Assembly: GCA_965204545.1 (NCBI GenBank)
Contig: CBDBFA010000003.1
Coordinates: 2,658,357 to 2,690,356 of the forward strand
Source: Opitutales bacterium
GTDB taxonomy: Bacteria > Verrucomicrobiota > Verrucomicrobiia > Opitutales > UBA2995
Length of the DNA: 32,000 bases
Direction: 5' to 3'
Part shown: one piece after another, positions 1 through 32,000 of the stretch
Numbering within the stretch: the first letter of the stretch is position 1
Layout: the number at the start of each line of letters is the position of its first letter
Notes under the pieces: model-generated
Database searches by the model: none
Told to the model about the DNA's origin: nothing
What the model saw: the letters and a program-made list of their open reading frames with translations, nothing else
Made by a program: the position numbers and the translations under genes

Positions 1-1
1 T

Positions 2-982
2 GGGTTGCAGGGCCGCTCGGATACCGGCCTGAGGGAAGCCTTTCCCTGGATCCGGGAGGGGAATCTCGGTTCTATCACCTGTATCCGCTGTCTCGTTTAC
101 GACCATCGCGCCAGTATCGGGAAACTGGATAAGCCGCTCGTACCACCCCCGTCTCTGGATTACAACTTGTGGTTGGGACCGGCCCTGGACGAGCCTATCT
201 ACCGACCCCAACTTCATTACGATTGGCATTGGGACTGGAATACCGGCAACGGGGATACGGGAAACCAGGGCGTACACGAACTTGATCTGGTCAGGTCGGT
301 TTTGGGGGATCCCGGCCATCCGCAACGCATATTCAGTTATGGCGGGCGCTTCGCCTGGGACGATGGGGGAAACACTCCCAATATGCAGAATACCCTCTTC
401 GATTGGGGAAATGGGATTCCCGTTCTCTTTGAATTGCGGGACATGTGGGCGACCCCGGAGTACGAGGCCGCTTCCCATTTCCGCGGGCATCGTTTTGGTA
501 TCGTGGTCGAGTGTGAAGGCGGAGAATTTCGGGGAGGCCGGGGAGGAGGCAGCGTGTACGATCACAACGGGGATCGCATGAAGGCGTTTAAAGGGGATGG
601 CGGATTCGATCATTTTCCCGCATTCATCCGCTCCGTGCGCAGCCGGAAGGAGTCCGATATGGCGTGCTCCTTAAGGGAGGGATACCTTTCCACGAGCCTC
701 TGTCATCAGGCCAATATTTCCATGCGGGTTGGGCAAACCGCCAGCAACGTCGAGGTCGACCACGCTATCGAACATAACCACCGTCTGACGGAATCGCATC
801 ACCGCCTGGTGAAGCACCTGAACGAGTGGGAAGTGGATTTCAGAAAGGAGCCCTGGGTTCTGGGACGGGTACTGGAATTCTCCCACAACCGGGAAACGTT
901 TACCGGATTGGAAAGTGATGCCGCCAACCGCTACCTCAAGCGCCGCTACCGAAAGAAATTCGCCGTTCCCGGGACGGTTTAG
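2..982 (+). CDS. Gfo/Idh/MocA-family oxidoreductase, C-terminal part (5' end upstream of window)
   Basis: The frame is open from the window edge to TAG 980-982. The 'M' at 5 in the ORF track is only an in-window TTG. The motif string LWLGPA...YDWHWDWNTGNGDTGNQGVHELD matches the pattern I recognise from PVC-group Gfo/Idh/MocA dehydrogenases. Recognised from memory, not searched. Confidence 0.7.
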   Translation, partial: GLQGRSDTGLREAFPWIREGNLGSITCIRCLVYDHRASIGKLDKPLVPPPSLDYNLWLGPALDEPIYRPQLHYDWHWDWNTGNGDTGNQGVHELDLVRSVLGDPGHPQRIFSYGGRFAWDDGGNTPNMQNTLFDWGNGIPVLFELRDMWATPEYEAASHFRGHRFGIVVECEGGEFRGGRGGGSVYDHNGDRMKAFKGDGGFDHFPAFIRSVRSRKESDMACSLREGYLSTSLCHQANISMRVGQTASNVEVDHAIEHNHRLTESHHRLVKHLNEWEVDFRKEPWVLGRVLEFSHNRETFTGLESDAANRYLKRRYRKKFAVPGTV

Positions 983-1042
983 TTAATCGTCCCTGAGATA
1001 TTCAATACTGTTCAGTGTGGTTTGATGGTCCCTCTGAATTTC

Positions 1043-1464
1043 CTCTCGCCAAGCCGCCAAGCTGCCAAGTTCGCAAAGAGAAGGCACAAAGGGCTAGAAT
1101 GAACTGCAAAGCAGTTCCACTCCAAAGCCCAGTGTCGCGAAGCGCACACTGGGTAGAATGGGAAACAAATCACGAACCCCAAAGGGGTTCCACAAGAGGC
1201 GCTGGGGGCGCCAGTTTTCAGTGGAGAGTGGAGAGAAATAAATCGTGATCATGATCGTGATCGAATTGTAGGAGCAGCTTTGCGCCTCGGTTCCGCCAGA
1301 AGTTCTCCAAGCAGTCGCGGCATAAAGCCGCTAAGCTCGAATTTGGCTGGAATGAAAACCCACCCTATCATGCCCCTTTGCCAGAATTAATTCCTCATTC
1401 CTAATTGGCGCCTCCGGCGCCTCTTGTGGTTCCCTCTTTGCGATTCTTGGCGGCTTGGCGAGAG
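1043..1464. repeat. Intergenic mosaic A: ORF-less 422-bp element with nested inverted repeat modules between convergent genes
   Basis: Order on the + strand: CTCTCGCCAAGCCGCCAAG box 1043-1080; GGCACAAAGG 1082-1093; three small hairpins 1101-1190; CCACAAGA+GGCGCTgggGGCGCC 1191-1212; GTGGAGAG x2 1221-1235; GATC block 1241-1267; degenerate TGTAGGAGC hairpin pair about 1267-1340. These are followed in reverse orientation by TAGGAAT+GGCGCCtccGGCGCC 1391-1421 and the box 1432-1464. The 19-mers 1043-1061 and 1446-1464 are exact reverse complements. Confidence 0.9.
1101..1132 (+). repeat. 32-bp repeat GAACTGCAAAGCAGTTCCACTCCAAAGCCCAG (copy 1)
   Basis: Exact reverse complement of 27499-27530. Its first 17 nt form the hairpin GAACTGC-AAA-GCAGTTC. 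A sister hairpin GAACCCC-AAA-GGGGTTC lies at 1174-1190, and CCCAGTGT...ACACTGGG lies at 1128-1153. Confidence 0.9.
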
Positions 1465-1478
1465 TTTGCTCTACAGTC

Positions 1479-3548
1479 TCACAGGGTGGGGTTTTCGTAC
1501 CAGATGACGCCGAGGTTGTGTCGCTCCTCGCAGGTAAGGACATCGAGGTCGTTATCCCCGTCGAGGTCGATCAATTCGATGCGGTCGAATTTCACCCCTT
1601 CCTCCCTTCCGCTAATTTCGCGGGCTTCCCAATTCCCCATGGGACCCCTTTTCATCCAGAACACCCCGGTGGCGATTTCGGAGTTTTCACAGGTTACGAC
1701 GAGGTCGGGGACGCCGTCGCCGTCGATGTGGCCGATTGCTACAGCCTTGCCGGTACCGGCTTTCCCGGGCATGGGGATGGATTCCTCCTTCCAACGGGGG
1801 TGTTCCGCCCTTTCCCGGTAGGCTGCTACCAGGTCTCCGTCTCGCGTGGCGGCGATGAAATCATTCCATCCATCGGCATTGAGATCGCCGTAATCCATGA
1901 ACATCACCTCGGCTCCTTTTCCGGCCACATAGCGCTTCTTCCACGGTTGATACAACCTTTCCGGTCCTGGGTTTTCCAGCCACCAAATGCCCGATTCGGG
2001 GCCGTTTCTCTGCGAGAAGGCGATATCCGTAAGCCCATCCCCGTTCAGGTCGAGAGCACGCAAGGACATGACCCAGTCCGCTTGAGTCAGACGGCGCCAT
2101 TTCCAATCGGCCAAAACCTCTCCGTCTTCCGGGGCTTGCAGCCAACCAATTTGCCCTGTTGCGCCTTTTGAGCCGACCACCAGATCCACTCCCCGTTTTT
2201 GGTCAAGCTGAAGGGGCAGGGCAAACATCCACCGGCTTTCACTTTGCAAAGCCGGGAAGGCCCGGGTTATCCAAGGGGAGGCGGTAAGGTTTCCGCTCGG
2301 ACCGGACGGGGAAAAGTGAGCGTAGACGGTGCGTTCCTCTCCCTCGGTTGAGGATACGACATCGAGCTGGCCGTCGTGATTCAGGTCGATAAAGACGGCG
2401 TCCTCCGGAGACTTTACCTGGCCGGCTACGGCGTAAGACCACCGGTCCCGAGCTTTTTCCGGACCCGGGTTGAGGTATACCCGAACCTCGGATCCCTGTT
2501 CCCAGCCGGAGGCGATATCGGGCAGTCCATCCCCGTTGATATCCCCCAGGCGAACCCCATCGGCTCCCCGCGACCCGGCATCGATAGTGTGGCGCGGCCA
2601 GGGCTTGCCCTCGGCCTCACCGGGATAGCCCGTTGCCTTCAAATAATGACGGTAGGTGGAATTGTGATCCAGGGCCTCGCTACTCGTCAGGCTGTAGAGG
2701 TATACGCCGAAGCGCAATCGCAGGCGTTTCCCGGTCCTGATGGATTTCACCTGTTCTTCTCCCCTGCCAAAGTCCTGATCGGAAAAGGGATTGGCTGCGG
2801 TAAATCCGTAATCCCTTGAATGAAAGCGACTGGGCCGGAAATTTCTTGGATCGGGCATGAGCATGGCTCCGGTTCGTTTGCCCTGGATGAGGCCGGAGTA
2901 GTCGCACCAATCGGCCCGCCGGCCCCAGCCTTCGCTTTCGTTGACGTGGCCCCTGCTGTTGAGGATTTGACCGCTTCCTTCCTCCACTCGCAGGGGAGTT
3001 GCCATTCGTATCCCCACTCCCATTTCCTGCTGATCGCCAAAGTGGACGGTTTCAACGGCCAGAAAAGTGGAATCGAATTGAAAGAGGTATCCGTGAGGGA
3101 GGCGAAGGAGGGTGTGCTGGGCCCGCTCGGTACAGAACACACGGTCCTTGTGCCGAAAAATATTTTCCACGGTAAAATCTATGCGGTCGTGGCTCACCTC
3201 GGGTTCTTGCACAAAACCTCCGTGTCGGATTTCGGATTTGTTACGCCAGAAGTCCCCGTCATTGATTTTGCCGAAACCCATCCAGATTCCGGGATGCATG
3301 GTGTCGTGGTCCATGAGGTCGATGCCTTCCCGGGGAGGCCAGTGCCGCGTGACCTGAATTCCGTTGGGCGCCTTGATGTTGGAGAAGTGGGGACGTTTGA
3401 CCTTTTCGTCCCTATAGGCATAGGTGGTTACCAACAGGCTCCCGTCGTAGATCTCAATCCGGCCTTTCCCCGGCTCATGCCGGACCGCGAAATTGGCCGA
3501 GGACCAATTAGCGGCGGCCAGGAGTATAATGAAGATGAGCCGAAACAC
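1479..3548 (-). CDS. Secreted fusion protein: N-terminal PmoA-like (DUF6807) domain + C-terminal FG-GAP/VCBS repeat beta-propeller
   Basis: 689-aa ORF with a GTG start at 3548 and the signal-like N-terminus MFRLIFIILLAAANWSSA. The N-terminal half has KRPHFSNIKAPNG..DLMDHDTMHPGIWMGFGKINDGDFW, typical of the PmoA/DUF6807 family. The C-terminal half has at least 6 FG-GAP-type repeats (GDINGDGLPDI, DLNHDGQLDVV, DLNGDGLTDIAF, GDLNADGWNDFI, HIDGDGVPDLVV, DLDGDNDLDVLT). Confidence 0.75.
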   Translation of the reverse strand: MFRLIFIILLAAANWSSANFAVRHEPGKGRIEIYDGSLLVTTYAYRDEKVKRPHFSNIKAPNGIQVTRHWPPREGIDLMDHDTMHPGIWMGFGKINDGDFWRNKSEIRHGGFVQEPEVSHDRIDFTVENIFRHKDRVFCTERAQHTLLRLPHGYLFQFDSTFLAVETVHFGDQQEMGVGIRMATPLRVEEGSGQILNSRGHVNESEGWGRRADWCDYSGLIQGKRTGAMLMPDPRNFRPSRFHSRDYGFTAANPFSDQDFGRGEEQVKSIRTGKRLRLRFGVYLYSLTSSEALDHNSTYRHYLKATGYPGEAEGKPWPRHTIDAGSRGADGVRLGDINGDGLPDIASGWEQGSEVRVYLNPGPEKARDRWSYAVAGQVKSPEDAVFIDLNHDGQLDVVSSTEGEERTVYAHFSPSGPSGNLTASPWITRAFPALQSESRWMFALPLQLDQKRGVDLVVGSKGATGQIGWLQAPEDGEVLADWKWRRLTQADWVMSLRALDLNGDGLTDIAFSQRNGPESGIWWLENPGPERLYQPWKKRYVAGKGAEVMFMDYGDLNADGWNDFIAATRDGDLVAAYRERAEHPRWKEESIPMPGKAGTGKAVAIGHIDGDGVPDLVVTCENSEIATGVFWMKRGPMGNWEAREISGREEGVKFDRIELIDLDGDNDLDVLTCEERHNLGVIWYENPTL

Positions 3549-3607
3549 GGTTTGAATTTACGGTTTCTAGCCGGGGACAGAAAGTTAATTTTTCGAGCAA
3601 TCAGAAA

Positions 3608-4024
3608 TTAACCACAGAGGACACAGAGAGCACAGAGAGAGGCGCCGGGGGCGCCAATGAGGATTTATAAAGTTGCTGAGATGCTGAGTTGCCGAGTTGC
3701 TGAGATTTCTTGGAATCGTGATCTTGATCAAGATCGTGATCGAAAATTCCCGAGGAATTGTCTCTCGCAAAGATCGCCAAGAAGAAGAGGGAACCACAAA
3801 CCGAGCTTCGCAATGCTACGCAGGTCAAGAAGGTACAAAATGCTCAAAACAAGGAATTAACGGAGGGCGGGTTTTCCAACCCGCCAATTTGTAGGGGCGA
3901 GGCATGCCTCGCCCACATTCCTGCCTTCAACGCCGTTGGCGTTATCATGATCGAGATCACGATGATTTACTTCGTGACCCTTCGTGTCCTTCGTGGATTT
4001 TTCCTTCTTCCTTCTTCCTTTCTT
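3608..4024. repeat. Intergenic mosaic B
   Basis: Modules in order: TTAA+CCACAGAG/GACACAGAG/AGCACAGAG 3608-3640; GGCGCCgggGGCGCC 3641-3655; (AGTTGCTG)x4 3671-3704; GATC block 3714-3748; CTCTCGCAAAGATCGCCAAGAAG 3762-3791; AACGGAGG+hairpin GGCGGG-ttttccaa-CCCGCC+CAATTT 3858-3890; TGTAGGGGCGAGGCATGCCTCGCCCACA 3890-3917; GATC block 3944-3967; TTCGTGNCC x3 3971-3996; TTCCTTC run 4001-4024. Confidence 0.9.
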
Positions 4025-5120
4025 GCCGGGGGATTTCCACCTCGTAGAGTTGGGAATGACCGGTTCGGTTGGAGGTGAATAGCACGCGCTTTCCATCCGG
4101 GGAGATATTGGGGTGGGGATGGGTATGCTGGGGGGCATAGACCTCAACGGGTCCGTCGTCGTAGGGGCAATGATCGGCGTTCCAGTGGTCGCCCGCATTG
4201 GTTGCCTCGGTCAGGCAGAGCGGGACCGGTTTCGACAAACCTTCACCGAGGTGAAACAATAGCAGGCCAAGGTCCGGATTTTTTGTGTCGCTCACCATCC
4301 ATTGGCCGGTTGGATCGACCATGGGGTGCCAGGCGTTGAAAGCGCACACTTTGCGAGCGGCGCCGGTATCGGTATGGATGGCGATTACTCCATGGGGCCA
4401 GTTGGTGGTCATAATCTCCCTGCTTCCCGGTCGCCAGGTTTCGTGCACGATCCATTCTTTTTTTGCCGCGTCCCGTCGGTAGACCAGACGGTTATCGCTT
4501 CCGTCCCGCCGCATGACCCAGATCCGGGAATGATAGGGTCCGGCATAGCGAAGCCAATTGGAATCCTGGGGATGAAATTGGGGATGACCTATGGAATCGC
4601 GTTCGAGAATTATTTGGGAGCGCAAGGTAGCTGTTTCCAGCACTATCATTCTAGCGGTTGTTCCGGTCTTGATGGGGACGGCCCAAAAGCAATCGTCCGG
4701 GCTGAGAGTGGTGGTTCCCATAGCTGCTCCGACCATGCCTTTCTCCCGGATATTCGAGCTTCCGAAGTCGAGTACCTGTTCTTCCTTGAAGGTTTCGGTG
4801 TCCACGCGCCAACCTCCCGGACCGGCGGTAAAGTAGACATGGCGGCCATCCCGGGAGGGGTGGATGGACCATTCGTTGAGGTCCGGTCGGTCGGTCAGTT
4901 GCAGCAGCCGATAGGAATCGGTTGGCAGAAGGTAGAGTTGGGGCGAGCCCGAGCGGTGGCTGACGAGGACGAGGTGTCGCATGTGCCGGTCCCAGGCCGG
5001 GATGTAGTAGAAGGGGTGGTGGTGAATGGACGGGTGGTCGGTCAACTGACGAACCGAGGCCCCCGTAACCGGATCCTGAAACCGACGCATTTCGGATGGA
5101 TACTGCTTCCCTTTGCTCAC
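3957..5120 (-). CDS. Oligogalacturonate-lyase-like (PL22/Ogl-like) beta-propeller protein, cytoplasmic
   Basis: The 507-aa track ORF is over-extended into the upstream gene. I place the start at GTG 5120-5118, which overlaps the upstream TGA (5119-5117) as GTGA. The alternative is ATG 5090. The N-terminus VSKGKQYPSEMRRFQDPVTGASVRQLTD...LYLL...QLTD resembles, from memory, the start of enterobacterial Ogl. TolB/WD40-like repeats follow. The last ~22 codons (PRQERKKEEGKIHEGHEGSRSKSS) are encoded by repeat modules. Confidence 0.6.
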   Translation of the reverse strand: MSKGKQYPSEMRRFQDPVTGASVRQLTDHPSIHHHPFYYIPAWDRHMRHLVLVSHRSGSPQLYLLPTDSYRLLQLTDRPDLNEWSIHPSRDGRHVYFTAGPGGWRVDTETFKEEQVLDFGSSNIREKGMVGAAMGTTTLSPDDCFWAVPIKTGTTARMIVLETATLRSQIILERDSIGHPQFHPQDSNWLRYAGPYHSRIWVMRRDGSDNRLVYRRDAAKKEWIVHETWRPGSREIMTTNWPHGVIAIHTDTGAARKVCAFNAWHPMVDPTGQWMVSDTKNPDLGLLLFHLGEGLSKPVPLCLTEATNAGDHWNADHCPYDDGPVEVYAPQHTHPHPNISPDGKRVLFTSNRTGHSQLYEVEIPRQERKKEEGKIHEGHEGSRSKSS

Positions 5121-6103
5121 TTGCGGGGAAGTTGGAGGATGCGCTCGGCATTGGCGCTGAAAATCTCTTTGGGCAGTCCTCCAGCGGCGGTGAGCGTTTC
5201 TCGAATCCCGGAGAAGGGAAAATCGGTGGCAAACAGGCATTGGGAGGGGCCGAAAAAGGCCAAGCCGGCTTCCATGGCCAAACGGGAACCGAATGTGGCT
5301 GTGTCGGCGTAAAATTTGCCGAAGGCCTGGACCGGCTCGATGGAAAGTTCGGGCCTTGTCTCTCCGGGCCGATCCGGGGAGTGGCGGGGATCCCTTGCAT
5401 CGAATCCATGTTGCAAACGCCCTTCCATCATGGGAATGGCGCCGCCGGCATGGTGGGTGATCACCTTCAGCTCGGGCCATTTATCGAACAGGCCGGCAAA
5501 AACGAGGCGTCCGGCGCAGATACCGGTTTCGTGAGGCCAGCCGAAGGCCCACCAGAGGTCGTATTTGGAAAACTCCTCCCCCGGGTAGTCTCCCGGTGCG
5601 ACTCCCCGGATGGGGTGAAGCCAAACGGGCCGGTCGAGTTGAGCCATGAGCTCGAAGAGGGCCAGAAACTCGGGTCGGTCCAAGGGCAGGCCGTTGACGC
5701 TGGTGTAGAGTTGAACCCCCAAGGCTCCGAGTTGACCGATGGCGTAGCTGGCTTCTTCAAGGGCAGCTTCGGGACAGTTGAGGGGAAGGGATGCGACAAA
5801 ACCCGGAAAATGGTTGGGGTTTTCCGAACTCCACTGCGCCATGGCTTCATTGCCGATTCTGGCCAATTGGGGAGAATTTTCCGCCGTGGTTATCATTTCG
5901 GGTGAGGGGGAGCTGAGGCTCAGTATCTGACGGTAACCGGGGAACTTTTCCATCAGTTCGATTCTCTCCTTCCGGTCGCACATGCCCGTCCTGTCCACGG
6001 CCCGGTCGAACATGGGAAGCGCTCGCTTTTGCACGGCCCGACAGGCCTCGACGTAAGGGGGAGGCAGGCAGTGATTGAAGACGTCGATGCAGGAGTGGGT
6101 CAT
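5117..6103 (-). CDS. Amidohydrolase-2 family (PF04909-like) metal hydrolase, candidate sugar lactonase
   Basis: 328-aa ORF with an ATG at 6103. It starts MTHSCIDVFNHCLPP (H-x-H-like metal site) and has conserved HHAGG and ATDFPF near the C-terminus, as in the ACMSD/LigI/sugar-lactonase group. No signal peptide. Confidence 0.65.
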   Translation of the reverse strand: MTHSCIDVFNHCLPPPYVEACRAVQKRALPMFDRAVDRTGMCDRKERIELMEKFPGYRQILSLSSPSPEMITTAENSPQLARIGNEAMAQWSSENPNHFPGFVASLPLNCPEAALEEASYAIGQLGALGVQLYTSVNGLPLDRPEFLALFELMAQLDRPVWLHPIRGVAPGDYPGEEFSKYDLWWAFGWPHETGICAGRLVFAGLFDKWPELKVITHHAGGAIPMMEGRLQHGFDARDPRHSPDRPGETRPELSIEPVQAFGKFYADTATFGSRLAMEAGLAFFGPSQCLFATDFPFSGIRETLTAAGGLPKEIFSANAERILQLPRK

Positions 6104-6133
6104 GGTAACGCGGCCCGCGGCTGGGGCCCGGAA

Positions 6134-7099
6134 TTACCGGACTACGGGATAATCGATGGCTTTGAGTTGATCCCTGATATCCTGGATGCCGGCAGGGGAG
6201 AGGGGCCGAATCGGTCGCCTGAAATGCGGACTGGGGAAACGCCCCATGAGCCAGCGGGCCACTTTCATTCGTTGGTGCGCGCCGCAGCCCGGTTCTCCGA
6301 AATTATAGATCAGGCGGGCCAGGGGCGCCACCGTTTCGCGGGCTTTGCGGGCTCCTTCCAGGTCGCCATTCAGGGCCGTGTGAACGCAATCGACCATCAG
6401 TTCGGGGGCGAAACCGGCAAAGCCTATAAGGGCCCCATCGGCTCCTTCGAGGAGGGTGGCGAGGAGAAATTCGTCGGCGCAGGTGACTATGGACACGTGG
6501 GGGGCCTCGGCCTTCAGTTGTTCGTAATCGTAGAGCCAACGGGACATGTCCCGGGTGCCCATCTTGATCATGACCACTTCCGGAATCTTCACCATTTCCA
6601 TCATTTCGTCCAAGGTATACCCGGCCTTGGTCCAGGCCGGGTATTGGTGAATAATGATGGGGACCCCCGATCCTTCGGCCACGTCCCTGATGAATCCCAC
6701 CGCCGTTTCGGAACTGCGCCCAAAACGCAACCAATGGTGCGGAGGCATGAGCAGGATGGCCTCGGCCCCGGCATCCCGGGCCGATTTGGCCTGATCGATG
6801 GCTTCGAAGGATCCCTCGGCGGAGACGCCGGTAATGGTTTTTACGGGCCGGTTTTTCACCGCCCCGGCCTTGTCCGCGCTGGTTCGCACCACGGAGGTGA
6901 CGGCGTCTCTCTCATTCGGTCGAAGCGACATGATCTCACCGGTGTGACCGTTGCAGACGACCCCCTCGATGCCATCGACCCCGGCTACTTCCTCGATGTA
7001 GCGGGCCAAGCCTTCCTCGTCGATGGATTCATCCCGGTAAAACGGGCACAGGGTGGCGGGAAAAACCCCTGACCAGGGCTGATCGTTCCAGTTGCTCAT
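6134..7099 (-). CDS. DHDPS/N-acetylneuraminate-lyase family class I aldolase (candidate 2-keto-3-deoxy sugar-acid aldolase/dehydratase)
   Basis: Family motifs are VCNGHTGE, IIIHQYP and VMIKMGTRD (candidate Schiff-base Lys). I prefer ATG 7099 (MSNWNDQPWSGVFPA...). The TTG at 7123 would add MAPLGAPV, which is encoded by the GGCGCC hairpin repeat. Confidence 0.7.
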   Translation of the reverse strand: MSNWNDQPWSGVFPATLCPFYRDESIDEEGLARYIEEVAGVDGIEGVVCNGHTGEIMSLRPNERDAVTSVVRTSADKAGAVKNRPVKTITGVSAEGSFEAIDQAKSARDAGAEAILLMPPHHWLRFGRSSETAVGFIRDVAEGSGVPIIIHQYPAWTKAGYTLDEMMEMVKIPEVVMIKMGTRDMSRWLYDYEQLKAEAPHVSIVTCADEFLLATLLEGADGALIGFAGFAPELMVDCVHTALNGDLEGARKARETVAPLARLIYNFGEPGCGAHQRMKVARWLMGRFPSPHFRRPIRPLSPAGIQDIRDQLKAIDYPVVR

Positions 7100-7105
7100 G
7101 ACGGG

Positions 7106-7322
7106 GGCGCCCAAGGGCGCCAATTAGGAATTAGGAGGAGTGATGGAGTAATGGAGTGTTGGAATGGTGGAATGGTGGAATGGTGGAATGGTGGAATGGT
7201 GGAATGGTGTGATTGGGCTATTGCGGTGCGTCTGAATTCTTCAAGAAAAAATTATGTGCCTTCACGAGAGTCTATTCCTCATTTCTCTCTCCCTCTCTGT
7301 GTCCTCTGTGATCTCTGTGGTT
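7106..7322. repeat. Intergenic mosaic C
   Basis: Modules: GGCGCCcaagGGCGCC 7106-7121; AATTAGGAATTAGGA 7122-7136; GGAGTGATGGAGTAATGGAGTG 7137-7158; (GGAATGGT)x6 7161-7208; reverse CACAGAG array CTCTGTGTCCTCTGTGATCTCTGTGGTT about 7293-7322. Confidence 0.9.
7161..7208. repeat. 8-bp microsatellite (GGAATGGT)x6
   Basis: Six perfect tandem units read directly from the sequence. Confidence 0.95.
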
Positions 7323-7346
7323 TTCTTTCCCCAAATTCCTTTTAAT

Positions 7347-9077
7347 CTAAGTGGCGATCCAGACGAAGCCGGCGATCAGGCTTATCACGCCGATCCAACC
7401 GGCGGTGAAGCCGAGGATGGCGACTTTGGAAGGCATGGGGATTTCCAGCCCGAATGCGGTGGTGAGCATTTTGCGTTGGGCGGGCGATACCCCATCGGGC
7501 AATTGGCATGGGGTGACAATTTCTTCACCCTCGGCGATAGGAGTCCGGGTGAGTTGATAGTAGCGGTCGAGCCGTTCCTCGTCTACCGGGCGGGAGAGAA
7601 GACTGACCACAACTCCGGCAGCGATAGCGCAGACCATGTAAAAAACAATGAGCCAGGGTTCATACATCTCGAGGTTGTCCGGCGGTCCATGGGTGAGGTG
7701 CAGCGCTTCCGCAAAAGGCAGAGTGTACAACCATTCGGCAAAGAAGGTTCTTTCCGCCAGCCACCAAGCCGCGAAGGCGGTCAAGGTGCTGGCCCAAGCC
7801 CCGGCAGGAGTGGCTTTTCTCCAAAGCAAACCCATCCAGAAGGCGATCCCCATCATGGGCAGTATCTTGAGCCATATCATCAGTCCGGCTATGACCCCGG
7901 ACAGCCAGAAGGCGAAAACAACTCCCGCAACCACGATGGCGACCGCTCCGAGGCGACCGACCCAAAGGTAATGCGGAATGCTCTCGTTCTGGCGAAAGGG
8001 TCGATACAGGTTTTCAGTGAAAAGCGCGGCGGCGGATATCATGAAGGAATCACAGGAACTCATGATGCCGGCCAACAGGGATGCGATGAATACCCCCAGG
8101 AGACCGACCGGGAGAAACTGCCGGGCCATATCGCCGTAAACGCTGTCGGGATGGATTGAATCCAGATTTACGCCCTGCTGAATATACAAAGCCAACGCCC
8201 CGATACCGGTCAAACACCAGGCTACCGTGCAGATGCGCTTTATAAAGGTGCCGGTCATGTAGCCGAGGCGTCCTTCCATTTCCGTTTTTCCAGCGGCCGA
8301 ATTCCCCATGGCGCTGGGGAGAGCGACGATGCCGACAATGACCTGGAAGGAAACCATGAGTATCCAAAACAGTCCGATCTCACCGGGCGCGACCAGGGAA
8401 AGCTTCTCAGGATGATCCACAGCCAAGGTAGCTTTGACACCGCTCAGACCTCCCGCCGCGGCCAAGACGTAGGGCAAGAGCATGAAGGAGAAAAGCAGGG
8501 TGAGCACCCCTTGGATAAAATCCGTGACCACTGCGGCGCCCAGCCCCCCGGCCAGACCATAGGTGACGAACAGAACCGAGGTGACGACGATGGCCAGGTT
8601 GGCGTCGATAGCTCCACCGGTGCCGGCATCGATCAAGGCGCCTGTGCCCTTCAACAAGAGGCCGATCTTGGCTATCATGCTGAGGATGCCGACCAGGGCG
8701 AACAGGAAGGATACGCTTCGGTCGTAACGGAGCTCAAATACGTCGGCCGTAGTGGTGGCCCGAAACCTCCGCATGATGGGGGCAATGATCCAGAAAAAGG
8801 GTGTAACCAGGAGCCACAACCACTGGTACCAGATTCCGGAGAGGCCGCTGCGCACCGTGCCCGAGGCCACGGTTACGGCCTGGTCGGATGCGGTGCCGGT
8901 GCCAAAGGCATGCATGATCATCATGACTTTTCCGAAGCGCCGGGGCATGAAGAAATCGGCCGACCGTTTTACCTGCTTGCCGGTATGAACCCCCAGGAGG
9001 GTGATCCCCAGCAGGTAGACTACAATAACCGTGCCATCCAGCCAGTGGATGGCGGCGATGGGGAGGGAAAGGGACAC
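7347..9077 (-). CDS. Sodium:solute symporter family (SSS) transporter
   Basis: 576-aa ORF with a GTG start at 9077. It is a multi-pass hydrophobic protein with an SSS-type N-terminus (DGTVIVVYLLGITLLGVHTGKQVKRSADFFMPRRFG). First gene of the minus-strand operon. Confidence 0.8.
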   Translation of the reverse strand: MSLSLPIAAIHWLDGTVIVVYLLGITLLGVHTGKQVKRSADFFMPRRFGKVMMIMHAFGTGTASDQAVTVASGTVRSGLSGIWYQWLWLLVTPFFWIIAPIMRRFRATTTADVFELRYDRSVSFLFALVGILSMIAKIGLLLKGTGALIDAGTGGAIDANLAIVVTSVLFVTYGLAGGLGAAVVTDFIQGVLTLLFSFMLLPYVLAAAGGLSGVKATLAVDHPEKLSLVAPGEIGLFWILMVSFQVIVGIVALPSAMGNSAAGKTEMEGRLGYMTGTFIKRICTVAWCLTGIGALALYIQQGVNLDSIHPDSVYGDMARQFLPVGLLGVFIASLLAGIMSSCDSFMISAAALFTENLYRPFRQNESIPHYLWVGRLGAVAIVVAGVVFAFWLSGVIAGLMIWLKILPMMGIAFWMGLLWRKATPAGAWASTLTAFAAWWLAERTFFAEWLYTLPFAEALHLTHGPPDNLEMYEPWLIVFYMVCAIAAGVVVSLLSRPVDEERLDRYYQLTRTPIAEGEEIVTPCQLPDGVSPAQRKMLTTAFGLEIPMPSKVAILGFTAGWIGVISLIAGFVWIAT

Positions 9078-9490
9078 TTTGGACGGGTGGTTCGGCTCAG
9101 CTACTCCGTGGTCGGTTGATTCGGGCAGCGATGCAAGTGAAATAAAACACCCTATCCCGGAAAATAAATGAAAAAAGGATTATTGGGCCGCGAATCCTCG
9201 TATGGGGTCATTCCTTGCAATCTTGACGCAGCTTGCTACATCCGAAGGGGTCACTCCTGGATTTTCAACCTGGGGACATGTCAAAAATCAAGGAACTGAC
9301 CCTGACTGACGTGCATAACATATTTCTCTACAACCCCGCCAAACCAGGGCCATATGGGATAAAATCAATATATGACTTGAAATTCGGCGGTGAATTCTAT
9401 CAGGTCGGAGGCGTTGCAAGCGCTGTTTTCTCCCCGGTTTTCTGAGGGCACATCGGTGGGCAATTTAAATGAATCAGGTTAGGGTTCCCA

Positions 9491-11152
9491 GTGGCTCATT
9501 TTTTGGAATACTCCGTGCGGAAAAGACTTCTCATTCTTCTGCTGGCTCTGGTTAGCCCTGTCCATTTGCCAGCCGTGGTGGGACCCCGATCGGAGGCGGT
9601 CGATCCGGACCAATACGGACAGGTCTTTTACGTCGATAGAGGATCCGGAGACGACGTGGTTGGCGATGGTTCGATATCAAAACCCTGGGCCAGCATCATA
9701 CACGCGCTGGAGCATTCCGGCTTTGCCACCTCGGACCATCGGGTGGCGGTGCTCGTTTCCAGGGGTCGCTACCTGCAACCGACCTTCGTCCTGCGCCCCC
9801 ACGTCGACTTGTATGGCGGCTACGCCAGACCCGGAGGCGAACGCAACATCTACGCCCACGCCTCGGTATTGGATGGAAATGGGGACCGCCGGATCGTTTT
9901 TGGGGCCGATCAGGCTCGGCTGGACGGCTTTCATCTGGTAGATGCGCGCGTTCGCGGGAAGGGGGCCGCCCTTCATTGCGACGGCGTTTCTCCGACCATA
10001 ATCAATTGTATCTTCGTCAACAACCGCACCCTGATCCCGGATCCATGGGACCCGCCTCTCCTTCATGAGACCGGCAATGACGGAGGAGCGGTCATGATCC
10101 TGAACGGAGCCAAGCCCGAAATTTCGCACAACTATTTTTTCAACAACTCCACCGAGTGTGGTCGAGGCGGCGCGTTGGCGGTCGATATTGGGGCCGATCC
10201 GATGGTGAAGAACAATGTTTTTGCCAACAACCGGGCCGGCTTGGACGATCCCATGCGCAGTAGCGATGGGGGAGCCGTATCCTGGTTTGACGGGTCGGCC
10301 GGGGAATTTTCCGGCAACGTTATCGTAGCCAATTCCTCCTTGGCAAACAACGACGCGGGCGGCGTTTTCGTGGCGCTGTGGGCCGCGCCGGTCGTTTCAT
10401 CCAATATCTTTGTGGGCAACTACAGCGACGACGACGCGGGCGGGCTCTTTAGCGGAGGGCAGGAACACCGTTACGATGCCCCCTTGGACCCTTATCCGGC
10501 CAAGGATCGATACAACCTCCTGGTGGAGGACAATGTCTTTGTGGGAAACCGCAACTCCGCGGACAACTCTGGAGCCATGCGGATTACCATGGAATCACGG
10601 GCTCATTTTGTCGGGAACGTGGTAGCTGAGAACCACGGCGGCATGTATCTGCAACGCTCCGAGATAATGGCGGAGAACAATACGGTTTGGCAGGATTGGA
10701 AGTTCCTGGAGGACAAGGAATCCCTCGCACCCAGTTATTTTTCGGGAAACGTGCTCAAAGGACCGGTCGGGCCGATCGAAGCTCGGGTGACGTTTGAGGG
10801 AAACATGGTGGAATCATCGGTGAGGGATGGGAATCGTATCCCCATTGCCGATATTTTTCAGGATGATGCTCTCAGTGGGGAAATTCTATTCCTATCCTTC
10901 AATTCTCAAACATACTCGACGGTTCTGAAAACAGCGGAGTCCCTGCCCTCCGATTTGGCCGGCCGTCCCGTGCGCCTGAGTGAAGATCACGAGGATGGCC
11001 AGTGGCGGGTGATCAAGTCCTCCGGCGGTCGCCGGATGGAAGTCTGGGGCGCGGTCCAAACCACTACTGGCGGGGTGAACGCCTACGATGTTATCCGCAC
11101 TTTTACTTTGAAAGAGGGCGCGCCCAAAGGTGTGGGCGCTGGATCCCTTTAA
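9491..11152 (+). CDS. Secreted right-handed parallel beta-helix repeat protein (candidate polysaccharide lyase/hydrolase)
   Basis: 553 aa with a GTG start. The signal-like segment is RKRLLILLLALVSPVHLPA. Repeated beta-helix rungs are present: INCIFVNNR, HNYFFNNS, NNVFANNRAG, GNVIVANSSLANNDAGG, SNIFVGNYSDDDAGG, DNVFVGNRNSADNSG, GNVVAENHGG. Confidence 0.7.
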   Translation: MAHFLEYSVRKRLLILLLALVSPVHLPAVVGPRSEAVDPDQYGQVFYVDRGSGDDVVGDGSISKPWASIIHALEHSGFATSDHRVAVLVSRGRYLQPTFVLRPHVDLYGGYARPGGERNIYAHASVLDGNGDRRIVFGADQARLDGFHLVDARVRGKGAALHCDGVSPTIINCIFVNNRTLIPDPWDPPLLHETGNDGGAVMILNGAKPEISHNYFFNNSTECGRGGALAVDIGADPMVKNNVFANNRAGLDDPMRSSDGGAVSWFDGSAGEFSGNVIVANSSLANNDAGGVFVALWAAPVVSSNIFVGNYSDDDAGGLFSGGQEHRYDAPLDPYPAKDRYNLLVEDNVFVGNRNSADNSGAMRITMESRAHFVGNVVAENHGGMYLQRSEIMAENNTVWQDWKFLEDKESLAPSYFSGNVLKGPVGPIEARVTFEGNMVESSVRDGNRIPIADIFQDDALSGEILFLSFNSQTYSTVLKTAESLPSDLAGRPVRLSEDHEDGQWRVIKSSGGRRMEVWGAVQTTTGGVNAYDVIRTFTLKEGAPKGVGAGSL

Positions 11153-11171
11153 TCGACCAACCCCGTCTGTC

Positions 11172-12161
11172 ATGATGTCATGCGTGTTTCGAGTTCCCTG
11201 TTTTCTGGCCGCTTTCGCGGCGGCTTCCTGTATTGGGGCGGAGTACTCCGGTCCCAAGCGCCTCAACAAAGCCATTGAGTTGTTGGAGGCGGGCCAACCC
11301 ATTTACTATACCTACGGCGCTCGTGGAAGCGACGCACCGCGCACCGGAGAAGAAATGTTCGAGCTGGGGAAATCCCTGTCCAAGACCTGGGCCGATCTGA
11401 TCATGTACGACATGGAGCACTCCGCCCTGGATTTCAATCTCCTGCGGTCCTTCATGTCCGGGTTGCTGGAGGGAGGACCAACTCCGAGCGGACACCGTAC
11501 ACCGGCCGTGGTCGTGACCTTGCCATTGATGGGCCTGGACCCCCAATCGGTGAAGATCAACGGCTGGATGGTTCAGCAGGCCCTCTCGGCCGGTATCCAC
11601 GGTGTACATTTGTGCCGGGCCCGCGACCCCGAGGCGGTGCGGGAGTTTGTCCGGCAAGCCCGCTACCCCGTGCATCGACAGGGACTCGATCTCAAAGGGG
11701 GGCTCAAGGAAGGTGTCCGCGGTATGGGCAGCGATGGTTTTGCCAGAAAGATCTGGGGGCTTACCCGCGAGGAATACTTTACGGTGGCCGATACCTGGCC
11801 CTTGAACCCCCGGGGGGAAATCATGCTGGGAGTGAAGATCGAGGATCCTCATGCCCTGCGCAACTGCGAGGCGACCGCGGCGGTGGCGGGACTTGCCTTT
11901 GTCGAGTCGGGCCCGCGCGACATGGGTTTGTCTTACGGATTCCTGGAGGGAAGGGCCGATCCCCCTTTGTCTCCCGAGGTCTTGGCGGCCAATGAGCGCG
12001 TTCTGGCCGCGGCGGACGTGGCCGGTGTGGCTTTTCTCAATAATGTTCTTCCCGACAACGTAATTTCCGGTATCGAGGGAGGAATCGATATAGCGGCCGG
12101 GGGCAGCCGGGAGGCGGCGGAGATCGGTCGCAAACACACGGGGCGGGTGATGCCCTGGTAA
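11172..12161 (+). CDS. HpcH/HpaI-family aldolase with an N-terminal signal/lipoprotein-like sequence
   Basis: Family pattern: LIMYDMEHSALD, ARYP...GVRGMG, MLGVKIEDPHAL, FVESGPRDMGLSYG. The start is placed at ATG 11172 (MMSCVFRVPCFLAAFAAASC-), after the upstream stop at 11152. Confidence 0.65.
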   Translation: MMSCVFRVPCFLAAFAAASCIGAEYSGPKRLNKAIELLEAGQPIYYTYGARGSDAPRTGEEMFELGKSLSKTWADLIMYDMEHSALDFNLLRSFMSGLLEGGPTPSGHRTPAVVVTLPLMGLDPQSVKINGWMVQQALSAGIHGVHLCRARDPEAVREFVRQARYPVHRQGLDLKGGLKEGVRGMGSDGFARKIWGLTREEYFTVADTWPLNPRGEIMLGVKIEDPHALRNCEATAAVAGLAFVESGPRDMGLSYGFLEGRADPPLSPEVLAANERVLAAADVAGVAFLNNVLPDNVISGIEGGIDIAAGGSREAAEIGRKHTGRVMPW

Positions 12162-12180
12162 GGAAATCGGGGGTTCTGTC

Positions 12181-13764
12181 ATGGAGTTGGCTTTTATCGA
12201 TTGGCTGGTAGTTTTCATCTACCTGGCGAGTATAGCCAGTATCGGTCTTTATGTCTCCCGTGGACAGCGGACCGTACGCAAATTTTTCACGGCGGACCGT
12301 TCCATCCCGTCCTGGGCGGTGGGGTTCACCCTGATGGCTACCATCGTGGGGAGCGGCACCTTTGTGGGACACCCCGGCACCGCCTACGGCAAAGGGATGA
12401 TACTGTTCCTCCCGCACATGTTGCTGCCGTTGGTGCTCCTGATAGTCGCGGTGTGGATCGTGCCCTTTTACCGGCGGGTGGTGCAGATGAGCGCCTACGA
12501 ATTTGTCGGCCGCCGGTTCGGACTGGGAAGTCGCATCTACACCTCGCTGGGATTTCTGGCCGACCGCACCTTCGACCTCGGAGTGACGCTGGTGACGACG
12601 GGCATAGCCCTGTATGTTTTTACTGGTTGGGACCCCATGCATGTCATTTTAGGCACCGGTCTGTTCACCTTGATTTACACCATGATCGGGGGCATCACGG
12701 CGGTGGCCTGGACCAACGTGGCTCAGGGAATCATTTTGTCGGGCGGAGCCGCGCTCATTCTGATCCGGGTCCTGTTTGCTCCGGAGATCGGGGATCCGGC
12801 GGGCATCATCAAGTCTTCCTGGGAAGCGGGCCGTTACAGTTTCGGTTCCTGGGAGTTTTCCTGGCGCATGCTCTTCGACCGGGAGACCACCACCATCTGG
12901 ATATTCTTCTTTGCATACTTCATTCAGTGGAGCCGCCGCTATATCACCGACCAGCACATCGTGCAGAACTACCTCATCGGCGAGTCGGACAAGGCGGCCA
13001 GCCGCGGCGCCTTGATGGGGGCGTTTTGCTGCCTGCCCATATTCTTCGCCTTCATGTTCATCGGGGGCAGTTTCTATGGTTTCTTCGATCTGATGCCCGG
13101 TGATGCCGGACCCGTCAAGGCGGATGAAGTCATGCCGTATTTTCTTTCCCACTACATTCCGGCGGGGGTATTGGGATTGATATTGGCCGCAATCCTGGCC
13201 GCGGCCATGTCCTCGGTGAGCGCCGATCTCAACAGTATCGCAACGGTCCTGACCACCGACTACTTCGGAAATATCTTTCCCAAAGTGAAAGAGAGAACCC
13301 GGCTCATATGCGGGAGGCTCTTTGTAATGATCGGGGGCTTATCAGCCTCCACCATTGCGATACTGCTGCTTCCCAAGGATGGATCGGTCCCCCTAATGGA
13401 ACGGGCCATAACCATTGCCACCATCATATCGGGCGGTACCCTGGGATTATTCTGTCTCGGTTTTCTGACCCGGCGCGCCACCCGCACAGGGGTCTATTAC
13501 GGAATTGCAGCATGTGTGATCTTTACCTCCTGGGCCCTCTTGTCCAAACCCGACGGGGAGGGCCAACGCATCCTGGATTTCGGGTTCAATTGGGAAATGA
13601 ATTCCATGCTCATCGGCCTGTTCGGTCACTTCATACTCTTTGGCGTGGGTTACCTGACAAGCCGCCTCTTCGGAGGTTACCGGCCGGCCTATGTGGAGGA
13701 ATTGACCATTCATCAAGTGAGAAAGCTGAGAAGAGATGAGGCGGAAAAGGCGCAAAAAACATAA
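12181..13764 (+). CDS. Sodium:solute symporter family (SSS) transporter
   Basis: 527 aa with an ATG start. The N-terminus is SSS-like (IDWLVVFIYLASIASIGLYVSRGQRTVRKFFTADRSIP), and about 13 hydrophobic segments follow. Confidence 0.8.
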   Translation: MELAFIDWLVVFIYLASIASIGLYVSRGQRTVRKFFTADRSIPSWAVGFTLMATIVGSGTFVGHPGTAYGKGMILFLPHMLLPLVLLIVAVWIVPFYRRVVQMSAYEFVGRRFGLGSRIYTSLGFLADRTFDLGVTLVTTGIALYVFTGWDPMHVILGTGLFTLIYTMIGGITAVAWTNVAQGIILSGGAALILIRVLFAPEIGDPAGIIKSSWEAGRYSFGSWEFSWRMLFDRETTTIWIFFFAYFIQWSRRYITDQHIVQNYLIGESDKAASRGALMGAFCCLPIFFAFMFIGGSFYGFFDLMPGDAGPVKADEVMPYFLSHYIPAGVLGLILAAILAAAMSSVSADLNSIATVLTTDYFGNIFPKVKERTRLICGRLFVMIGGLSASTIAILLLPKDGSVPLMERAITIATIISGGTLGLFCLGFLTRRATRTGVYYGIAACVIFTSWALLSKPDGEGQRILDFGFNWEMNSMLIGLFGHFILFGVGYLTSRLFGGYRPAYVEELTIHQVRKLRRDEAEKAQKT

Positions 13765-13772
13765 AAAGGAGT

Positions 13773-13809
13773 CTCTCGCAAAGCCGCCAAGAAGCAAAGG
13801 ACGCAAAGA
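13773..13809 (+). repeat. TIR-L of GxxExxY cassette (CTCTCGCAAAG/CGCCAAG box)
   Basis: See the cassette entry. The same box family occurs at 1043, 1432(rc), 3762, 22024(rc, degenerate), 22182(rc), 24102, 24294 and 25757. Confidence 0.9.
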
Positions 13810-14193
13810 ATGGATGAGAATTCAATTGGTAAGGTAGTTGTGGATGCGACTATTGCAGTGCATCGTGAGGTTGGTCCGGGATTGTTGGAGACCGTTTACG
13901 AATTGGTTCTGCTGGACGAACTGCAAAACCGGGGGTTGGTTGCTAAGCGCCAAGTACCCATCCCTATCCACATCCGTGGAATTCAATTCGATGAAGCATT
14001 CCGCGCTGACATCATAGTCGAAAACAAGGTCATTTTAGAATTGAAGTGCGTCGAGAAGACCAGCCCTGCACATAAGAAGCAACTTCTGACCTATTTAAAG
14101 CTCAGCGGAATGAAACTAGGGTATCTATTAAATTTTGCAGAAGCGATGATGAAGGACGGAATTACTCGGACCGTAAATGGGCTGCCTGAATAA
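13810..14193 (+). CDS. GxxExxY protein (PD-(D/E)XK nuclease-fold, TIGR04256-type)
   Basis: 127 aa. The name-giving motif G-LL-E-TV-Y occurs in GPGLLETVYE, and a PD-(D/E)XK-like RADIIVENKVILELK core follows. The gene is visibly AT-richer than its neighbours (by eye). Confidence 0.85.
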   Translation: MDENSIGKVVVDATIAVHREVGPGLLETVYELVLLDELQNRGLVAKRQVPIPIHIRGIQFDEAFRADIIVENKVILELKCVEKTSPAHKKQLLTYLKLSGMKLGYLLNFAEAMMKDGITRTVNGLPE

Positions 14194-14198
14194 TAGAA

Positions 14199-14235
14199 TC
14201 TTTGCGAACTTTGCCTCTTGGCGGCTTGGCGAGAG
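14199..14235 (-). repeat. TIR-R of GxxExxY cassette
   Basis: Its outer 19 nt (reverse complement CTCTCGCCAAGCCGCCAAG) are identical to 1043-1061 and to the reverse complement of 1446-1464. Confidence 0.9.
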
Positions 14236-14253
14236 GATATTCAAGAAGTGGAA

Positions 14254-15654
14254 ATGGCCACAAGAAGTACACAAAGCAAGGGACGGATTGGAATGAGGGC
14301 TAGGCATCCCAACATATTGCTGGTCATCGTCGATGATCTGTCGTCCTGCCAATTGGGTTGTTACGGTAGCGGGTACTACGAGACTCCGCATCTCGATGCT
14401 TTTGCCGGCAAGGGAATCCGCTTCGACCGGGCCTACGCCACGGGGCCGGTTTGCTCTCCGGCCCGGGCCGGGATTTACACGGGGCGCCATCCGGCCCGTC
14501 TGCATTTGACCAACTACATCCCCGGCACCGTTCCCGCCAATCCTCGTTTGATTACCCCGGATTGGCAAAAAGGACTGCCGGTTCACGAGCAAACCCTGGG
14601 AGACGTGTTCAAGGCTCATGGATACGAAACCGCTCACATTGGGAAATGGCACCTGGGGCAGGATTACCATTACCGGAGGCACCGGCCCATGGATCCGGAA
14701 TCCCATGGATTCGACGAAGTTTTTGTCACGCTAAAGCCGAAGCCCCACTTCGATCCCGAGGACGATGCCCACAATGTGCAGAAACTGACGGACCGGACCA
14801 TAGAGTTTCTCCGGCGGCCCCGCGACAAGCCTTTCCTGTGTGTGTTGGCTCACAACACCATTCACCGTCCGGAGATGGCTCCGTCGACTTATCTGGAACG
14901 CTTTGAAAACAAGGTTCCCCGGGAAAATGAGTGGATTCATCCAACCCAGGCGGCCATGGTGGCGGAGTTGGACGATGCGTTTGGTCGGTTGATGGAGGCT
15001 CTGGACCAGTCGGGTGGGCGTGAGGACACCATTGTCGTTTTTACCTCCGATCACGGCGCCTATGCCGACAGCGACGTTCGCAAACCCTGGCGAGGGGCCA
15101 AATCCGACCTCTATGAGGGCGGGCTTCGCGTGCCCTTCCTGATGCGGTGGCCCGGGGGCTTGGACGGGGGGCGCGTCTTTGAGGGAGCTGTTTCCCTGGC
15201 CGACCTGCTTCCCACATTGGCGGCCATGACGGGGGCGAGTTTACCGGAAGTAGAGCTGGATGGGATGAACCTGCTGCCCGTTATTTCCGGGGAAGGTGAA
15301 TTTGATGAGCCGAGAACTTTCTTCTGGCACTACCCGCACTATCATCACACCGGGCTCGGGCCTTGTGGTTCGGCCCTTCGCGGAAGACACAAGTTGATCG
15401 AATGGTTTGAAGGGAGTATGGGCAATTCAATCGAGGTTCCAGCTTTTGAACTCTTCGACCTGGAGGAGGATCCCTGGGAGGAAAACGACTTGGCCGGGGA
15501 ATATCCGGAGTTGGTGGAGACCCTGTCCGCCGCATTGCGGGACTGGCGCCGCCGGATCGGGGCTCAGGAAATGGCCCCGAATCCCCAATTTAATGAAGCG
15601 GCTGGCGGGCAGGCGTCCGAACCTCCGCCTGGCGACAGAATCCGAGCAATTTGA
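14254..15654 (+). CDS. Cys-type (formylglycine) sulfatase, no recognisable signal peptide
   Basis: Motifs: NILLVIVDDLSS and the C-x-P-x-R motif in GPVCSPARAGIYTGRHP; later VFTSDHG. The start is placed at ATG 14254 (MATRSTQSKG...); ATG 14293 is the alternative. The TTG at 14218 lies inside TIR-R. Confidence 0.8.
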   Translation: MATRSTQSKGRIGMRARHPNILLVIVDDLSSCQLGCYGSGYYETPHLDAFAGKGIRFDRAYATGPVCSPARAGIYTGRHPARLHLTNYIPGTVPANPRLITPDWQKGLPVHEQTLGDVFKAHGYETAHIGKWHLGQDYHYRRHRPMDPESHGFDEVFVTLKPKPHFDPEDDAHNVQKLTDRTIEFLRRPRDKPFLCVLAHNTIHRPEMAPSTYLERFENKVPRENEWIHPTQAAMVAELDDAFGRLMEALDQSGGREDTIVVFTSDHGAYADSDVRKPWRGAKSDLYEGGLRVPFLMRWPGGLDGGRVFEGAVSLADLLPTLAAMTGASLPEVELDGMNLLPVISGEGEFDEPRTFFWHYPHYHHTGLGPCGSALRGRHKLIEWFEGSMGNSIEVPAFELFDLEEDPWEENDLAGEYPELVETLSAALRDWRRRIGAQEMAPNPQFNEAAGGQASEPPPGDRIRAI

Positions 15655-15655
15655 A

Positions 15656-16804
15656 ATGAACCCATTGATCTTACAACAACCCAAGCGCCTCATTTTTGGT
15701 CCTGGCTGTGTGTCCGGGGCGGTTGATGAACTAAATGCTGCTTCCAGGAAAAGAGTATTCGTAATAACGAGCGAGGGAGTACCCGCTGAAATGGCGAAAG
15801 CCCAAATGGAAACCTGGAAAGCAGAGGGGTTGGAAGTCGGGATGTTCGTCGGAACGGACCGGGAACCGGACCTGACTGATTTCTACCAGGCGCTTCAGGC
15901 GGTCCAAGCCTATGAACCCGATGCAATTGTCGGGTTTGGTGGAGGAAGCGCCCTGGATGTCGCCAAGCTGGTCGCCGCTCTCTGGAACGGCTCCCAAAAG
16001 GTTGAGGAGGTATTCGGAATCGGGCTGGTCAATGGCCGGGAAACATACCTGGCTTGCATACCGACTACCGCGGGCACCGGAGCCGATGTTTCTCCGAATT
16101 CAATCATTCTGGATGAAGGCGATAAGTTGAAAAAAGGGGTGGTCAGTCCGCACCTGGTTCCGGATGCCTCCTTCGTGGATCCGGAACTCACCCTGAGTCT
16201 GCCTCCTTCCATAACGGCTGCGACCGGTTACGATGCCCTGGTGCATTGCATGGAAGCCTATGCCAACTTGCATTCTCACCCGGTGGTAGACGCCATCGCC
16301 TTGGAAGGCATTCGCCAGATTGGAGGGGGCCTTGAAAGGGCGGTTGAAAACGGTTCGGACCTGGAGGCCAGGACCCAGGTCATGCACGGGGCCATGAACG
16401 GAGGCCTCTGTCTGGGACCCGTCAATACGGCTGCCGTTCATGCCCTGGCCTATCCCTTGGGGGGCGCTTATCACGTAGCTCACGGGGTTTCCAATTCATT
16501 ACTGACCCCAGCTGTTTTTCGATTCAATTTGACGGCAGCTCTCGACCGCTACGCCGGGATCGCCAGGGCGCTGGGAGTTGGGAAGGGAGAACCCGATGAG
16601 GTAGCTGCTGAAAAGGGATTGGCCCGGCTCGAGGAACTTTCCCGGAACTGTGGTATTCCGCAAAGGATGCGCGATTTCGGGGTTCCCGAGGAAGCCATCC
16701 CCACCTTGGCCGGGGAATCCATGAAAGTTACCCGGTTGTTGCGGAACAATCCGCGTCGACTATCGGCTGCAGACGCGGAATTCATTTACCGAGAGGCATG
16801 GTAA
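15656..16804 (+). CDS. Iron-containing (group III) alcohol dehydrogenase, lactaldehyde/propanediol oxidoreductase-like
   Basis: ATG 15656 lies 1 nt after the sulfatase TGA (15652-15654). The GGGSALDVAKLVA motif, the metal-site histidine region (ALVHCMEAY, HALAYPLGGAYHVAHG) and a length of 382 aa all fit the Fe-ADH family. The upstream part of track ORF 15407.. overlaps the sulfatase and is rejected. Confidence 0.8.
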   Translation: MNPLILQQPKRLIFGPGCVSGAVDELNAASRKRVFVITSEGVPAEMAKAQMETWKAEGLEVGMFVGTDREPDLTDFYQALQAVQAYEPDAIVGFGGGSALDVAKLVAALWNGSQKVEEVFGIGLVNGRETYLACIPTTAGTGADVSPNSIILDEGDKLKKGVVSPHLVPDASFVDPELTLSLPPSITAATGYDALVHCMEAYANLHSHPVVDAIALEGIRQIGGGLERAVENGSDLEARTQVMHGAMNGGLCLGPVNTAAVHALAYPLGGAYHVAHGVSNSLLTPAVFRFNLTAALDRYAGIARALGVGKGEPDEVAAEKGLARLEELSRNCGIPQRMRDFGVPEEAIPTLAGESMKVTRLLRNNPRRLSAADAEFIYREAW

Positions 16805-16837
16805 ACGGAAACCACCTCCCTACTTCGGGTAAACCAT

Positions 16838-19243
16838 ATGAAACGCATTTTTTTTCTCGCCGCTTTGTTACTGTTTTCAGGTCCTGTGTCCAGGGCTGAG
16901 ACGGTGGCTCTATGGTTGTTTGACGAGCAGGAAGGCCTTTACCCCAGTTGTCCGCTCTCGGATGCCACCCCCCGAGGCCTGCACCTGATTCTGGGGCGAG
17001 GTGGATCCATCGTGCCGGGGAAGTTTGGCGGGGCTCTTGCCGGGGTCGAGCCGAAGGATTGGGATCCGGTTTACGAACCCTCAAGTGAGGAAACCTACAT
17101 CCGCTTCGGACTGAAGGCTCCGGAACTCCAACCGGGTCGCACGGTGGAACCTTTGACCTGGTTCAATAACCGCTTTGCCGCCCTGTTCACCAATGGGAAC
17201 GGCCACTTGCGGCGGCTCGAGTTTGAAAATGCCACCCGGACACCCCTTAATCTCGGGCCGGAGGACTGGACGGTAGAATTCTGGTTGCAGCTCGACGGAA
17301 AGTCCAATGGGGAGGGAGTGGTATTCGAAATTGGCAGCGGACCACGGGGAGAAAATGATCGGGTGACCCGGCTTTCGGTCATACCGGAGAAGAATTTGCT
17401 CCGTTTCCATAACCATACAGGTAGTGCTACGGTGGAATTTCGCTCCAAGGAAGCTATGGCAAAGGGTTGGAATCACTATGCCCTCACCCATGGCAAAGGC
17501 CGGCTGATCTGGTATCTCAACGGGGAAGCGGTGGCGGAAGCAACGGCCCGGGTGAAGGCGCTGCCCTTTGGGGAAGAGGCCTACTTTACCGTGGCCCGGG
17601 ACGGACTTTGGAACCGACCCCTAACCGCCGCAATCGATGAATTGCGCTTTTCCGACAGTGTCGATTATACCGGGTCTTTTGCTCTTCCCGACAGTTACTC
17701 GCGCCTGCACCGGGCAGGCCGGAAGCCTTATGCCTTGAAGAAGGGAGGGGAACTCCTCTATCCGGGAAACAAAGCTCCTTCCGGAGTGGTGGAAATGGGG
17801 ACCCGCAAGCATCTCTTTCTCGATGACGTCCTTCTGGCCGAGAATGAGGGGGTGCGGCTGATCCCGCATCCGGCCCGATTGGAAGAAATTGTCCTGGATA
17901 GGGGAATCGGTTGGTCCACAGTGATCGAGGGTGAAGACGGACTCATCCGGCTTTACGGTGAAGGCGCGGGTGGCGTCGCCGTTTGGACCTCGCGGGATGG
18001 ACTTCATTTCGAAGCCCCGGATTTGGGAAGTGGCCGGGCCAACCAGGTCATTCCCGGACCGGCCAAAGCCGGTTCCGTTATCATCGATCCGAATGGTCCG
18101 CCCGAGGAACGGTGGAAAGCGCTGGTAGGGTTGCACGACCGGGGAGGCTGGTATATCTGGACGTCACCCGACGGGTGGTCTTTCCAACGCAGTGAAACGG
18201 CCGCGCTTCCCTTCTGGCCCGGGTCGGCTTCGACCCTGTATTACGATGACCAGCGGCAAGTGTATCTGGGGCATCATCGGTCCGATTACGGTTCGACTCC
18301 CTCCGGGAAGACCGAGCGGTATTTTGTGCGGACGGAAGTCACGGACCTTTTCGGGGCTTGGGAATTTGAGCCGACGACGCGGGAAAAGGCATTGCGAATC
18401 CACCGGGACCGGCCCCTGAAAGTGGAGCAGTGGGATCCCTGGTGGTTGGACAATGGGCCGTTGGCCCCTCCGGGATTCGGTATCGAGTTTCCCATCGCCA
18501 TGGGCCCGGATCCGGATCTGGATCCGGTGGCGACCGATCTCTACAACACCCGGGCCATAAAATACCCATGGGCTGAAGACACCTACCTGGCCTTTCCTCT
18601 GTGGTTTTTCCATTACCATGGAGACGGACCGCCCACTCGGCAGATACTGGCCCACCCCAGCCGGGAAATGGGTACCGGCATGGTGGAACCGCAGTTGGCG
18701 GTCAGCCGCGATGGATTGAAATGGAAACGGTATCCGCGGCCGGCCTACCTGCCCATCGGAGACCATAAGGGTTTTCCGGTGAGGCGGCCTTATCTGGCCC
18801 ATGGCATGGTCAGGCGGGGAAATGAAATTTTCCAGTATTCCTACACGCGAGCCTCCTATCACGATGCCTGGACCGATACCGCGCCCAGCCCGGTTACCCA
18901 TCGGCTGACCCAGCGATTGGACGGGTTTGTTTCCCTGCGCACCCCATATACCGGAGGCAGCCTCACCACTTTGCCCCTTACCTTTACAGGAAACCGTTTG
19001 GTTTTGAACATCGACACCGGGGCCGCTGGTTACGCCCAGGTGGGTATCCTCGATGAAGGAGGAATCGCCCTACCGGGTTACGCATTGGAGGATTGTATCT
19101 ACATCAATACCAATTCGGTAGCCCACACCGTGGAGTGGTTGGAAAAGGGCACGGACCTCACCGCCCTGGCTGGAAAAACGGTTCGGCTGGTTTTCCGCAT
19201 GCGGGGCACGGATCTCTACGCCATGCAATTTTTGGAGGATTAG
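16838..19243 (+). CDS. Secreted LamG/concanavalin-like domain + Asp-box beta-propeller + C-terminal beta-sandwich protein (paralog 1; candidate glycoside hydrolase of unassigned family)
   Basis: 801 aa with signal MKRIFFLAALLLFSGPVSRA. The LamG-type region has WTVEFWL...GEGVVFEIGSGPRGEND...IDELRFS. S-x-D-G-x-x-W/F boxes are present (TSRDGLHFE, TSPDGWSFQ, VSRDGLKWK), as is IIDPNGPPE. The C-terminal sandwich reads QRLDGFVS...LTFTGNRLVLNIDT...VRLVFRMRGTDLYAMQF. Confidence 0.6.
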   Translation: MKRIFFLAALLLFSGPVSRAETVALWLFDEQEGLYPSCPLSDATPRGLHLILGRGGSIVPGKFGGALAGVEPKDWDPVYEPSSEETYIRFGLKAPELQPGRTVEPLTWFNNRFAALFTNGNGHLRRLEFENATRTPLNLGPEDWTVEFWLQLDGKSNGEGVVFEIGSGPRGENDRVTRLSVIPEKNLLRFHNHTGSATVEFRSKEAMAKGWNHYALTHGKGRLIWYLNGEAVAEATARVKALPFGEEAYFTVARDGLWNRPLTAAIDELRFSDSVDYTGSFALPDSYSRLHRAGRKPYALKKGGELLYPGNKAPSGVVEMGTRKHLFLDDVLLAENEGVRLIPHPARLEEIVLDRGIGWSTVIEGEDGLIRLYGEGAGGVAVWTSRDGLHFEAPDLGSGRANQVIPGPAKAGSVIIDPNGPPEERWKALVGLHDRGGWYIWTSPDGWSFQRSETAALPFWPGSASTLYYDDQRQVYLGHHRSDYGSTPSGKTERYFVRTEVTDLFGAWEFEPTTREKALRIHRDRPLKVEQWDPWWLDNGPLAPPGFGIEFPIAMGPDPDLDPVATDLYNTRAIKYPWAEDTYLAFPLWFFHYHGDGPPTRQILAHPSREMGTGMVEPQLAVSRDGLKWKRYPRPAYLPIGDHKGFPVRRPYLAHGMVRRGNEIFQYSYTRASYHDAWTDTAPSPVTHRLTQRLDGFVSLRTPYTGGSLTTLPLTFTGNRLVLNIDTGAAGYAQVGILDEGGIALPGYALEDCIYINTNSVAHTVEWLEKGTDLTALAGKTVRLVFRMRGTDLYAMQFLED

Positions 19244-19306
19244 GCACAAAGGCACAAAGGCACAAAGGCACAAAGGCACAAAGGCACAAAGGCACAAAGG
19301 CACAAA
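19243..19306 (+). repeat. 8-bp microsatellite (GGCACAAA)x8
   Basis: Eight perfect units. The first G is the last base of the TAG stop (19241-19243) of paralog 1. The array abuts the GTG of the four-helix-bundle remnant. Confidence 0.95.
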
Positions 19307-19360
19307 GTGAGCGGTGTTAGAGCATATCAAGATTTGATCGTTTGGCGAGAGTCCATTCCA
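19307..19360 (+). pseudogene. Truncated N-terminal remnant of a four-helix-bundle (23S rRNA IVS-protein family, TIGR02436-like) gene
   Basis: GTG AGC GGT GTT AGA GCA TAT CAA GAT TTG ATC GTT TGG CGA GAG translates to VSGVRAYQDLIVWRES. This matches the family's characteristic N-terminal Y(R/Q)DL(I/L)VWQK motif. No helical body follows. It is about 85% identical over ~52 bp to 24242-24292 (hand count). Confidence 0.55.
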
Positions 19361-19380
19361 GCATCTCATCTATGGTTCCT

Positions 19381-19424
19381 CACTCCACCATTCCATCATT
19401 CCCTCCTTCTCCTCCTCTCTCACC
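19381..19424 (-). repeat. Composite GGAGGAGAAGGAGGGA(A/G)TGATGGA(A/G)TGG module (reverse orientation)
   Basis: The reverse complement of 19381-19424 aligns with 29352-29382 over about 30 bp. It ends a few nt before the ATG of paralog 2. Confidence 0.8.
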
Positions 19425-19430
19425 GAAACG

Positions 19431-21941
19431 ATGAAGCATCATTTATTTAAAGTTTATGGGATCGCTTTGGGCCTGATTCATGGGGCAATTTGTTTTGTAT
19501 CCGCGGCGGAGACGGTGGCCTTGTGGCTTTTCGACGAGCCGGAGTGGCTGTATCCGAGCCACACTGTCGACTCCAGCGCCGGACTGGATGCGCCCATGGT
19601 CCTGGGGCTGGGGGGAACCTTGACTGCAGGTAAGTGGGGCCGCGCTTTGTCGACCGTTCCCCATCCCCCGGTAGAGATTCCCGAGACGGGTGAGGCCACC
19701 GCCTCTCTCACGCCATTGCCCATACCACCGGGTCGAACTCAGGTTCCTCTCACCTGGCACAACGCCGACTTTGCCGCGCTGATGACGGGGGGGGAACGCC
19801 ACCTGCGCAAACAGGTAGGTTTTGTCAATCCTACCGAGACCGATCTGAACCTGGGGGATTTCAATTGGACGGTGGAGTTTTGGCTGAAGGGGAATCCAAT
19901 CCGCCAGGGAGAGGGAGTCGTCTTCGAAATCGGGACGGGACCGAGAGGGGAGAACGACACCTATACCCGACTGACGGTCGATACAACTGAGGGCAGCTTT
20001 GGATTCCTAAATGCCTCATCCGGAAACGAGGTTTCCTTGGGGGATTCAACCAAGGCATTCCAGGACGGGCAGTGGCATCATTTCGTCCTGACGTTTGATT
20101 CCAGCCGGGATGTTCTGACCCTATTCTCCGATGGCGAGCGAGTGGATCGTAAGAAAATCGAACTGAAGCGACTGCCAAGCGGCGACGAATCTTACATGAG
20201 CGTAGGGCGAAATGGGTTCTGGGGGGATCCATTGCCGGGCATTTTGGACGAGTTGCGCTTTTCCAGGGGATTGGTTTACGAAGATGGATTCCAACCGCCG
20301 GGAAGCTTTGCTCCTTCCGTTCCCGAAGTTTCCCTGATGAAGGGACCGTCCCTTCGCTTCGGACCGGATTCTCCAAAATCCGGCAGGGTGGATCTCGGTG
20401 GATCAAAGCACGTTTTCTGGGACGATTCCCTCTTTGAATCCAGCCGGGGAATCACCTTCAATACCCATCAGCCCAAATACATAACCCGGGTGGTTGAAGG
20501 ATTACTGGGACAGGTCCGCAAGCACCTGACCGTTATTGAGGATGAGCAGGGAATAATCCGCATCTACCATGGGGTGGCGGACGACTACCTGGGCATTCGC
20601 ATTTCCCATGATGGAGTGAACTTTGTAGCTCCGGACACCGGTTACCATTGGAAGGGCGACAAGAATATCGTCATTCCCGAAGCGGCGCCACTGGGACGTC
20701 CCATTATCGATCCGAATGGACCGCCCGAGCACCGGTGGAAGTATGTCAGCGGCCTGGAAGGCCGGGGCGTTTACCTCTACACCTCCCCGGACGGTTGGAA
20801 ATGGCAGCGCCAGCGCACTGCGGTTCTACCTTTCCGTTCCGGCTCCCAATCCAGTTTGTTCTACGACGATCAGCGGCAATTGTATGTGGGTTATCACCGC
20901 ACCGGACATCCCATGACCCCGGGAGGGGGAACGAGCCGGCAGTTCGTCCTTTCCGAAACGGCCGATATCTACTCCCCATGGCCGGTCGATCCTCTTACCC
21001 AGAAGGAAGCACTCGAGATCGCGCAAACGCGACCGCTTCGATTGCCCATTCCCTGGTGGATGGACAACGGACCCCTTACGCCGGGCGACTTCAGCGTGGA
21101 AATGCCAACTGTATTCGCTCCGGACCTTTCAGTCGATCCCGGGGGGAGCGGGATCTATGTTCCCAAGGGCATGAAGTACCCTTGGGCCGAGGATGCTTAC
21201 ATCTCTTTTCCGGCCATGTATTATGATTACGAAGAGCCACATCAGCCGTTGAACCGGCGCATTCTTTATCACCCATCCTATGAGAAAGGTTCGGGAACCA
21301 TGGAATCGCATGTGGCGATAAGCCGCGACGGAGTCAAATGGAAGCGGTTCATGCGGCCGGCCTACATACCGATGGATCGCTATCAGGACCGCGACATCCA
21401 TCAGATTTACATGTCCGAGGGAATGATTCGGCGCGGCGATGAAATCTGGCAGTACTTCTACGGGCAGGAGGAGTATCATTCCCCGGCCGTCCGCAACAAG
21501 GCCGGCAACGGAATTTATCGGGCGGTGCAGCGTCTGGATGGTTTTGTCTCGGCCGACACTCCTTACGACCAGGAAGTAACCGTGGTGACCCGTCCTCTAA
21601 CCTTTGATGGGAACCGGCTGGAGCTGAATATCGATACCCGCGCCCTCGGGTATTGCCTGGTTGGAATCCTGGATGAAGAAGGAAAGACCATTCCCGGATA
21701 TGAGGCCGAGAACTGCATCTGGATCAACGGCAACTTTATCCGGCATGAGGTGGAATGGTTGAACCCTGAGGCCGACCTCCGCGGGCTGATCAGGTTGAGG
21801 GCCAATCAAATGCGGCATTCCACCCTCAGCCTCGAGGGAATAACCAAGTCCGACTTGGGACACCTTGCCGGAAAAACCATTCGCCTGCAGTTCAAGATGC
21901 GTGGAGCCAGCCTCTACGCCATGCAGTTTGTGGAAGATTAA
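19431..21941 (+). CDS. Secreted LamG-like + Asp-box beta-propeller + beta-sandwich protein (paralog 2)
   Basis: 836 aa, collinear with 16838-19243. Shared blocks: AETVALWLFDE, WTVEFWL, GEGVVFEIGTGPRGEND, DELRFS, IIDPNGPPEHRWK, TSPDGWKWQR, YDDQRQLY, PWWMDNGPL, KYPWAEDAY, SRDGVKWKR, QRLDGFVS, LYAMQFVED. It carries an extra ~25-aa insertion near the C-terminus. Confidence 0.6.
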   Translation: MKHHLFKVYGIALGLIHGAICFVSAAETVALWLFDEPEWLYPSHTVDSSAGLDAPMVLGLGGTLTAGKWGRALSTVPHPPVEIPETGEATASLTPLPIPPGRTQVPLTWHNADFAALMTGGERHLRKQVGFVNPTETDLNLGDFNWTVEFWLKGNPIRQGEGVVFEIGTGPRGENDTYTRLTVDTTEGSFGFLNASSGNEVSLGDSTKAFQDGQWHHFVLTFDSSRDVLTLFSDGERVDRKKIELKRLPSGDESYMSVGRNGFWGDPLPGILDELRFSRGLVYEDGFQPPGSFAPSVPEVSLMKGPSLRFGPDSPKSGRVDLGGSKHVFWDDSLFESSRGITFNTHQPKYITRVVEGLLGQVRKHLTVIEDEQGIIRIYHGVADDYLGIRISHDGVNFVAPDTGYHWKGDKNIVIPEAAPLGRPIIDPNGPPEHRWKYVSGLEGRGVYLYTSPDGWKWQRQRTAVLPFRSGSQSSLFYDDQRQLYVGYHRTGHPMTPGGGTSRQFVLSETADIYSPWPVDPLTQKEALEIAQTRPLRLPIPWWMDNGPLTPGDFSVEMPTVFAPDLSVDPGGSGIYVPKGMKYPWAEDAYISFPAMYYDYEEPHQPLNRRILYHPSYEKGSGTMESHVAISRDGVKWKRFMRPAYIPMDRYQDRDIHQIYMSEGMIRRGDEIWQYFYGQEEYHSPAVRNKAGNGIYRAVQRLDGFVSADTPYDQEVTVVTRPLTFDGNRLELNIDTRALGYCLVGILDEEGKTIPGYEAENCIWINGNFIRHEVEWLNPEADLRGLIRLRANQMRHSTLSLEGITKSDLGHLAGKTIRLQFKMRGASLYAMQFVED

Positions 21942-22313
21942 CCACAGAGAGCACAGAGGACACAGAGTTGGGGAAGGGAAGGAGATAAACCACGGATTAC
22001 ACGGATAAACACGGATATGGCGCCTCTTGGCGTTCTTGTAGGTCTCTGCGAGAGCTAATCCAAAGACTCTCCAATCGACTTGGCTCAATTTGGTTTTTTC
22101 AGGCGCGGCAAGGATGCCGCTGCCCCACCGTTTACGTTTCGAAATGGTAGGGCTATCGCGTCCCCGCGATGCCGTAACCTACTTTGCGAGAGGCTTTTCT
22201 TAATTCGATCACGATCATGATCATGATCACTATAGACTTCAGCACCTTTATCCTTTAGTCTTTATCCTTCAGCCTTTCTAACTTCTCTGTGTCCTCGGTG
22301 TTTTCTGTGGTTA
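21940..22313. repeat. Intergenic mosaic H
   Basis: Modules: (T)AA+CCACAGAGAGCACAGAGGACACAGAG 21940-21967; CACGGAT array 21988-22016; half GGCGCC 22019-22024; degenerate reverse box 22024-22054; hairpin GCGGCA-agga-TGCCGC 22105-22120; GTAGG..ATCGCG-tccc-CGCGAT..CCTAC 22147-22182; reverse CTTTGCGAGAG 22182-22192; GATC block 22202-22230; CCTTCAGCC-type run 22236-22278; reverse CACAGAG array 22283-22313. Confidence 0.9.
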
Positions 22314-24073
22314 TTCTCTTTAGGCGCTTCGGAATCCTGGCGGTCTTGACGCTTCTTTTGCTTGGCCCGGCAGCTTATCCGCAGGGGAGCAAAGCGGGTG
22401 ATTCCAAGCCGCTGACGGTAGAGGAAATAAAAGCCATTGCGGAGAATTACGGGCAATTCGCTCCCGAGGATGCCTGGGTGGAGGATCCGGATTTCGCCTA
22501 TTACGGCAGCGAGAACGAATGGACCCGGCGGCAGTTTTCCGCGGTGAGGGCGGAAATGCTCTACAAGCGCCGGGGGCAACGGCAGATGTTGAAGATTCTG
22601 GAAGGGGACAAGGACGAAGCCATCGCTTTGGCCGAGTTTCGCCTGGATGAGGATGCCACCGACGCGGAGTCCTGGTTCATCCTGACGGTGGCCCATTCGG
22701 TAAGGGGGGAAGTCGGGAAAGCCATGGAGTACATGCGCAAGGCTTTGCAGAACGGTATGGAGTTTTCCCGCTTCCTGGCCGGTCCCCGGGATCTGTTAAA
22801 ATCCCTTACGGACTCGCCTGAATTTCAGGCTGTGGCCGAGGAAAAGGCAGTTGGGTTGATCCATGGGCCCATGTTGGGGTCGGTAACCAGTGAAGGAGCC
22901 CGTTTCTGGTTCAGGACCATGGAAGAGGATACTGTGGAGGTCCGCTGTTACGACCAAAGCGGGCGCTTGGCCGGCAAAGCCTCGGATCGAGCCGAGGCCG
23001 GGGCGGATTACACGGTTGTAGTGACGGTAGAAGCCCTGCAATCCGACACGCAGTACCGCTATGATGTGCTGGTGAACGGAACTCCTGTGCTGAGGGATGC
23101 CGGGCTCACCTTCCGCACCTACCCGGAGAGGGGCAGTTCGGGTTCATTCAAGATCGGTGTAGGGGGATGTGCCGGCTACACACCCAGGTATGAATACATG
23201 TGGTCCACCTTGGCGGCGCGGAATTTGGACGCCATGTTGTTGCTGGGAGACAACGTCTACATCAACATGCCGGAAATGCCGGGAACCTTTCACGGCTACA
23301 CTTACTACCGCCGGCAATCACAATCGGATTTCCGAAAACTTGGGCATACCACTGCCCTATACGCCATCTGGGACGATCACGATTCGGCCACGGACGATGT
23401 CTGGATGGGGCCGTATAGGGACAGGCCGGTCTGGAAGCAGCCCATGGTCGAAGTATTTCAGCGCAACTGGGTAAATCCGGGAGGAGGCGGGCCGGGTTGG
23501 CCGGGTTGTTGGTTCCAATTCTCCCTGGGTGACGTGGACATCTTCATGTTGGATGGCCGAACCTACCGGACCAATCCGCACAAGGAGGAAAAGACCATGC
23601 TGGGCCCCGTTCAGAAAGACTGGTTGTTGTCGGGTCTGAAAGCCTCCAAAGCTACCTTCAAGGTTATCGCCTCGCCGGTGGCCTGGGCTTCTGCAGCCAA
23701 ACCCGGTAGCAAAGATACCTGGAACGGGTTTATCGAGGAACGGGAAGAAATCTTCCGTTACCTCGGCCGGAACCGGATCGAGGGAGTGCTCCTCTTATCC
23801 GGGGACCGGCATCGAACCGACTTCTGGATAAACCCTCGGGAGGGGGATTATCCCCTCTACGAAATGAGCAGTTCCCGGCTGACCAACATCCATACGGCCG
23901 ACCTGATGCCTGGGGCTGTCTTCGGCTACAACGAGAAGCCCTCTTTCGGGATCCTGAATTTCCAAACCGGGCTGGATGACCCCGAAATGAGGTTCGAGAT
24001 TGTCAGCATCGACGACGAACTCATTTATGCGCATACGGTCAAGCTGAGCGAATTATCCTACCCGGATCCGTGA
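22289..24073 (+). CDS. PhoD-like metallophosphatase with Tat-type signal and ~190-aa helical N-terminal extension
   Basis: PhoD-type core: GPMLGSVTSEGARFWFRT, LLLGDNVYI, AIWDDHDSATDD, LLSGDRHRTDF. The N-terminus FRRFGILAVLTLLLLGPAA fits a twin-arginine signal. The start is uncertain among GTG 22289, 22298 and 22307, all of which lie inside the reverse CACAGAG repeat. Confidence 0.75.
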   Translation: MSSVFSVVILFRRFGILAVLTLLLLGPAAYPQGSKAGDSKPLTVEEIKAIAENYGQFAPEDAWVEDPDFAYYGSENEWTRRQFSAVRAEMLYKRRGQRQMLKILEGDKDEAIALAEFRLDEDATDAESWFILTVAHSVRGEVGKAMEYMRKALQNGMEFSRFLAGPRDLLKSLTDSPEFQAVAEEKAVGLIHGPMLGSVTSEGARFWFRTMEEDTVEVRCYDQSGRLAGKASDRAEAGADYTVVVTVEALQSDTQYRYDVLVNGTPVLRDAGLTFRTYPERGSSGSFKIGVGGCAGYTPRYEYMWSTLAARNLDAMLLLGDNVYINMPEMPGTFHGYTYYRRQSQSDFRKLGHTTALYAIWDDHDSATDDVWMGPYRDRPVWKQPMVEVFQRNWVNPGGGGPGWPGCWFQFSLGDVDIFMLDGRTYRTNPHKEEKTMLGPVQKDWLLSGLKASKATFKVIASPVAWASAAKPGSKDTWNGFIEEREEIFRYLGRNRIEGVLLLSGDRHRTDFWINPREGDYPLYEMSSSRLTNIHTADLMPGAVFGYNEKPSFGILNFQTGLDDPEMRFEIVSIDDELIYAHTVKLSELSYPDP

Positions 24074-24193
24074 ATGTGATCGTGATAGAATTAAGAAAAG
24101 CCTCTCGCAAAGCTCGCCAAGAACGCTGAGAAAAGGCACAGAGGCGCCGGGGGCGCCAATTAAGAATTAGGAATTAGGAATGGGGAATGAAAA

Positions 24194-24241
24194 GGCACAA
24201 AGGCACAAAGGCACAAAGGCACAAAGGCACAAAGGCACAAA
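24194..24241 (+). repeat. 8-bp microsatellite (GGCACAAA)x6
   Basis: Six perfect units that directly abut GTG 24242. Confidence 0.95.
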
Positions 24242-24292
24242 GTGAGCGGGTTCAGAGCATATCGAAATTTAATTGTTTGGCAAAAGGGAAGG
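24242..24292 (+). pseudogene. Truncated N-terminal remnant of a four-helix-bundle (TIGR02436-like) gene
   Basis: It translates to VSGFRAYRNLIVWQKGR, the family's N-terminal motif. The sequence then runs into a CTCTCGCAAAG box and hairpin repeats instead of the helical body. Confidence 0.55.
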
Positions 24293-24313
24293 ACTCTCGC
24301 AAAGAGCACGCAA

Positions 24314-24383
24314 GTAGGAGCGGCTTTAAGCCGCGATCCCATGAAACAGCCTCACCGCAATCGCGGGATAAACCCGCTCCTAC
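24314..24383 (-). repeat. 70-bp double-hairpin element (TGTAGGAGCGG.. type), copy 1
   Basis: GTAGGAGCGGCTTTAAGCCGCGAT ...spacer... ATCGCGGGATAAACCCGCTCCTAC. Its reverse complement aligns along its full length with 25852-25920. Strand is assigned relative to copy 2. Confidence 0.85.
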
Positions 24384-24474
24384 AGCTTGATACCACTACT
24401 CCCTTCTCCCCATTCTTAATTCTTCATTCCTAATTCCTAATTGGCGCCCACGGCGCCTCTTATCCGTGGTTTAT

Positions 24475-25650
24475 TCAGCTTAAGGCCTTTTCCAGGTTTT
24501 GCCAATTGGCTATCAGGTGCCCTCTGCTTTGGTGAAGTGTGTCGTCACCCGAATAAATCAGGAGGGTCTTGTCGTTCTTTCCATGATCATGGCGCTTCCA
24601 GTAATCGAGACCGGCAAAGAAGGAAGCGTTCAAGGTCTGCCCTGATTTAACTTCGATGGCCAGGCGCATTGGCCCTTGATCAAGCAGAAAGTCTATTTCG
24701 TTTTTGTGACTATCTCTCCAAAAAAACAAGTTCGAAGGCTCTGCGCGGTTGTATTGACACTTGAGGATTTCCGAAAAGACCAGGGTTTCAAAGAGGTAGC
24801 CGCGAAGCGGGTGGTGCTCCAACTGATATGGTTCCCTCATGCCAAGCAACCAGGATGCCAAACCCGTATCCACAAAGTACAGCTTGGGCCTCTTGACCAA
24901 GCGCTTGTTAAAATTGCTATGGTAGGGTTTCAACAGATGGATAACGTAGCTGGCCTCCAGCACCGATAGCCAACTCTTGGCCGTTTTGTAATCAATCGAG
25001 GCCTCATTACAGAGCGCCCCAATATCGAGGATTCTACCCGTTCGTCCGGCGCAAAGGCGCAGAAATGTCTGAAAGCTCGATAGATCCCGAATGTTAATCA
25101 ATTGCCTGACGTCACGCTCCAGATAGGTTTGGACATAGGCCCCAAACCAGAGACGCGGATTGGCCCCATGGATCGCGGTGGAGGGGTAAAGGCCTTTCCA
25201 TAGGATCTCATTGGCATTAACCGGCTTTTCCAACTCGCCCTTCGTTTCGCCAAAACTCAATGGCAGAAGCTTCAGGTAACCCGCCCTCCCCGCCAATGAT
25301 TGGGAGATCTTTTGGTCGAGTAGAAATTGATGGGAACCCGTCAGGATGAACCTTCCATTCCATCGTTTCCTATCTACGATTCCTTGCAAATAGGAGAAAA
25401 GCTCGGGCGCTTGTTGCACCTCGTCGATGACCGCGCCTTCGCCTAGAGCAGACAGGAATCCTCTAGGGTCGGAGTGGGCTGCCTCGCGAAGGTCCGGATC
25501 CTCCATGGAAACGTACGGTTTCTCCGGAAACGCAGTTTGAGCAAGCGTGGTCTTTCCGGATTGACGAGGCCCGGTGATGGCAACGACTGGAAACGTTTGA
25601 GCAAGCTCTTCACACGCGGTTTGAGCTATTCTCGGAACAATTTTGTGCAT
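24475..25650 (-). CDS. AAA+ ATPase with C-terminal DUF4143-type domain (AAA_14/DUF4143 family)
   Basis: Walker A is GPRQSGKTTLAQ, Walker B-like is GAVIDEVQ, and the length and layout are typical of the family. I prefer ATG 25650 (MHKIVPRIAQ...) over TTG 25680. The gene is visibly AT-richer than the sugar genes (by eye). Confidence 0.75.
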   Translation of the reverse strand: MHKIVPRIAQTACEELAQTFPVVAITGPRQSGKTTLAQTAFPEKPYVSMEDPDLREAAHSDPRGFLSALGEGAVIDEVQQAPELFSYLQGIVDRKRWNGRFILTGSHQFLLDQKISQSLAGRAGYLKLLPLSFGETKGELEKPVNANEILWKGLYPSTAIHGANPRLWFGAYVQTYLERDVRQLINIRDLSSFQTFLRLCAGRTGRILDIGALCNEASIDYKTAKSWLSVLEASYVIHLLKPYHSNFNKRLVKRPKLYFVDTGLASWLLGMREPYQLEHHPLRGYLFETLVFSEILKCQYNRAEPSNLFFWRDSHKNEIDFLLDQGPMRLAIEVKSGQTLNASFFAGLDYWKRHDHGKNDKTLLIYSGDDTLHQSRGHLIANWQNLEKALS

Positions 25651-25690
25651 ATTTTGGAATAAACTCCAAAATTTACACAAGTCAATGGAG

Positions 25691-26022
25691 AAAAGGATGA
25701 AGGCTGAAGGAGGAAGGCTAAAAATAAATCGTGATGGTGATCGAAAGGAGAATTGACTCTCGCAAAGCTCGCTAAGAACGCTAAGAAGTGCCGGGCGCGC
25801 GAATTACGAGATTTCATTCTCCAACATCAATTGATAACCTATTACAAAACTGTAGGAGGGGGTTTATCCCCCGATTGCAGTGAGGCTATTTAAAAGATCG
25901 GGGGATAAACCCCCTCCTACAGTTCTCCAAATCACCATCCCATGAACATTTTCTCCTTCCTCCCCCATTCCTAATTCCTGATTGGCGCCCCCGGCGTCTC
26001 TCATCTGTGTAATCCGTGGTCG
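25691..26022. repeat. Intergenic mosaic J
   Basis: Modules: AAGGATGAAGGCTGAAGGAGGAAGGCTAAA 25691-25724; GATC-type block 25727-25748; CTCTCGCAAAGCTCGCTAAGAACGCTAAGAAG 25757-25788; double hairpin 25850-25922; reverse TAGGAAT+GGCGCCcccGGCGTC 25962-25998; reverse CACGGAT 26002-26022. Confidence 0.9.
25850..25922 (+). repeat. 73-bp double-hairpin element, copy 2 (perfect 26-bp arms)
   Basis: CTGTAGGAGGGGGTTTATCCCCCGAT (25850-25875) and ATCGGGGGATAAACCCCCTCCTACAG (25897-25922) are exact reverse complements. The spacer is 21 nt, TGCAGTGAGGCTATTTAAAAG. Confidence 0.95.
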
Positions 26023-26051
26023 TTTCTTTTTTTCTTTCTCCAACTCTGGAA

Positions 26052-26188
26052 GTGAAAAAGGGGTCAGCCCTAGTATTGAAGTATTAACCATTGATGAGCA
26101 TGGAAAAGAAAGTTAATCCCAGTAGCGTAGAAATGGGGCGAATCAGAACCGTTCAATACTTCAATACTAGGGCTGACCCCTTTTTCAC
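26052..26188. repeat. 137-bp element with perfect 34-bp terminal inverted repeats (MITE-like or large hairpin)
   Basis: 26052-26085 GTGAAAAAGGGGTCAGCCCTAGTATTGAAGTATT is the exact reverse complement of 26155-26188. The spacer is 69 bp. The right arm ends 5 nt before ATG 26194. Confidence 0.95.
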
Positions 26189-26193
26189 CGTTC

Positions 26194-27384
26194 ATGATCA
26201 GGATTGAATCCATACGGGCTCGAACCATTCCGCTGCAGGCCGATTACCGTAATGCCACGGTTAGTTTTGCCGGGCTGACGGGATCGGTTGTGGCCATTCT
26301 GGCCAGAGGGGATGATGGATCCGTTGAAGTCGGCTATGGATTCGGGTCCATAGGCCGTTACGCCCAAACTGAAATGATCCGGGAGCGGTTTGGGCCTCGC
26401 CTGCTGCGGGCGGACCCTTCCGCCTACAACTGGGATGGATTCCCGGATCCCGTTCGGTTGAATCGGCTCATGCGCCGCGACGAAAAGCAAGGGGGTCACG
26501 GGGAGCGATCGGTTGCTATCGGAGCGATCGACATGGCGGCCTGGGATCTCTATGCCAAACTCGAGCGGAAGCCGCTCTTTCTCTGTCTGGCGGAGCGCTT
26601 TAACGGGGGCCGATCCGATCCCTCGGTCGAGGTCTATGCGGCGGGGGGATACTATTATCGTGAGGGAGGACGGGCCCGGTTGCGACGGGAGTTGGAGGGT
26701 TATCTGGAAAGGGGATTTCGCTCGGTCAAGATCAAGATCGGCGGCGCATCCTTGAAGGAGGATCTGCAGCGGATAGAAACCGCCATCGCCACGGTGGGTT
26801 CTCCGGGTGACGTGGCGGTAGATGCGAACGGCCGCTTCAGCGGGGAAGAAGCGCTGGAATGGGGAAGAGCCATGGAGGATTTGAACCTGCGTTGGTATGA
26901 GGAGCCGGTAGATCCATTGGATTTCGAGGCCTACAACCAGTTGGGTTCAGCTTACGGGCCGCCCCTGGCAACCGGGGAGAACCTCTTCTCCCTGCAGGAG
27001 GTAAAAAACCTGATTCACTACGCCGGGTTGCGTCCGGATCGGGATATTCTGCAGATGGATCCGGGTTTGGCTTATGGGGTCTCGGAATACCTGGAAATCA
27101 TCCAAGCCTTGGAAAGCGCCGGTTGGTCGCGGAGAAGCTGTTTCCCGCACGGAGGGAATTTGTTCAACCTTCACATCGCCCAAGGCCTGCAGATCGGGGG
27201 AACGGAAGTCTATCCCGAAGTTTTTGCCCCTCTCGGAGGATTTGGAGAGTCGGTTGAAATCGAGAACGGACGGGCCTCCGCTCCCGAGGTAACGGGTATC
27301 GGTTGGGAAACCAAGCCCGATTTGATGGATTGTTTCACAGAATTGAGGGCGATGGAGTGGGGGAGTGATGGAATTGTGGAGTGA
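26194..27384 (+). CDS. Enolase-superfamily (mandelate racemase/muconate lactonizing enzyme family) acid-sugar dehydratase, cytoplasmic
   Basis: 396 aa. K-x-K in SVKIKIGG, and metal ligand pattern VDANG / YEEP / ATGEN; PHGG follows. The last ~10 codons (MEWGSDGIVE) and the TGA lie in the GGAGTGATGG repeat. Confidence 0.75.
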   Translation: MIRIESIRARTIPLQADYRNATVSFAGLTGSVVAILARGDDGSVEVGYGFGSIGRYAQTEMIRERFGPRLLRADPSAYNWDGFPDPVRLNRLMRRDEKQGGHGERSVAIGAIDMAAWDLYAKLERKPLFLCLAERFNGGRSDPSVEVYAAGGYYYREGGRARLRRELEGYLERGFRSVKIKIGGASLKEDLQRIETAIATVGSPGDVAVDANGRFSGEEALEWGRAMEDLNLRWYEEPVDPLDFEAYNQLGSAYGPPLATGENLFSLQEVKNLIHYAGLRPDRDILQMDPGLAYGVSEYLEIIQALESAGWSRRSCFPHGGNLFNLHIAQGLQIGGTEVYPEVFAPLGGFGESVEIENGRASAPEVTGIGWETKPDLMDCFTELRAMEWGSDGIVE

Positions 27385-27530
27385 TGGAATGGGCGAGATG
27401 AGTTTCAGAGTTTAATCGTGATCGTGATCTTGATCGTGATCGAAAATAACGGAGGGGGGACATTCCTGTCCCCCAATTTTTCATTTAAAATAGGCACGCT
27501 GGGCTTTGGAGTGGAACTGCTTTGCAGTTC
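27351..27530. repeat. Intergenic mosaic K
   Basis: Modules: GGAGTGATGG-type run 27351-27393; GATC block 27414-27447; AACGGAGG+hairpin GGGGGACA-ttcc-TGTCCCCC+CAATTT 27447-27481; 32-bp repeat copy 2 at 27499-27530 (reverse complement of 1101-1132). Confidence 0.9.
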
Positions 27531-27703
27531 AATGCATGGCGGATGTAGGAAAGCTTATGGAAGAAGGGGTCAAGACGTAAAAAGTTATGCCATACTCCTT
27601 GGAGTACGCAAGGCATGACCCCGACGACCCAGGTGAGACATAATATTGCTGGCACGGATGCGAATGTAATGGTTATATTCGAGATTCAAAAGCCGTTTAA
27701 ACT

Positions 27704-29011
27704 ATGAAGCGTCGCCAATTTTTGGGTCTGGGTCTTACCGGAATGGCCGGTTTAGGAGGGCAAAGCCTTCTGGCCCGCTCGAAGGAGTCAGAAGCGCATT
27801 ATGCCAAAGCGGAGGACTTGAACCTCGAAATTACCGACCTGCGGACCTTTGTGGTCGATTCGGCAAACGACGAAAATTTCGTTTACGTCAAGATCTACAC
27901 CAACCAAGGAATAACCGGTCTCGGTGAAGGAACCATGACGGGCAAAGGACTTACGGTGGAAGCGGCCATTCAGGAGCACAAGCGCTATCTTCTAGGTAAG
28001 GATCCGACCGATATCGAACGCTTGTGGCAGGGTATGTTTCGAGGTCCCCGTTACCGGGGCGGCCCTATCCTCACCTCCGCCATCAGTGCGGTGGAGATCG
28101 CCTTGTGGGATATTCTGGGAAAGGCGCTGGGACAGCCTATCTGGAAACTTCTGGGAGGAAAGGCGCGCGATAAAGTCCGTGTCTATCCGCACGTGCGAAG
28201 CGGCAACGTTCTCATGCATCACCACCAGCCTCCCGGAACGCCGAAACCCGAACCGCTCTCATATCCGGAAATGTACTTGAAGCGGAAAGAACAGGGATGG
28301 ACCGCATGCAAGGCCGGTTTCCTGGAGGCCGAGAATAATCTGGTCGAGCCGGCCAAGATGATTCGAAAGGCCATCGACAGGCTCAGGCGGGTACGGGAAG
28401 CGGTGGGCGCGGATTTCGACATCTTGATCGATGCCCATGGGAAGCCGACAACGCCCATGGCGATTCAGTTTTGCCGCCGGGCGGAGGAGTATGATCCCTT
28501 CTGGGTGGAGGAAGCGACCCAGCAGGAAGACATTGGGGAGTTGGCTCTCCTGCGGTCGCAAACGGCCGTGCCTTTGGCCACAGGGGAACGATTGTTGACC
28601 AAGTACGCGTTCAACGAGATCTGCGCCAGGCACTTGGTGAATTACGTAAACCCGGACGTGGTCCATTGCGGAGGGATTGGGGAGATGCGTAAAATTGCCG
28701 CTTTGGCCGAGGCCTTTCGCATCGAAGTTTCGCCGCACAATCCGCAGAGCGAAGTAAGCACCATGGCCAGCCTGCACGTGTGCATGAGCACACCCAACGC
28801 CACCTTACTGGAAATCGGCTCTGGCCAGTCTCCCTATTTCCAGGACCTATTTTATGGTGGAGGGGTAGTATTTGAAAATGGATTCGCGTTACCGCCGGAC
28901 CGGCCAGGCCTTGGATTGGATCTGGACGAAACGGTAGCGGCCAAAATGCCCTATAAACCCAAGGACTGGAGCGCCCATCGTTGGCCCGACGGTTCCATTG
29001 GCGATCGTTAA
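27704..29011 (+). CDS. Enolase-superfamily dehydratase (galactonate/mannonate-dehydratase-like) with twin-arginine signal peptide
   Basis: 435 aa. The N-terminus is MKRRQFLGLGLTGMAGLGGQSLLARS (RRxFLG plus an h-region). The canonical barrel start follows (LEITDLRTFVV..VKIYTNQGITGLGE), then ALWDILGK, IDAHGK, VEEATQQED, ATGERL and HCGG. Confidence 0.75.
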   Translation: MKRRQFLGLGLTGMAGLGGQSLLARSKESEAHYAKAEDLNLEITDLRTFVVDSANDENFVYVKIYTNQGITGLGEGTMTGKGLTVEAAIQEHKRYLLGKDPTDIERLWQGMFRGPRYRGGPILTSAISAVEIALWDILGKALGQPIWKLLGGKARDKVRVYPHVRSGNVLMHHHQPPGTPKPEPLSYPEMYLKRKEQGWTACKAGFLEAENNLVEPAKMIRKAIDRLRRVREAVGADFDILIDAHGKPTTPMAIQFCRRAEEYDPFWVEEATQQEDIGELALLRSQTAVPLATGERLLTKYAFNEICARHLVNYVNPDVVHCGGIGEMRKIAALAEAFRIEVSPHNPQSEVSTMASLHVCMSTPNATLLEIGSGQSPYFQDLFYGGGVVFENGFALPPDRPGLGLDLDETVAAKMPYKPKDWSAHRWPDGSIGDR

Positions 29012-29188
29012 CCGGCATGTCTCACAAAATTCGTAGCGAGCGAATGGAGGTCGAGTGCTGGCGGGGGCTTCGTGCAGATTCGGGGGTGAAGCCGGGTCGA
29101 CACCCTGCAAAGTCCCGAATCCAACAAAGTCAGCGCCAGTGCCGACATACCTGAGCGCAGTAGAAAATTTGTGAGACATGCCGGTTAA
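29008..29188. repeat. 181-bp imperfect long hairpin / MITE-like element with 21-bp perfect terminal inverted repeats
   Basis: TTAACCGGCATGTCTCACAAA (29008-29028) is the exact reverse complement of 29168-29188. Inner complementary pairs are GTCG..CTGGCG 29050-29063 with 29134-29146, GATTCGGG 29077-29084 with CCCGAATC 29114-29121, and GGGT-cgac-ACCC 29094-29105. The left arm contains the TAA stop (29009-29011) of the preceding gene. Confidence 0.9.
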
Positions 29189-29332
29189 GGGGACCACCTC
29201 AATGTCGAAGGGTTCATTCAGGTCGGGAAACGGGGTCTTTTTTAGGGTGGTGTTGTTGCTGGTGGGTCTGTTTCGCTTAGGAGCGGGAGAAGTGCGAAAG
29301 ACCTGGAAGTAAATGGCTTCATTTAAACAAAT

Positions 29333-29469
29333 AACCACAGAGGGCACAGAGAGTGGAGGAGAAGGAGGGAGTGATGGAGTGGTACCTCTCTACCCATCAC
29401 TCCACCAATCGATCACGATTAATTTCAGCGCCTTTAGCCTTCATCCTTCATCCTTCTTCCTTTTCTCCC
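29333..29469. repeat. Intergenic mosaic L
   Basis: Modules: AACCACAGAGGGCACAGAGAG 29333-29353; GGAGGAGAAGGAGGGAGTGATGGAGTGG 29354-29382 with an inverted partner CCCATCACTCCACC 29393-29406; GATC-type block 29407-29424; CCTTTAGCCTTCATCCTTCATCCTTCTTCC 29431-29469. Confidence 0.9.
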
Positions 29470-29481
29470 TAATCCCTGTTA

Positions 29482-30756
29482 TCAAGGCATGATTTCGGGG
29501 TTGTCTGAATAAGCCATGGGTTTGGGATCGAGCAATTTCACCAGGGCATCCTTGGCGGCGAATGCGCAGAAAAAGTTCCCCCGTGGATTGTAATGACCCA
29601 TAAAGAATTTTTTCAGGTAATCGTTAAAATCGATTTTGTAGTTCTCAGCATGATCCCATATGTGTTCCTGGGCCATATCGATTACCGGATGCGGTCTCTT
29701 TTTTAGAAAGTCCACAAAGGCTTTATCCCATCGTGGATTTTCTTCCCTTATCCGGGCAATTTTCCCGGCAGAGTAGGAGAGAATGTATAACAGCCTCTTG
29801 CCTGTTCGTTCGACATGGTCTTCGATTTTTTCGATCAATCGCATGGTGGAGTAGAAGGCCGCCTCGTCGTGCAGTGCCTCGGCCGCTTTTTCGAGGGTGG
29901 GGTATTGGTCTGCGCGAGTCCTGATTCCGTGGGTCGTGGCAAGATCCAACAGGTCTTTGTATTGTGCTTTCGGATTCGTTGTGTCCGCGTTCAAGTGAGC
30001 AAGCTCTATGCTCAAGGCAAAGTCGTCCTTGAAGCGATTGTAGACCCAGTCAAAATCACAGAGGTGCATCACACTTTCTTCGGTTGGGCATGGATTGGGC
30101 ATTTCTTTAAAGAGCCCGGTGGTCGGATTTACCACGAGATGGGGAAGGGTGGGCTCAATGAAGCGTTGGTGTTTGTTTACCCGGATATTTCTCCAGGCAT
30201 CCAGGTTTCGGGAATGATCGTCGTGATAGATGTTGAATATGATAACGTCAGACGGCGTCCTTTCCTCCTCCTTCAGCATGCGGAGGTAAGCCTGGTAAAC
30301 GGACCATCCGCCGATACCGAAATTGCGAACCGGTTCGTGAAGGTGAGCGGCTAGAACTTCCTGCCAGGTTTCTCCGTCGCTCACCTGGTGACATTGTGTA
30401 AAGCTGTCGCCATAGGTGTTTATCCGGCAAGGTTTTCCGGCGTAGTTTACCCGTATGCGGGGTCCGTCGTCTTTTTCATATCGGTATTGGGAAACCGAAT
30501 TATCCACCCCGTCCCTGAAATAGGCATCGGGCAGCAACCATCCGAACTCGGAACTGTATCTGGCAAAGGGAAAGGCCTCTCCCGCAAGCCAGGCTCTGAC
30601 TTCCCCGGGAGTATAAAGGATCGAACGAAGGTAGTTTTCGGCAGTAATTACCGCGTTCTTTTTGGTTTGGCCTCGGAGCTGTGCGGCAAGAATCAGACCC
30701 AAACCTGATGTAAGGGATTTCTTTACGAAGGTTCGACGTTTATAAGTTTGCGGCAT
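29482..30756 (-). CDS. Tat-signal SGNH/GDSL-like hydrolase (candidate carbohydrate esterase)
   Basis: 424 aa. The N-terminus is MPQTYKRRTFVKKSLTSGLGLILAA. The block I motif is NTYGDSFTQ (GDS), with GIGGWS and a C-terminal GHYNPRGN (block V-like His). The family call is tentative. Confidence 0.5.
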   Translation of the reverse strand: MPQTYKRRTFVKKSLTSGLGLILAAQLRGQTKKNAVITAENYLRSILYTPGEVRAWLAGEAFPFARYSSEFGWLLPDAYFRDGVDNSVSQYRYEKDDGPRIRVNYAGKPCRINTYGDSFTQCHQVSDGETWQEVLAAHLHEPVRNFGIGGWSVYQAYLRMLKEEERTPSDVIIFNIYHDDHSRNLDAWRNIRVNKHQRFIEPTLPHLVVNPTTGLFKEMPNPCPTEESVMHLCDFDWVYNRFKDDFALSIELAHLNADTTNPKAQYKDLLDLATTHGIRTRADQYPTLEKAAEALHDEAAFYSTMRLIEKIEDHVERTGKRLLYILSYSAGKIARIREENPRWDKAFVDFLKKRPHPVIDMAQEHIWDHAENYKIDFNDYLKKFFMGHYNPRGNFFCAFAAKDALVKLLDPKPMAYSDNPEIMP

Positions 30757-30777
30757 TTCCTGAGCTGAGTTTTGCCG

Positions 30778-30811
30778 AAAAAAACGCTCCGACGCAAGGG
30801 TCGGAGCGTTT
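30778..30811 (-). terminator. Rho-independent terminator after the TonB-dependent receptor gene
   Basis: On the minus strand the 10-bp stem ACGCTCCGAC/GTCGGAGCGT (plus-strand coordinates 30784-30793 and 30800-30809) has a 6-nt loop and is followed by a T7 run (plus-strand A-run 30778-30784). Confidence 0.75.
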
Positions 30812-30842
30812 GAACCAAAAGGTTAAAGAATCCTCTAAACTA

Positions 30843-32000
30843 TCACCAGTTGTAACGGATGCCGGCGCGAATATAGGAGCCGTAGAATTCACCGCGGCGC
30901 AGGCGTTGGGTGCCCCTGCCGTAAGTGCGAATCTTTTCGGCCTCGAATATGTTCTGCCAGTTCATGTAGATGGTGTAACTATCGCTGATGGCGTAACTGG
31001 CCTGAATGTCCGTATAGTCACGGGTGTCATCCCAGCGGTCCGAGTCCGCGCCGCCAGACAATTCGCGCAGGCTTTCGTCCTGAAAGTTGTAGGCGATACG
31101 CGCGGCCAATCCGTGCTTTTGGTAGTAGAAAGCTACGTTGTAAATGTTCTCCGGTTGACGGAAGAAGGGCAAGTCATCCTCCGTGCGGTCGAAGATGGTG
31201 ACATCGGAACTGATGAAGGTGGCGTTGACGTCCAGTCCGAAACCATCGAGGAAACCTTCTTCCAGAAAGCTGCTGAACGGAATTTGAGCGGCGAGTTCTA
31301 AACCGGTAATGGTTCCTTCATCGGCGTTTCTGAACTGGACCCTGGACAAAGATTCAAAGCCGATTCCATGCCGGGTGACATTTCTCAGATCTTCCGAAAA
31401 CTCGTAGATCGGGTTATCGATTTCCTTGTGGAAAAAGCCGGCGGAGAGCAGGCCTCCCGATTCGAGATAATGCTCGATGCCGAGTTCCAAGTTGATCGAC
31501 TCGTAGGGTGACAACTCCGGATTACCCAATTCGACTTCCCCGATAAAAGGAAAGGCGGGATCCAATTGGTCATCCGGATCCAGTTCTTCATACTCGAAGA
31601 CATTGTTGGGCGCGGCTTTTTCATAGGGAGGACGTCCAATGGTTCCGTTGATGGCAGTTCTCAGAATGGTGTTGGCGCCCATTTGATACCTGAATTGCAA
31701 GTTGGGAAGGAAATTACTGTAAGCGAAATCGCCTTCCGTTTCCACCAGGTTAAAGACATCCCCTTGGGCGGTTTCCCCTTCCTGGAATTCGAAGGATTTC
31801 AGACCGGCGTCGGTATCTTCCCAACGTACTCCAGCCAGGACGGTCATATTCTCCGAGGCCTGGATAGTGGCCATGAAGTAAAGAGCGAGAATATCTTCCG
31901 TGATGTCGTAATCGTCTTCCACGGAGTTTGAGGTGGATTCAACCGGATCCACCTCAAAGGAGCTGCGGTTGGCATTGAGGTAGTCCAACGCCTTCCTCAC
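30843..32000 (-). CDS. TonB-dependent receptor, C-terminal beta-barrel part (5' end beyond window)
   Basis: The frame is open to the window edge. Amphipathic beta-strand pattern is present, and the family-typical C-terminal sequence ...YIRAGIRYNW ends in an aromatic residue. TGA at 30843-30845. Confidence 0.75.
   Translation of the reverse strand: MRKALDYLNANRSSFEVDPVESTSNSVEDDYDITEDILALYFMATIQASENMTVLAGVRWEDTDAGLKSFEFQEGETAQGDVFNLVETEGDFAYSNFLPNLQFRYQMGANTILRTAINGTIGRPPYEKAAPNNVFEYEELDPDDQLDPAFPFIGEVELGNPELSPYESINLELGIEHYLESGGLLSAGFFHKEIDNPIYEFSEDLRNVTRHGIGFESLSRVQFRNADEGTITGLELAAQIPFSSFLEEGFLDGFGLDVNATFISSDVTIFDRTEDDLPFFRQPENIYNVAFYYQKHGLAARIAYNFQDESLRELSGGADSDRWDDTRDYTDIQASYAISDSYTIYMNWQNIFEAEKIRTYGRGTQRLRRGEFYGSYIRAGIRYNW

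Follow-up and report, generated by a model that had tools for sequence, protein, structure and literature searches.

The window, a 32,000-nt stretch of an Opitutales bacterium genome (contig CBDBFA010000003.1), consists of genes separated by gaps rich in a small set of repeated words. It holds 41 short-period arrays (TRF), nearly all in gaps, together with one intact GxxExxY gene cassette and two 15–17-codon stubs of a four-helix-bundle gene. We mapped the following modules.

1043–1464, unstranded: complete ORF-less foldback (fold z = −10.2) with box arms outermost at 1043–1077 (+) and 1436–1464 (−), inner arms at 1185–1216 and 1403–1434 with the GGCGCC hairpin, and a GATC array (1241–1263) plus a degenerate REP pair at the centre; arms 100% (19 nt) and 84% (32 nt) complementary
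3608–3663, plus: array of three TTAA-CCACAGAG units, then a AGAGGCGCC-GGG-GGCGCC hairpin with AATGAGGA
3714–3790, plus: (GATCNN)n array, GAATTG, then box array CTCTCGCAAAGATCGCCAAGAAG
3857–3917, plus: TAACGGAGGG hairpin module, then a GTAG-tagged REP (GTAGGGGCGAGGCATGCCTCGCCC)
7104–7209, plus: GGCGCC hairpin, AATTAGGAATTAGGA and a GGAGTGAT/GGAATGGT array of about nine units (TRF period 8, 7.2 copies)
7293–7322, minus: array of three CACAGAG units, facing the left-hand modules within gap 7100–7346
13772–14292, plus: inserted, intact GxxExxY cassette (PF13366, 6e-39; TIGR04256, 2.6e-39) with a box arm (13773–13809, +), a 127-aa ORF (13810–14193), an inverted box arm (14199–14235) and a trailing CAC-type array (14258–14292) ending at the sulfatase ATG (14293); 37-nt inverted box arms, 89% complementary
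19243–19351, plus: decayed cassette, (GGCACAAA)8 followed by the first 15 four-helix-bundle codons (VSGVRAYQDLIVWRE)
19376–19421, minus: reversed GGAATGATGG-type and GAGGAG arrays (TRF)
21938–22314, unstranded: whole-gap foldback (z = −9.7; 33-nt arms, 88% complementary) with outer arms of three TTAACCACAGAG units (21938–21967, +; 22285–22314, −) around a CACGGAT array (21986–22016), reversed box arrays (22019–22060, 22182–22206), a GATC array (22207–22230) and a reversed GAAGG array (22245–22277)
24078–24130, plus: GATC block, GAATTAAG, then box array
24135–24460, unstranded: foldback (z = −6.4) with 50-nt arms of hairpin plus TTAGGAAT words (24140–24189 and 24411–24460, 86%) around (GGCACAAA)6 (24191–24241), a four-helix-bundle stub (24242–24290), a box (24294–24311) and a GTAG-type REPIN (24314–24383)
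25695–25787, plus: GAAGG array, AATCGTGATGGTGATCGAA, GAATTGA, then box array
25848–25924, unstranded: REPIN of two inverted GTAG-tagged REPs (28-nt arms, 100% complementary), with at least 10 copies of 93–95% identity at non-syntenic loci of relatives
25955–26020, minus: reversed arm with TTAGGAAT words, a degenerate GGCGCC hairpin and a CACGGAT/CACAGAT array
27351–27483, plus: GGAGTGATGG array overlapping the last codons of the ORF that ends at 27384, GATC array (27412–27446) and TAACGGAGGGGGGACATTCCTGTCCCCC hairpin followed by a T-run
27496–27535, minus: copy of module GAACTGCAAAGCAGTTCCACTCCAAAGCCCAG, with its other copy at 1099–1131 (+) and 20 matches in relatives
29331–29462, unstranded: CACAGAG array (+), a pair of GGAGTGATGG words, a reversed GATC block (29407–29426) and a reversed GAAGG array (29438–29462), without a box

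The words are restricted to DNA between genes, where they occur 50- to 250-fold above chance expectation. Within the window, CTCTCGCMAAG has 9 exact matches (0.04 expected), GCGCCAATYAGGAAT has 6 at up to two mismatches (0.20 expected) and CACRGAKNNCACRGAK has 10 at up to one mismatch (0.16 expected), 100% of them inside the gaps named in an earlier note on this DNA. CTCTCGC occurs 11 times in intergenic versus 0 in coding DNA and AATTAGGA 8 times versus 0; exact 16-mers with further copies elsewhere account for 47.5% of intergenic versus 1.1% of coding bases. The vocabulary proposed in that note is thus real, and a hand recount came within about 1 of its family counts. Its description of ten gaps as almost completely composed of words was overstated, since exact recurring 16-mers cover 45–76% of nine of them and only 16% of 13765–14253, which is mostly ORF. 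The latter interval is no bare gap: it holds a real gene (GxxExxY) and reaches 14292, the base before the sulfatase start (14293). Region 9078–9490, put forward as a word-free control, is indeed word-poor (6% covered, no foldback, fold z = +1.9), but this does not extend to divergent regions in general. Gap 25651–26193 is word-rich although its flanking genes are divergently oriented, and in 276 gaps of relatives we counted 6.3 words per kb in divergent, 6.2 in convergent and 5.6 in tandem gaps, on crude gene calls and with copy densities biased upward because the loci were fetched for containing the box.

The box (CTCTCGCAAAG/CGCCAAG), the CACAGAG and CACGGAT arrays and the GGCACAAA array each comprise about three tandem 8–9-nt units of the form NNC[AG]CNRAG, with an outer end of YTCTC or, in the Opitutales lineage, T[AG]ACCAC. 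They are variants of a single arm design, and the words as a whole make up the arms of foldback (inverted-repeat) cassettes. Arms of this design lie on either side of GxxExxY (PD-(D/E)XK nuclease) genes and of four-helix-bundle genes (23S-rRNA-IVS-type, S23p-like), and the centre of a cassette may hold one of these small genes, other repeats or merely a short loop. The GGCGCC hairpin-TTAGGAAT, (GATCNN)n, GAAGG and GGAGTGATGG words are lineage-specific and add further layers to the arms; none of the TTAGGAAT, GATC, GAAGG and GGAGTGATGG layers was seen flanking a gene of its own, and they could alternatively have arisen by slippage in spacer DNA. GTAG-type REPINs and TTAA-ended MITEs are interspersed among the cassettes. 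The gene-cassette arms, the single arm design and the REPIN/MITE admixture had escaped the earlier note.

We examined 73 metagenomic GxxExxY loci for which both flanking sequences were present: an array precedes the gene in 62 (at a median of 20 nt from the ATG), an inverted array follows it in 56, and 50 carry the two together. The two arms belong to one class (CGC or CAC) in 39 of 39 GxxExxY cassettes, and this class agrees with that of the closest relative by protein in 63 of 66 (null 33 ± 5), showing that arms and gene evolve as a single unit. Translated box arrays are also seen as miscalled protein extensions (SRKDAKIAK, LGELGVLARG). The proteins are 70–80% identical between phyla; a GxxExxY model gave weak generic PD-(D/E)XK matches (best Cas4 4ic1, E = 0.016), and no sequence relative was found in the PDB. 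Four-helix-bundle cassettes have the same arms and no nuclease. In the relative L045, an intact four-helix-bundle gene lies between at least 22 GGCACAAA units and an inverted (TTTGTGCC)4, and both window stubs match its first 15–17 codons. Copies are predominantly ORF-less or truncated, with 126 box cores and 189 arrays in 468 kb versus one intact GxxExxY gene, one intact four-helix-bundle gene and six stubs.

Word order and polarity are maintained in 121 further contexts in related genomes. Bigram counts across 55 loci of relatives, chosen for box content, which leaves order and orientation unbiased, were 20:4 for GATC→box, 17:5 for CAC-array→GATC, 8:1 for GAAGG→GATC, 8:0 for box→GATCCGG and 9:0 for GATCCGG→TAACGG. 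Words 5′ of the box share its orientation (TTAGGAAT 38:4, GATCGAA 26:2, GAAGG 21:1), and pairs face each other more often than they stand back to back (box 16:5, REP 12:1, CACAGAG 6:1). These counts support and extend the word order described earlier, in which a GAAGG run, a GATC block and a box follow one another; of its instances, 29407–29469 keeps GAAGG→GATC and lacks the box, and 3714–3791 keeps GATC→GAATTG→box and lacks the GAAGG run. The 35-nt string said to be common to 24078–24112 and the reverse complement of 22182–22216 is correct. Whole gaps fold back at z = −6 to −10 relative to shuffles, and their inverted, nested arms and recurring order agree with the earlier judgment that this is a structured system, not random low complexity.

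The GxxExxY cassette is an insertion into an operon junction, polarised by outgroups. Both the window and a 99% relative have the approximately 520-nt cassette between the SSF and sulfatase genes, and three relatives lack it (L209, L210 and L211/L212); in these the two genes are 19 nt apart, 11 nt apart or overlapping by 4 nt, at 95, 85 and 81% protein identity. The target site was without any box, and both arms came with the cassette. We recognised no target-site duplication at this insertion or at box foldbacks and found no transposase. An 84%-identical GxxExxY cassette occupies a different locus in L184, and in L004 gap 983–1478 measures only 7 nt. Genomes 88–96% identical have different content in orthologous gaps, and unit number varies between orthologues, showing that gap content turns over rapidly.

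The box occurs in many phyla (>12). A 19-specified-base box pattern matched at least 99 stretches, and the matches listed include Opitutales, Nitrospirota, Desulfobacterota, Gammaproteobacteria, Acidobacteriota, Chloroflexota, Bacteroidia, Planctomycetota, Lentisphaeria, Kiritimatiellia, Zetaproteobacteria and Chitinivibrionales. In distant phyla, the box is often a bare 61–102-nt foldback. The innermost word type flanks a predicted nuclease gene family in bacteria of many phyla.

We propose, with a probability of roughly 0.7, that the gaps are accumulated selfish foldback DNA, made of nested and eroding two-armed cassettes, and contain no host "language". Whole cassettes, arms and cargo together, would insert between genes and within each other, then erode through replication slippage that alters unit number, deletion between short direct repeats and recombination between dispersed words that swaps segments. 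The recurrent word order and polarity would reflect how layers are stacked along an arm, with the opposite arm giving the mirror image. The cassettes may move through a foldback or hairpin in DNA that a trans-acting enzyme recognises; the cassette's own predicted nuclease is the obvious but unproven candidate for this enzyme, its role being conjecture. By analogy with 23S-rRNA intervening sequences, transcribed copies would form long double-stranded stems cut by RNase III. Of the alternatives offered in the earlier note, nested mobile elements are the one favoured by the inverted nested arms, the insertion, the second empty gap and the box in many phyla.

The foldbacks could instead be stem-loops at transcript ends or between cistrons (terminators, mRNA stabilisers, RNase III sites) kept for host expression, a role likewise proposed for REP and BIME sequences. 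Whole gaps do fold far better than shuffles, many arrays start directly at a stop codon (TAA-CCAC...), 27447–27483 is a good hairpin with a T-run 65 nt past a stop codon (the sole good terminator-like site among the mapped modules), and RNase III does cut 23S IVS stems (PMC4990558). We nevertheless consider this unlikely: words are equally dense whether a gap is convergent, tandem or divergent (crude gene calls), terminator-like and promoter-like sites do not exceed shuffle expectation, orthologous sites can be empty or differently filled while flanking genes are conserved, and hairpin polarity in gaps 3549–3956 and 7100–7346 is wrong for the strand of the flanking genes. The arms carry no strand-asymmetric wobble signal, as sense-strand G·U-compatible mismatches show no significant excess (48 versus 34, p = 0.15), so that RNA-level selection on the stems is unproven. 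With no 3′-end preference, terminators at shuffle level and sites that can be empty, the suggestion of transcript-end modules is not supported, either by location or by sequence. Similarly improbable is homing, in which the bare box palindrome would be the recognition site of GxxExxY, cut so that the gene is copied in by repair and the arms are half-sites. ORFs between inverted half-sites without target duplication, the abundance of bare palindromes, an arm flavour that follows protein phylogeny and the PD-(D/E)XK fold of this predicted nuclease all suit it, but the sole polarisable insertion entered a box-less site and brought both arms, and non-nuclease four-helix-bundle genes lie between arms of the same kind.

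A somewhat lower probability attaches to iteron-like arrays bound by a nucleoid-associated or regulatory host protein, their arrangement reflecting chromosome organisation. The regular 8–9-nt period, with 3 to more than 20 units per array, fits such binding, and nucleotide-level conservation of the box between phyla implies recognition by something conserved. However, we know of no candidate host protein, the sites are dispensable in close relatives, and no conserved partner was found apart from the cassette's own cargo; protein binding is also compatible with mobile elements, the arms then being putative recognition sites of the mover. Plain microsatellite instability, meaning simple repeats made by slippage in relaxed intergenic DNA without mobility, is very improbable. 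It accounts for copy number that varies between orthologues and for families that are all tandem arrays of 6–9-nt units, but is already contradicted by the inverted, nested arms, the fixed order and polarity, the single 21-nt motif in many phyla and the 520-nt gene-bearing insertion. We give almost no credence to an assembly artefact or a chimeric low-complexity contig, for which nothing was found in favour, as the vocabulary and partly the arrangement recur syntenically in assemblies made independently by different projects, including 0.4–2.3 Mb contigs and chromosome-level records.

Several known repeats resemble the selfish cassettes in part. E. coli BIMEs and the boxA-boxB(n)-boxC elements of Streptococcus pneumoniae are likewise intergenic mosaics of a few motifs with a preferred order and a middle module that varies in number, but their sequences are unrelated, they have no gene cargo or cross-phylum distribution, and they comprise far fewer motif families and layers. 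The STRR heptamer arrays of heterocystous cyanobacteria are also 7-nt-class tandem arrays in intergenic DNA, nested with other small dispersed, mobile repeats; their unit sequences and phylum differ, and to our knowledge an inverted-arm, gene-flanking architecture has not been described for them. MITEs and eukaryotic foldback elements, the latter with long inverted arms of short tandem repeats, share the non-autonomous, inverted-repeat, mostly non-coding structure with tandem-subrepeat arms, whereas here no target-site duplication was seen and no cognate transposase or autonomous IS was identified. REP and REPIN-RAYT systems (PMC3116915), with GTAG-tagged palindromes (PMC3733652), are similarly intergenic, palindromic, high in copy number and arranged in inverted doublets, and 24314–24383, 25848–25924 and 3891–3917 look like genuine GTAG-type REPs or REPINs, with many 93–95% identical copies in relatives. 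The word arrays differ in lacking the GTAG/CGTC tag, in being gene-carrying arms of tandem units where REPs are single 20–40-nt palindromes, and in their occurrence in many phyla, REPINs being described as bound to a lineage and inherited vertically.

The 23S rRNA intervening sequences of Coxiella, Leptospira and others carry S23p or four-helix-bundle ORFs; that of Coxiella is viewed as a selfish element whose S23p ORF sits in a loop closed by a 28-bp inverted-repeat stem that RNase III cuts, with variable-copy tandem heptamers (GACAGAT, three copies) just upstream of the ORF (PMC4990558). The cassettes share the small TIGR02436/PF05635-family ORF in the loop of a terminal-inverted-repeat stem, short variable-copy tandem repeats immediately 5′ of the start codon, ORF decay and the view as selfish DNA. 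RNase III processing, established for the IVS, is hypothetical for the cassettes. Unlike the IVS in helix 25/45 of 23S rRNA, they lie between protein-coding genes, and their layered arms, almost wholly tandem units, also carry the PD-(D/E)XK nuclease gene or nothing.

The window, a polysaccharide- and sulfatase-utilisation locus (sulfatase, laminin-G proteins, SSF symporters, enolase-superfamily enzymes and a TonB-dependent receptor), comes from an uncultured Opitutales member (Verrucomicrobiota). Its nearest SSF symporter is annotated "Opitutae bacterium", and several "Opitutales bacterium" MAGs and metagenome contigs (L001, L003, L004, L030 and L043; L numbers denote loci fetched from relatives or other genomes) are syntenic with it at 86-97% identity. 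Rfam at gathering thresholds found no rRNA or other family in the whole window, and no tRNAs were found there. An exact look-up of one protein encoded in the window returned no record. The short intergenic words (a CGCCAAG-type tandem array, hereafter the box, with CACAGAG, CACGGAT, GATC, GAAGG and GGCGCC-hairpin families) proved real: CTCTCGCMAAG occurs 9 times (0.04 expected), the hairpin-TTAGGAAT junction GCGCCAATYAGGAAT 6 times (0.2 expected) and CACRGAK doublets 10 times (0.16 expected), all within the gaps named by the earlier note. Contrasts in k-mers between intergenic and coding sequence were stark, and TRF found 41 short-period arrays in the window, nearly all intergenic, with every word family a tandem array of 6-9-nt units. 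Exact 16-mers found again either within the window itself or in 372 kb of relatives' non-syntenic DNA cover 47.5% of intergenic bases vs 1.1% of coding bases; coverage is 45-76% in nine named gaps, so the earlier description of gaps "almost completely composed" of words was overstated, although its substance holds. The divergent control region (9078-9490), described as free of these words, has 6% coverage. Coverage by a 12-mer dictionary was dropped for 14- and 16-mers because chance matches made it uninformative. Since the same findings recur in independent assemblies, the mosaic is not the assembly artefact or chimera that the earlier note had allowed for.

The left-hand words of a gap reappear reverse-complemented at its right, forming inverted arms.

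Inverted arms in the window (left arm and right arm, length, complementarity)
1043-1061 and 1446-1464: 19 nt, 100% complementary
1185-1216 and 1403-1434: 32 nt, 84% complementary
13773-13809 and 14199-14235: 37 nt, 89% complementary
21935-21967 and 22285-22317: 33 nt, 88% complementary
24140-24189 and 24411-24460: 50 nt, 86% complementary

Whole gaps fold as single foldbacks (z = -10.2, -6.4 and -9.7), as against z = +1.9 for the control region. Pairs in relatives are more often facing than back-to-back (box 16:5, REP 12:1, CACAGAG 6:1), and hairpin pairing is kept across the stem variants GGCGCC/GGCGCC, GCGCCC/GGGCGC and GGCGCGC/GCGCGCC. As a test of RNA-level selection, we counted sense-strand G.U-compatible changes among arm mismatches, finding no significant excess (48 vs 34, p = 0.15). 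The words are also ordered. Across 121 box contexts of relatives, words lying upstream of the box share its orientation (TTAGGAAT 38:4, GATCGAA 26:2, GAAGG 21:1, CACAAAG 25:2) and lie at characteristic distances from it (GAATTGA 7 nt, GATCGAA 17 nt, arrays 55-80 nt, hairpin about 110 nt). Adjacent-word counts are strongly directional (GATC to box 20:4, CAC-type array to GATC 17:5, GAAGG to GATC 8:1, box to GATCCGG 8:0, GATCCGG to TAACGG 9:0). The recurrent order claimed from the window is thus supported well beyond it; two of the five examples first offered are incomplete, 29407-29469 lacking the box and 3714 the GAAGG run.

What had been listed as a gap at 13765-14253 holds a 127-aa ORF (13810-14193) exactly between inverted box arrays, encoding a GxxExxY protein (PF13366, PDDEXK_3, 133 bits, cut-off 22; TIGR04256, 134 bits, cut-off 35). 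We fetched 80 metagenomic loci encoding 57-75% identical GxxExxY relatives, 73 of them with both flanks. A same-strand array precedes the gene in 62 of the 73, at a median of 20 nt before the ATG, an inverted array follows it in 56, and 50 carry both. These arrays read YTCTC-[AG]C-NRAG-NN-C[AG]C-NRAG-NN-C[AG]C-NRAG in several flavours, CGCAAAG/CGCCAAG (the box), CACGGAG, CACAGAG, CACAAAG and CACGAAG, and therefore the box and the CACAGAG, CACGGAT and CACAAAG words are variants of one arm design. The arm class (CGC or CAC) is identical on both sides in 39/39 cassettes and is that of the nearest protein relative in 63/66 (null 33 +/- 5); gene and arms evolve as one unit.

GxxExxY/PDDEXK_3 comprises thousands of proteins, 70-80% identical across phyla; PDDEXK_3 is listed with function unknown and multiple transfers between divisions (PMC3424549). 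A sequence search of the GxxExxY nuclease against the PDB returned no relative, and its AlphaFold model (pLDDT 86) gave weak, generic PD-(D/E)XK matches in Foldseek, linking it to no specific nuclease class such as homing endonucleases. A link to reverse transcriptases was likewise dropped, its sole literature mention being incidental. Literature searches on the gene family, its TIGR/Pfam accessions and the box sequences returned primer coincidences and no description of the element, and we found no account of the arm design or its link to GxxExxY.

The cassette has moved. In relatives whose SSF symporter is 95, 85 and 81% identical (L209, L210 and L211/L212), the SSF-sulfatase junction is empty, with a spacing of 19 nt, 11 nt or a 4-nt overlap; in the window and in L183, a 99%-identical strain, an insert of about 520 nt occupies it. 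Made up of the two arms, the ORF and a trailing CAC-type array, the insert abuts the sulfatase start codon, now ATG 14293. Since the empty junctions lack the box, the GxxExxY cassette arrived with its arms, and an 84%-identical cassette lies at an unrelated locus in L184. With these inverted arms and an insertion into an operon junction empty in relatives, the nested mobile elements suggested by the earlier note were the right reading. Neither the polarised insertion nor the box foldbacks showed a recognisable target-site duplication, and no transposase was found.

Turnover extends to other gaps. The 496-nt gap 983-1478 shrinks to 7 nt between two stop codons in L004, and orthologous gaps of genomes 88-96% identical have common edges, differing interiors and varying array copy numbers. 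Where window 24146-24201 differs from L030, an 11-nt direct repeat, GAAAAGGCACA, marks both ends of the difference, a pattern that fits either a deletion between repeats or an insertion. Inside gap 29012-29481, the stretch 29150-29317 is the remnant of a PA14-domain gene, keeping the first ~100 nt and the last ~25 nt of the version at L001 9674-12235. In L001 and L003 another three or four genes come next; the window lacks them, and word arrays fill the deletion junctions. An AAA_14 + DUF4143 ATPase gene (24475-25680, minus strand), flanked by word-rich gaps, occurs in L001 and L030 and is absent at the syntenic L003 site, where only repeats separate PhoD from the enolase-family gene. Published lists count DUF4143 among the PD-(D/E)XK domains (PMC3424549), and this gene may be another selfish cargo gene.

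A second gene type occupies similar arms. Both (GGCACAAA)n arrays of the window precede GTGAGCGG...TATC(A/G)A(G/A)ATTT(G/A)AT(C/T)GTTTGGC, a leader that translates to (V)SG(V/F)RAY(Q/R)(D/N)LIVW(R/Q), the N-terminus of a four-helix-bundle protein; in the window the ORF exists only as 15-17-codon N-terminal stubs (19307-19351 and 24242-24290), and the 50-nt arms starting at 24140 and 24411 enclose the second as terminal inverted repeats. An intact gene with the same leader is present in L045 (TIGR02436, 132 bits, 7e-39), where at least 22 GGCACAAA units lead into it and the inverted array, reversed TTAGGAAT words and the hairpin come after it in that order. The L045 units (7828-8000) are perfect and run beyond the fetched end, an array far longer than any window copy. 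In L011 and L030, a box array precedes the same leader. Upstream tandem copy number varies (8, 6, 7, at least 12 and at least 22 among the window, L030, L001 and L045), as it does in the nearest described system, the 23S-rRNA intervening sequence (IVS). The Coxiella IVS, which carries an S23p ORF and has been called a selfish element, ends in inverted repeats that pair into a 28-bp stem, which RNase III cuts; immediately before the ORF come three tandem GACAGAT heptamers whose copy number varies among strains (PMC4990558). The window elements resemble it in their arms and variable tandem units, and their stubs probably belong to its ORF family, but they lie between protein-coding genes rather than in helix 25 or 45 of 23S rRNA.

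To map the distribution of the box, we used the pattern CTCTCGCAAAGNNCGCCAAGA, whose 19 specified bases lead us to estimate few chance matches in 596 Gb. It occurs in at least 99 stretches; among the matches listed, most come from four Opitutales genomes, the others from Nitrospirota, Desulfobacterota, several Gammaproteobacteria (including the isolate Thioalkalivibrio denitrificans), Acidobacteriota, Anaerolineales, Bacteroidia, Pirellulales, Lentisphaeria, Kiritimatiellia, Mariprofundus and Chitinivibrionales. In distant phyla the box usually forms a bare 61-102-nt foldback or surrounds a local REP pair; in Thioalkalivibrio, inverted CACGAAG arrays bracket the box arms, a layering as in the window. 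The hairpin-TTAGGAAT unit, GATC arrays, GAAGG, GGAGTGATGG, CACGGAT, GGCACAAA, TAACGGAGGG and GTAGGAGCGG were absent from all non-Opitutales sequence examined. The hairpin-TTAGGAAT unit has 91 copies, in 42 of 55 loci. Copies are mostly orphans: across 468 kb there are 126 box cores and 189 arrays, with only one intact gene of each type (GxxExxY and four-helix-bundle) and six four-helix-bundle stubs.

Phages were rejected as the vector, the exact box being absent from 2.9 million viral contigs and a generalised array, TCTCGCAAAGNNGCNAAGNNGCNAAG, present in only 24 IMG/VR contigs (L185-L208), with no GxxExxY or four-helix-bundle gene near it. These viral arrays are often found immediately ahead of a gene and back-to-back with an inverted copy; in L188, L195 and L201 the array sits beside a CAC-type foldback. 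A Desulfatirhabdium butyrativorans MAG (L012 3088-3353) carries three 82-nt box foldbacks in direct tandem, about 10 nt apart, in which whole foldbacks rather than units are repeated. In three unrelated genomes (L085 4530-4620, L102 and L063), a bare box foldback is followed immediately by similar coding-looking sequence (..ATCTTGTCGGATCTTCAGGG.. / ..TCTTGTCGGATCGCGAAGG..), a hint of another gene family habitually beside it.

Known repeat systems account for parts of the mosaic. Multicopy 20-40-nt palindromes with a GTAG/CGTC tag in inverted doublets, as in REP/REPIN, occur only at 24314-24383, 25848-25924 and 3891-3917; the first two are GTAG-tagged REP doublets (REPINs), and 25848-25924 has at least 10 copies, 93-95% identical, at non-syntenic loci of relatives. 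The word arrays (box, CACAGAG and others) carry no REP tag, no gene for a RAYT (Y1 transposase) was found in the window, and REPIN/RAYT (PMC3116915, PMC3733652) fits the GTAG modules only. The 61-200-nt box foldbacks of many genomes do have the form of MITEs (terminal inverted repeats, no transposase, multicopy), as do the foldbacks 26052-26188 and 29008-29188; TTAA flanks 29008-29188 and the CCAC arrays, where it could belong to the repeat itself, and no autonomous IS partner with the same ends was found. The 137-nt element 26052-26188 has perfect 34-nt terminal inverted repeats, GTGAAAAAGGGGTCAGCCCTAGTATTGAAGTATT, and recurs in L001 and as a partial copy in L048. The 181-nt foldback 29008-29188, with TTAACCGGCATGTCTCACAAAATT ends, is conserved in place in L001 and L003, has further copies at 80-89% identity (L003 19034-19210, L028, L018, L050 and L042), and represents a MITE family of its own or else a structured RNA. 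The STRR units of heterocystous cyanobacteria are CCCCAGT, TTGGTCA and CAACAGT; those of the window are different 6-9-mers in an Opitutales host. BIMEs, pneumococcal BOX, cyanobacterial STRR and small dispersed repeats, and foldback transposons are architectural analogues. We dismissed a CRISPR array from the sequence, unique spacers of constant length being absent, and an integron attC cassette, the ORF having inverted arms on both sides instead of a single downstream attC.

Readings in terms of gene expression fared less well. On crude gene calls, coding sequence carries 0.29 words per kb, against 6.2 in convergent, 5.6 in tandem and 6.3 in divergent gaps, with no preference for 3' ends. Promoter- and terminator-like sites are at shuffle expectation (for intrinsic terminators, 21 and 19 sites vs 18.3 and 19.1 in shuffles), and the sole site fitting an intrinsic terminator is 27455-27474. 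Because the sulfatase ATG 14293 sits in a word, we considered the purine-rich words as portable Shine-Dalgarno/start modules, an idea rejected as a rule since at 7100 it is the pyrimidine strand of the arrays that precedes the start codon. The short convergent gap 30757-30842 has no words and a plain GC-rich hairpin, AAACGCTCCGACGCAAGGGTCGGAGCGTTT, indicating that ordinary terminator-like hairpins coexist with the repeat system.

We rate the mosaic as one of foldback, IVS-like selfish cassettes. GxxExxY and four-helix-bundle genes lie in alike arms and one cassette is demonstrably inserted, which yields a concrete hypothesis of one selfish foldback family. On the boldest reading, to which we give a probability of about 0.3, foldbacks with arms of three 9-mers might constitute an unrecognised pan-bacterial mobile class: its own GxxExxY PD-(D/E)XK nuclease would move it via the arm arrays, four-helix-bundle (S23p/Avd-like) genes would be alternative cargo, 23S IVSs would be members that landed in rDNA, and the diversified class of this lineage, with REPINs, would make up most intergenic DNA. 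The S23p family and the origin of 23S IVSs have gone unexplained for decades (PMC4990558). The one-family hypothesis spans these and GxxExxY and offers a testable role for orphan gene families; its interest lies in an arm conserved across phyla and in a handle on two such families and the rRNA IVS origin. The work also singles out a lineage of Verrucomicrobia in which turnover of intergenic DNA far outpaces that of the genes, a property of use in strain typing and in studies of dense-repeat tolerance.

The arrays cause systematic mis-annotation and explain a common source of such errors, seen as array-extended ORFs, false starts and false C-termini. The SRKDAKIAK, LGELGVLARG and WRSWRLGES extensions on over-long database proteins are translated arrays. 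Within the window, the sulfatase was listed as starting at a TTG (14218) that belongs to the GxxExxY cassette, the real start being ATG 14293, and the listed GTG start of PhoD (22289) lies inside a CTCTGTG arm (22285-22314). The C-terminal codons (3957-3996) of the minus-strand gene 3957-5480 are read from a CACGAAG array and GATC block, and the last codons (27351-27384) of gene 26194-27384 lie in a GGAGTGATGG array.

Follow-up and report, generated by a model that had tools for sequence, protein, structure and literature searches.

Between two convergent genes of a sponge-associated Opitutales bacterium lies a 422-bp unit (positions 1043–1464 of the 32-kb stretch of DNA that was analysed, hereafter the window) that has a nested palindromic layout, contains no open reading frame (ORF), and ends in the same sequence as a cassette carrying a GxxExxY gene elsewhere in the window. 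The locus raises the question of whether this unit is a non-autonomous, MITE-like derivative of the cassette or a pair of back-to-back 3′ trailers belonging to the two genes, which were the two possibilities put forward in the original prediction, or whether it is repeat DNA of another kind.

Anatomy of the 422-bp unit

The unit takes up most of the length of a 496-bp spacer between a Gfo/Idh/MocA oxidoreductase gene and a gene for a DUF6807 and FG-GAP protein. The sequencing runs that bear its sequence are for the most part sponge and marine metagenomes, and the nearest public contigs are Opitutales MAGs. We concluded that the locus is no assembly artefact, because short-read contigs of one run (X1) cover 600–1126, 1135–1417, and 1395–2000 with 0 differences from it, and because independent studies confirm both its gene-to-arm junctions (X2) and its interior, near-identical pieces of which are present in X5 and X12. 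The features of the spacer, of its two neighbours, and of the cassette are given here by position and strand.

5–982, + strand: Gfo/Idh/MocA oxidoreductase gene, left neighbour of the spacer, stop codon at 982
983–1042, no strand: left spacer, from the Gfo/Idh/MocA stop codon (982) to the unit; single-copy, depth about 1x
1043–1080, + strand: left outer arm (“box”), CTCTCG followed by the 8-mers CCAAGCCG CCAAGCTG CCAAGTTC GCAAAGAG; pairs with 1434–1464
1081–1092: continuation of the left outer arm, AAGGCACAAAGG
1093–1195, + strand: hp95 module of the B subfamily, with small hairpins at 1101–1117, 1128–1153, and 1174–1190
1185–1216, + strand: inner left arm, CCACAAG and the hairpin GGCGCTGGGGGCGCC (1198–1212); a terminator-like match with a weak T tail
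1217–1241, + strand: short 8-mer repeats of the GGAGAGTG type; related arrays at 7134–7213 and 27343–27398
1242–1264, no strand: GATC block, ATCGTGATCATGATCGTGATCGA, a hexamer repeat found in six spacers of the window
1267–1345, no strand: degenerate doublet of GTAG-tagged REPs, TGTAGGAGC... / ...GCGGCATAAAGCCGC..., REPIN-like, decayed, at the centre of the stack
1388–1434, − strand: inner right arm, AATTCCTCATTCCTAATT, the hairpin GGCGCCTCCGGCGCC (1407–1421), and TCTTGTGG
1434–1464, − strand: right outer arm (“box”), in reverse complement CTCTCG CCAAGCCG CCAAGAATC GCAAAGAG
1465–1478, no strand: right spacer of 14 nt, ahead of the DUF6807/FG-GAP stop codon
1479–3548, − strand: DUF6807 and FG-GAP protein gene, the convergent right neighbour
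13773–14235, + strand: GxxExxY cassette, with the gene at 13810–14193 and arms at 13773–13809 and 14199–14235 that belong to the box subfamily of the 422-bp unit

As predicted, the outer 19-mers are exact reverse complements of each other and the same as an arm of the GxxExxY cassette: CTCTCGCCAAGCCGCCAAG occurs with 0 mismatches at 1043–1061 (+), 1446–1464 (−), and 14217–14235, and the only further match in the 32 kb at up to 3 mismatches is at 13773–13791 (1 mismatch). The two sites outside the unit are the flanks of the GxxExxY gene, and the chance expectation was 0 matches in 100 shuffles. The likeness of the arms exceeds the 19-mer, in that 1035–1079 and 14199–14243 are 91% complementary over 45 nt, a similarity that takes in 8 nt external to CTCTCG, and lineage-specific arms are indeed common to the ORF-less unit and to the cassette 12.7 kb away. 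The box arms are arrays of 8-mers, with 4 units in the left arm and 3 in the right.

Inside these arms, the inner inverted pair that had been described is present (1185–1216 versus 1403–1434, 84% over 32 nt), as are the GATC block (1242–1264) and the degenerate hairpin pair, with TGTAGGAGC at 1267–1275 and a decayed partner near 1314–1341. This pair can be aligned to intact doublets at 24305–24392 and 25848–25924, and a perfect 28-nt REP doublet stands in the window at 25848/25897. The mapped outer arms, inner pair, and central doublet bear out the nested palindromic layout as a whole. Preservation follows a gradient, from 19/19 in the outer arms through 84% in the inner pair to the central doublet, which is the most decayed.

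The description of the unit as lacking a coding remnant also held, since a tblastn search of 983–1478 with 81 GxxExxY proteins detected no remnant of the GxxExxY gene (best E 0.38). By contrast, the closeness of its size to that of the cassette (422 versus 463 bp), to which the original prediction had drawn attention, is without meaning, because units bounded by boxes span 61–626 bp. Perfect 19-bp termini that match the cassette arms are what would be expected of a classical MITE, that is, of a 422-bp deletion derivative of the GxxExxY cassette that moved by cut-and-paste via its terminal inverted repeats. The interior speaks against such a derivation, as it holds no cassette-derived sequence and is made of independently repeated modules.

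Insertion, modularity, and polarity of the spacer repeats

We compared the FG-GAP gene and its surroundings with the orthologous loci in relatives whose DNA identity to the window is 88% (L119 and L120), 87% (L121), and 66% (the outgroup L275). The convergent spacer between the FG-GAP and Gfo genes, 496 bp long in the window, measures 6 bp in L119/L120, 7 bp in L275, and 722 bp in L121. The unit is inserted DNA, because the orthologous site has 6 bp in a relative and 7 bp in the outgroup; the comparison of orthologous convergent pairs that had been proposed thus finds it missing from both. Placed on the gene-identity tree (window,(L119,L121)),L275, these spacer lengths make the compact spacer the ancestral state, and the fills are separate gains, or a single gain followed by loss. 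The 722-bp fill of L121 draws on the common module vocabulary, has no box, and is bounded by an inverted repeat, GTGTGGTGTCCCGGAAATT; judged by eye, and tentatively, 1013–1042 of the window (CAGTGTGGTTTGATGGTCCCTCTGAATTTC) could represent this terminal repeat in a decayed form. An orthologous site that is empty in L119 and L275 would suit a MITE, but about 490 bp, not 422, are inserted relative to that empty site.

Other spacers vary among the same genomes. The lyase to FG-GAP spacer measures 408 bp in the window, 563 bp in L119, and 9 bp in L121, the DHDPS to amidohydrolase spacer 30 bp in the window and in L119 and 977 bp in L121, and blastn alignments between these relatives break off where genes end. 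The GxxExxY cassette is likewise polymorphic, L002 (91–92% identity) having the left arm alone, without window 13797–14260. Contigs of eight runs, from which rare variants are dropped, included no empty-site or excision junction at 1042|1465, and none of them shows the box unit itself being inserted or excised.

The spacer lengths also bear on the second suggestion of the original prediction, in which a box and a GGCGCC hairpin would form a 3′ trailer or terminator that ends or stabilises the transcript of each convergent gene. Each gene does have a box on its 3′ side, followed by a GGCGCC hairpin, 900–1600 holds 3 terminator-like matches compared with 0.7 expected, and REPs, which are mostly located downstream of genes, can act in 3′ UTRs (PMC3733652). 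However, the T tails are weak, and, unlike an intrinsic terminator or 3′ trailer, the unit is not conserved at the orthologous 3′ ends, where the gene pairs have spacers of 6 bp (L119) and 7 bp (L275) without it and the sister lineage L121 has other modules in its fill and no box.

All of the larger spacers of the window are mosaics from one common set of short modules, namely the box, AGAGGCGCCGGGGGCGCCAAT hairpins with GGAATTAGGAAT, GATC hexamers, and TGTAGGAG hairpins; the 8-mer array modules of these spacers are GGCACAAAG, CACAGAG, CACGAAG, CACGGAT, GGAGTGAT, and GGATGAAGG. Within the unit, assembler word depth ranges from 20 to 1269 depending on the module (about 21 for 1305–1351, 229 for 1070–1116, 536 for 1399–1445, and 1269 for 1117–1163), compared with 6–9 in the flanks, and the depth profile was repeated in four more runs. 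The interior contig 1135–1417 has single-copy depth. The 422-bp combination is unique and single-copy, and its modules are independent repeats; the parts are high-copy, at around 10^2 per genome equivalent, a figure that is an upper bound since the runs represent communities. That the composite exists as a single copy is another point against a MITE.

The highest-copy part of the unit is hp95, with a word depth 70–700x that of the flanks, and the inner right arm (1388–1434) reaches 60–130x. Thirteen copies of hp95 occur among the Opitutales loci examined, in two subfamilies that commonly form inverted A/B pairs, whereas the 422-bp unit has a lone arm. The module has three conserved hairpins, with compensatory changes at 4 pairs and U-G intermediates on one strand. 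Copies of the interior elsewhere lack the central REP doublet, as contigs join about 1262–1266 directly to about 1387–1397. Short-loop, filled-loop, and gene-bearing forms of one arm variant coexist in the lineage or community, because a contig of run X16 links 1078 to 1446 via only 25 nt, so that the arms of the unit form a short hairpin there, another unit without an ORF (326 bp, in L027) has arms 92–96% identical to the cassette arms of the window, and the window carries the cassette. The L027 unit, ORF-less and with cassette-like arms, could also be counted in favour of a MITE. The TGTAGGAG units are GTAG-tagged REPs such as those catalogued by Di Nocera et al., which include Opitutus terrae families (PMC3733652), and the central pair is therefore a decayed REPIN-like doublet. 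REP dimers within longer palindromes and mosaic repeat clusters are both on record (PMC3733652).

We mapped eleven module types in 14 Opitutales loci, and found that in the 39 clusters of these loci the left modules almost always point right and the right modules point left. Transitions of the '><' type numbered 33 versus 11 of the '<>' type, and 31 of the 39 clusters showed no '<>' transition at all, a result equalled in 0 of 5000 orientation shuffles. This inward polarity is found alike whether the flanking genes converge, diverge, or run in tandem (in either direction), with no dependence on gene orientation. The nested layout is thus how these spacers are generally built, and the 422-bp unit shows it most cleanly. 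Since the inward polarity ignores gene direction, with the same modules and polarity in tandem and divergent (promoter) spacers, the interpretation of the unit as two trailers fails, and we consider it highly improbable.

Box hairpins across phyla and their link to GxxExxY genes

We searched species-representative genomes with the pattern CTCTCGCMAAG-N2-3-GCCAAG, and the figures that follow refer to the matches listed, among which the box is present in at least Opitutales, Planctomycetota, Acidobacteriota, many Gammaproteobacteria, Bacteroidota, Chloroflexota, Nitrospirota, and others. An extended repeat or an inverted partner accompanies 100 of the 136 box matches listed, and across phyla the inverted partner lies within 700 nt for 62 of the 136; at the Opitutales loci, boxes are solo for the most part. 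At least 39 box-bounded units were identified, with a total range of 61–626 bp, the majority being 61–191 bp and ORF-less, and the GxxExxY gene is found only in units of 347, 463, and 626 bp. The boundary of the palindrome is sharp at CTCTCG in 24 of the 39 units. The two arms within one unit are closer to each other than arms are between units (0 of 5000 permutations equalled the observed value). At the A/C sites of the 8-mers we detected no covariation between arms (odds ratio 0.94), and perfect pairing is therefore not maintained at those sites.

These figures dispose of an element of fixed size, against which the original prediction had itself named box copies without pairing or length constraint as evidence: the boxes of the Opitutales lineage are chiefly unpaired, and unit length is unconstrained. 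No target-site duplication was found at 1043/1464, where the flanks read ...GAATTTC and TTTGCTC..., and among the 39 units a direct repeat of at least 4 nt was present in 3, compared with a null mean of 3.7.

Like a MITE, the unit has terminal inverted repeats (19/19) in common with a gene-bearing element, has no ORF, is intergenic, and varies in its presence, and decaying GxxExxY copies exist in L207/L210. Unlike a MITE, it has no target-site duplication, here or in the family, no family of same-length copies, and an interior that is not the deletion product of a parent. It has its termini in common with the GxxExxY cassette, which encodes a PD-(D/E)XK protein without an assigned function; GxxExxY is not known to be a transposase, and no transposase is known for the box family. 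Of the suggested MITE-like derivative, the lack of an ORF, the cassette arms, and the absence from relatives stand; the missing target-site duplication, the single copy, and the non-cassette interior leave a classical MITE very unlikely.

Short box hairpins in other phyla displayed no bias in placement toward 3′ ends (tandem 11, divergent 5, convergent 4, near background, with crude ORF-based gene calls), which also counts against trailers. A search for Rfam families yielded none in the whole window at gathering thresholds, in 18 short-hairpin loci, or in 950–1500 at E<=1, and the searched literature held only primer coincidences to the box sequence. We considered phages as a vector for boxes and rejected them: nearly all of the 73 viral-contig matches are coding coincidences, and about 6 resemble real boxes.

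The gene at 13810–14193 is a clear member of PF13366/TIGR04256, of the PD-(D/E)XK type. We examined 72 metagenomic GxxExxY genes with enough flank for 8-mer arms, and found inverted arms on both sides in 41 and arms on one side or both in 62, compared with 2.6% of control windows; the distance from arm end to GxxExxY start codon is usually 0–12 nt. The arms are of the types CGCAAAG/CGCCAAG, CACGGAG/CACAAAG/CACAGAG, and CGCAGAG, and the other 8-mer modules of the window therefore belong to the same superfamily. The GxxExxY protein is strongly conserved, with 29 invariant columns among 23 sequences. A single-sequence structural model was unusable (pLDDT 39.6), and a profile search of PDB sequences for a solved relative returned nothing below E = 0.3. 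The searched literature contained no paper on the role of GxxExxY, and a table line in a survey of PD-(D/E)XK proteins gives “unknown” as the function of PF13366 and records multiple transfers from one division to another. A second cargo gene beside the arms was also considered, and the non-GxxExxY ORFs that follow arms look spurious.

Origin of the unit and its relation to known repeat systems

The two strands of the unit fold alike (−201.6 and −200 kcal/mol, z about −9.6; as DNA, z −7.9), as is expected of a palindrome at the DNA level. A predicted stem-loop that is very stable on either strand could be that of an IVS-like RNA element, in which RNase III would cut the long arm stem in read-through transcripts; the cut would insulate the convergent mRNAs or make them less stable, and mobility would be secondary. 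The architecture agrees with that of the Coxiella IVS, which is 428 nt long, has a terminal stem of 28 bp, carries tandem heptamers ahead of an ORF of roughly 120 aa, and is excised by RNase III (PMC4990558). 23S rRNA IVSs resemble the unit and its family in their length of about 100–450 nt, their long terminal stem, their tandem repeats in front of an ORF of about 120 aa that is optional, their ORF-less and ORF-bearing forms, and their patchy distribution (PMC4990558). The U-G intermediates of hp95 on one strand fit such an element as well. However, the site is not in an rRNA gene but between protein genes in a window without rRNA, no Rfam family matches it even at E<=1, and GxxExxY is not the four-helix-bundle S23p. 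Moreover, the sequence of the unit occurs in no run of known RNA type, the A/C sites of the arms do not covary, and equal stability of the strands fits the symmetry of a DNA-level palindrome equally well. We therefore regard an IVS-like element as unlikely.

We favour, with moderate confidence, reading the unit as a REP/BIME-like stack of non-autonomous hairpins, a lineage-specific insertion in which non-coding palindromic repeats are nested, and the unit looks like selfish repeat DNA, not like a conserved gene trailer. The stack occupies a former 6–7-bp gap between the convergent genes. Its outermost layer is an ORF-less box hairpin unit made of CTCTCG and tandem 8-mer arms, within which lie a single hp95 arm and a composite bounded by GGCGCC hairpins, and its central layer is a decayed doublet of GTAG-type REP units. 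We infer that other hairpin repeats, with a preference for the apex of existing palindromes or for sites nearby, filled the loop of a simple box hairpin; alternatively, the box arms may have travelled as a unit with old passenger repeats. Either origin would leave left modules pointing right and right modules pointing left. The perfect state of the outer arms and the advanced decay of the centre argue against a simple history in which the inside is youngest, unless the box-bounded composite moved whole, or selection or conversion keeps the arms alike. The lack of covariation at the A/C sites and the predominance of solo boxes in the Opitutales loci also sit uneasily with the favoured reading.

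As a candidate trans-acting factor we propose the GxxExxY nuclease, because the unit and the GxxExxY gene carry the same lineage-specific arm variant in a relation that resembles that of REP and RAYT. By analogy with RAYT acting on REPs (PMC3116915), the nuclease would recognise, cut, or copy the box arms and might thereby mobilise them in trans. Effects on the host, if any, whether through a long stem formed by read-through RNA or through a cruciform in the DNA, would be a by-product.

Of the known systems, REP/REPIN clusters and BIMEs come closest to the unit in how it works, and true GTAG REPs are part of it. The box arms lack defining features of REP/REPIN, BIME, MITE, IVS, and attC. As with REPs and REPINs, box units are short extragenic palindromes that can occur as inverted doublets forming hairpins, and ORF-less copies are many, while the one small gene that the repeats flank, as they do RAYTs, is present in few. 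Singlets as remnants, no target-site duplication, and copies that vary between close relatives are further likenesses (PMC3116915, PMC3733652). In contrast to REPs, the box arm is built of tandem 8-mers, begins with CTCTCG, and is without the GTAG or CGTC tag, which is carried by the central TGTAGGAG units only. The box-flanked gene differs from RAYT in encoding a PD-(D/E)XK GxxExxY protein (PF13366/TIGR04256), not an HUH/Y1 protein, and we found no RAYT gene within the 32-kb window. Furthermore, REPs are lineage-specific, whereas the box arm sequence is common to several phyla.

BIMEs and the mosaic clusters of Neisseria likewise use a small module vocabulary in variable combinations that differ greatly from strain to strain (PMC2817692, PMC3733652). 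BIMEs, however, are regularly spaced REPs in alternating orientation, whereas the order here is nested and convergent (33 '><' versus 11 '<>') and the vocabulary is different. The BOX elements of Streptococcus are further mosaic intergenic repeat clusters. Integron attC sites are defined by the core sites R''/R', RYYYAAC ... GTTRRRY, and differ from the box arms, which read CTCTCG(CMAAGNNG)n and have no GTTRRRY core.

A broader proposal, which we make tentatively and hold to be more doubtful than the favoured reading of the unit, is that box hairpins and related hairpins (with arms of CTCTCR followed by tandem CRCNRAG 8-mers) and GxxExxY might form a cross-phylum REPIN/RAYT-like system with a different nuclease superfamily, in which apex-inserting repeats would cause the inward polarity and the 422-bp unit would be a box hairpin with a filled loop. 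The searched literature gave no account of such a system. Taken alone, the 422-bp unit is moderately interesting, and the family behind it is the more interesting part: a non-coding arm common to at least Opitutales, Planctomycetota, Acidobacteriota, Gammaproteobacteria, and Bacteroidota is tightly linked to a conserved nuclease-fold protein. If this link is functional, the GxxExxY family would gain a testable role in the recognition or cutting of 8-mer-repeat hairpins, and a second independent partnership of repeat and enzyme, domesticated or selfish, would stand beside that of REP and RAYT.

The hairpin-module spacers in these sponge-symbiont genomes also break short-read assemblies. Their modules create spurious ORFs and can supply stop codons to real genes.

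GxxExxY cassettes and their surroundings

The relative's locus L002 comes from an Opitutales MAG with 91–92% identity to the window. Of the cassette, this locus retains the left arm; it lacks the GxxExxY gene as well as the right arm together with the 26 nt that follow it. We found a 9-nt microhomology common to both breakpoints of the resulting gap (CAAGAAGCA / CAAGAAGTA). The cassette and the locus L027 have a repeat in common that reaches 19 nt outside the CTCTCG of the box (CAAAAAACATAAARAGGAGT), and in the window a sodium:solute symporter gene (12181–13764) takes its final codons, stop codon included, from this extension.

Cassette features
Window 13797–14260 versus L002 2835–2843: cassette gap
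Window 13753–13772; L027 4431–4450: repeat extension outside CTCTCG

GxxExxY genes were not always found within a single hairpin: at seven further loci (L195, L201, L205, L253, L248, L249, and L266), some lie between two complete hairpins and some between two direct-orientation arms, and some arms at these same loci are directly adjoined by the left arm of the next unit. In L207 and L210 (about 1090–1430), an intact GxxExxY copy has a frameshifted remnant (…NENEIGKIV…) directly upstream, and in some organisms GxxExxY cassettes do decay in place. We also observed a 62-bp box hairpin common to L043 and L044, two loci of which one is from a Pseudomonadota and the other from a Bathyarchaeota MAG; the flanks of the hairpin are common to both as well, which points to mis-binning or a very recent transfer.

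The hp95 module and the L121 fill

The three-hairpin module hp95 falls into two subfamilies, whose first-hairpin stems are wholly different at the same place (GAACTGC/GCAGTTC versus ACGCC/GGCGT) and which are usually paired as an inverted A/B unit of about 220–250 bp. Comparison of hp95 with Rfam gave no match.

hp95 positions
Window 1093–1195
L119 (relative's locus) 9507–9607, 9655–9768
L121 (relative's locus) 7238–7483, 12269–12514, 14800–15046

At the orthologous site, L121 carries a 722-bp fill bounded by the inverted repeat GTGTGGTGTCCCGGAAATT.

Bounds of the L121 fill
L121 12083–12104, 12770–12793: inverted repeat

A decayed look-alike of GTGTGGTGTCCCGGAAATT at window 1013–1042, just outside the left box arm, hints at an older layer shared by the window and L121.

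Arrays, module clusters and other palindromes

The pure octanucleotide arrays of the window consist of 8-mers of the same kind as those from which, in other organisms, the arms flanking GxxExxY genes are built. One of the arrays lies, together with a solo left-pointing box, in the spacer separating two tandem Laminin_G_3 paralogues (16838–19243 and 19431–21941; direct repeats, 72–89%).

Octanucleotide arrays in the window
7134–7213: (GGTGGAAT)n
19244–19307: (GGCACAAA) x8, the paralogue spacer array
24194–24242: (GGCACAAA) x6

An ATPase gene with a G+C content of 0.48–0.53, below that of its surroundings, is flanked on each side by a large module cluster (24074–24474 and 25681–26193), both of which start with a right-pointing box. 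Two more palindromes in the window (26052–26188 and 29008–29188 regions) are unrelated to the box vocabulary.

ATPase gene and palindromes in the window
24475–25680, minus strand: AAA_14 + DUF4143 ATPase gene
26052–26085 / 26155–26188: perfect 34-nt inverted repeat upstream of an enolase-superfamily gene, spacer of 69 nt
29008–29053 / 29143–29188: 46-nt inverted repeat, 76%

Follow-up and report, generated by a model that had tools for sequence, protein, structure and literature searches.

A GxxExxY gene between inverted word arrays: a cassette that looks like a minimal selfish DNA element

A 463-bp cassette with a single gene of the GxxExxY family separates two host genes of a sugar operon in a 32,000-nt stretch of DNA from an Opitutales bacterium, the whole of which we call the window. 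The cassette is closed on both sides by inverted repeats, which raises the question of whether it is a mobile unit in its own right and whether the nuclease-fold protein that it encodes could be responsible for the repeats that surround it. The features of the locus are as follows.

12181-13764 (+): SSF sodium:solute symporter of the host, upstream of the cassette and co-oriented with it (profile match)
13748-13772 (+): probable outward extension of the repeat, which takes in the end of the symporter reading frame with its stop codon (TAA, 13762-13764); its outer border is approximate
13773-13809 (+): left arm, an L-type array of 8-nt words, composed of CTCT, CGCAAAG-C-CGCCAAG and AAGCAAAGGACGCAAAGA
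13810-14193 (+): GxxExxY / PDDEXK_3 gene, 127 aa, predicted minimal PD-(D/E)XK nuclease fold (profile matches)
14199-14235 (+): right arm, an R-type word array, TCTTTGCGAACTTTGCCT CTTGGCG-G-CTTGGCG AGAG
14258-14285 (+): degenerate second L-type word stretch (CCACAAGAAGTACACAAAGCAAGG), the right-hand copy of direct repeat D1
14293-15654 (+): sulfatase of the host, downstream and co-oriented, start corrected from 14254

The cassette and its insertion site

A repeat search of the window recovered the arms as 37-nt sequences that are 89% complementary (33/37) and lie 389 nt apart. The ATG at 13810 abuts the left arm with zero gap, and the right arm begins 5 nt after the stop codon (TAA, 14191-14193). 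The search and the coordinates thus confirm the geometry described in the initial annotation, and the cassette is also AT-richer than its surroundings, as had been noticed there (GC 0.45-0.47, against 0.55-0.63 in the flanks). The same annotation had placed the cassette between a co-oriented symporter ending at 13764 and a sulfatase starting at 14254. The arrangement stands, but the sulfatase start does not: most likely, to judge from related loci, this gene begins at ATG 14293, which is the start called in a 99%-identical contig (L201) and which aligns with the starts of the orthologues L203-L205. With up to 3 mismatches, the 19-mer box CTCTCGCCAAGCCGCCAAG occurs four times in the window and not once in 100 dinucleotide-preserving shuffles, and the match between the window boxes exceeds chance.

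In other Opitutales copies the repeat runs outward beyond the position corresponding to 13773 and over that of the window's symporter stop codon; the stretch aaaaaacat/gtaaagaggagt is also found 5' of the box in such copies (L006, L088, L066). The C-terminal tail of the window symporter is unlike that of its empty-site orthologue in L203. A search of 13500-14500 turned up neither a promoter nor a terminator, and the region 900-14400 of the window has no Rfam match up to E = 1. The sole ORF of the cassette encodes the PD-(D/E)XK protein, and Pfam and NCBIfam scans of the cassette returned only PDDEXK_3/GxxExxY, with no HUH/Y1 transposase. No DDE, HUH or serine/tyrosine recombinase transposase gene is present elsewhere in the window.

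The symporter-sulfatase spacers of three relatives (L203, L204 and L205) are 19, 11 and 8 nt long, respectively, and contain no box, while L201 carries the full cassette, as the window does. Comparison of these junctions shows the 463-bp cassette to be an insertion relative to the ancestral junction, which is what the initial annotation had proposed and had suggested checking against empty sites. By the same kind of comparison, the fabD-fabG junction of Sphingomonas is a second, independent insertion case, this time in cultured bacteria: S. parapaucimobilis has arms, gene and arms between fabD and fabG, and S. paeninsulae has 32 nt. Both naive empty sites are without any array, and therefore arms and gene appear to have arrived together, or nearly so.

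A box present at this junction regardless of the gene had been named in advance as a finding that would speak against a mobile cassette. Such a box is absent from L203-L205 and present in the close relative L001, which has the left box alone at the symporter-sulfatase junction and lacks the gene. We read this solo box as a remnant, because L001 and the window share the left junction by descent and the box is missing from more distant relatives. A direct repeat inside the arm-type words (D1, 13788-13821 versus 14261-14294, 71%), and not the outer arm ends, marks the limits of the 473-nt difference between the window and L001; this junction was read by eye, as the MAFFT alignment put the gap wrongly. 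At the five elements that we inspected, we saw no target-site duplication.

The direct arm-type repeats around the L001 difference could be explained by a circle having been excised or integrated, and tandem [GxxExxY-hairpin]n arrays occur in four loci (L139, L136, L140, L137). Both are consistent with an integron-like system, in which the hairpin would be an attC-like recombination site and a recombinase encoded elsewhere would insert and excise circles of gene plus hairpin. We consider such a system very improbable. No integrase or other recombinase is found among the window's ORFs, the arms show no RYYYAAC/GTTRRRY core sites by eye, the cassettes are scattered singly within operons with no one platform, their cargo is essentially one gene family, and most genes lie inside a hairpin and not beside one.

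The GxxExxY protein

GxxExxY genes typically occur in multiple copies per genome. The window ORF 13810-14193 matches the GxxExxY profile TIGR04256 with 134.2 bits (cut-off 35) and the PDDEXK_3 profile PF13366 with 133.4 bits (cut-off 22), covering profile positions 4-115 of 116. Four residues, E27 of the GxxExxY motif, D67, E77 and K79, are invariant in seven cross-phylum homologues. The AF2 model of the protein (pLDDT 90.5) has the order H-H-E-E-E-H-E, and its fold neighbours are all PD-(D/E)XK enzymes, in agreement with the family and fold first assigned to the gene. The best PDB fold matches are all weak (TM 0.33-0.53) and comprise Cas4 SSO0001, lambda-exonuclease-type enzymes, Hjc and tRNA splicing endonuclease. 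Having the D...E-x-K residues and, in the model, the alpha-beta-beta-beta-alpha-beta core of the PD-(D/E)XK superfamily, the window protein is a predicted nuclease.

Cas4 and lambda-exonuclease-type nucleases are its best structural and profile neighbours (4ic1, E 4e-4; PADLOC Cas4, E 5e-3), but the TM is only 0.45-0.53, and the window protein is smaller by ~70 residues and does not lie in a CRISPR context. A reading as a defence system was set aside, as PADLOC gave weak matches only (Cas4 and an RT-associated PDDEXK model; E 1e-4 to 7e-3). PHROGs contributed one weak match, a PDB sequence search with the window protein gave no match, and no exact match to it is on record. Between the window gene and an 86%-identical copy in L202, dN/dS is 0.15; on this codon-level comparison the GxxExxY protein is shown to be under purifying selection, with its putative catalytic motif intact.

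The family comprises 16,882 clusters at 50% identity, and its function was listed as unknown in a 2012 survey of the superfamily (PMC3424549). The literature that we found on GxxExxY/PDDEXK_3 consists of incidental mentions, and we found no paper describing this architecture and none for the arm-word strings; the initial annotation likewise had known of no earlier description.

Word arrays with and without the gene

The arms are built of words with the consensus C[G/A]CN[A/G]AG, each followed by one spacer base N to give an 8-nt word. We picked 80 GxxExxY genes by protein similarity alone and sought arrays within 150 nt of each. Arrays were found near about 90% of these genes, and only 5/80 had arrays on neither side. 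In 35 of the 80 cases a single L...R hairpin encloses the gene, and in at least 10 the gene stands between two complete hairpins. Flanking inverted repeats scoring at least 30 and above all 50 shuffles were detected at 47 of the 79 testable genes, which bears out the earlier expectation that GxxExxY genes are preferentially bracketed by inverted boxes. The 1.21 Mb of fetched loci contain 604 word arrays (12 after shuffling), and the loop lengths of array pairs are bimodal, at <100 nt and 350-450 nt. Most ORFs with arrays on both sides are GxxExxY genes (41/55); apart from these, the one credible protein enclosed by an L...R pair is a GIY-YIG nuclease in L166, and the remaining ORFs are spurious. 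The ~125-aa GxxExxY nuclease is the only recurrent protein cargo of the arms.

The same gene-between-arms layout is found in cultured Sphingomonas (fabD-fabG), Bacteroides finegoldii and Bernardetia, and in three cultured genomes the inverted arms are 25-30 nt long and 86-92% matching. The outer arm end reads (T)CTC[A/G/T]C or TTCAC. Across the loci compared, the association of gene and arms is shown to be both general and specific. Genes between two complete hairpins, tandem [gene-hairpin]n arrays included, misfit a simple terminal-inverted-repeat transposon.

The word types of arrays near the gene resemble those of arrays farther away on the same contig (cosine 0.66, against 0.38 with contigs permuted). 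Arm-word similarity follows protein identity (Spearman 0.38), and the arm consensus is conserved across phyla. The two arms also co-vary, with 80 cells changed on both sides against 27 in shuffles and 0/500 shuffles as high; word position 4 is often mismatched between them. This covariation could stem from a shared word type (concerted evolution) rather than from selection for pairing. Carriage on classical vectors looks unlikely: we found matches in only 8/72,556 plasmid records, most of them megaplasmids or chromids, and in no record of the phage collection.

The exact 19-mer box is present in at least 120 loci of more than 10 phyla, mostly as part of gene-less hairpins of 62-160 nt. Gene-less forms, which include short hairpins, solo arrays and mosaics, far outnumber gene-bearing copies, and a graded series of internally deleted copies connects the two. 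The window itself has 16 word arrays, only two of which are the cassette arms, so that the initial view of the arms as terminal repeats specific to this element had to be given up. Four further occurrences in the window are listed here.

1043-1464 (no strand): second convergent pair of the identical 19-mer box (1043-1061 / 1446-1464), enclosing 384 nt with nested hairpin modules and no GxxExxY gene
3612-3997 (no strand): word-array pair, CACAGAG words on the left and CTTCGTG on the right, enclosing a mosaic intergenic repeat with an inner CGCAAAG/CGCCAAG array at 3766-3781
19245-19307: long tandem word run, (CACAAAGG)x8
21941-22312 (no strand): word-array pair CACAGAG / CTCTGTG, enclosing a mosaic intergenic repeat and beginning right after a stop codon

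Copies repeated within single genomes point to non-autonomous spread. In one metagenome-assembled genome (MAG) of Thiodiazotropha, L029 and L077 lie on different contigs, share 96.6% identity over 587 nt and carry the same truncated gene, and in one Bacteroidetes genome a hairpin unit of 131-134 nt occupies at least four sites. The unit that is repeated continues past the arms in several genomes. We found no identical protein at several sites; P0055, the most widely sampled (20 contigs), represents a single stable locus. The identical copies L014 and L107 were rejected as evidence of spread and are uninformative on the cassette, because both lie inside a 2.2-kb duplication.

The abundance of gene-less arrays also allows for an explanation in which the cassette is not self-mobilising. 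The word arrays would be a REP-like host repeat, generated and moved by some other factor or by errors of replication or recombination, and GxxExxY genes would accumulate there or be domesticated genes that service the repeat. This would account for the solo, mosaic and long tandem arrays (19245-19307), for genes between two complete hairpins, for units that reach past the arms and for the single locus of P0055. It is harder to reconcile with the near absence of any protein but GxxExxY inside L...R pairs, with the two naive empty sites, where arms and gene seem to have come as one or nearly so, and with an arm consensus that is kept across phyla with differing host factors and tracks protein similarity. 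We regard this explanation as rather unlikely.

A selfish-element reading and its relation to known systems

We lean, with modest confidence, towards the view that the unit is one copy of a cross-phylum family of small palindromic elements, a REP/RAYT-like or homing-like selfish system built on a nuclease. It looks like a selfish nuclease cassette that lacks a promoter and has repeat-only derivatives; its layout resembles that of REP/RAYT, and its enzyme is a different one. The gene, without a promoter of its own and set mostly co-oriented in short spacers of host operons, would be read through from the host promoter. The nuclease may recognise word arrays and make a break, after which host repair or recombination would copy the unit to new sites, and gene-less derivatives in trans; in this way the nuclease would mobilise the repeats, and the constraint on the arms would act on DNA and not on mRNA. 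The role so assigned to the unit would be that of a REP/RAYT-like or homing-endonuclease-like selfish system running on a different enzyme. A PD-(D/E)XK nuclease can cut, but strand transfer by such an enzyme alone is not known. More tentatively, and at less than an even chance, GxxExxY may be the mobilising enzyme of an unrecognised class of elements found across phyla, with a ~125-aa nuclease as sole protein and arrays of 8-nt words as ends; it would cut the palindromic arrays, and the repair machinery of the host would place new copies of the unit, and in trans of its gene-less hairpin derivatives, in operon spacers. Counting against the preferred reading are the lack of target-site duplications, the direct repeats that bound the L001 difference, the genes between two complete hairpins, the units that continue beyond the arms and the confinement of P0055 to one locus.

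The arms might instead act mainly in RNA. A stem of ~37 bp would loop the cassette out of a read-through transcript; damage to the operon would then be kept small, and nuclease expression regulated, through RNase III processing or through occlusion of the ribosome-binding site, as in a 23S rRNA intervening sequence. A long-range closing stem is present in both the minimum-free-energy and the centroid fold (z = -4.6), the cassette is without a promoter, its start codon abuts an arm, and 42/52 GxxExxY genes are co-oriented with their upstream neighbour, although this share (81%) is near the general background for neighbouring bacterial genes. Such a function is nevertheless improbable: arm mismatches show no excess of G:U on the sense strand (25, against 36 A:C), there is no Rfam match, and the same arms are also found with no gene, as solo arms, and pointing either way with respect to genes. 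Intervening sequences of 23S rRNA consist of a small multi-copy ORF (PF05635, a four-helix bundle) in a long stem inserted in a transcribed region. A lead in this direction was rejected because no locus has an rRNA context, the universal 16S/23S marker words being absent from all ~208 loci. The units described here also differ in their protein family and in having arms without an ORF, and the window copy lies between protein-coding genes.

For the selfish-element reading, the closest known layout is that of REP/RAYT systems (REPtrons, REPINs), a likeness already drawn in the initial annotation and one that fits the architecture. In both, inverted copies of a cognate short palindromic repeat stand on either side of an enzyme gene, intergenic spacers contain many more copies without the gene, as singlets, hairpin doublets and clusters, and target-site duplications are lacking. 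However, REP/RAYT has an HUH/Y1 (IS200/IS605-type) transposase and a GTAG-headed REP hairpin, whereas the units described here have a 127-aa protein with a predicted PD-(D/E)XK fold and arrays of 8-nt words with CTC.C ends and no GTAG. The gene-repeat pair is also conserved across more than 10 phyla, and the genes lie inside operon spacers.

Free-standing homing endonuclease genes (PD-(D/E)XK I-Ssp6803I; phage GIY-YIG Seg and HNH Mob) share with the cassette a small nuclease gene with no other mobility gene, and presence/absence polymorphism at an orthologous site (window versus L203-L205; Sphingomonas fabD-fabG); in L166 a GIY-YIG gene occupies the same arms. In contrast to them, the elements described here are chromosomal, are absent from the phage collection, and have repeat brackets with proliferating gene-less copies. 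Simple homing into a pre-existing allele does not apply, because both naive empty sites are without arms. Correia/NEMIS MITEs of Neisseria resemble the gene-less forms as palindromes of 60-160 nt beside genes, co-transcribed and with long stems possible, but they occur in a single genus, are flanked by TA target duplications and lack any known autonomous partner, whereas here there is a conserved protein-coding partner, and neither a duplication nor an RNA-level wobble signature was seen. With a terminal-inverted-repeat transposon or MITE the window cassette has in common its terminal inverted repeats (33/37), and not a target-site duplication or a transposase of known class.

A gene that is almost always embedded in a palindrome, palindromes without the gene that are far commoner, and whole units that come and go at orthologous operon junctions turn an anonymous family into a testable hypothesis of a selfish element that is minimal and has a nuclease only; no earlier description of such an element seems to exist. 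If GxxExxY proteins are indeed the mobilising enzymes, more than 16,000 protein clusters would gain a function, and the origin of much of the short palindromic intergenic repeat content would be explained in Verrucomicrobiota, Planctomycetota, Acidobacteriota, Bacteroidota, Nitrospirota and Pseudomonadota. Cultured carriers (Bacteroides finegoldii, Sphingomonas parapaucimobilis YK209 and Planctomycetales ZRK34) make experiments feasible. The elements also affect genome annotation: they lie inside core operons such as fabD-fabG, their arms produce spurious ORF extensions (calls of 169-211 aa), and arms can give host genes their stop codons, as at the end of the window symporter.

The inserted cassette and its empty sites

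The GxxExxY gene of the window lies within a 463-bp cassette that has an SSF symporter and a sulfatase gene as neighbours. The cassette parts and the array next to it (window coordinates) are:

13773-13809, left arm, 37 nt (inverted-repeat search)
13810 (ATG) to 14191-14193 (TAA), + strand, GxxExxY ORF, full-length matches to TIGR04256 (134 bits) and PF13366 (133 bits)
14199-14235, right arm, 37 nt (inverted-repeat search)
14261-14294, degenerate second left-type array between the right arm plus 26 nt and the sulfatase, right-hand copy of a direct repeat

Along the locus, the left arm, the gene and the right arm are followed by 26 nt, then by a second left-type array, which is degenerate, and finally by the sulfatase. 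The initial annotation had described a 37-nt inverted repeat with the ATG abutting its left arm and the right arm 5 nt past the stop, and the repeat search agrees: the arms match at 33 of 37 positions, the ATG directly follows 13809 and the right arm begins at 14199. Profile searches likewise recovered the proposed operon setting, with both neighbours co-oriented with the GxxExxY gene, and the cassette is AT-richer than its surroundings, as claimed (GC 0.45-0.47, against 0.55-0.63 outside). The sulfatase start had been placed at 14254, but 14293 is better according to locus L201 and the orthologues L203-L205. The 19-mer box within the arms occurs four times in the window and never in 100 shuffles. 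Other Opitutales copies also conserve approximately 20 nt beyond the box (aaaaaacataaagaggagt), which probably places the left border of the inserted DNA near 13750 rather than 13773; in the window this stretch forms the last symporter codons and the stop codon. The final symporter codons and stop (13748-13764) apparently derive from the inserted repeat, and the C-terminal tail is unlike that of the empty-site orthologue in L203.

We compared the orthologous symporter/sulfatase junction in five other assemblies (L205, L204, L203, L201 and L001). A cassette-free junction, which the initial annotation had proposed to seek in relatives, was found in three of them, with spacers of 8 nt (L205), 11 nt (L204) and 19 nt (L203, an Opitutae MAG) and no trace of the box; their sulfatases are 70% (L205 and L204) and 89% (L203) identical to that of the window. 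L201 carries the full cassette, with a GxxExxY protein 99% identical to the window's. In L001, from another Opitutales MAG, the left junction and left box are exactly as in the window; after the box come roughly 30 nt of degenerate words, then the sulfatase start, the gene and right arm being absent from this junction. The window equals L001 plus 473 nt, with borders within a direct repeat of arm-type words (13788-13821 and 14261-14294). The simplest reading of L001 is either a remnant left by deletion or the reciprocal outcome of two left-type arrays recombining. A box at the junction without the gene had been named as counter-evidence to a cassette, and L001 is formally such a case; the box is nevertheless not ancestral to the junction, because three clean empty sites exist (L203, L204 and L205).

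Three complete records in a plasmid/chromid collection show the cassette layout, in each case with the GxxExxY gene co-oriented with its neighbours:

Sphingomonas parapaucimobilis YK209: fabD, TTCACGCGAAGGCGCGAGGACGCGA - gene - TCGCGTCTTCGCGGCTTCGCGTGAA, fabG
Bacteroides finegoldii: radA, TTCACCACAGAGGACGCAGAGGACACGGAG - gene - CTCTGTGACCTCTGTGTCCTCTGTGGTGAA, FAD-dependent protein
Bernardetia: gene between ade and mannose-1-phosphate guanylyltransferase, CACAGAG words on the flanks

In S. paeninsulae, fabD and fabG are 32 nt apart with no word array between them, which is an independent naive empty site. Since the empty sites lack arms in both polymorphic cases, the arriving unit consisted of arms plus gene, and homing of the gene into a pre-existing hairpin does not fit. 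The unit is shown to be an inserted, promoterless cassette. The annotated ORF in S. parapaucimobilis (L206, 1495-1923) has no stop before the right arm, which it crosses to end in the fabG ribosome-binding region (product 142 aa), and read-through of an arm likewise lengthens many database entries of 140-210 aa.

Association of GxxExxY genes with word arrays

A box search with CTCTCGCMAAGCCGCCAAG, using one genome per species, returned at least 120 loci. Among the matches listed, these belong to Opitutales, Pirellulales and other Planctomycetota, Gammaproteobacteria, Acidobacteriota, Nitrospirota, Bacteroidota, Desulfobacterota, Chloroflexota and Myxococcota; further words (nnCGC[A/C]AAG) lie inward of the box, and 68 of 127 box occurrences have an inverted partner within 2.5 kb. 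The exact 19-mer is also present in L009 (DATKVG010000137.1), from a bin labelled Bathyarchaeia (archaea), which could be binning contamination or a real cross-domain occurrence. Among the matches listed, most box pairs are short gene-less hairpins of 62-160 nt, and a smaller class of 440-570 nt encloses a full GxxExxY gene in either orientation. Jackhmmer searches of the box loci identified, among the matches listed, 13 GxxExxY ORFs or fragments next to a box; no second protein recurred. Gene-less and decayed derivatives of the cassette exist. The decay forms, which bridge the short-hairpin and full-gene classes, comprise 317-364-nt copies with an internally deleted gene (Thiodiazotropha), 125-150-nt copies that by eye seem to keep part of the gene 3' end, and an Opitutales copy (L066) that retains the 3' end of the window's own GxxExxY gene.

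To sample by protein, 80 loci were taken from a metagenome search with a protein alignment, irrespective of their flanks. Flanking inverted repeats scoring at least 30 and above all 50 shuffles were found for 47 of 79 testable genes, and in every one of these the arms are word arrays. With a generic pattern of two or more tandem C[GA]CN[AG]AG, 604 arrays were detected in 1.21 Mb of fetched loci, against 12 after shuffling, and the loop lengths of array pairs are bimodal (below 100 nt and 350-450 nt). Only 5 of the 80 genes are free of arrays in the 150 nt to each side. Preferential bracketing of GxxExxY genes by inverted copies of this kind of box, for which the initial annotation had asked, is supported by these counts. 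Mutually complementary arms enclose the gene in two architectures: within one hairpin, left-type array upstream and right-type downstream (35 cases), or with a complete short hairpin on each side, tandem [gene-hairpin]n arrays among them (at least 10 cases). Tandem genes with word hairpins of about 100 nt between them occur in L139, L136, L140 and L137, the last in the order hairpin-hairpin-gene-hairpin-hairpin, and the cluster representatives P0241, P0243, P0244 and others, which are 260-295 aa long and match over two stretches, look like tandem copies that have fused.

Arrays flank 55 ORFs (70-300 aa) both upstream and downstream; 41 of these are GxxExxY, and the association of gene and arms is shown to be general and specific. 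The only other credible ORF in a left-right pair encodes a GIY-YIG nuclease (L166; PF01541, 22.8 bits, the gathering threshold being 22.6), a second, unrelated small nuclease as cargo. This 141-aa ORF (2457-2995) has the same kind of arms and lies directly downstream of a GxxExxY gene.

Constraint on the arms and the protein

Word variants differ by lineage (CGCAAAG, CGCCAAG, CGCAGAG, CACAAAG, CGCGGAG, CACGAAG), and a change in one arm tends to be matched in the other. In 34 arm pairs, paired cells make up 90.4% (79.3% in shuffles); double-sided changes number 80 against 27 in shuffles, and none of 500 shuffles came up to 80. The exception is word position 4 (A/C), often mismatched between arms; the mismatch may serve recognition and not be a sign of decay. 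This base is unpaired in 13-14 of the 34 elements (alignment A4, columns 8/35 and 16/27) while its neighbours co-vary, and the A/G mismatch at window position 13780 falls on it. Gene-near arrays resemble those at other places on their contig (cosine 0.66; 0.38 with contigs permuted), and arm similarity increases with protein identity.

In the folded cassette RNA the two arms pair over 37 bp and close the structure (z = -4.6). Neither a promoter-like nor a terminator-like site was found in the cassette, and 42 of the 52 genes that have an upstream neighbour share its orientation. Together these make both read-through expression and an RNA stem in the transcript plausible. Selection on such a stem should however leave G:U mismatches in excess of A:C on the sense strand, whereas 39 gene-bearing stems contain 25 and 36, respectively, and arms are also found singly, in hairpins that hold no gene, and in either polarity. 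We conclude that the arms are constrained mainly at the DNA level; any effect at the RNA level may be an added benefit.

The GxxExxY/PDDEXK_3 family, which comprises 16,882 clusters at 50% identity (E <= 1e-3), is listed with function unknown (PMC3424549). The PD-(D/E)XK nuclease fold of the initial annotation is consistent with a confident AF2 model (pLDDT 90.5) and with E27, D67, E77 and K79, invariant across phyla. Structural neighbours in the PDB (Cas4 SSO0001, LHK-Exo, lambda exonuclease, tRNA splicing endonucleases and Hjc) are all weak (TM 0.33-0.53), which makes this a minimal PD-(D/E)XK core with no close solved relative, and defence and phage libraries gave faint Cas4-like matches only. 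Compared with an 86%-identical copy in a different context (L202, between an epimerase and a TRAP transporter), dN/dS is 0.15, indicating that the protein is maintained by selection.

Spread of the repeats and other arrays in the window

At least eight copies in one Thiodiazotropha MAG have about 45 nt in common left of the boxes, and several also 110 nt or more to the right. Two of its loci on separate contigs (L029 and L077) are 96.6% identical over 587 nt with the same truncated gene, indicating that non-autonomous copies have multiplied. Four or more sites of one Bacteroidetes genome carry a 131-134-nt unit, 91-98% identical between copies, with a 71-nt word hairpin at its core. A 2.2-kb segment including a GxxExxY cassette is 99.96% identical on two contigs of one Solibacteraceae MAG (L014 2075-4278 and L107 1074-3276), which could be a larger duplication, a mobile unit or assembly redundancy.

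Easy mobility is argued against by the lack of a visible target-site duplication at the inspected elements and of a recombinase gene within the window, and by the most widely sampled identical protein occurring at one locus only. In a mechanism to which we give about an even chance or a little less, the nuclease would recognise the word arrays and make a break there, host repair or recombination would then copy the unit to new sites, and repeat-only derivatives would be copied in trans. REP/RAYT, invoked in the initial annotation, is the closest analogue in layout, but its defining HUH enzyme and GTAG-headed REP are missing; nor were the target-site duplication and known transposase of classical terminal-inverted-repeat transposons, or the defining features of integron cassettes, found. 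The family is a repeat-associated nuclease gene with repeat-only derivatives; that it constitutes a new class of mobile element is less likely than not but a serious possibility. We found no description of this gene-arm architecture in the literature searched, and curated TIGRFAM text or subscription journals might hold one.

Word arrays number 16 in the window; three further array pairs and (CACAAAGG)n runs are among them. The identical box also forms another convergent pair, which encloses 384 nt between two convergent genes:

1043-1061, box
1446-1464, box

No GxxExxY ORF lies between them. The interior is a mosaic of nested hairpins (e.g. 1185-1216 paired with 1403-1434, 84%), and such mosaics also fill Opitutales loci L006, L046 and L066. 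Intergenic mosaics between arms of other word variants (CACAGAG, CACGAAG) occur at 3612-3997 and 21941-22312, the latter beginning directly after a stop codon. Tandem runs of (CACAAAGG) at 19245-19352 (8 copies) and 24196-24290 (6 copies) are each followed by a conserved module of about 45 nt, 'tgagcgg..ttagagcatatc.a.atttgat.gtttggc'. An AAA_14 + DUF4143 ATPase gene (24478-25680, - strand) lies between two direct left-type arrays (24106-24130 and 25761-25785) reading ctctCGCAAAGctCGCyAAGaaCGCTrAG. A nuclease-like fold has been proposed for DUF4143, and this may be another repeat-associated gene.

Follow-up and report, generated by a model that had tools for sequence, protein, structure and literature searches.

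The window, by which we mean the whole 32,000-nt stretch of DNA analyzed, belongs to a marine Opitutales genome and has a GC content of 57%. Its genes encode an SSF transporter, a sulfatase, two Laminin_G_3 proteins, PhoD and enolase-superfamily enzymes. In the spacer that separates the convergently oriented PhoD and AAA-ATPase genes, positions 24132-24468 are predicted to form a single long hairpin (-134.5 kcal/mol, z = -7.3). An inverted repeat is found here, in which 24140-24174 and 24426-24460 pair at 33/35 positions and which lengthens to 50-nt arms pairing at 43/50. The left arm (24140-24189, forward strand) comprises a GC hairpin, GGCGCCGGGGGCGCC, then AATTAAG/AATTAGG words and then GGAATG words, and the right arm (24411-24460, reverse strand) comprises CCTAATT-type words followed by the hairpin GGCGCCCACGGCGCC. 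Enclosed on the forward strand is an octamer array, (GGCACAAA)6.5 at 24191-24242 (period 8, 100% matches in Tandem Repeats Finder), which adjoins GTG 24242, from which the frame reads VSGFRAYRNLIVWQKGRTLAKS... The first 16 codons of this frame (VSGFRAYRNLIVWQKG, 24242-24290, forward strand) form a 3'-truncated stump of a PF05635 four-helix-bundle (4HB) gene, as judged by the blastn comparison given below, and the 4HB reading frame stops at a junction word, (G)GACTCTCGCAAAG, which with a linker occupies 24291-24313 (forward strand); the break at ~24290 reads GAC followed by TCTCGCAAAG. A REPIN-like doublet, or double hairpin, follows at 24314-24383 (forward strand), with two inverted 24-nt units around a 22-nt spacer. 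Its 24-nt arms (24314-24337 and 24360-24383) are 88% complementary, each unit holds a small palindrome of its own, and folding as RNA was predicted to yield -36.8 kcal/mol (z = -5.8). Positions 25852-25920 hold another doublet of this kind. The inverted repeat, arrays, frames and hairpin that a sequence-only reading of this DNA had listed were all found again at their coordinates, except that it had called the gene "beheaded", whereas the reverse holds: the 5' end is kept, and it is the body and tail that have been lost.

The same arrangement occurs at 19243-19360. The array (GGCACAAA)8 (19243-19306, forward strand; called by Tandem Repeats Finder as 19242-19307, period 8, 8.2 copies, 100% matches) starts at the TAG that ends the upstream Laminin_G_3 gene and adjoins GTG 19307, which opens VSGVRAYQDLIVWRE in a frame reading VSGVRAYQDLIVWRES... 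This second stump, of the same 4HB lineage as the first, holds 13 codons (VSGVRAYQDLIVW) and one base (19307-19346, forward strand) and meets the repeat word TTGGCGAGAG at TTGGC (19346, TTGGC followed by GAGAG), after which CCATTCC-type words reach the ATG of the next gene at 19431. Both stumps encode VSG.RAY..LIVW. With the arrays excluded, the two remnants are identical at 33/40, 36/46 and 37/52 positions, so that the ~85% identity over ~52 bp reported earlier came out as 82% for the 40 homologous nt and 71% when all 52 nt are counted.

Intact relatives of the truncated genes

Searched alone against Pfam and NCBIfam, the window remnants gave no match even at E <= 10, and they are fragments without the complete four-helix ORF of ~110-130 aa that membership of PF05635/TIGR02436 would require. 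Their origin was resolved at the nucleotide level. Protein homologue searches with stump queries returned 1 + 9 candidates, all short and with the parent gene absent, and lookup of the single protein returned by one of these queries led to L138, a 20-kb piece, syntenic with the window (SSF, sulfatase, Laminin_G_3, PhoD, MR_MLE), of a related Opitutales MAG. Between exbB and exbD, L138 carries an intact 4HB gene of 123 aa (L138:17043-17414; MSGVRTYRDLIVWQKGID...; protein sequence MSGVRTYRDLIVWQKGIDFVTKIYGLTRNYPASEVYGLTSQIRR..., also quoted as MSGVRTYRDLIVWQKGIDFVTKIYGLTRNYPASEVYGLTSQIRRCSVSIPSNVAEGYGRR...) with PF05635 and bAvd on record. The stump at 24243-24290 corresponds to nt 2-49 of this gene (87.5% identity, blastn E 1.7e-10; tblastn of 24242-24290, E 0.006) and the stump at 19308-19346 to nt 2-40 (87.2%, blastn E 1e-6), these short-blast E-values referring to ~1.2 Mb of DNA searched. 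Since their nucleotides are 87% identical to those of an intact PF05635 gene, the window remnants were confirmed, at the level of homology, as genuine 5' fragments of such a gene. The earlier assignment to a four-helix-bundle N-terminus was therefore upheld by nucleotide identity, but not by an HMM match of the remnants themselves.

Longer relatives of the stumps pointed the same way. Scanning one genome per species for (GGCACAAA)3 revealed seven further copies of the array-plus-GTGAGCGG unit in two Opitutales MAGs, and eleven stumps were recognized in three Opitutales genomes (named loci: two in the window, L085, L040, L090, two in L094, L014, L019 and L138b). The longest, L014:940, spans 31 codons (VSGVGTYRDLIVWQKGIDLVTKIYGLSRNFP) and matched PF05635 positions 1-25 (E 2.4e-4) and NF008911 (E 3e-6), its score of 21.7 bits lying below the PF05635 cut-off of 33.8; a PDB sequence search with this 31-aa stump gave no match. 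We also turned the remnant core into a degenerate pattern of 23 nt, ATATCRRRATTTRATYGTTTGGC, and searched metagenome contigs with it; it was found in 19 contigs, 17 of them encoding Y[RQ][DN]LIVW at the N-terminus of a 4HB ORF (121-151 aa long in 12 of these 17). All four such ORFs tested in Pfam were assigned to PF05635 (E 1e-36 to 1e-42), and these metagenome relatives also matched bAvd weakly. In run X1, which represents the window's own organism, loose ends of Logan contigs matching the L014 stump run on into CTGAAGTGTACGGCTTAACTTCACAAA, which encodes AEVYGLTSQI(R), the next conserved 4HB motif; that genome therefore holds a longer, and probably intact, 4HB copy.

The intact gene also clarified the place of the array. 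In L138, (GGCACAAA)23 (16859-17042) runs from the TAG stop codon of exbB to the 4HB ATG, and the array start, GATTAG followed by GCACAAAGG, repeats the arrangement at window position 19243. Each unit contains AAGG, the last unit placing it 6 nt ahead of the start codon. On the 3' side of the gene lie short inverted TTTGTGCC words and then GC-hairpin/CCTAATT modules, the right-hand TTTGTGCC arm having 2-3 units only, which leaves the stem very asymmetric. Metagenome contig L121 carries an intact gene of 118 aa between AAAGGCACATAGGTGCAGAGGCACAAAG, an GGCACAAA-type arm, and its inverted copy (z = 15 vs shuffles), and comparable inverted tandem-word arms surround intact 4HB or GxxExxY genes in L128 (z = 20), L014 (z = 24) and L010 (z = 12.8). 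As judged from these positions, (GGCACAAA)n is the native 5' flank of this 4HB gene lineage, as the sequence-only reading had proposed. All 11 Opitutales stumps are preceded by arrays of 5-13 units, a figure that is partly built in, since loci were found through either the array or the head and the counts are biased accordingly. Conversely, 9 of 39 arrays of at least three units, among the genome-scan loci and the window, lead into a stump. Arrays of (GGCACAAA)n occur in more than 20 phyla, and those with an inverted partner are mostly short hairpins lacking an ORF.

Truncation, spread and decay of the stumps

The stumps hold only the segment from nt 2 up to nt 40-97 of the gene, and they fall into six junction classes, each joined to another mosaic word. 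The break lies at nt 40 at window 19346 (TTGGC joined to TTGGCGAGAG), at ~nt 50 in L090, at ~nt 57 in L019, at ~nt 80 at L138:10064 and at nt 97 in L014, while the ~nt 54 class, joined to (GAC)TCTCGC[A/C]AAG, comprises window 24290, its ortholog in L085, L040, L094:83 and L094:6853. The junction word shared by these last five sites is the opening of a GxxExxY-type cassette left arm. In the Opitutales DNA compared by blast, no fragment of gene nt 100-372 was found elsewhere. The junctions often share a few bases with the adjoining word, a feature that may indicate that the gene and its neighboring repeats underwent illegitimate recombination or template switching with each other. The ~nt 54 class represents a single truncation that afterwards spread to at least four loci.

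We favor, with a probability of about 0.8, the reading that both window sites are the decayed left halves of a small-gene cassette whose ORF body and tail were lost while its stem words persisted. The intact cassette, as seen in L138, consists of a long (GGCACAAA)n extending from stop codon to start codon, a 123-aa ORF (PF05635, S23p/Avd-like) and the TTTGTGCC and GC-hairpin/CCTAATT modules, and as a whole it could fold into a stem around the ORF, resembling a 23S rRNA intervening sequence (IVS). In the window the body and tail have been lost, presumably through deletion by recombination at word microhomologies. The gene breaks off after 40-54 nt and gives way to different repeat words, and one such truncated composite (array, ~54 nt of head and the CTCTCGCAAAG arm) later reached at least four loci. 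The stumps have ceased to be coding, whereas the stem-forming words persist nearly invariant and are predicted to fold 24132-24468 into the long hairpin, with a possible role of such stems at the RNA level, as RNase III substrates or 3'-end hairpins.

An alternative was the idea that array and head are kept as a functional element in their own right, whether as a leader peptide or initiation region, a protein-binding RNA platform, or a recognition end for copying. All 11 copies retain at least 40 nt of head, and breaks confined to nt 40-97 of 372 would be expected with a probability of only ~3e-4 for six classes under a uniform model, (97/372)^6; the spread of one truncated composite to at least four loci and the AAGG placed 6 nt before the start codon are also in keeping with such an element. 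Comparison with L085, the MAG 'Opitutales bacterium jk18x7bins.13' (91% identical to the window over 7.8 kb), cut both ways: the array and its flanking word block are 100% conserved and the hairpin and right arm 96%, but the head at 24242 is the least conserved part of the spacer (40/46, 87%). Changes among the stumps are spread over codon positions 1/2/3 as 11/10/14, the L040 stump has an in-frame stop, and the start codon is lost in L094b and L138b. On account of the 87% head identity, the flat codon-position pattern, the stop and the lost starts, the stumps are free of coding constraint, and a translated mini-ORF was rejected. Moreover, the gene downstream of the 24242 stump is convergent, so the element cannot be its leader, and promoter and terminator consensus scans gave nothing above shuffled background. 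Retention for function is accordingly an unlikely account of these heads.

The dispersed repeat module and the array

The 35-bp repeat at the ends of 24140-24460 had been taken as the boundary of the cassette, a view that did not survive comparison. It is a dispersed module in which a GGCGCC-NNN-GGCGCC hairpin precedes AATTAGG words; the window holds seven copies or more (others at ~1185, 1397, 3637, 7105 and 25967), and in run X1 the k-mer depth of the module arms is ~2300-2800 vs 8 for unique DNA, or ~300-fold. In the same run, the GGCACAAA array reaches ~7200 vs ~8, and the REPIN-like doublet 160-800 vs 8 (20-100 times). Inverted pairs of the module bracket intact genes of a different 4HB subtype, MKVENPIQAKSYAF..., in L014 (the z = 24 arms noted above) and in L138. 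The L085 ortholog keeps a 7-unit array, the stump, the junction word, the hairpin and the right arm, but is without the 51 nt of 24140-24190 that include the left arm. An 11-nt direct repeat, GAAAAGGCACA, with copies 59 nt apart, spans this indel. Since a composite of hairpin, AATTAGG, GGAATGAAAA, array and head also exists at another locus of a third genome (L138:9965-10140), loss in the L085 MAG is mildly favored over gain in the window. Taken together, the 35-bp repeat is a separate word module and does not bound this cassette.

These observations bear directly on the suggestion that the 321-bp unit 24140-24460 is a MITE-like miniature transposon carrying array, stump and hairpin as cargo. 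The 43/50 pairing of its 50-nt arms, the hundreds of copies per genome implied by the arm depth and the whole-word indels that separate close relatives are all compatible with such an origin. Nevertheless, L085 has the right arm, hairpin, stump and array without the left arm, and the 321-bp unit therefore did not arrive in one piece. Its flanks (left AAAGGCAC, right TATCCGTG) show no target-site duplication, and elsewhere the arms occur singly or with other partners while the interior is not repeated as a unit. With its ends unduplicated, the unit unrepeated and the ortholog one-armed, a MITE with cargo was rejected as improbable.

A phase-variation switch, in which array slippage would bring an upstream ATG (in GGAATGAAAAGG) into or out of frame with the 4HB ORF and so turn expression on or off, is very improbable. 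An 8-nt unit does shift the frame with each step, and copy number varies from 5 to 23 among loci; in L138b, with 7 units, the upstream ATG is in frame with the stump and the product was called as P0001 (MKRHKGTKAQRHK...VSGVKAY). The number of tandem heptamers in the Coxiella 23S IVS is likewise strain-dependent (PMC4990558). Against this, the array of the intact L138 gene is immediately followed by the gene's own ATG, no GGAATG lies upstream, and the ORFs at the window loci are dead. The comparison of array copy number that had been proposed as a check for slippage gave equal counts for the 24191-24242 array of the window (7 units once the 51-nt segment is removed) and in L085 (7 units), a relative at 91% identity.

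Finally, that the YxxLIVW likeness is coincidental and the post-array sequence merely further repeat words, as the richness of the region in short words and the missing HMM match of the window remnants might suggest, can be dismissed, as the stumps match at 87% the 5' end of an intact PF05635 gene in L138 that is itself led by the GGCACAAA array, the core pattern marks 4HB N-termini in 17/19 metagenome contigs, and longer paralogous stumps give significant Pfam and NCBIfam matches.

Stem-flanked cassettes in the intergenic mosaic

An intact cassette of another family lies in the window at 13773-14235 (forward strand), where a 127-aa GxxExxY (PDDEXK_3) gene (13810-14193) is enclosed by 37-nt inverted arms of CTCTCGCAAAG/GCCAAG words that are 89% complementary (z = 17). 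The gene matched Pfam PF13366 with E 6e-39 (133.4 bits vs a cut-off of 22), and close homologues of its product are named 'GxxExxY protein' by their sources. L138 has no cassette called at the orthologous site, where its SSF and sulfatase genes overlap. GxxExxY homologues at 72-80% identity are distributed across phyla (5293 matches), and in three unrelated contigs they are flanked by TCTCGCAGAGACGCAAAG, GGCACAAAG and CACAGAG words. The arm word CTCTCGCAAAG of this cassette type is the one fused to five 4HB stumps. The earlier proposal that GxxExxY and 4HB genes belong to one repeat system holds in part, inasmuch as both have inverted tandem-word arms and draw on a common vocabulary, and CTCTCGCAAAG caps five stumps, but the arm words of the two differ here.

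Almost all spacers of the window are nested, imperfect palindromes that start at a stop codon and draw on a small set of word types, namely GGCACAAA, CACAGAG, ATCGTG, AATTAGG, GGAATGG, CTCTCGCAAAG/GCCAAG, GC hairpins and REPIN-like doublets. Every large difference from L085 consists of whole words or array units gained or lost inside spacers. Searching the window by tblastn with a panel of one GxxExxY and six 4HB proteins revealed no gene debris beyond the two stumps, and Rfam gave no family and no rRNA in either the window or 24000-24600. The intergenic mosaics had been described as partly cassette graveyards; the two stumps are indeed gene debris, but they are the only such debris detectable in the window. 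With this scope, the comparisons confirm that part of the mosaic can be read as debris of stem-flanked small-gene cassettes.

To our knowledge, few unexplained multi-copy small bacterial genes are commoner than those for PF05635 and GxxExxY proteins, and we know of no described spreading route for the 23S IVS elements that have been termed 'selfish' for 30 years. In the present material several stages are seen side by side, namely an intact gene with a 23-unit leader, eleven stumps with six truncation points, a spread composite, and cassettes and words that are present in one relative and absent from another. This would provide a concrete system for studying cassette movement and decay, stem processing, and words that are conserved better than coding DNA. 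A bolder extension, which we offer as a tentative possibility, is that 4HB and GxxExxY genes are carried as cargo by a single class of mobile, IVS-like cassettes that extends across phyla, with shared arms of 7-9-nt tandem words and a copy-competent left end of 'array plus 40-nt head'. If so, the cassette arms and left ends, with GGCACAAA, CTCTCGCAAAG/GCCAAG, CACAGAG and AATTAGG as arm words, would have multiplied in Opitutales and filled almost every intergenic spacer as nested palindromes, and the greater constancy of the words than of nearby genes would imply a host-level RNA function or a word-recognizing mechanism of copying or conversion.

Of the systems already described, the 23S IVS of Coxiella burnetii, Leptospira and the Xanthomonas-type S23p (PMC4990558) are closest, sharing the PF05635 family, an ORF within terminal inverted repeats that form a long stem, and tandem units adjoining the start codon. 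In the Coxiella element, RNase III cuts a terminal stem of 28 bp, and 2-3 tandem GACAGAT heptamers stand just before the S23p ATG (PMC4990558), whereas the leader here has 6-23 octamers (6.5, 8 and 23 units of GGCACAAA at the two window loci and the intact gene). A terminal stem is present at 24140-24460, with the pairing and z-score given above, though its ortholog is without the left arm. Unlike the IVS, which interrupt helix 25/45 of 23S rRNA, the Opitutales elements lie between protein-coding genes, the window copies being flanked by the PhoD and AAA-ATPase genes and by two Laminin_G_3 genes, and their arms are drawn from a shared vocabulary of dispersed words. The (GGGAATC)n arrays of Xanthomonas and the STRR of Nostoc (PMC4692102) are also perfect 7-8-nt tandem arrays that are exclusively intergenic, lie near the 3' end of the upstream ORF, and often form stem-loops as inverted pairs at conserved positions. 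In contrast, the words described here are not G4-forming and the arrays serve as leader or arm of a specific small gene; the paper on those arrays draws no connection with S23p or GxxExxY genes (PMC4692102).

The doublets at 24314-24383 and 25852-25920 resemble REPINs (PMC3116915) in having two inverted palindromic units of ~24 nt, a short spacer and many copies, but their sequence family is unrelated to the REPs of Pseudomonas and E. coli, and here the doublet is one component of a mosaic. The Avd proteins of diversity-generating retroelements (PF22296 bAvd; PMC10053308) share the fold and superfamily, and the intact Opitutales protein matches bAvd weakly; the genes studied here differ in being stand-alone multi-copy cassettes with no reverse transcriptase, template repeat or variable repeat nearby. 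Thus, the protein families, the IVS concept, REPINs and inverted intergenic heptamer arrays are known already, and a search of the full-text literature on the family names found nothing on flanking repeats. What appears to be new is an IVS-like 4HB cassette that lies outside rRNA, has an octamer leader of unusual length and was found intact, truncated and re-spread.

Runs holding the window sequence came mostly from sponge, coral and marine samples, and their Logan contigs break within the repeats. Such cassettes and their debris explain part of an otherwise opaque intergenic mosaic, as well as the position of these small genes at metagenome assembly breaks.

Octamer arrays and conservation of the repeat words

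A scan of one genome per species found perfect (GGCACAAA)n arrays with three or more units in MAGs from over 20 phyla (loci L002-L113), including those of sphingomonads, Cytophagales, Desulfobacterales, Spirochaetes, Chloroflexus, Nitrospirota and others. Among these loci, 24 arrays had an inverted partner at most 1.5 kb away, most of them forming short hairpins without an ORF, and at L064 the inverted (GGCACAAA)n pair surrounded another truncated head of a four-helix-bundle (4HB; PF05635) gene, MIKTYRNLIVWQKSIAMVTD. Compared with the orthologous locus in the nearest relative, the MAG 'Opitutales bacterium jk18x7bins.13', the words and arrays at window positions 24074-24139, 24191-24241 and 24384-24460 were 96-100% identical, whereas the coding DNA flanking them reached only 90-96%, a difference in sequence identity which suggests that selection or gene conversion acts on the words.

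Word arrays also directly followed both stop codons of two tandem paralogous Laminin_G_3 genes (16838-19243 and 19431-21941), with GGCACAAA units after TAG and CCACAGAG units after TAA; L138, a syntenic 20-kb piece of an Opitutales MAG, carried one such gene versus two in the window.

Intact and decayed four-helix-bundle genes

In L138, two intact 4HB cassettes of different subtypes (15860-16237 and 17043-17414) flanked exbB on either side, with one of them occupying the exbB-exbD interval; because of this placement, they probably lie within a transcription unit, like the IVS inside rRNA. At L022:1340-1580, a 4HB gene of the AATTAGG-armed subtype, which differs from that of the window stumps, had an internal deletion that fused its start (ENPIQ) to VEEAIGGQSKKDF, and this is another decayed cassette with a different kind of break. 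The closest database relatives of the stump query (P0122-P0130) were all short PF05635 products of 49-73 aa from other lineages, several of which terminated near SNIAEGYGR. Truncated 4HB genes may be common in general, or the shortness of these products may be an artefact of candidate selection in the search.

GxxExxY cassettes and further repeats

In the window, an inverted-repeat-bounded GxxExxY (PDDEXK_3) cassette at 13773-14235 was placed between SSF and sulfatase genes, while in L138 (1900-1960) the same two genes overlapped and no cassette was called between them; this is a presence/absence polymorphism of the whole cassette. Around GxxExxY genes of other phyla (L133-L137), the flanking words shared with the window were TCTCGCAGAGACGCAAAG / CTTGGCGTCTTGGCGAGAG, GGCACAAAG and CACAGAG, and the upstream arm carried GCAAAG as opposed to GCCAAG in the complement of the downstream arm, so that the stem contains a regular A.G mismatch.

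The gene at 26194 was directly preceded by a perfect inverted repeat with 34-nt arms (26052-26085 and 26155-26188, 69-nt spacer), most of which was missing from the ortholog in the nearest relative, with segments of 14 nt and 90 nt exclusive to the window. A further dispersed repeat family is represented by the 36-nt sequence TGAACTGCAAAGCAGTTCCACTCCAAAGCCCAGTGT, found in inverted orientation at 1100-1135 and 27496-27531, 26 kb apart and with 97% identity.
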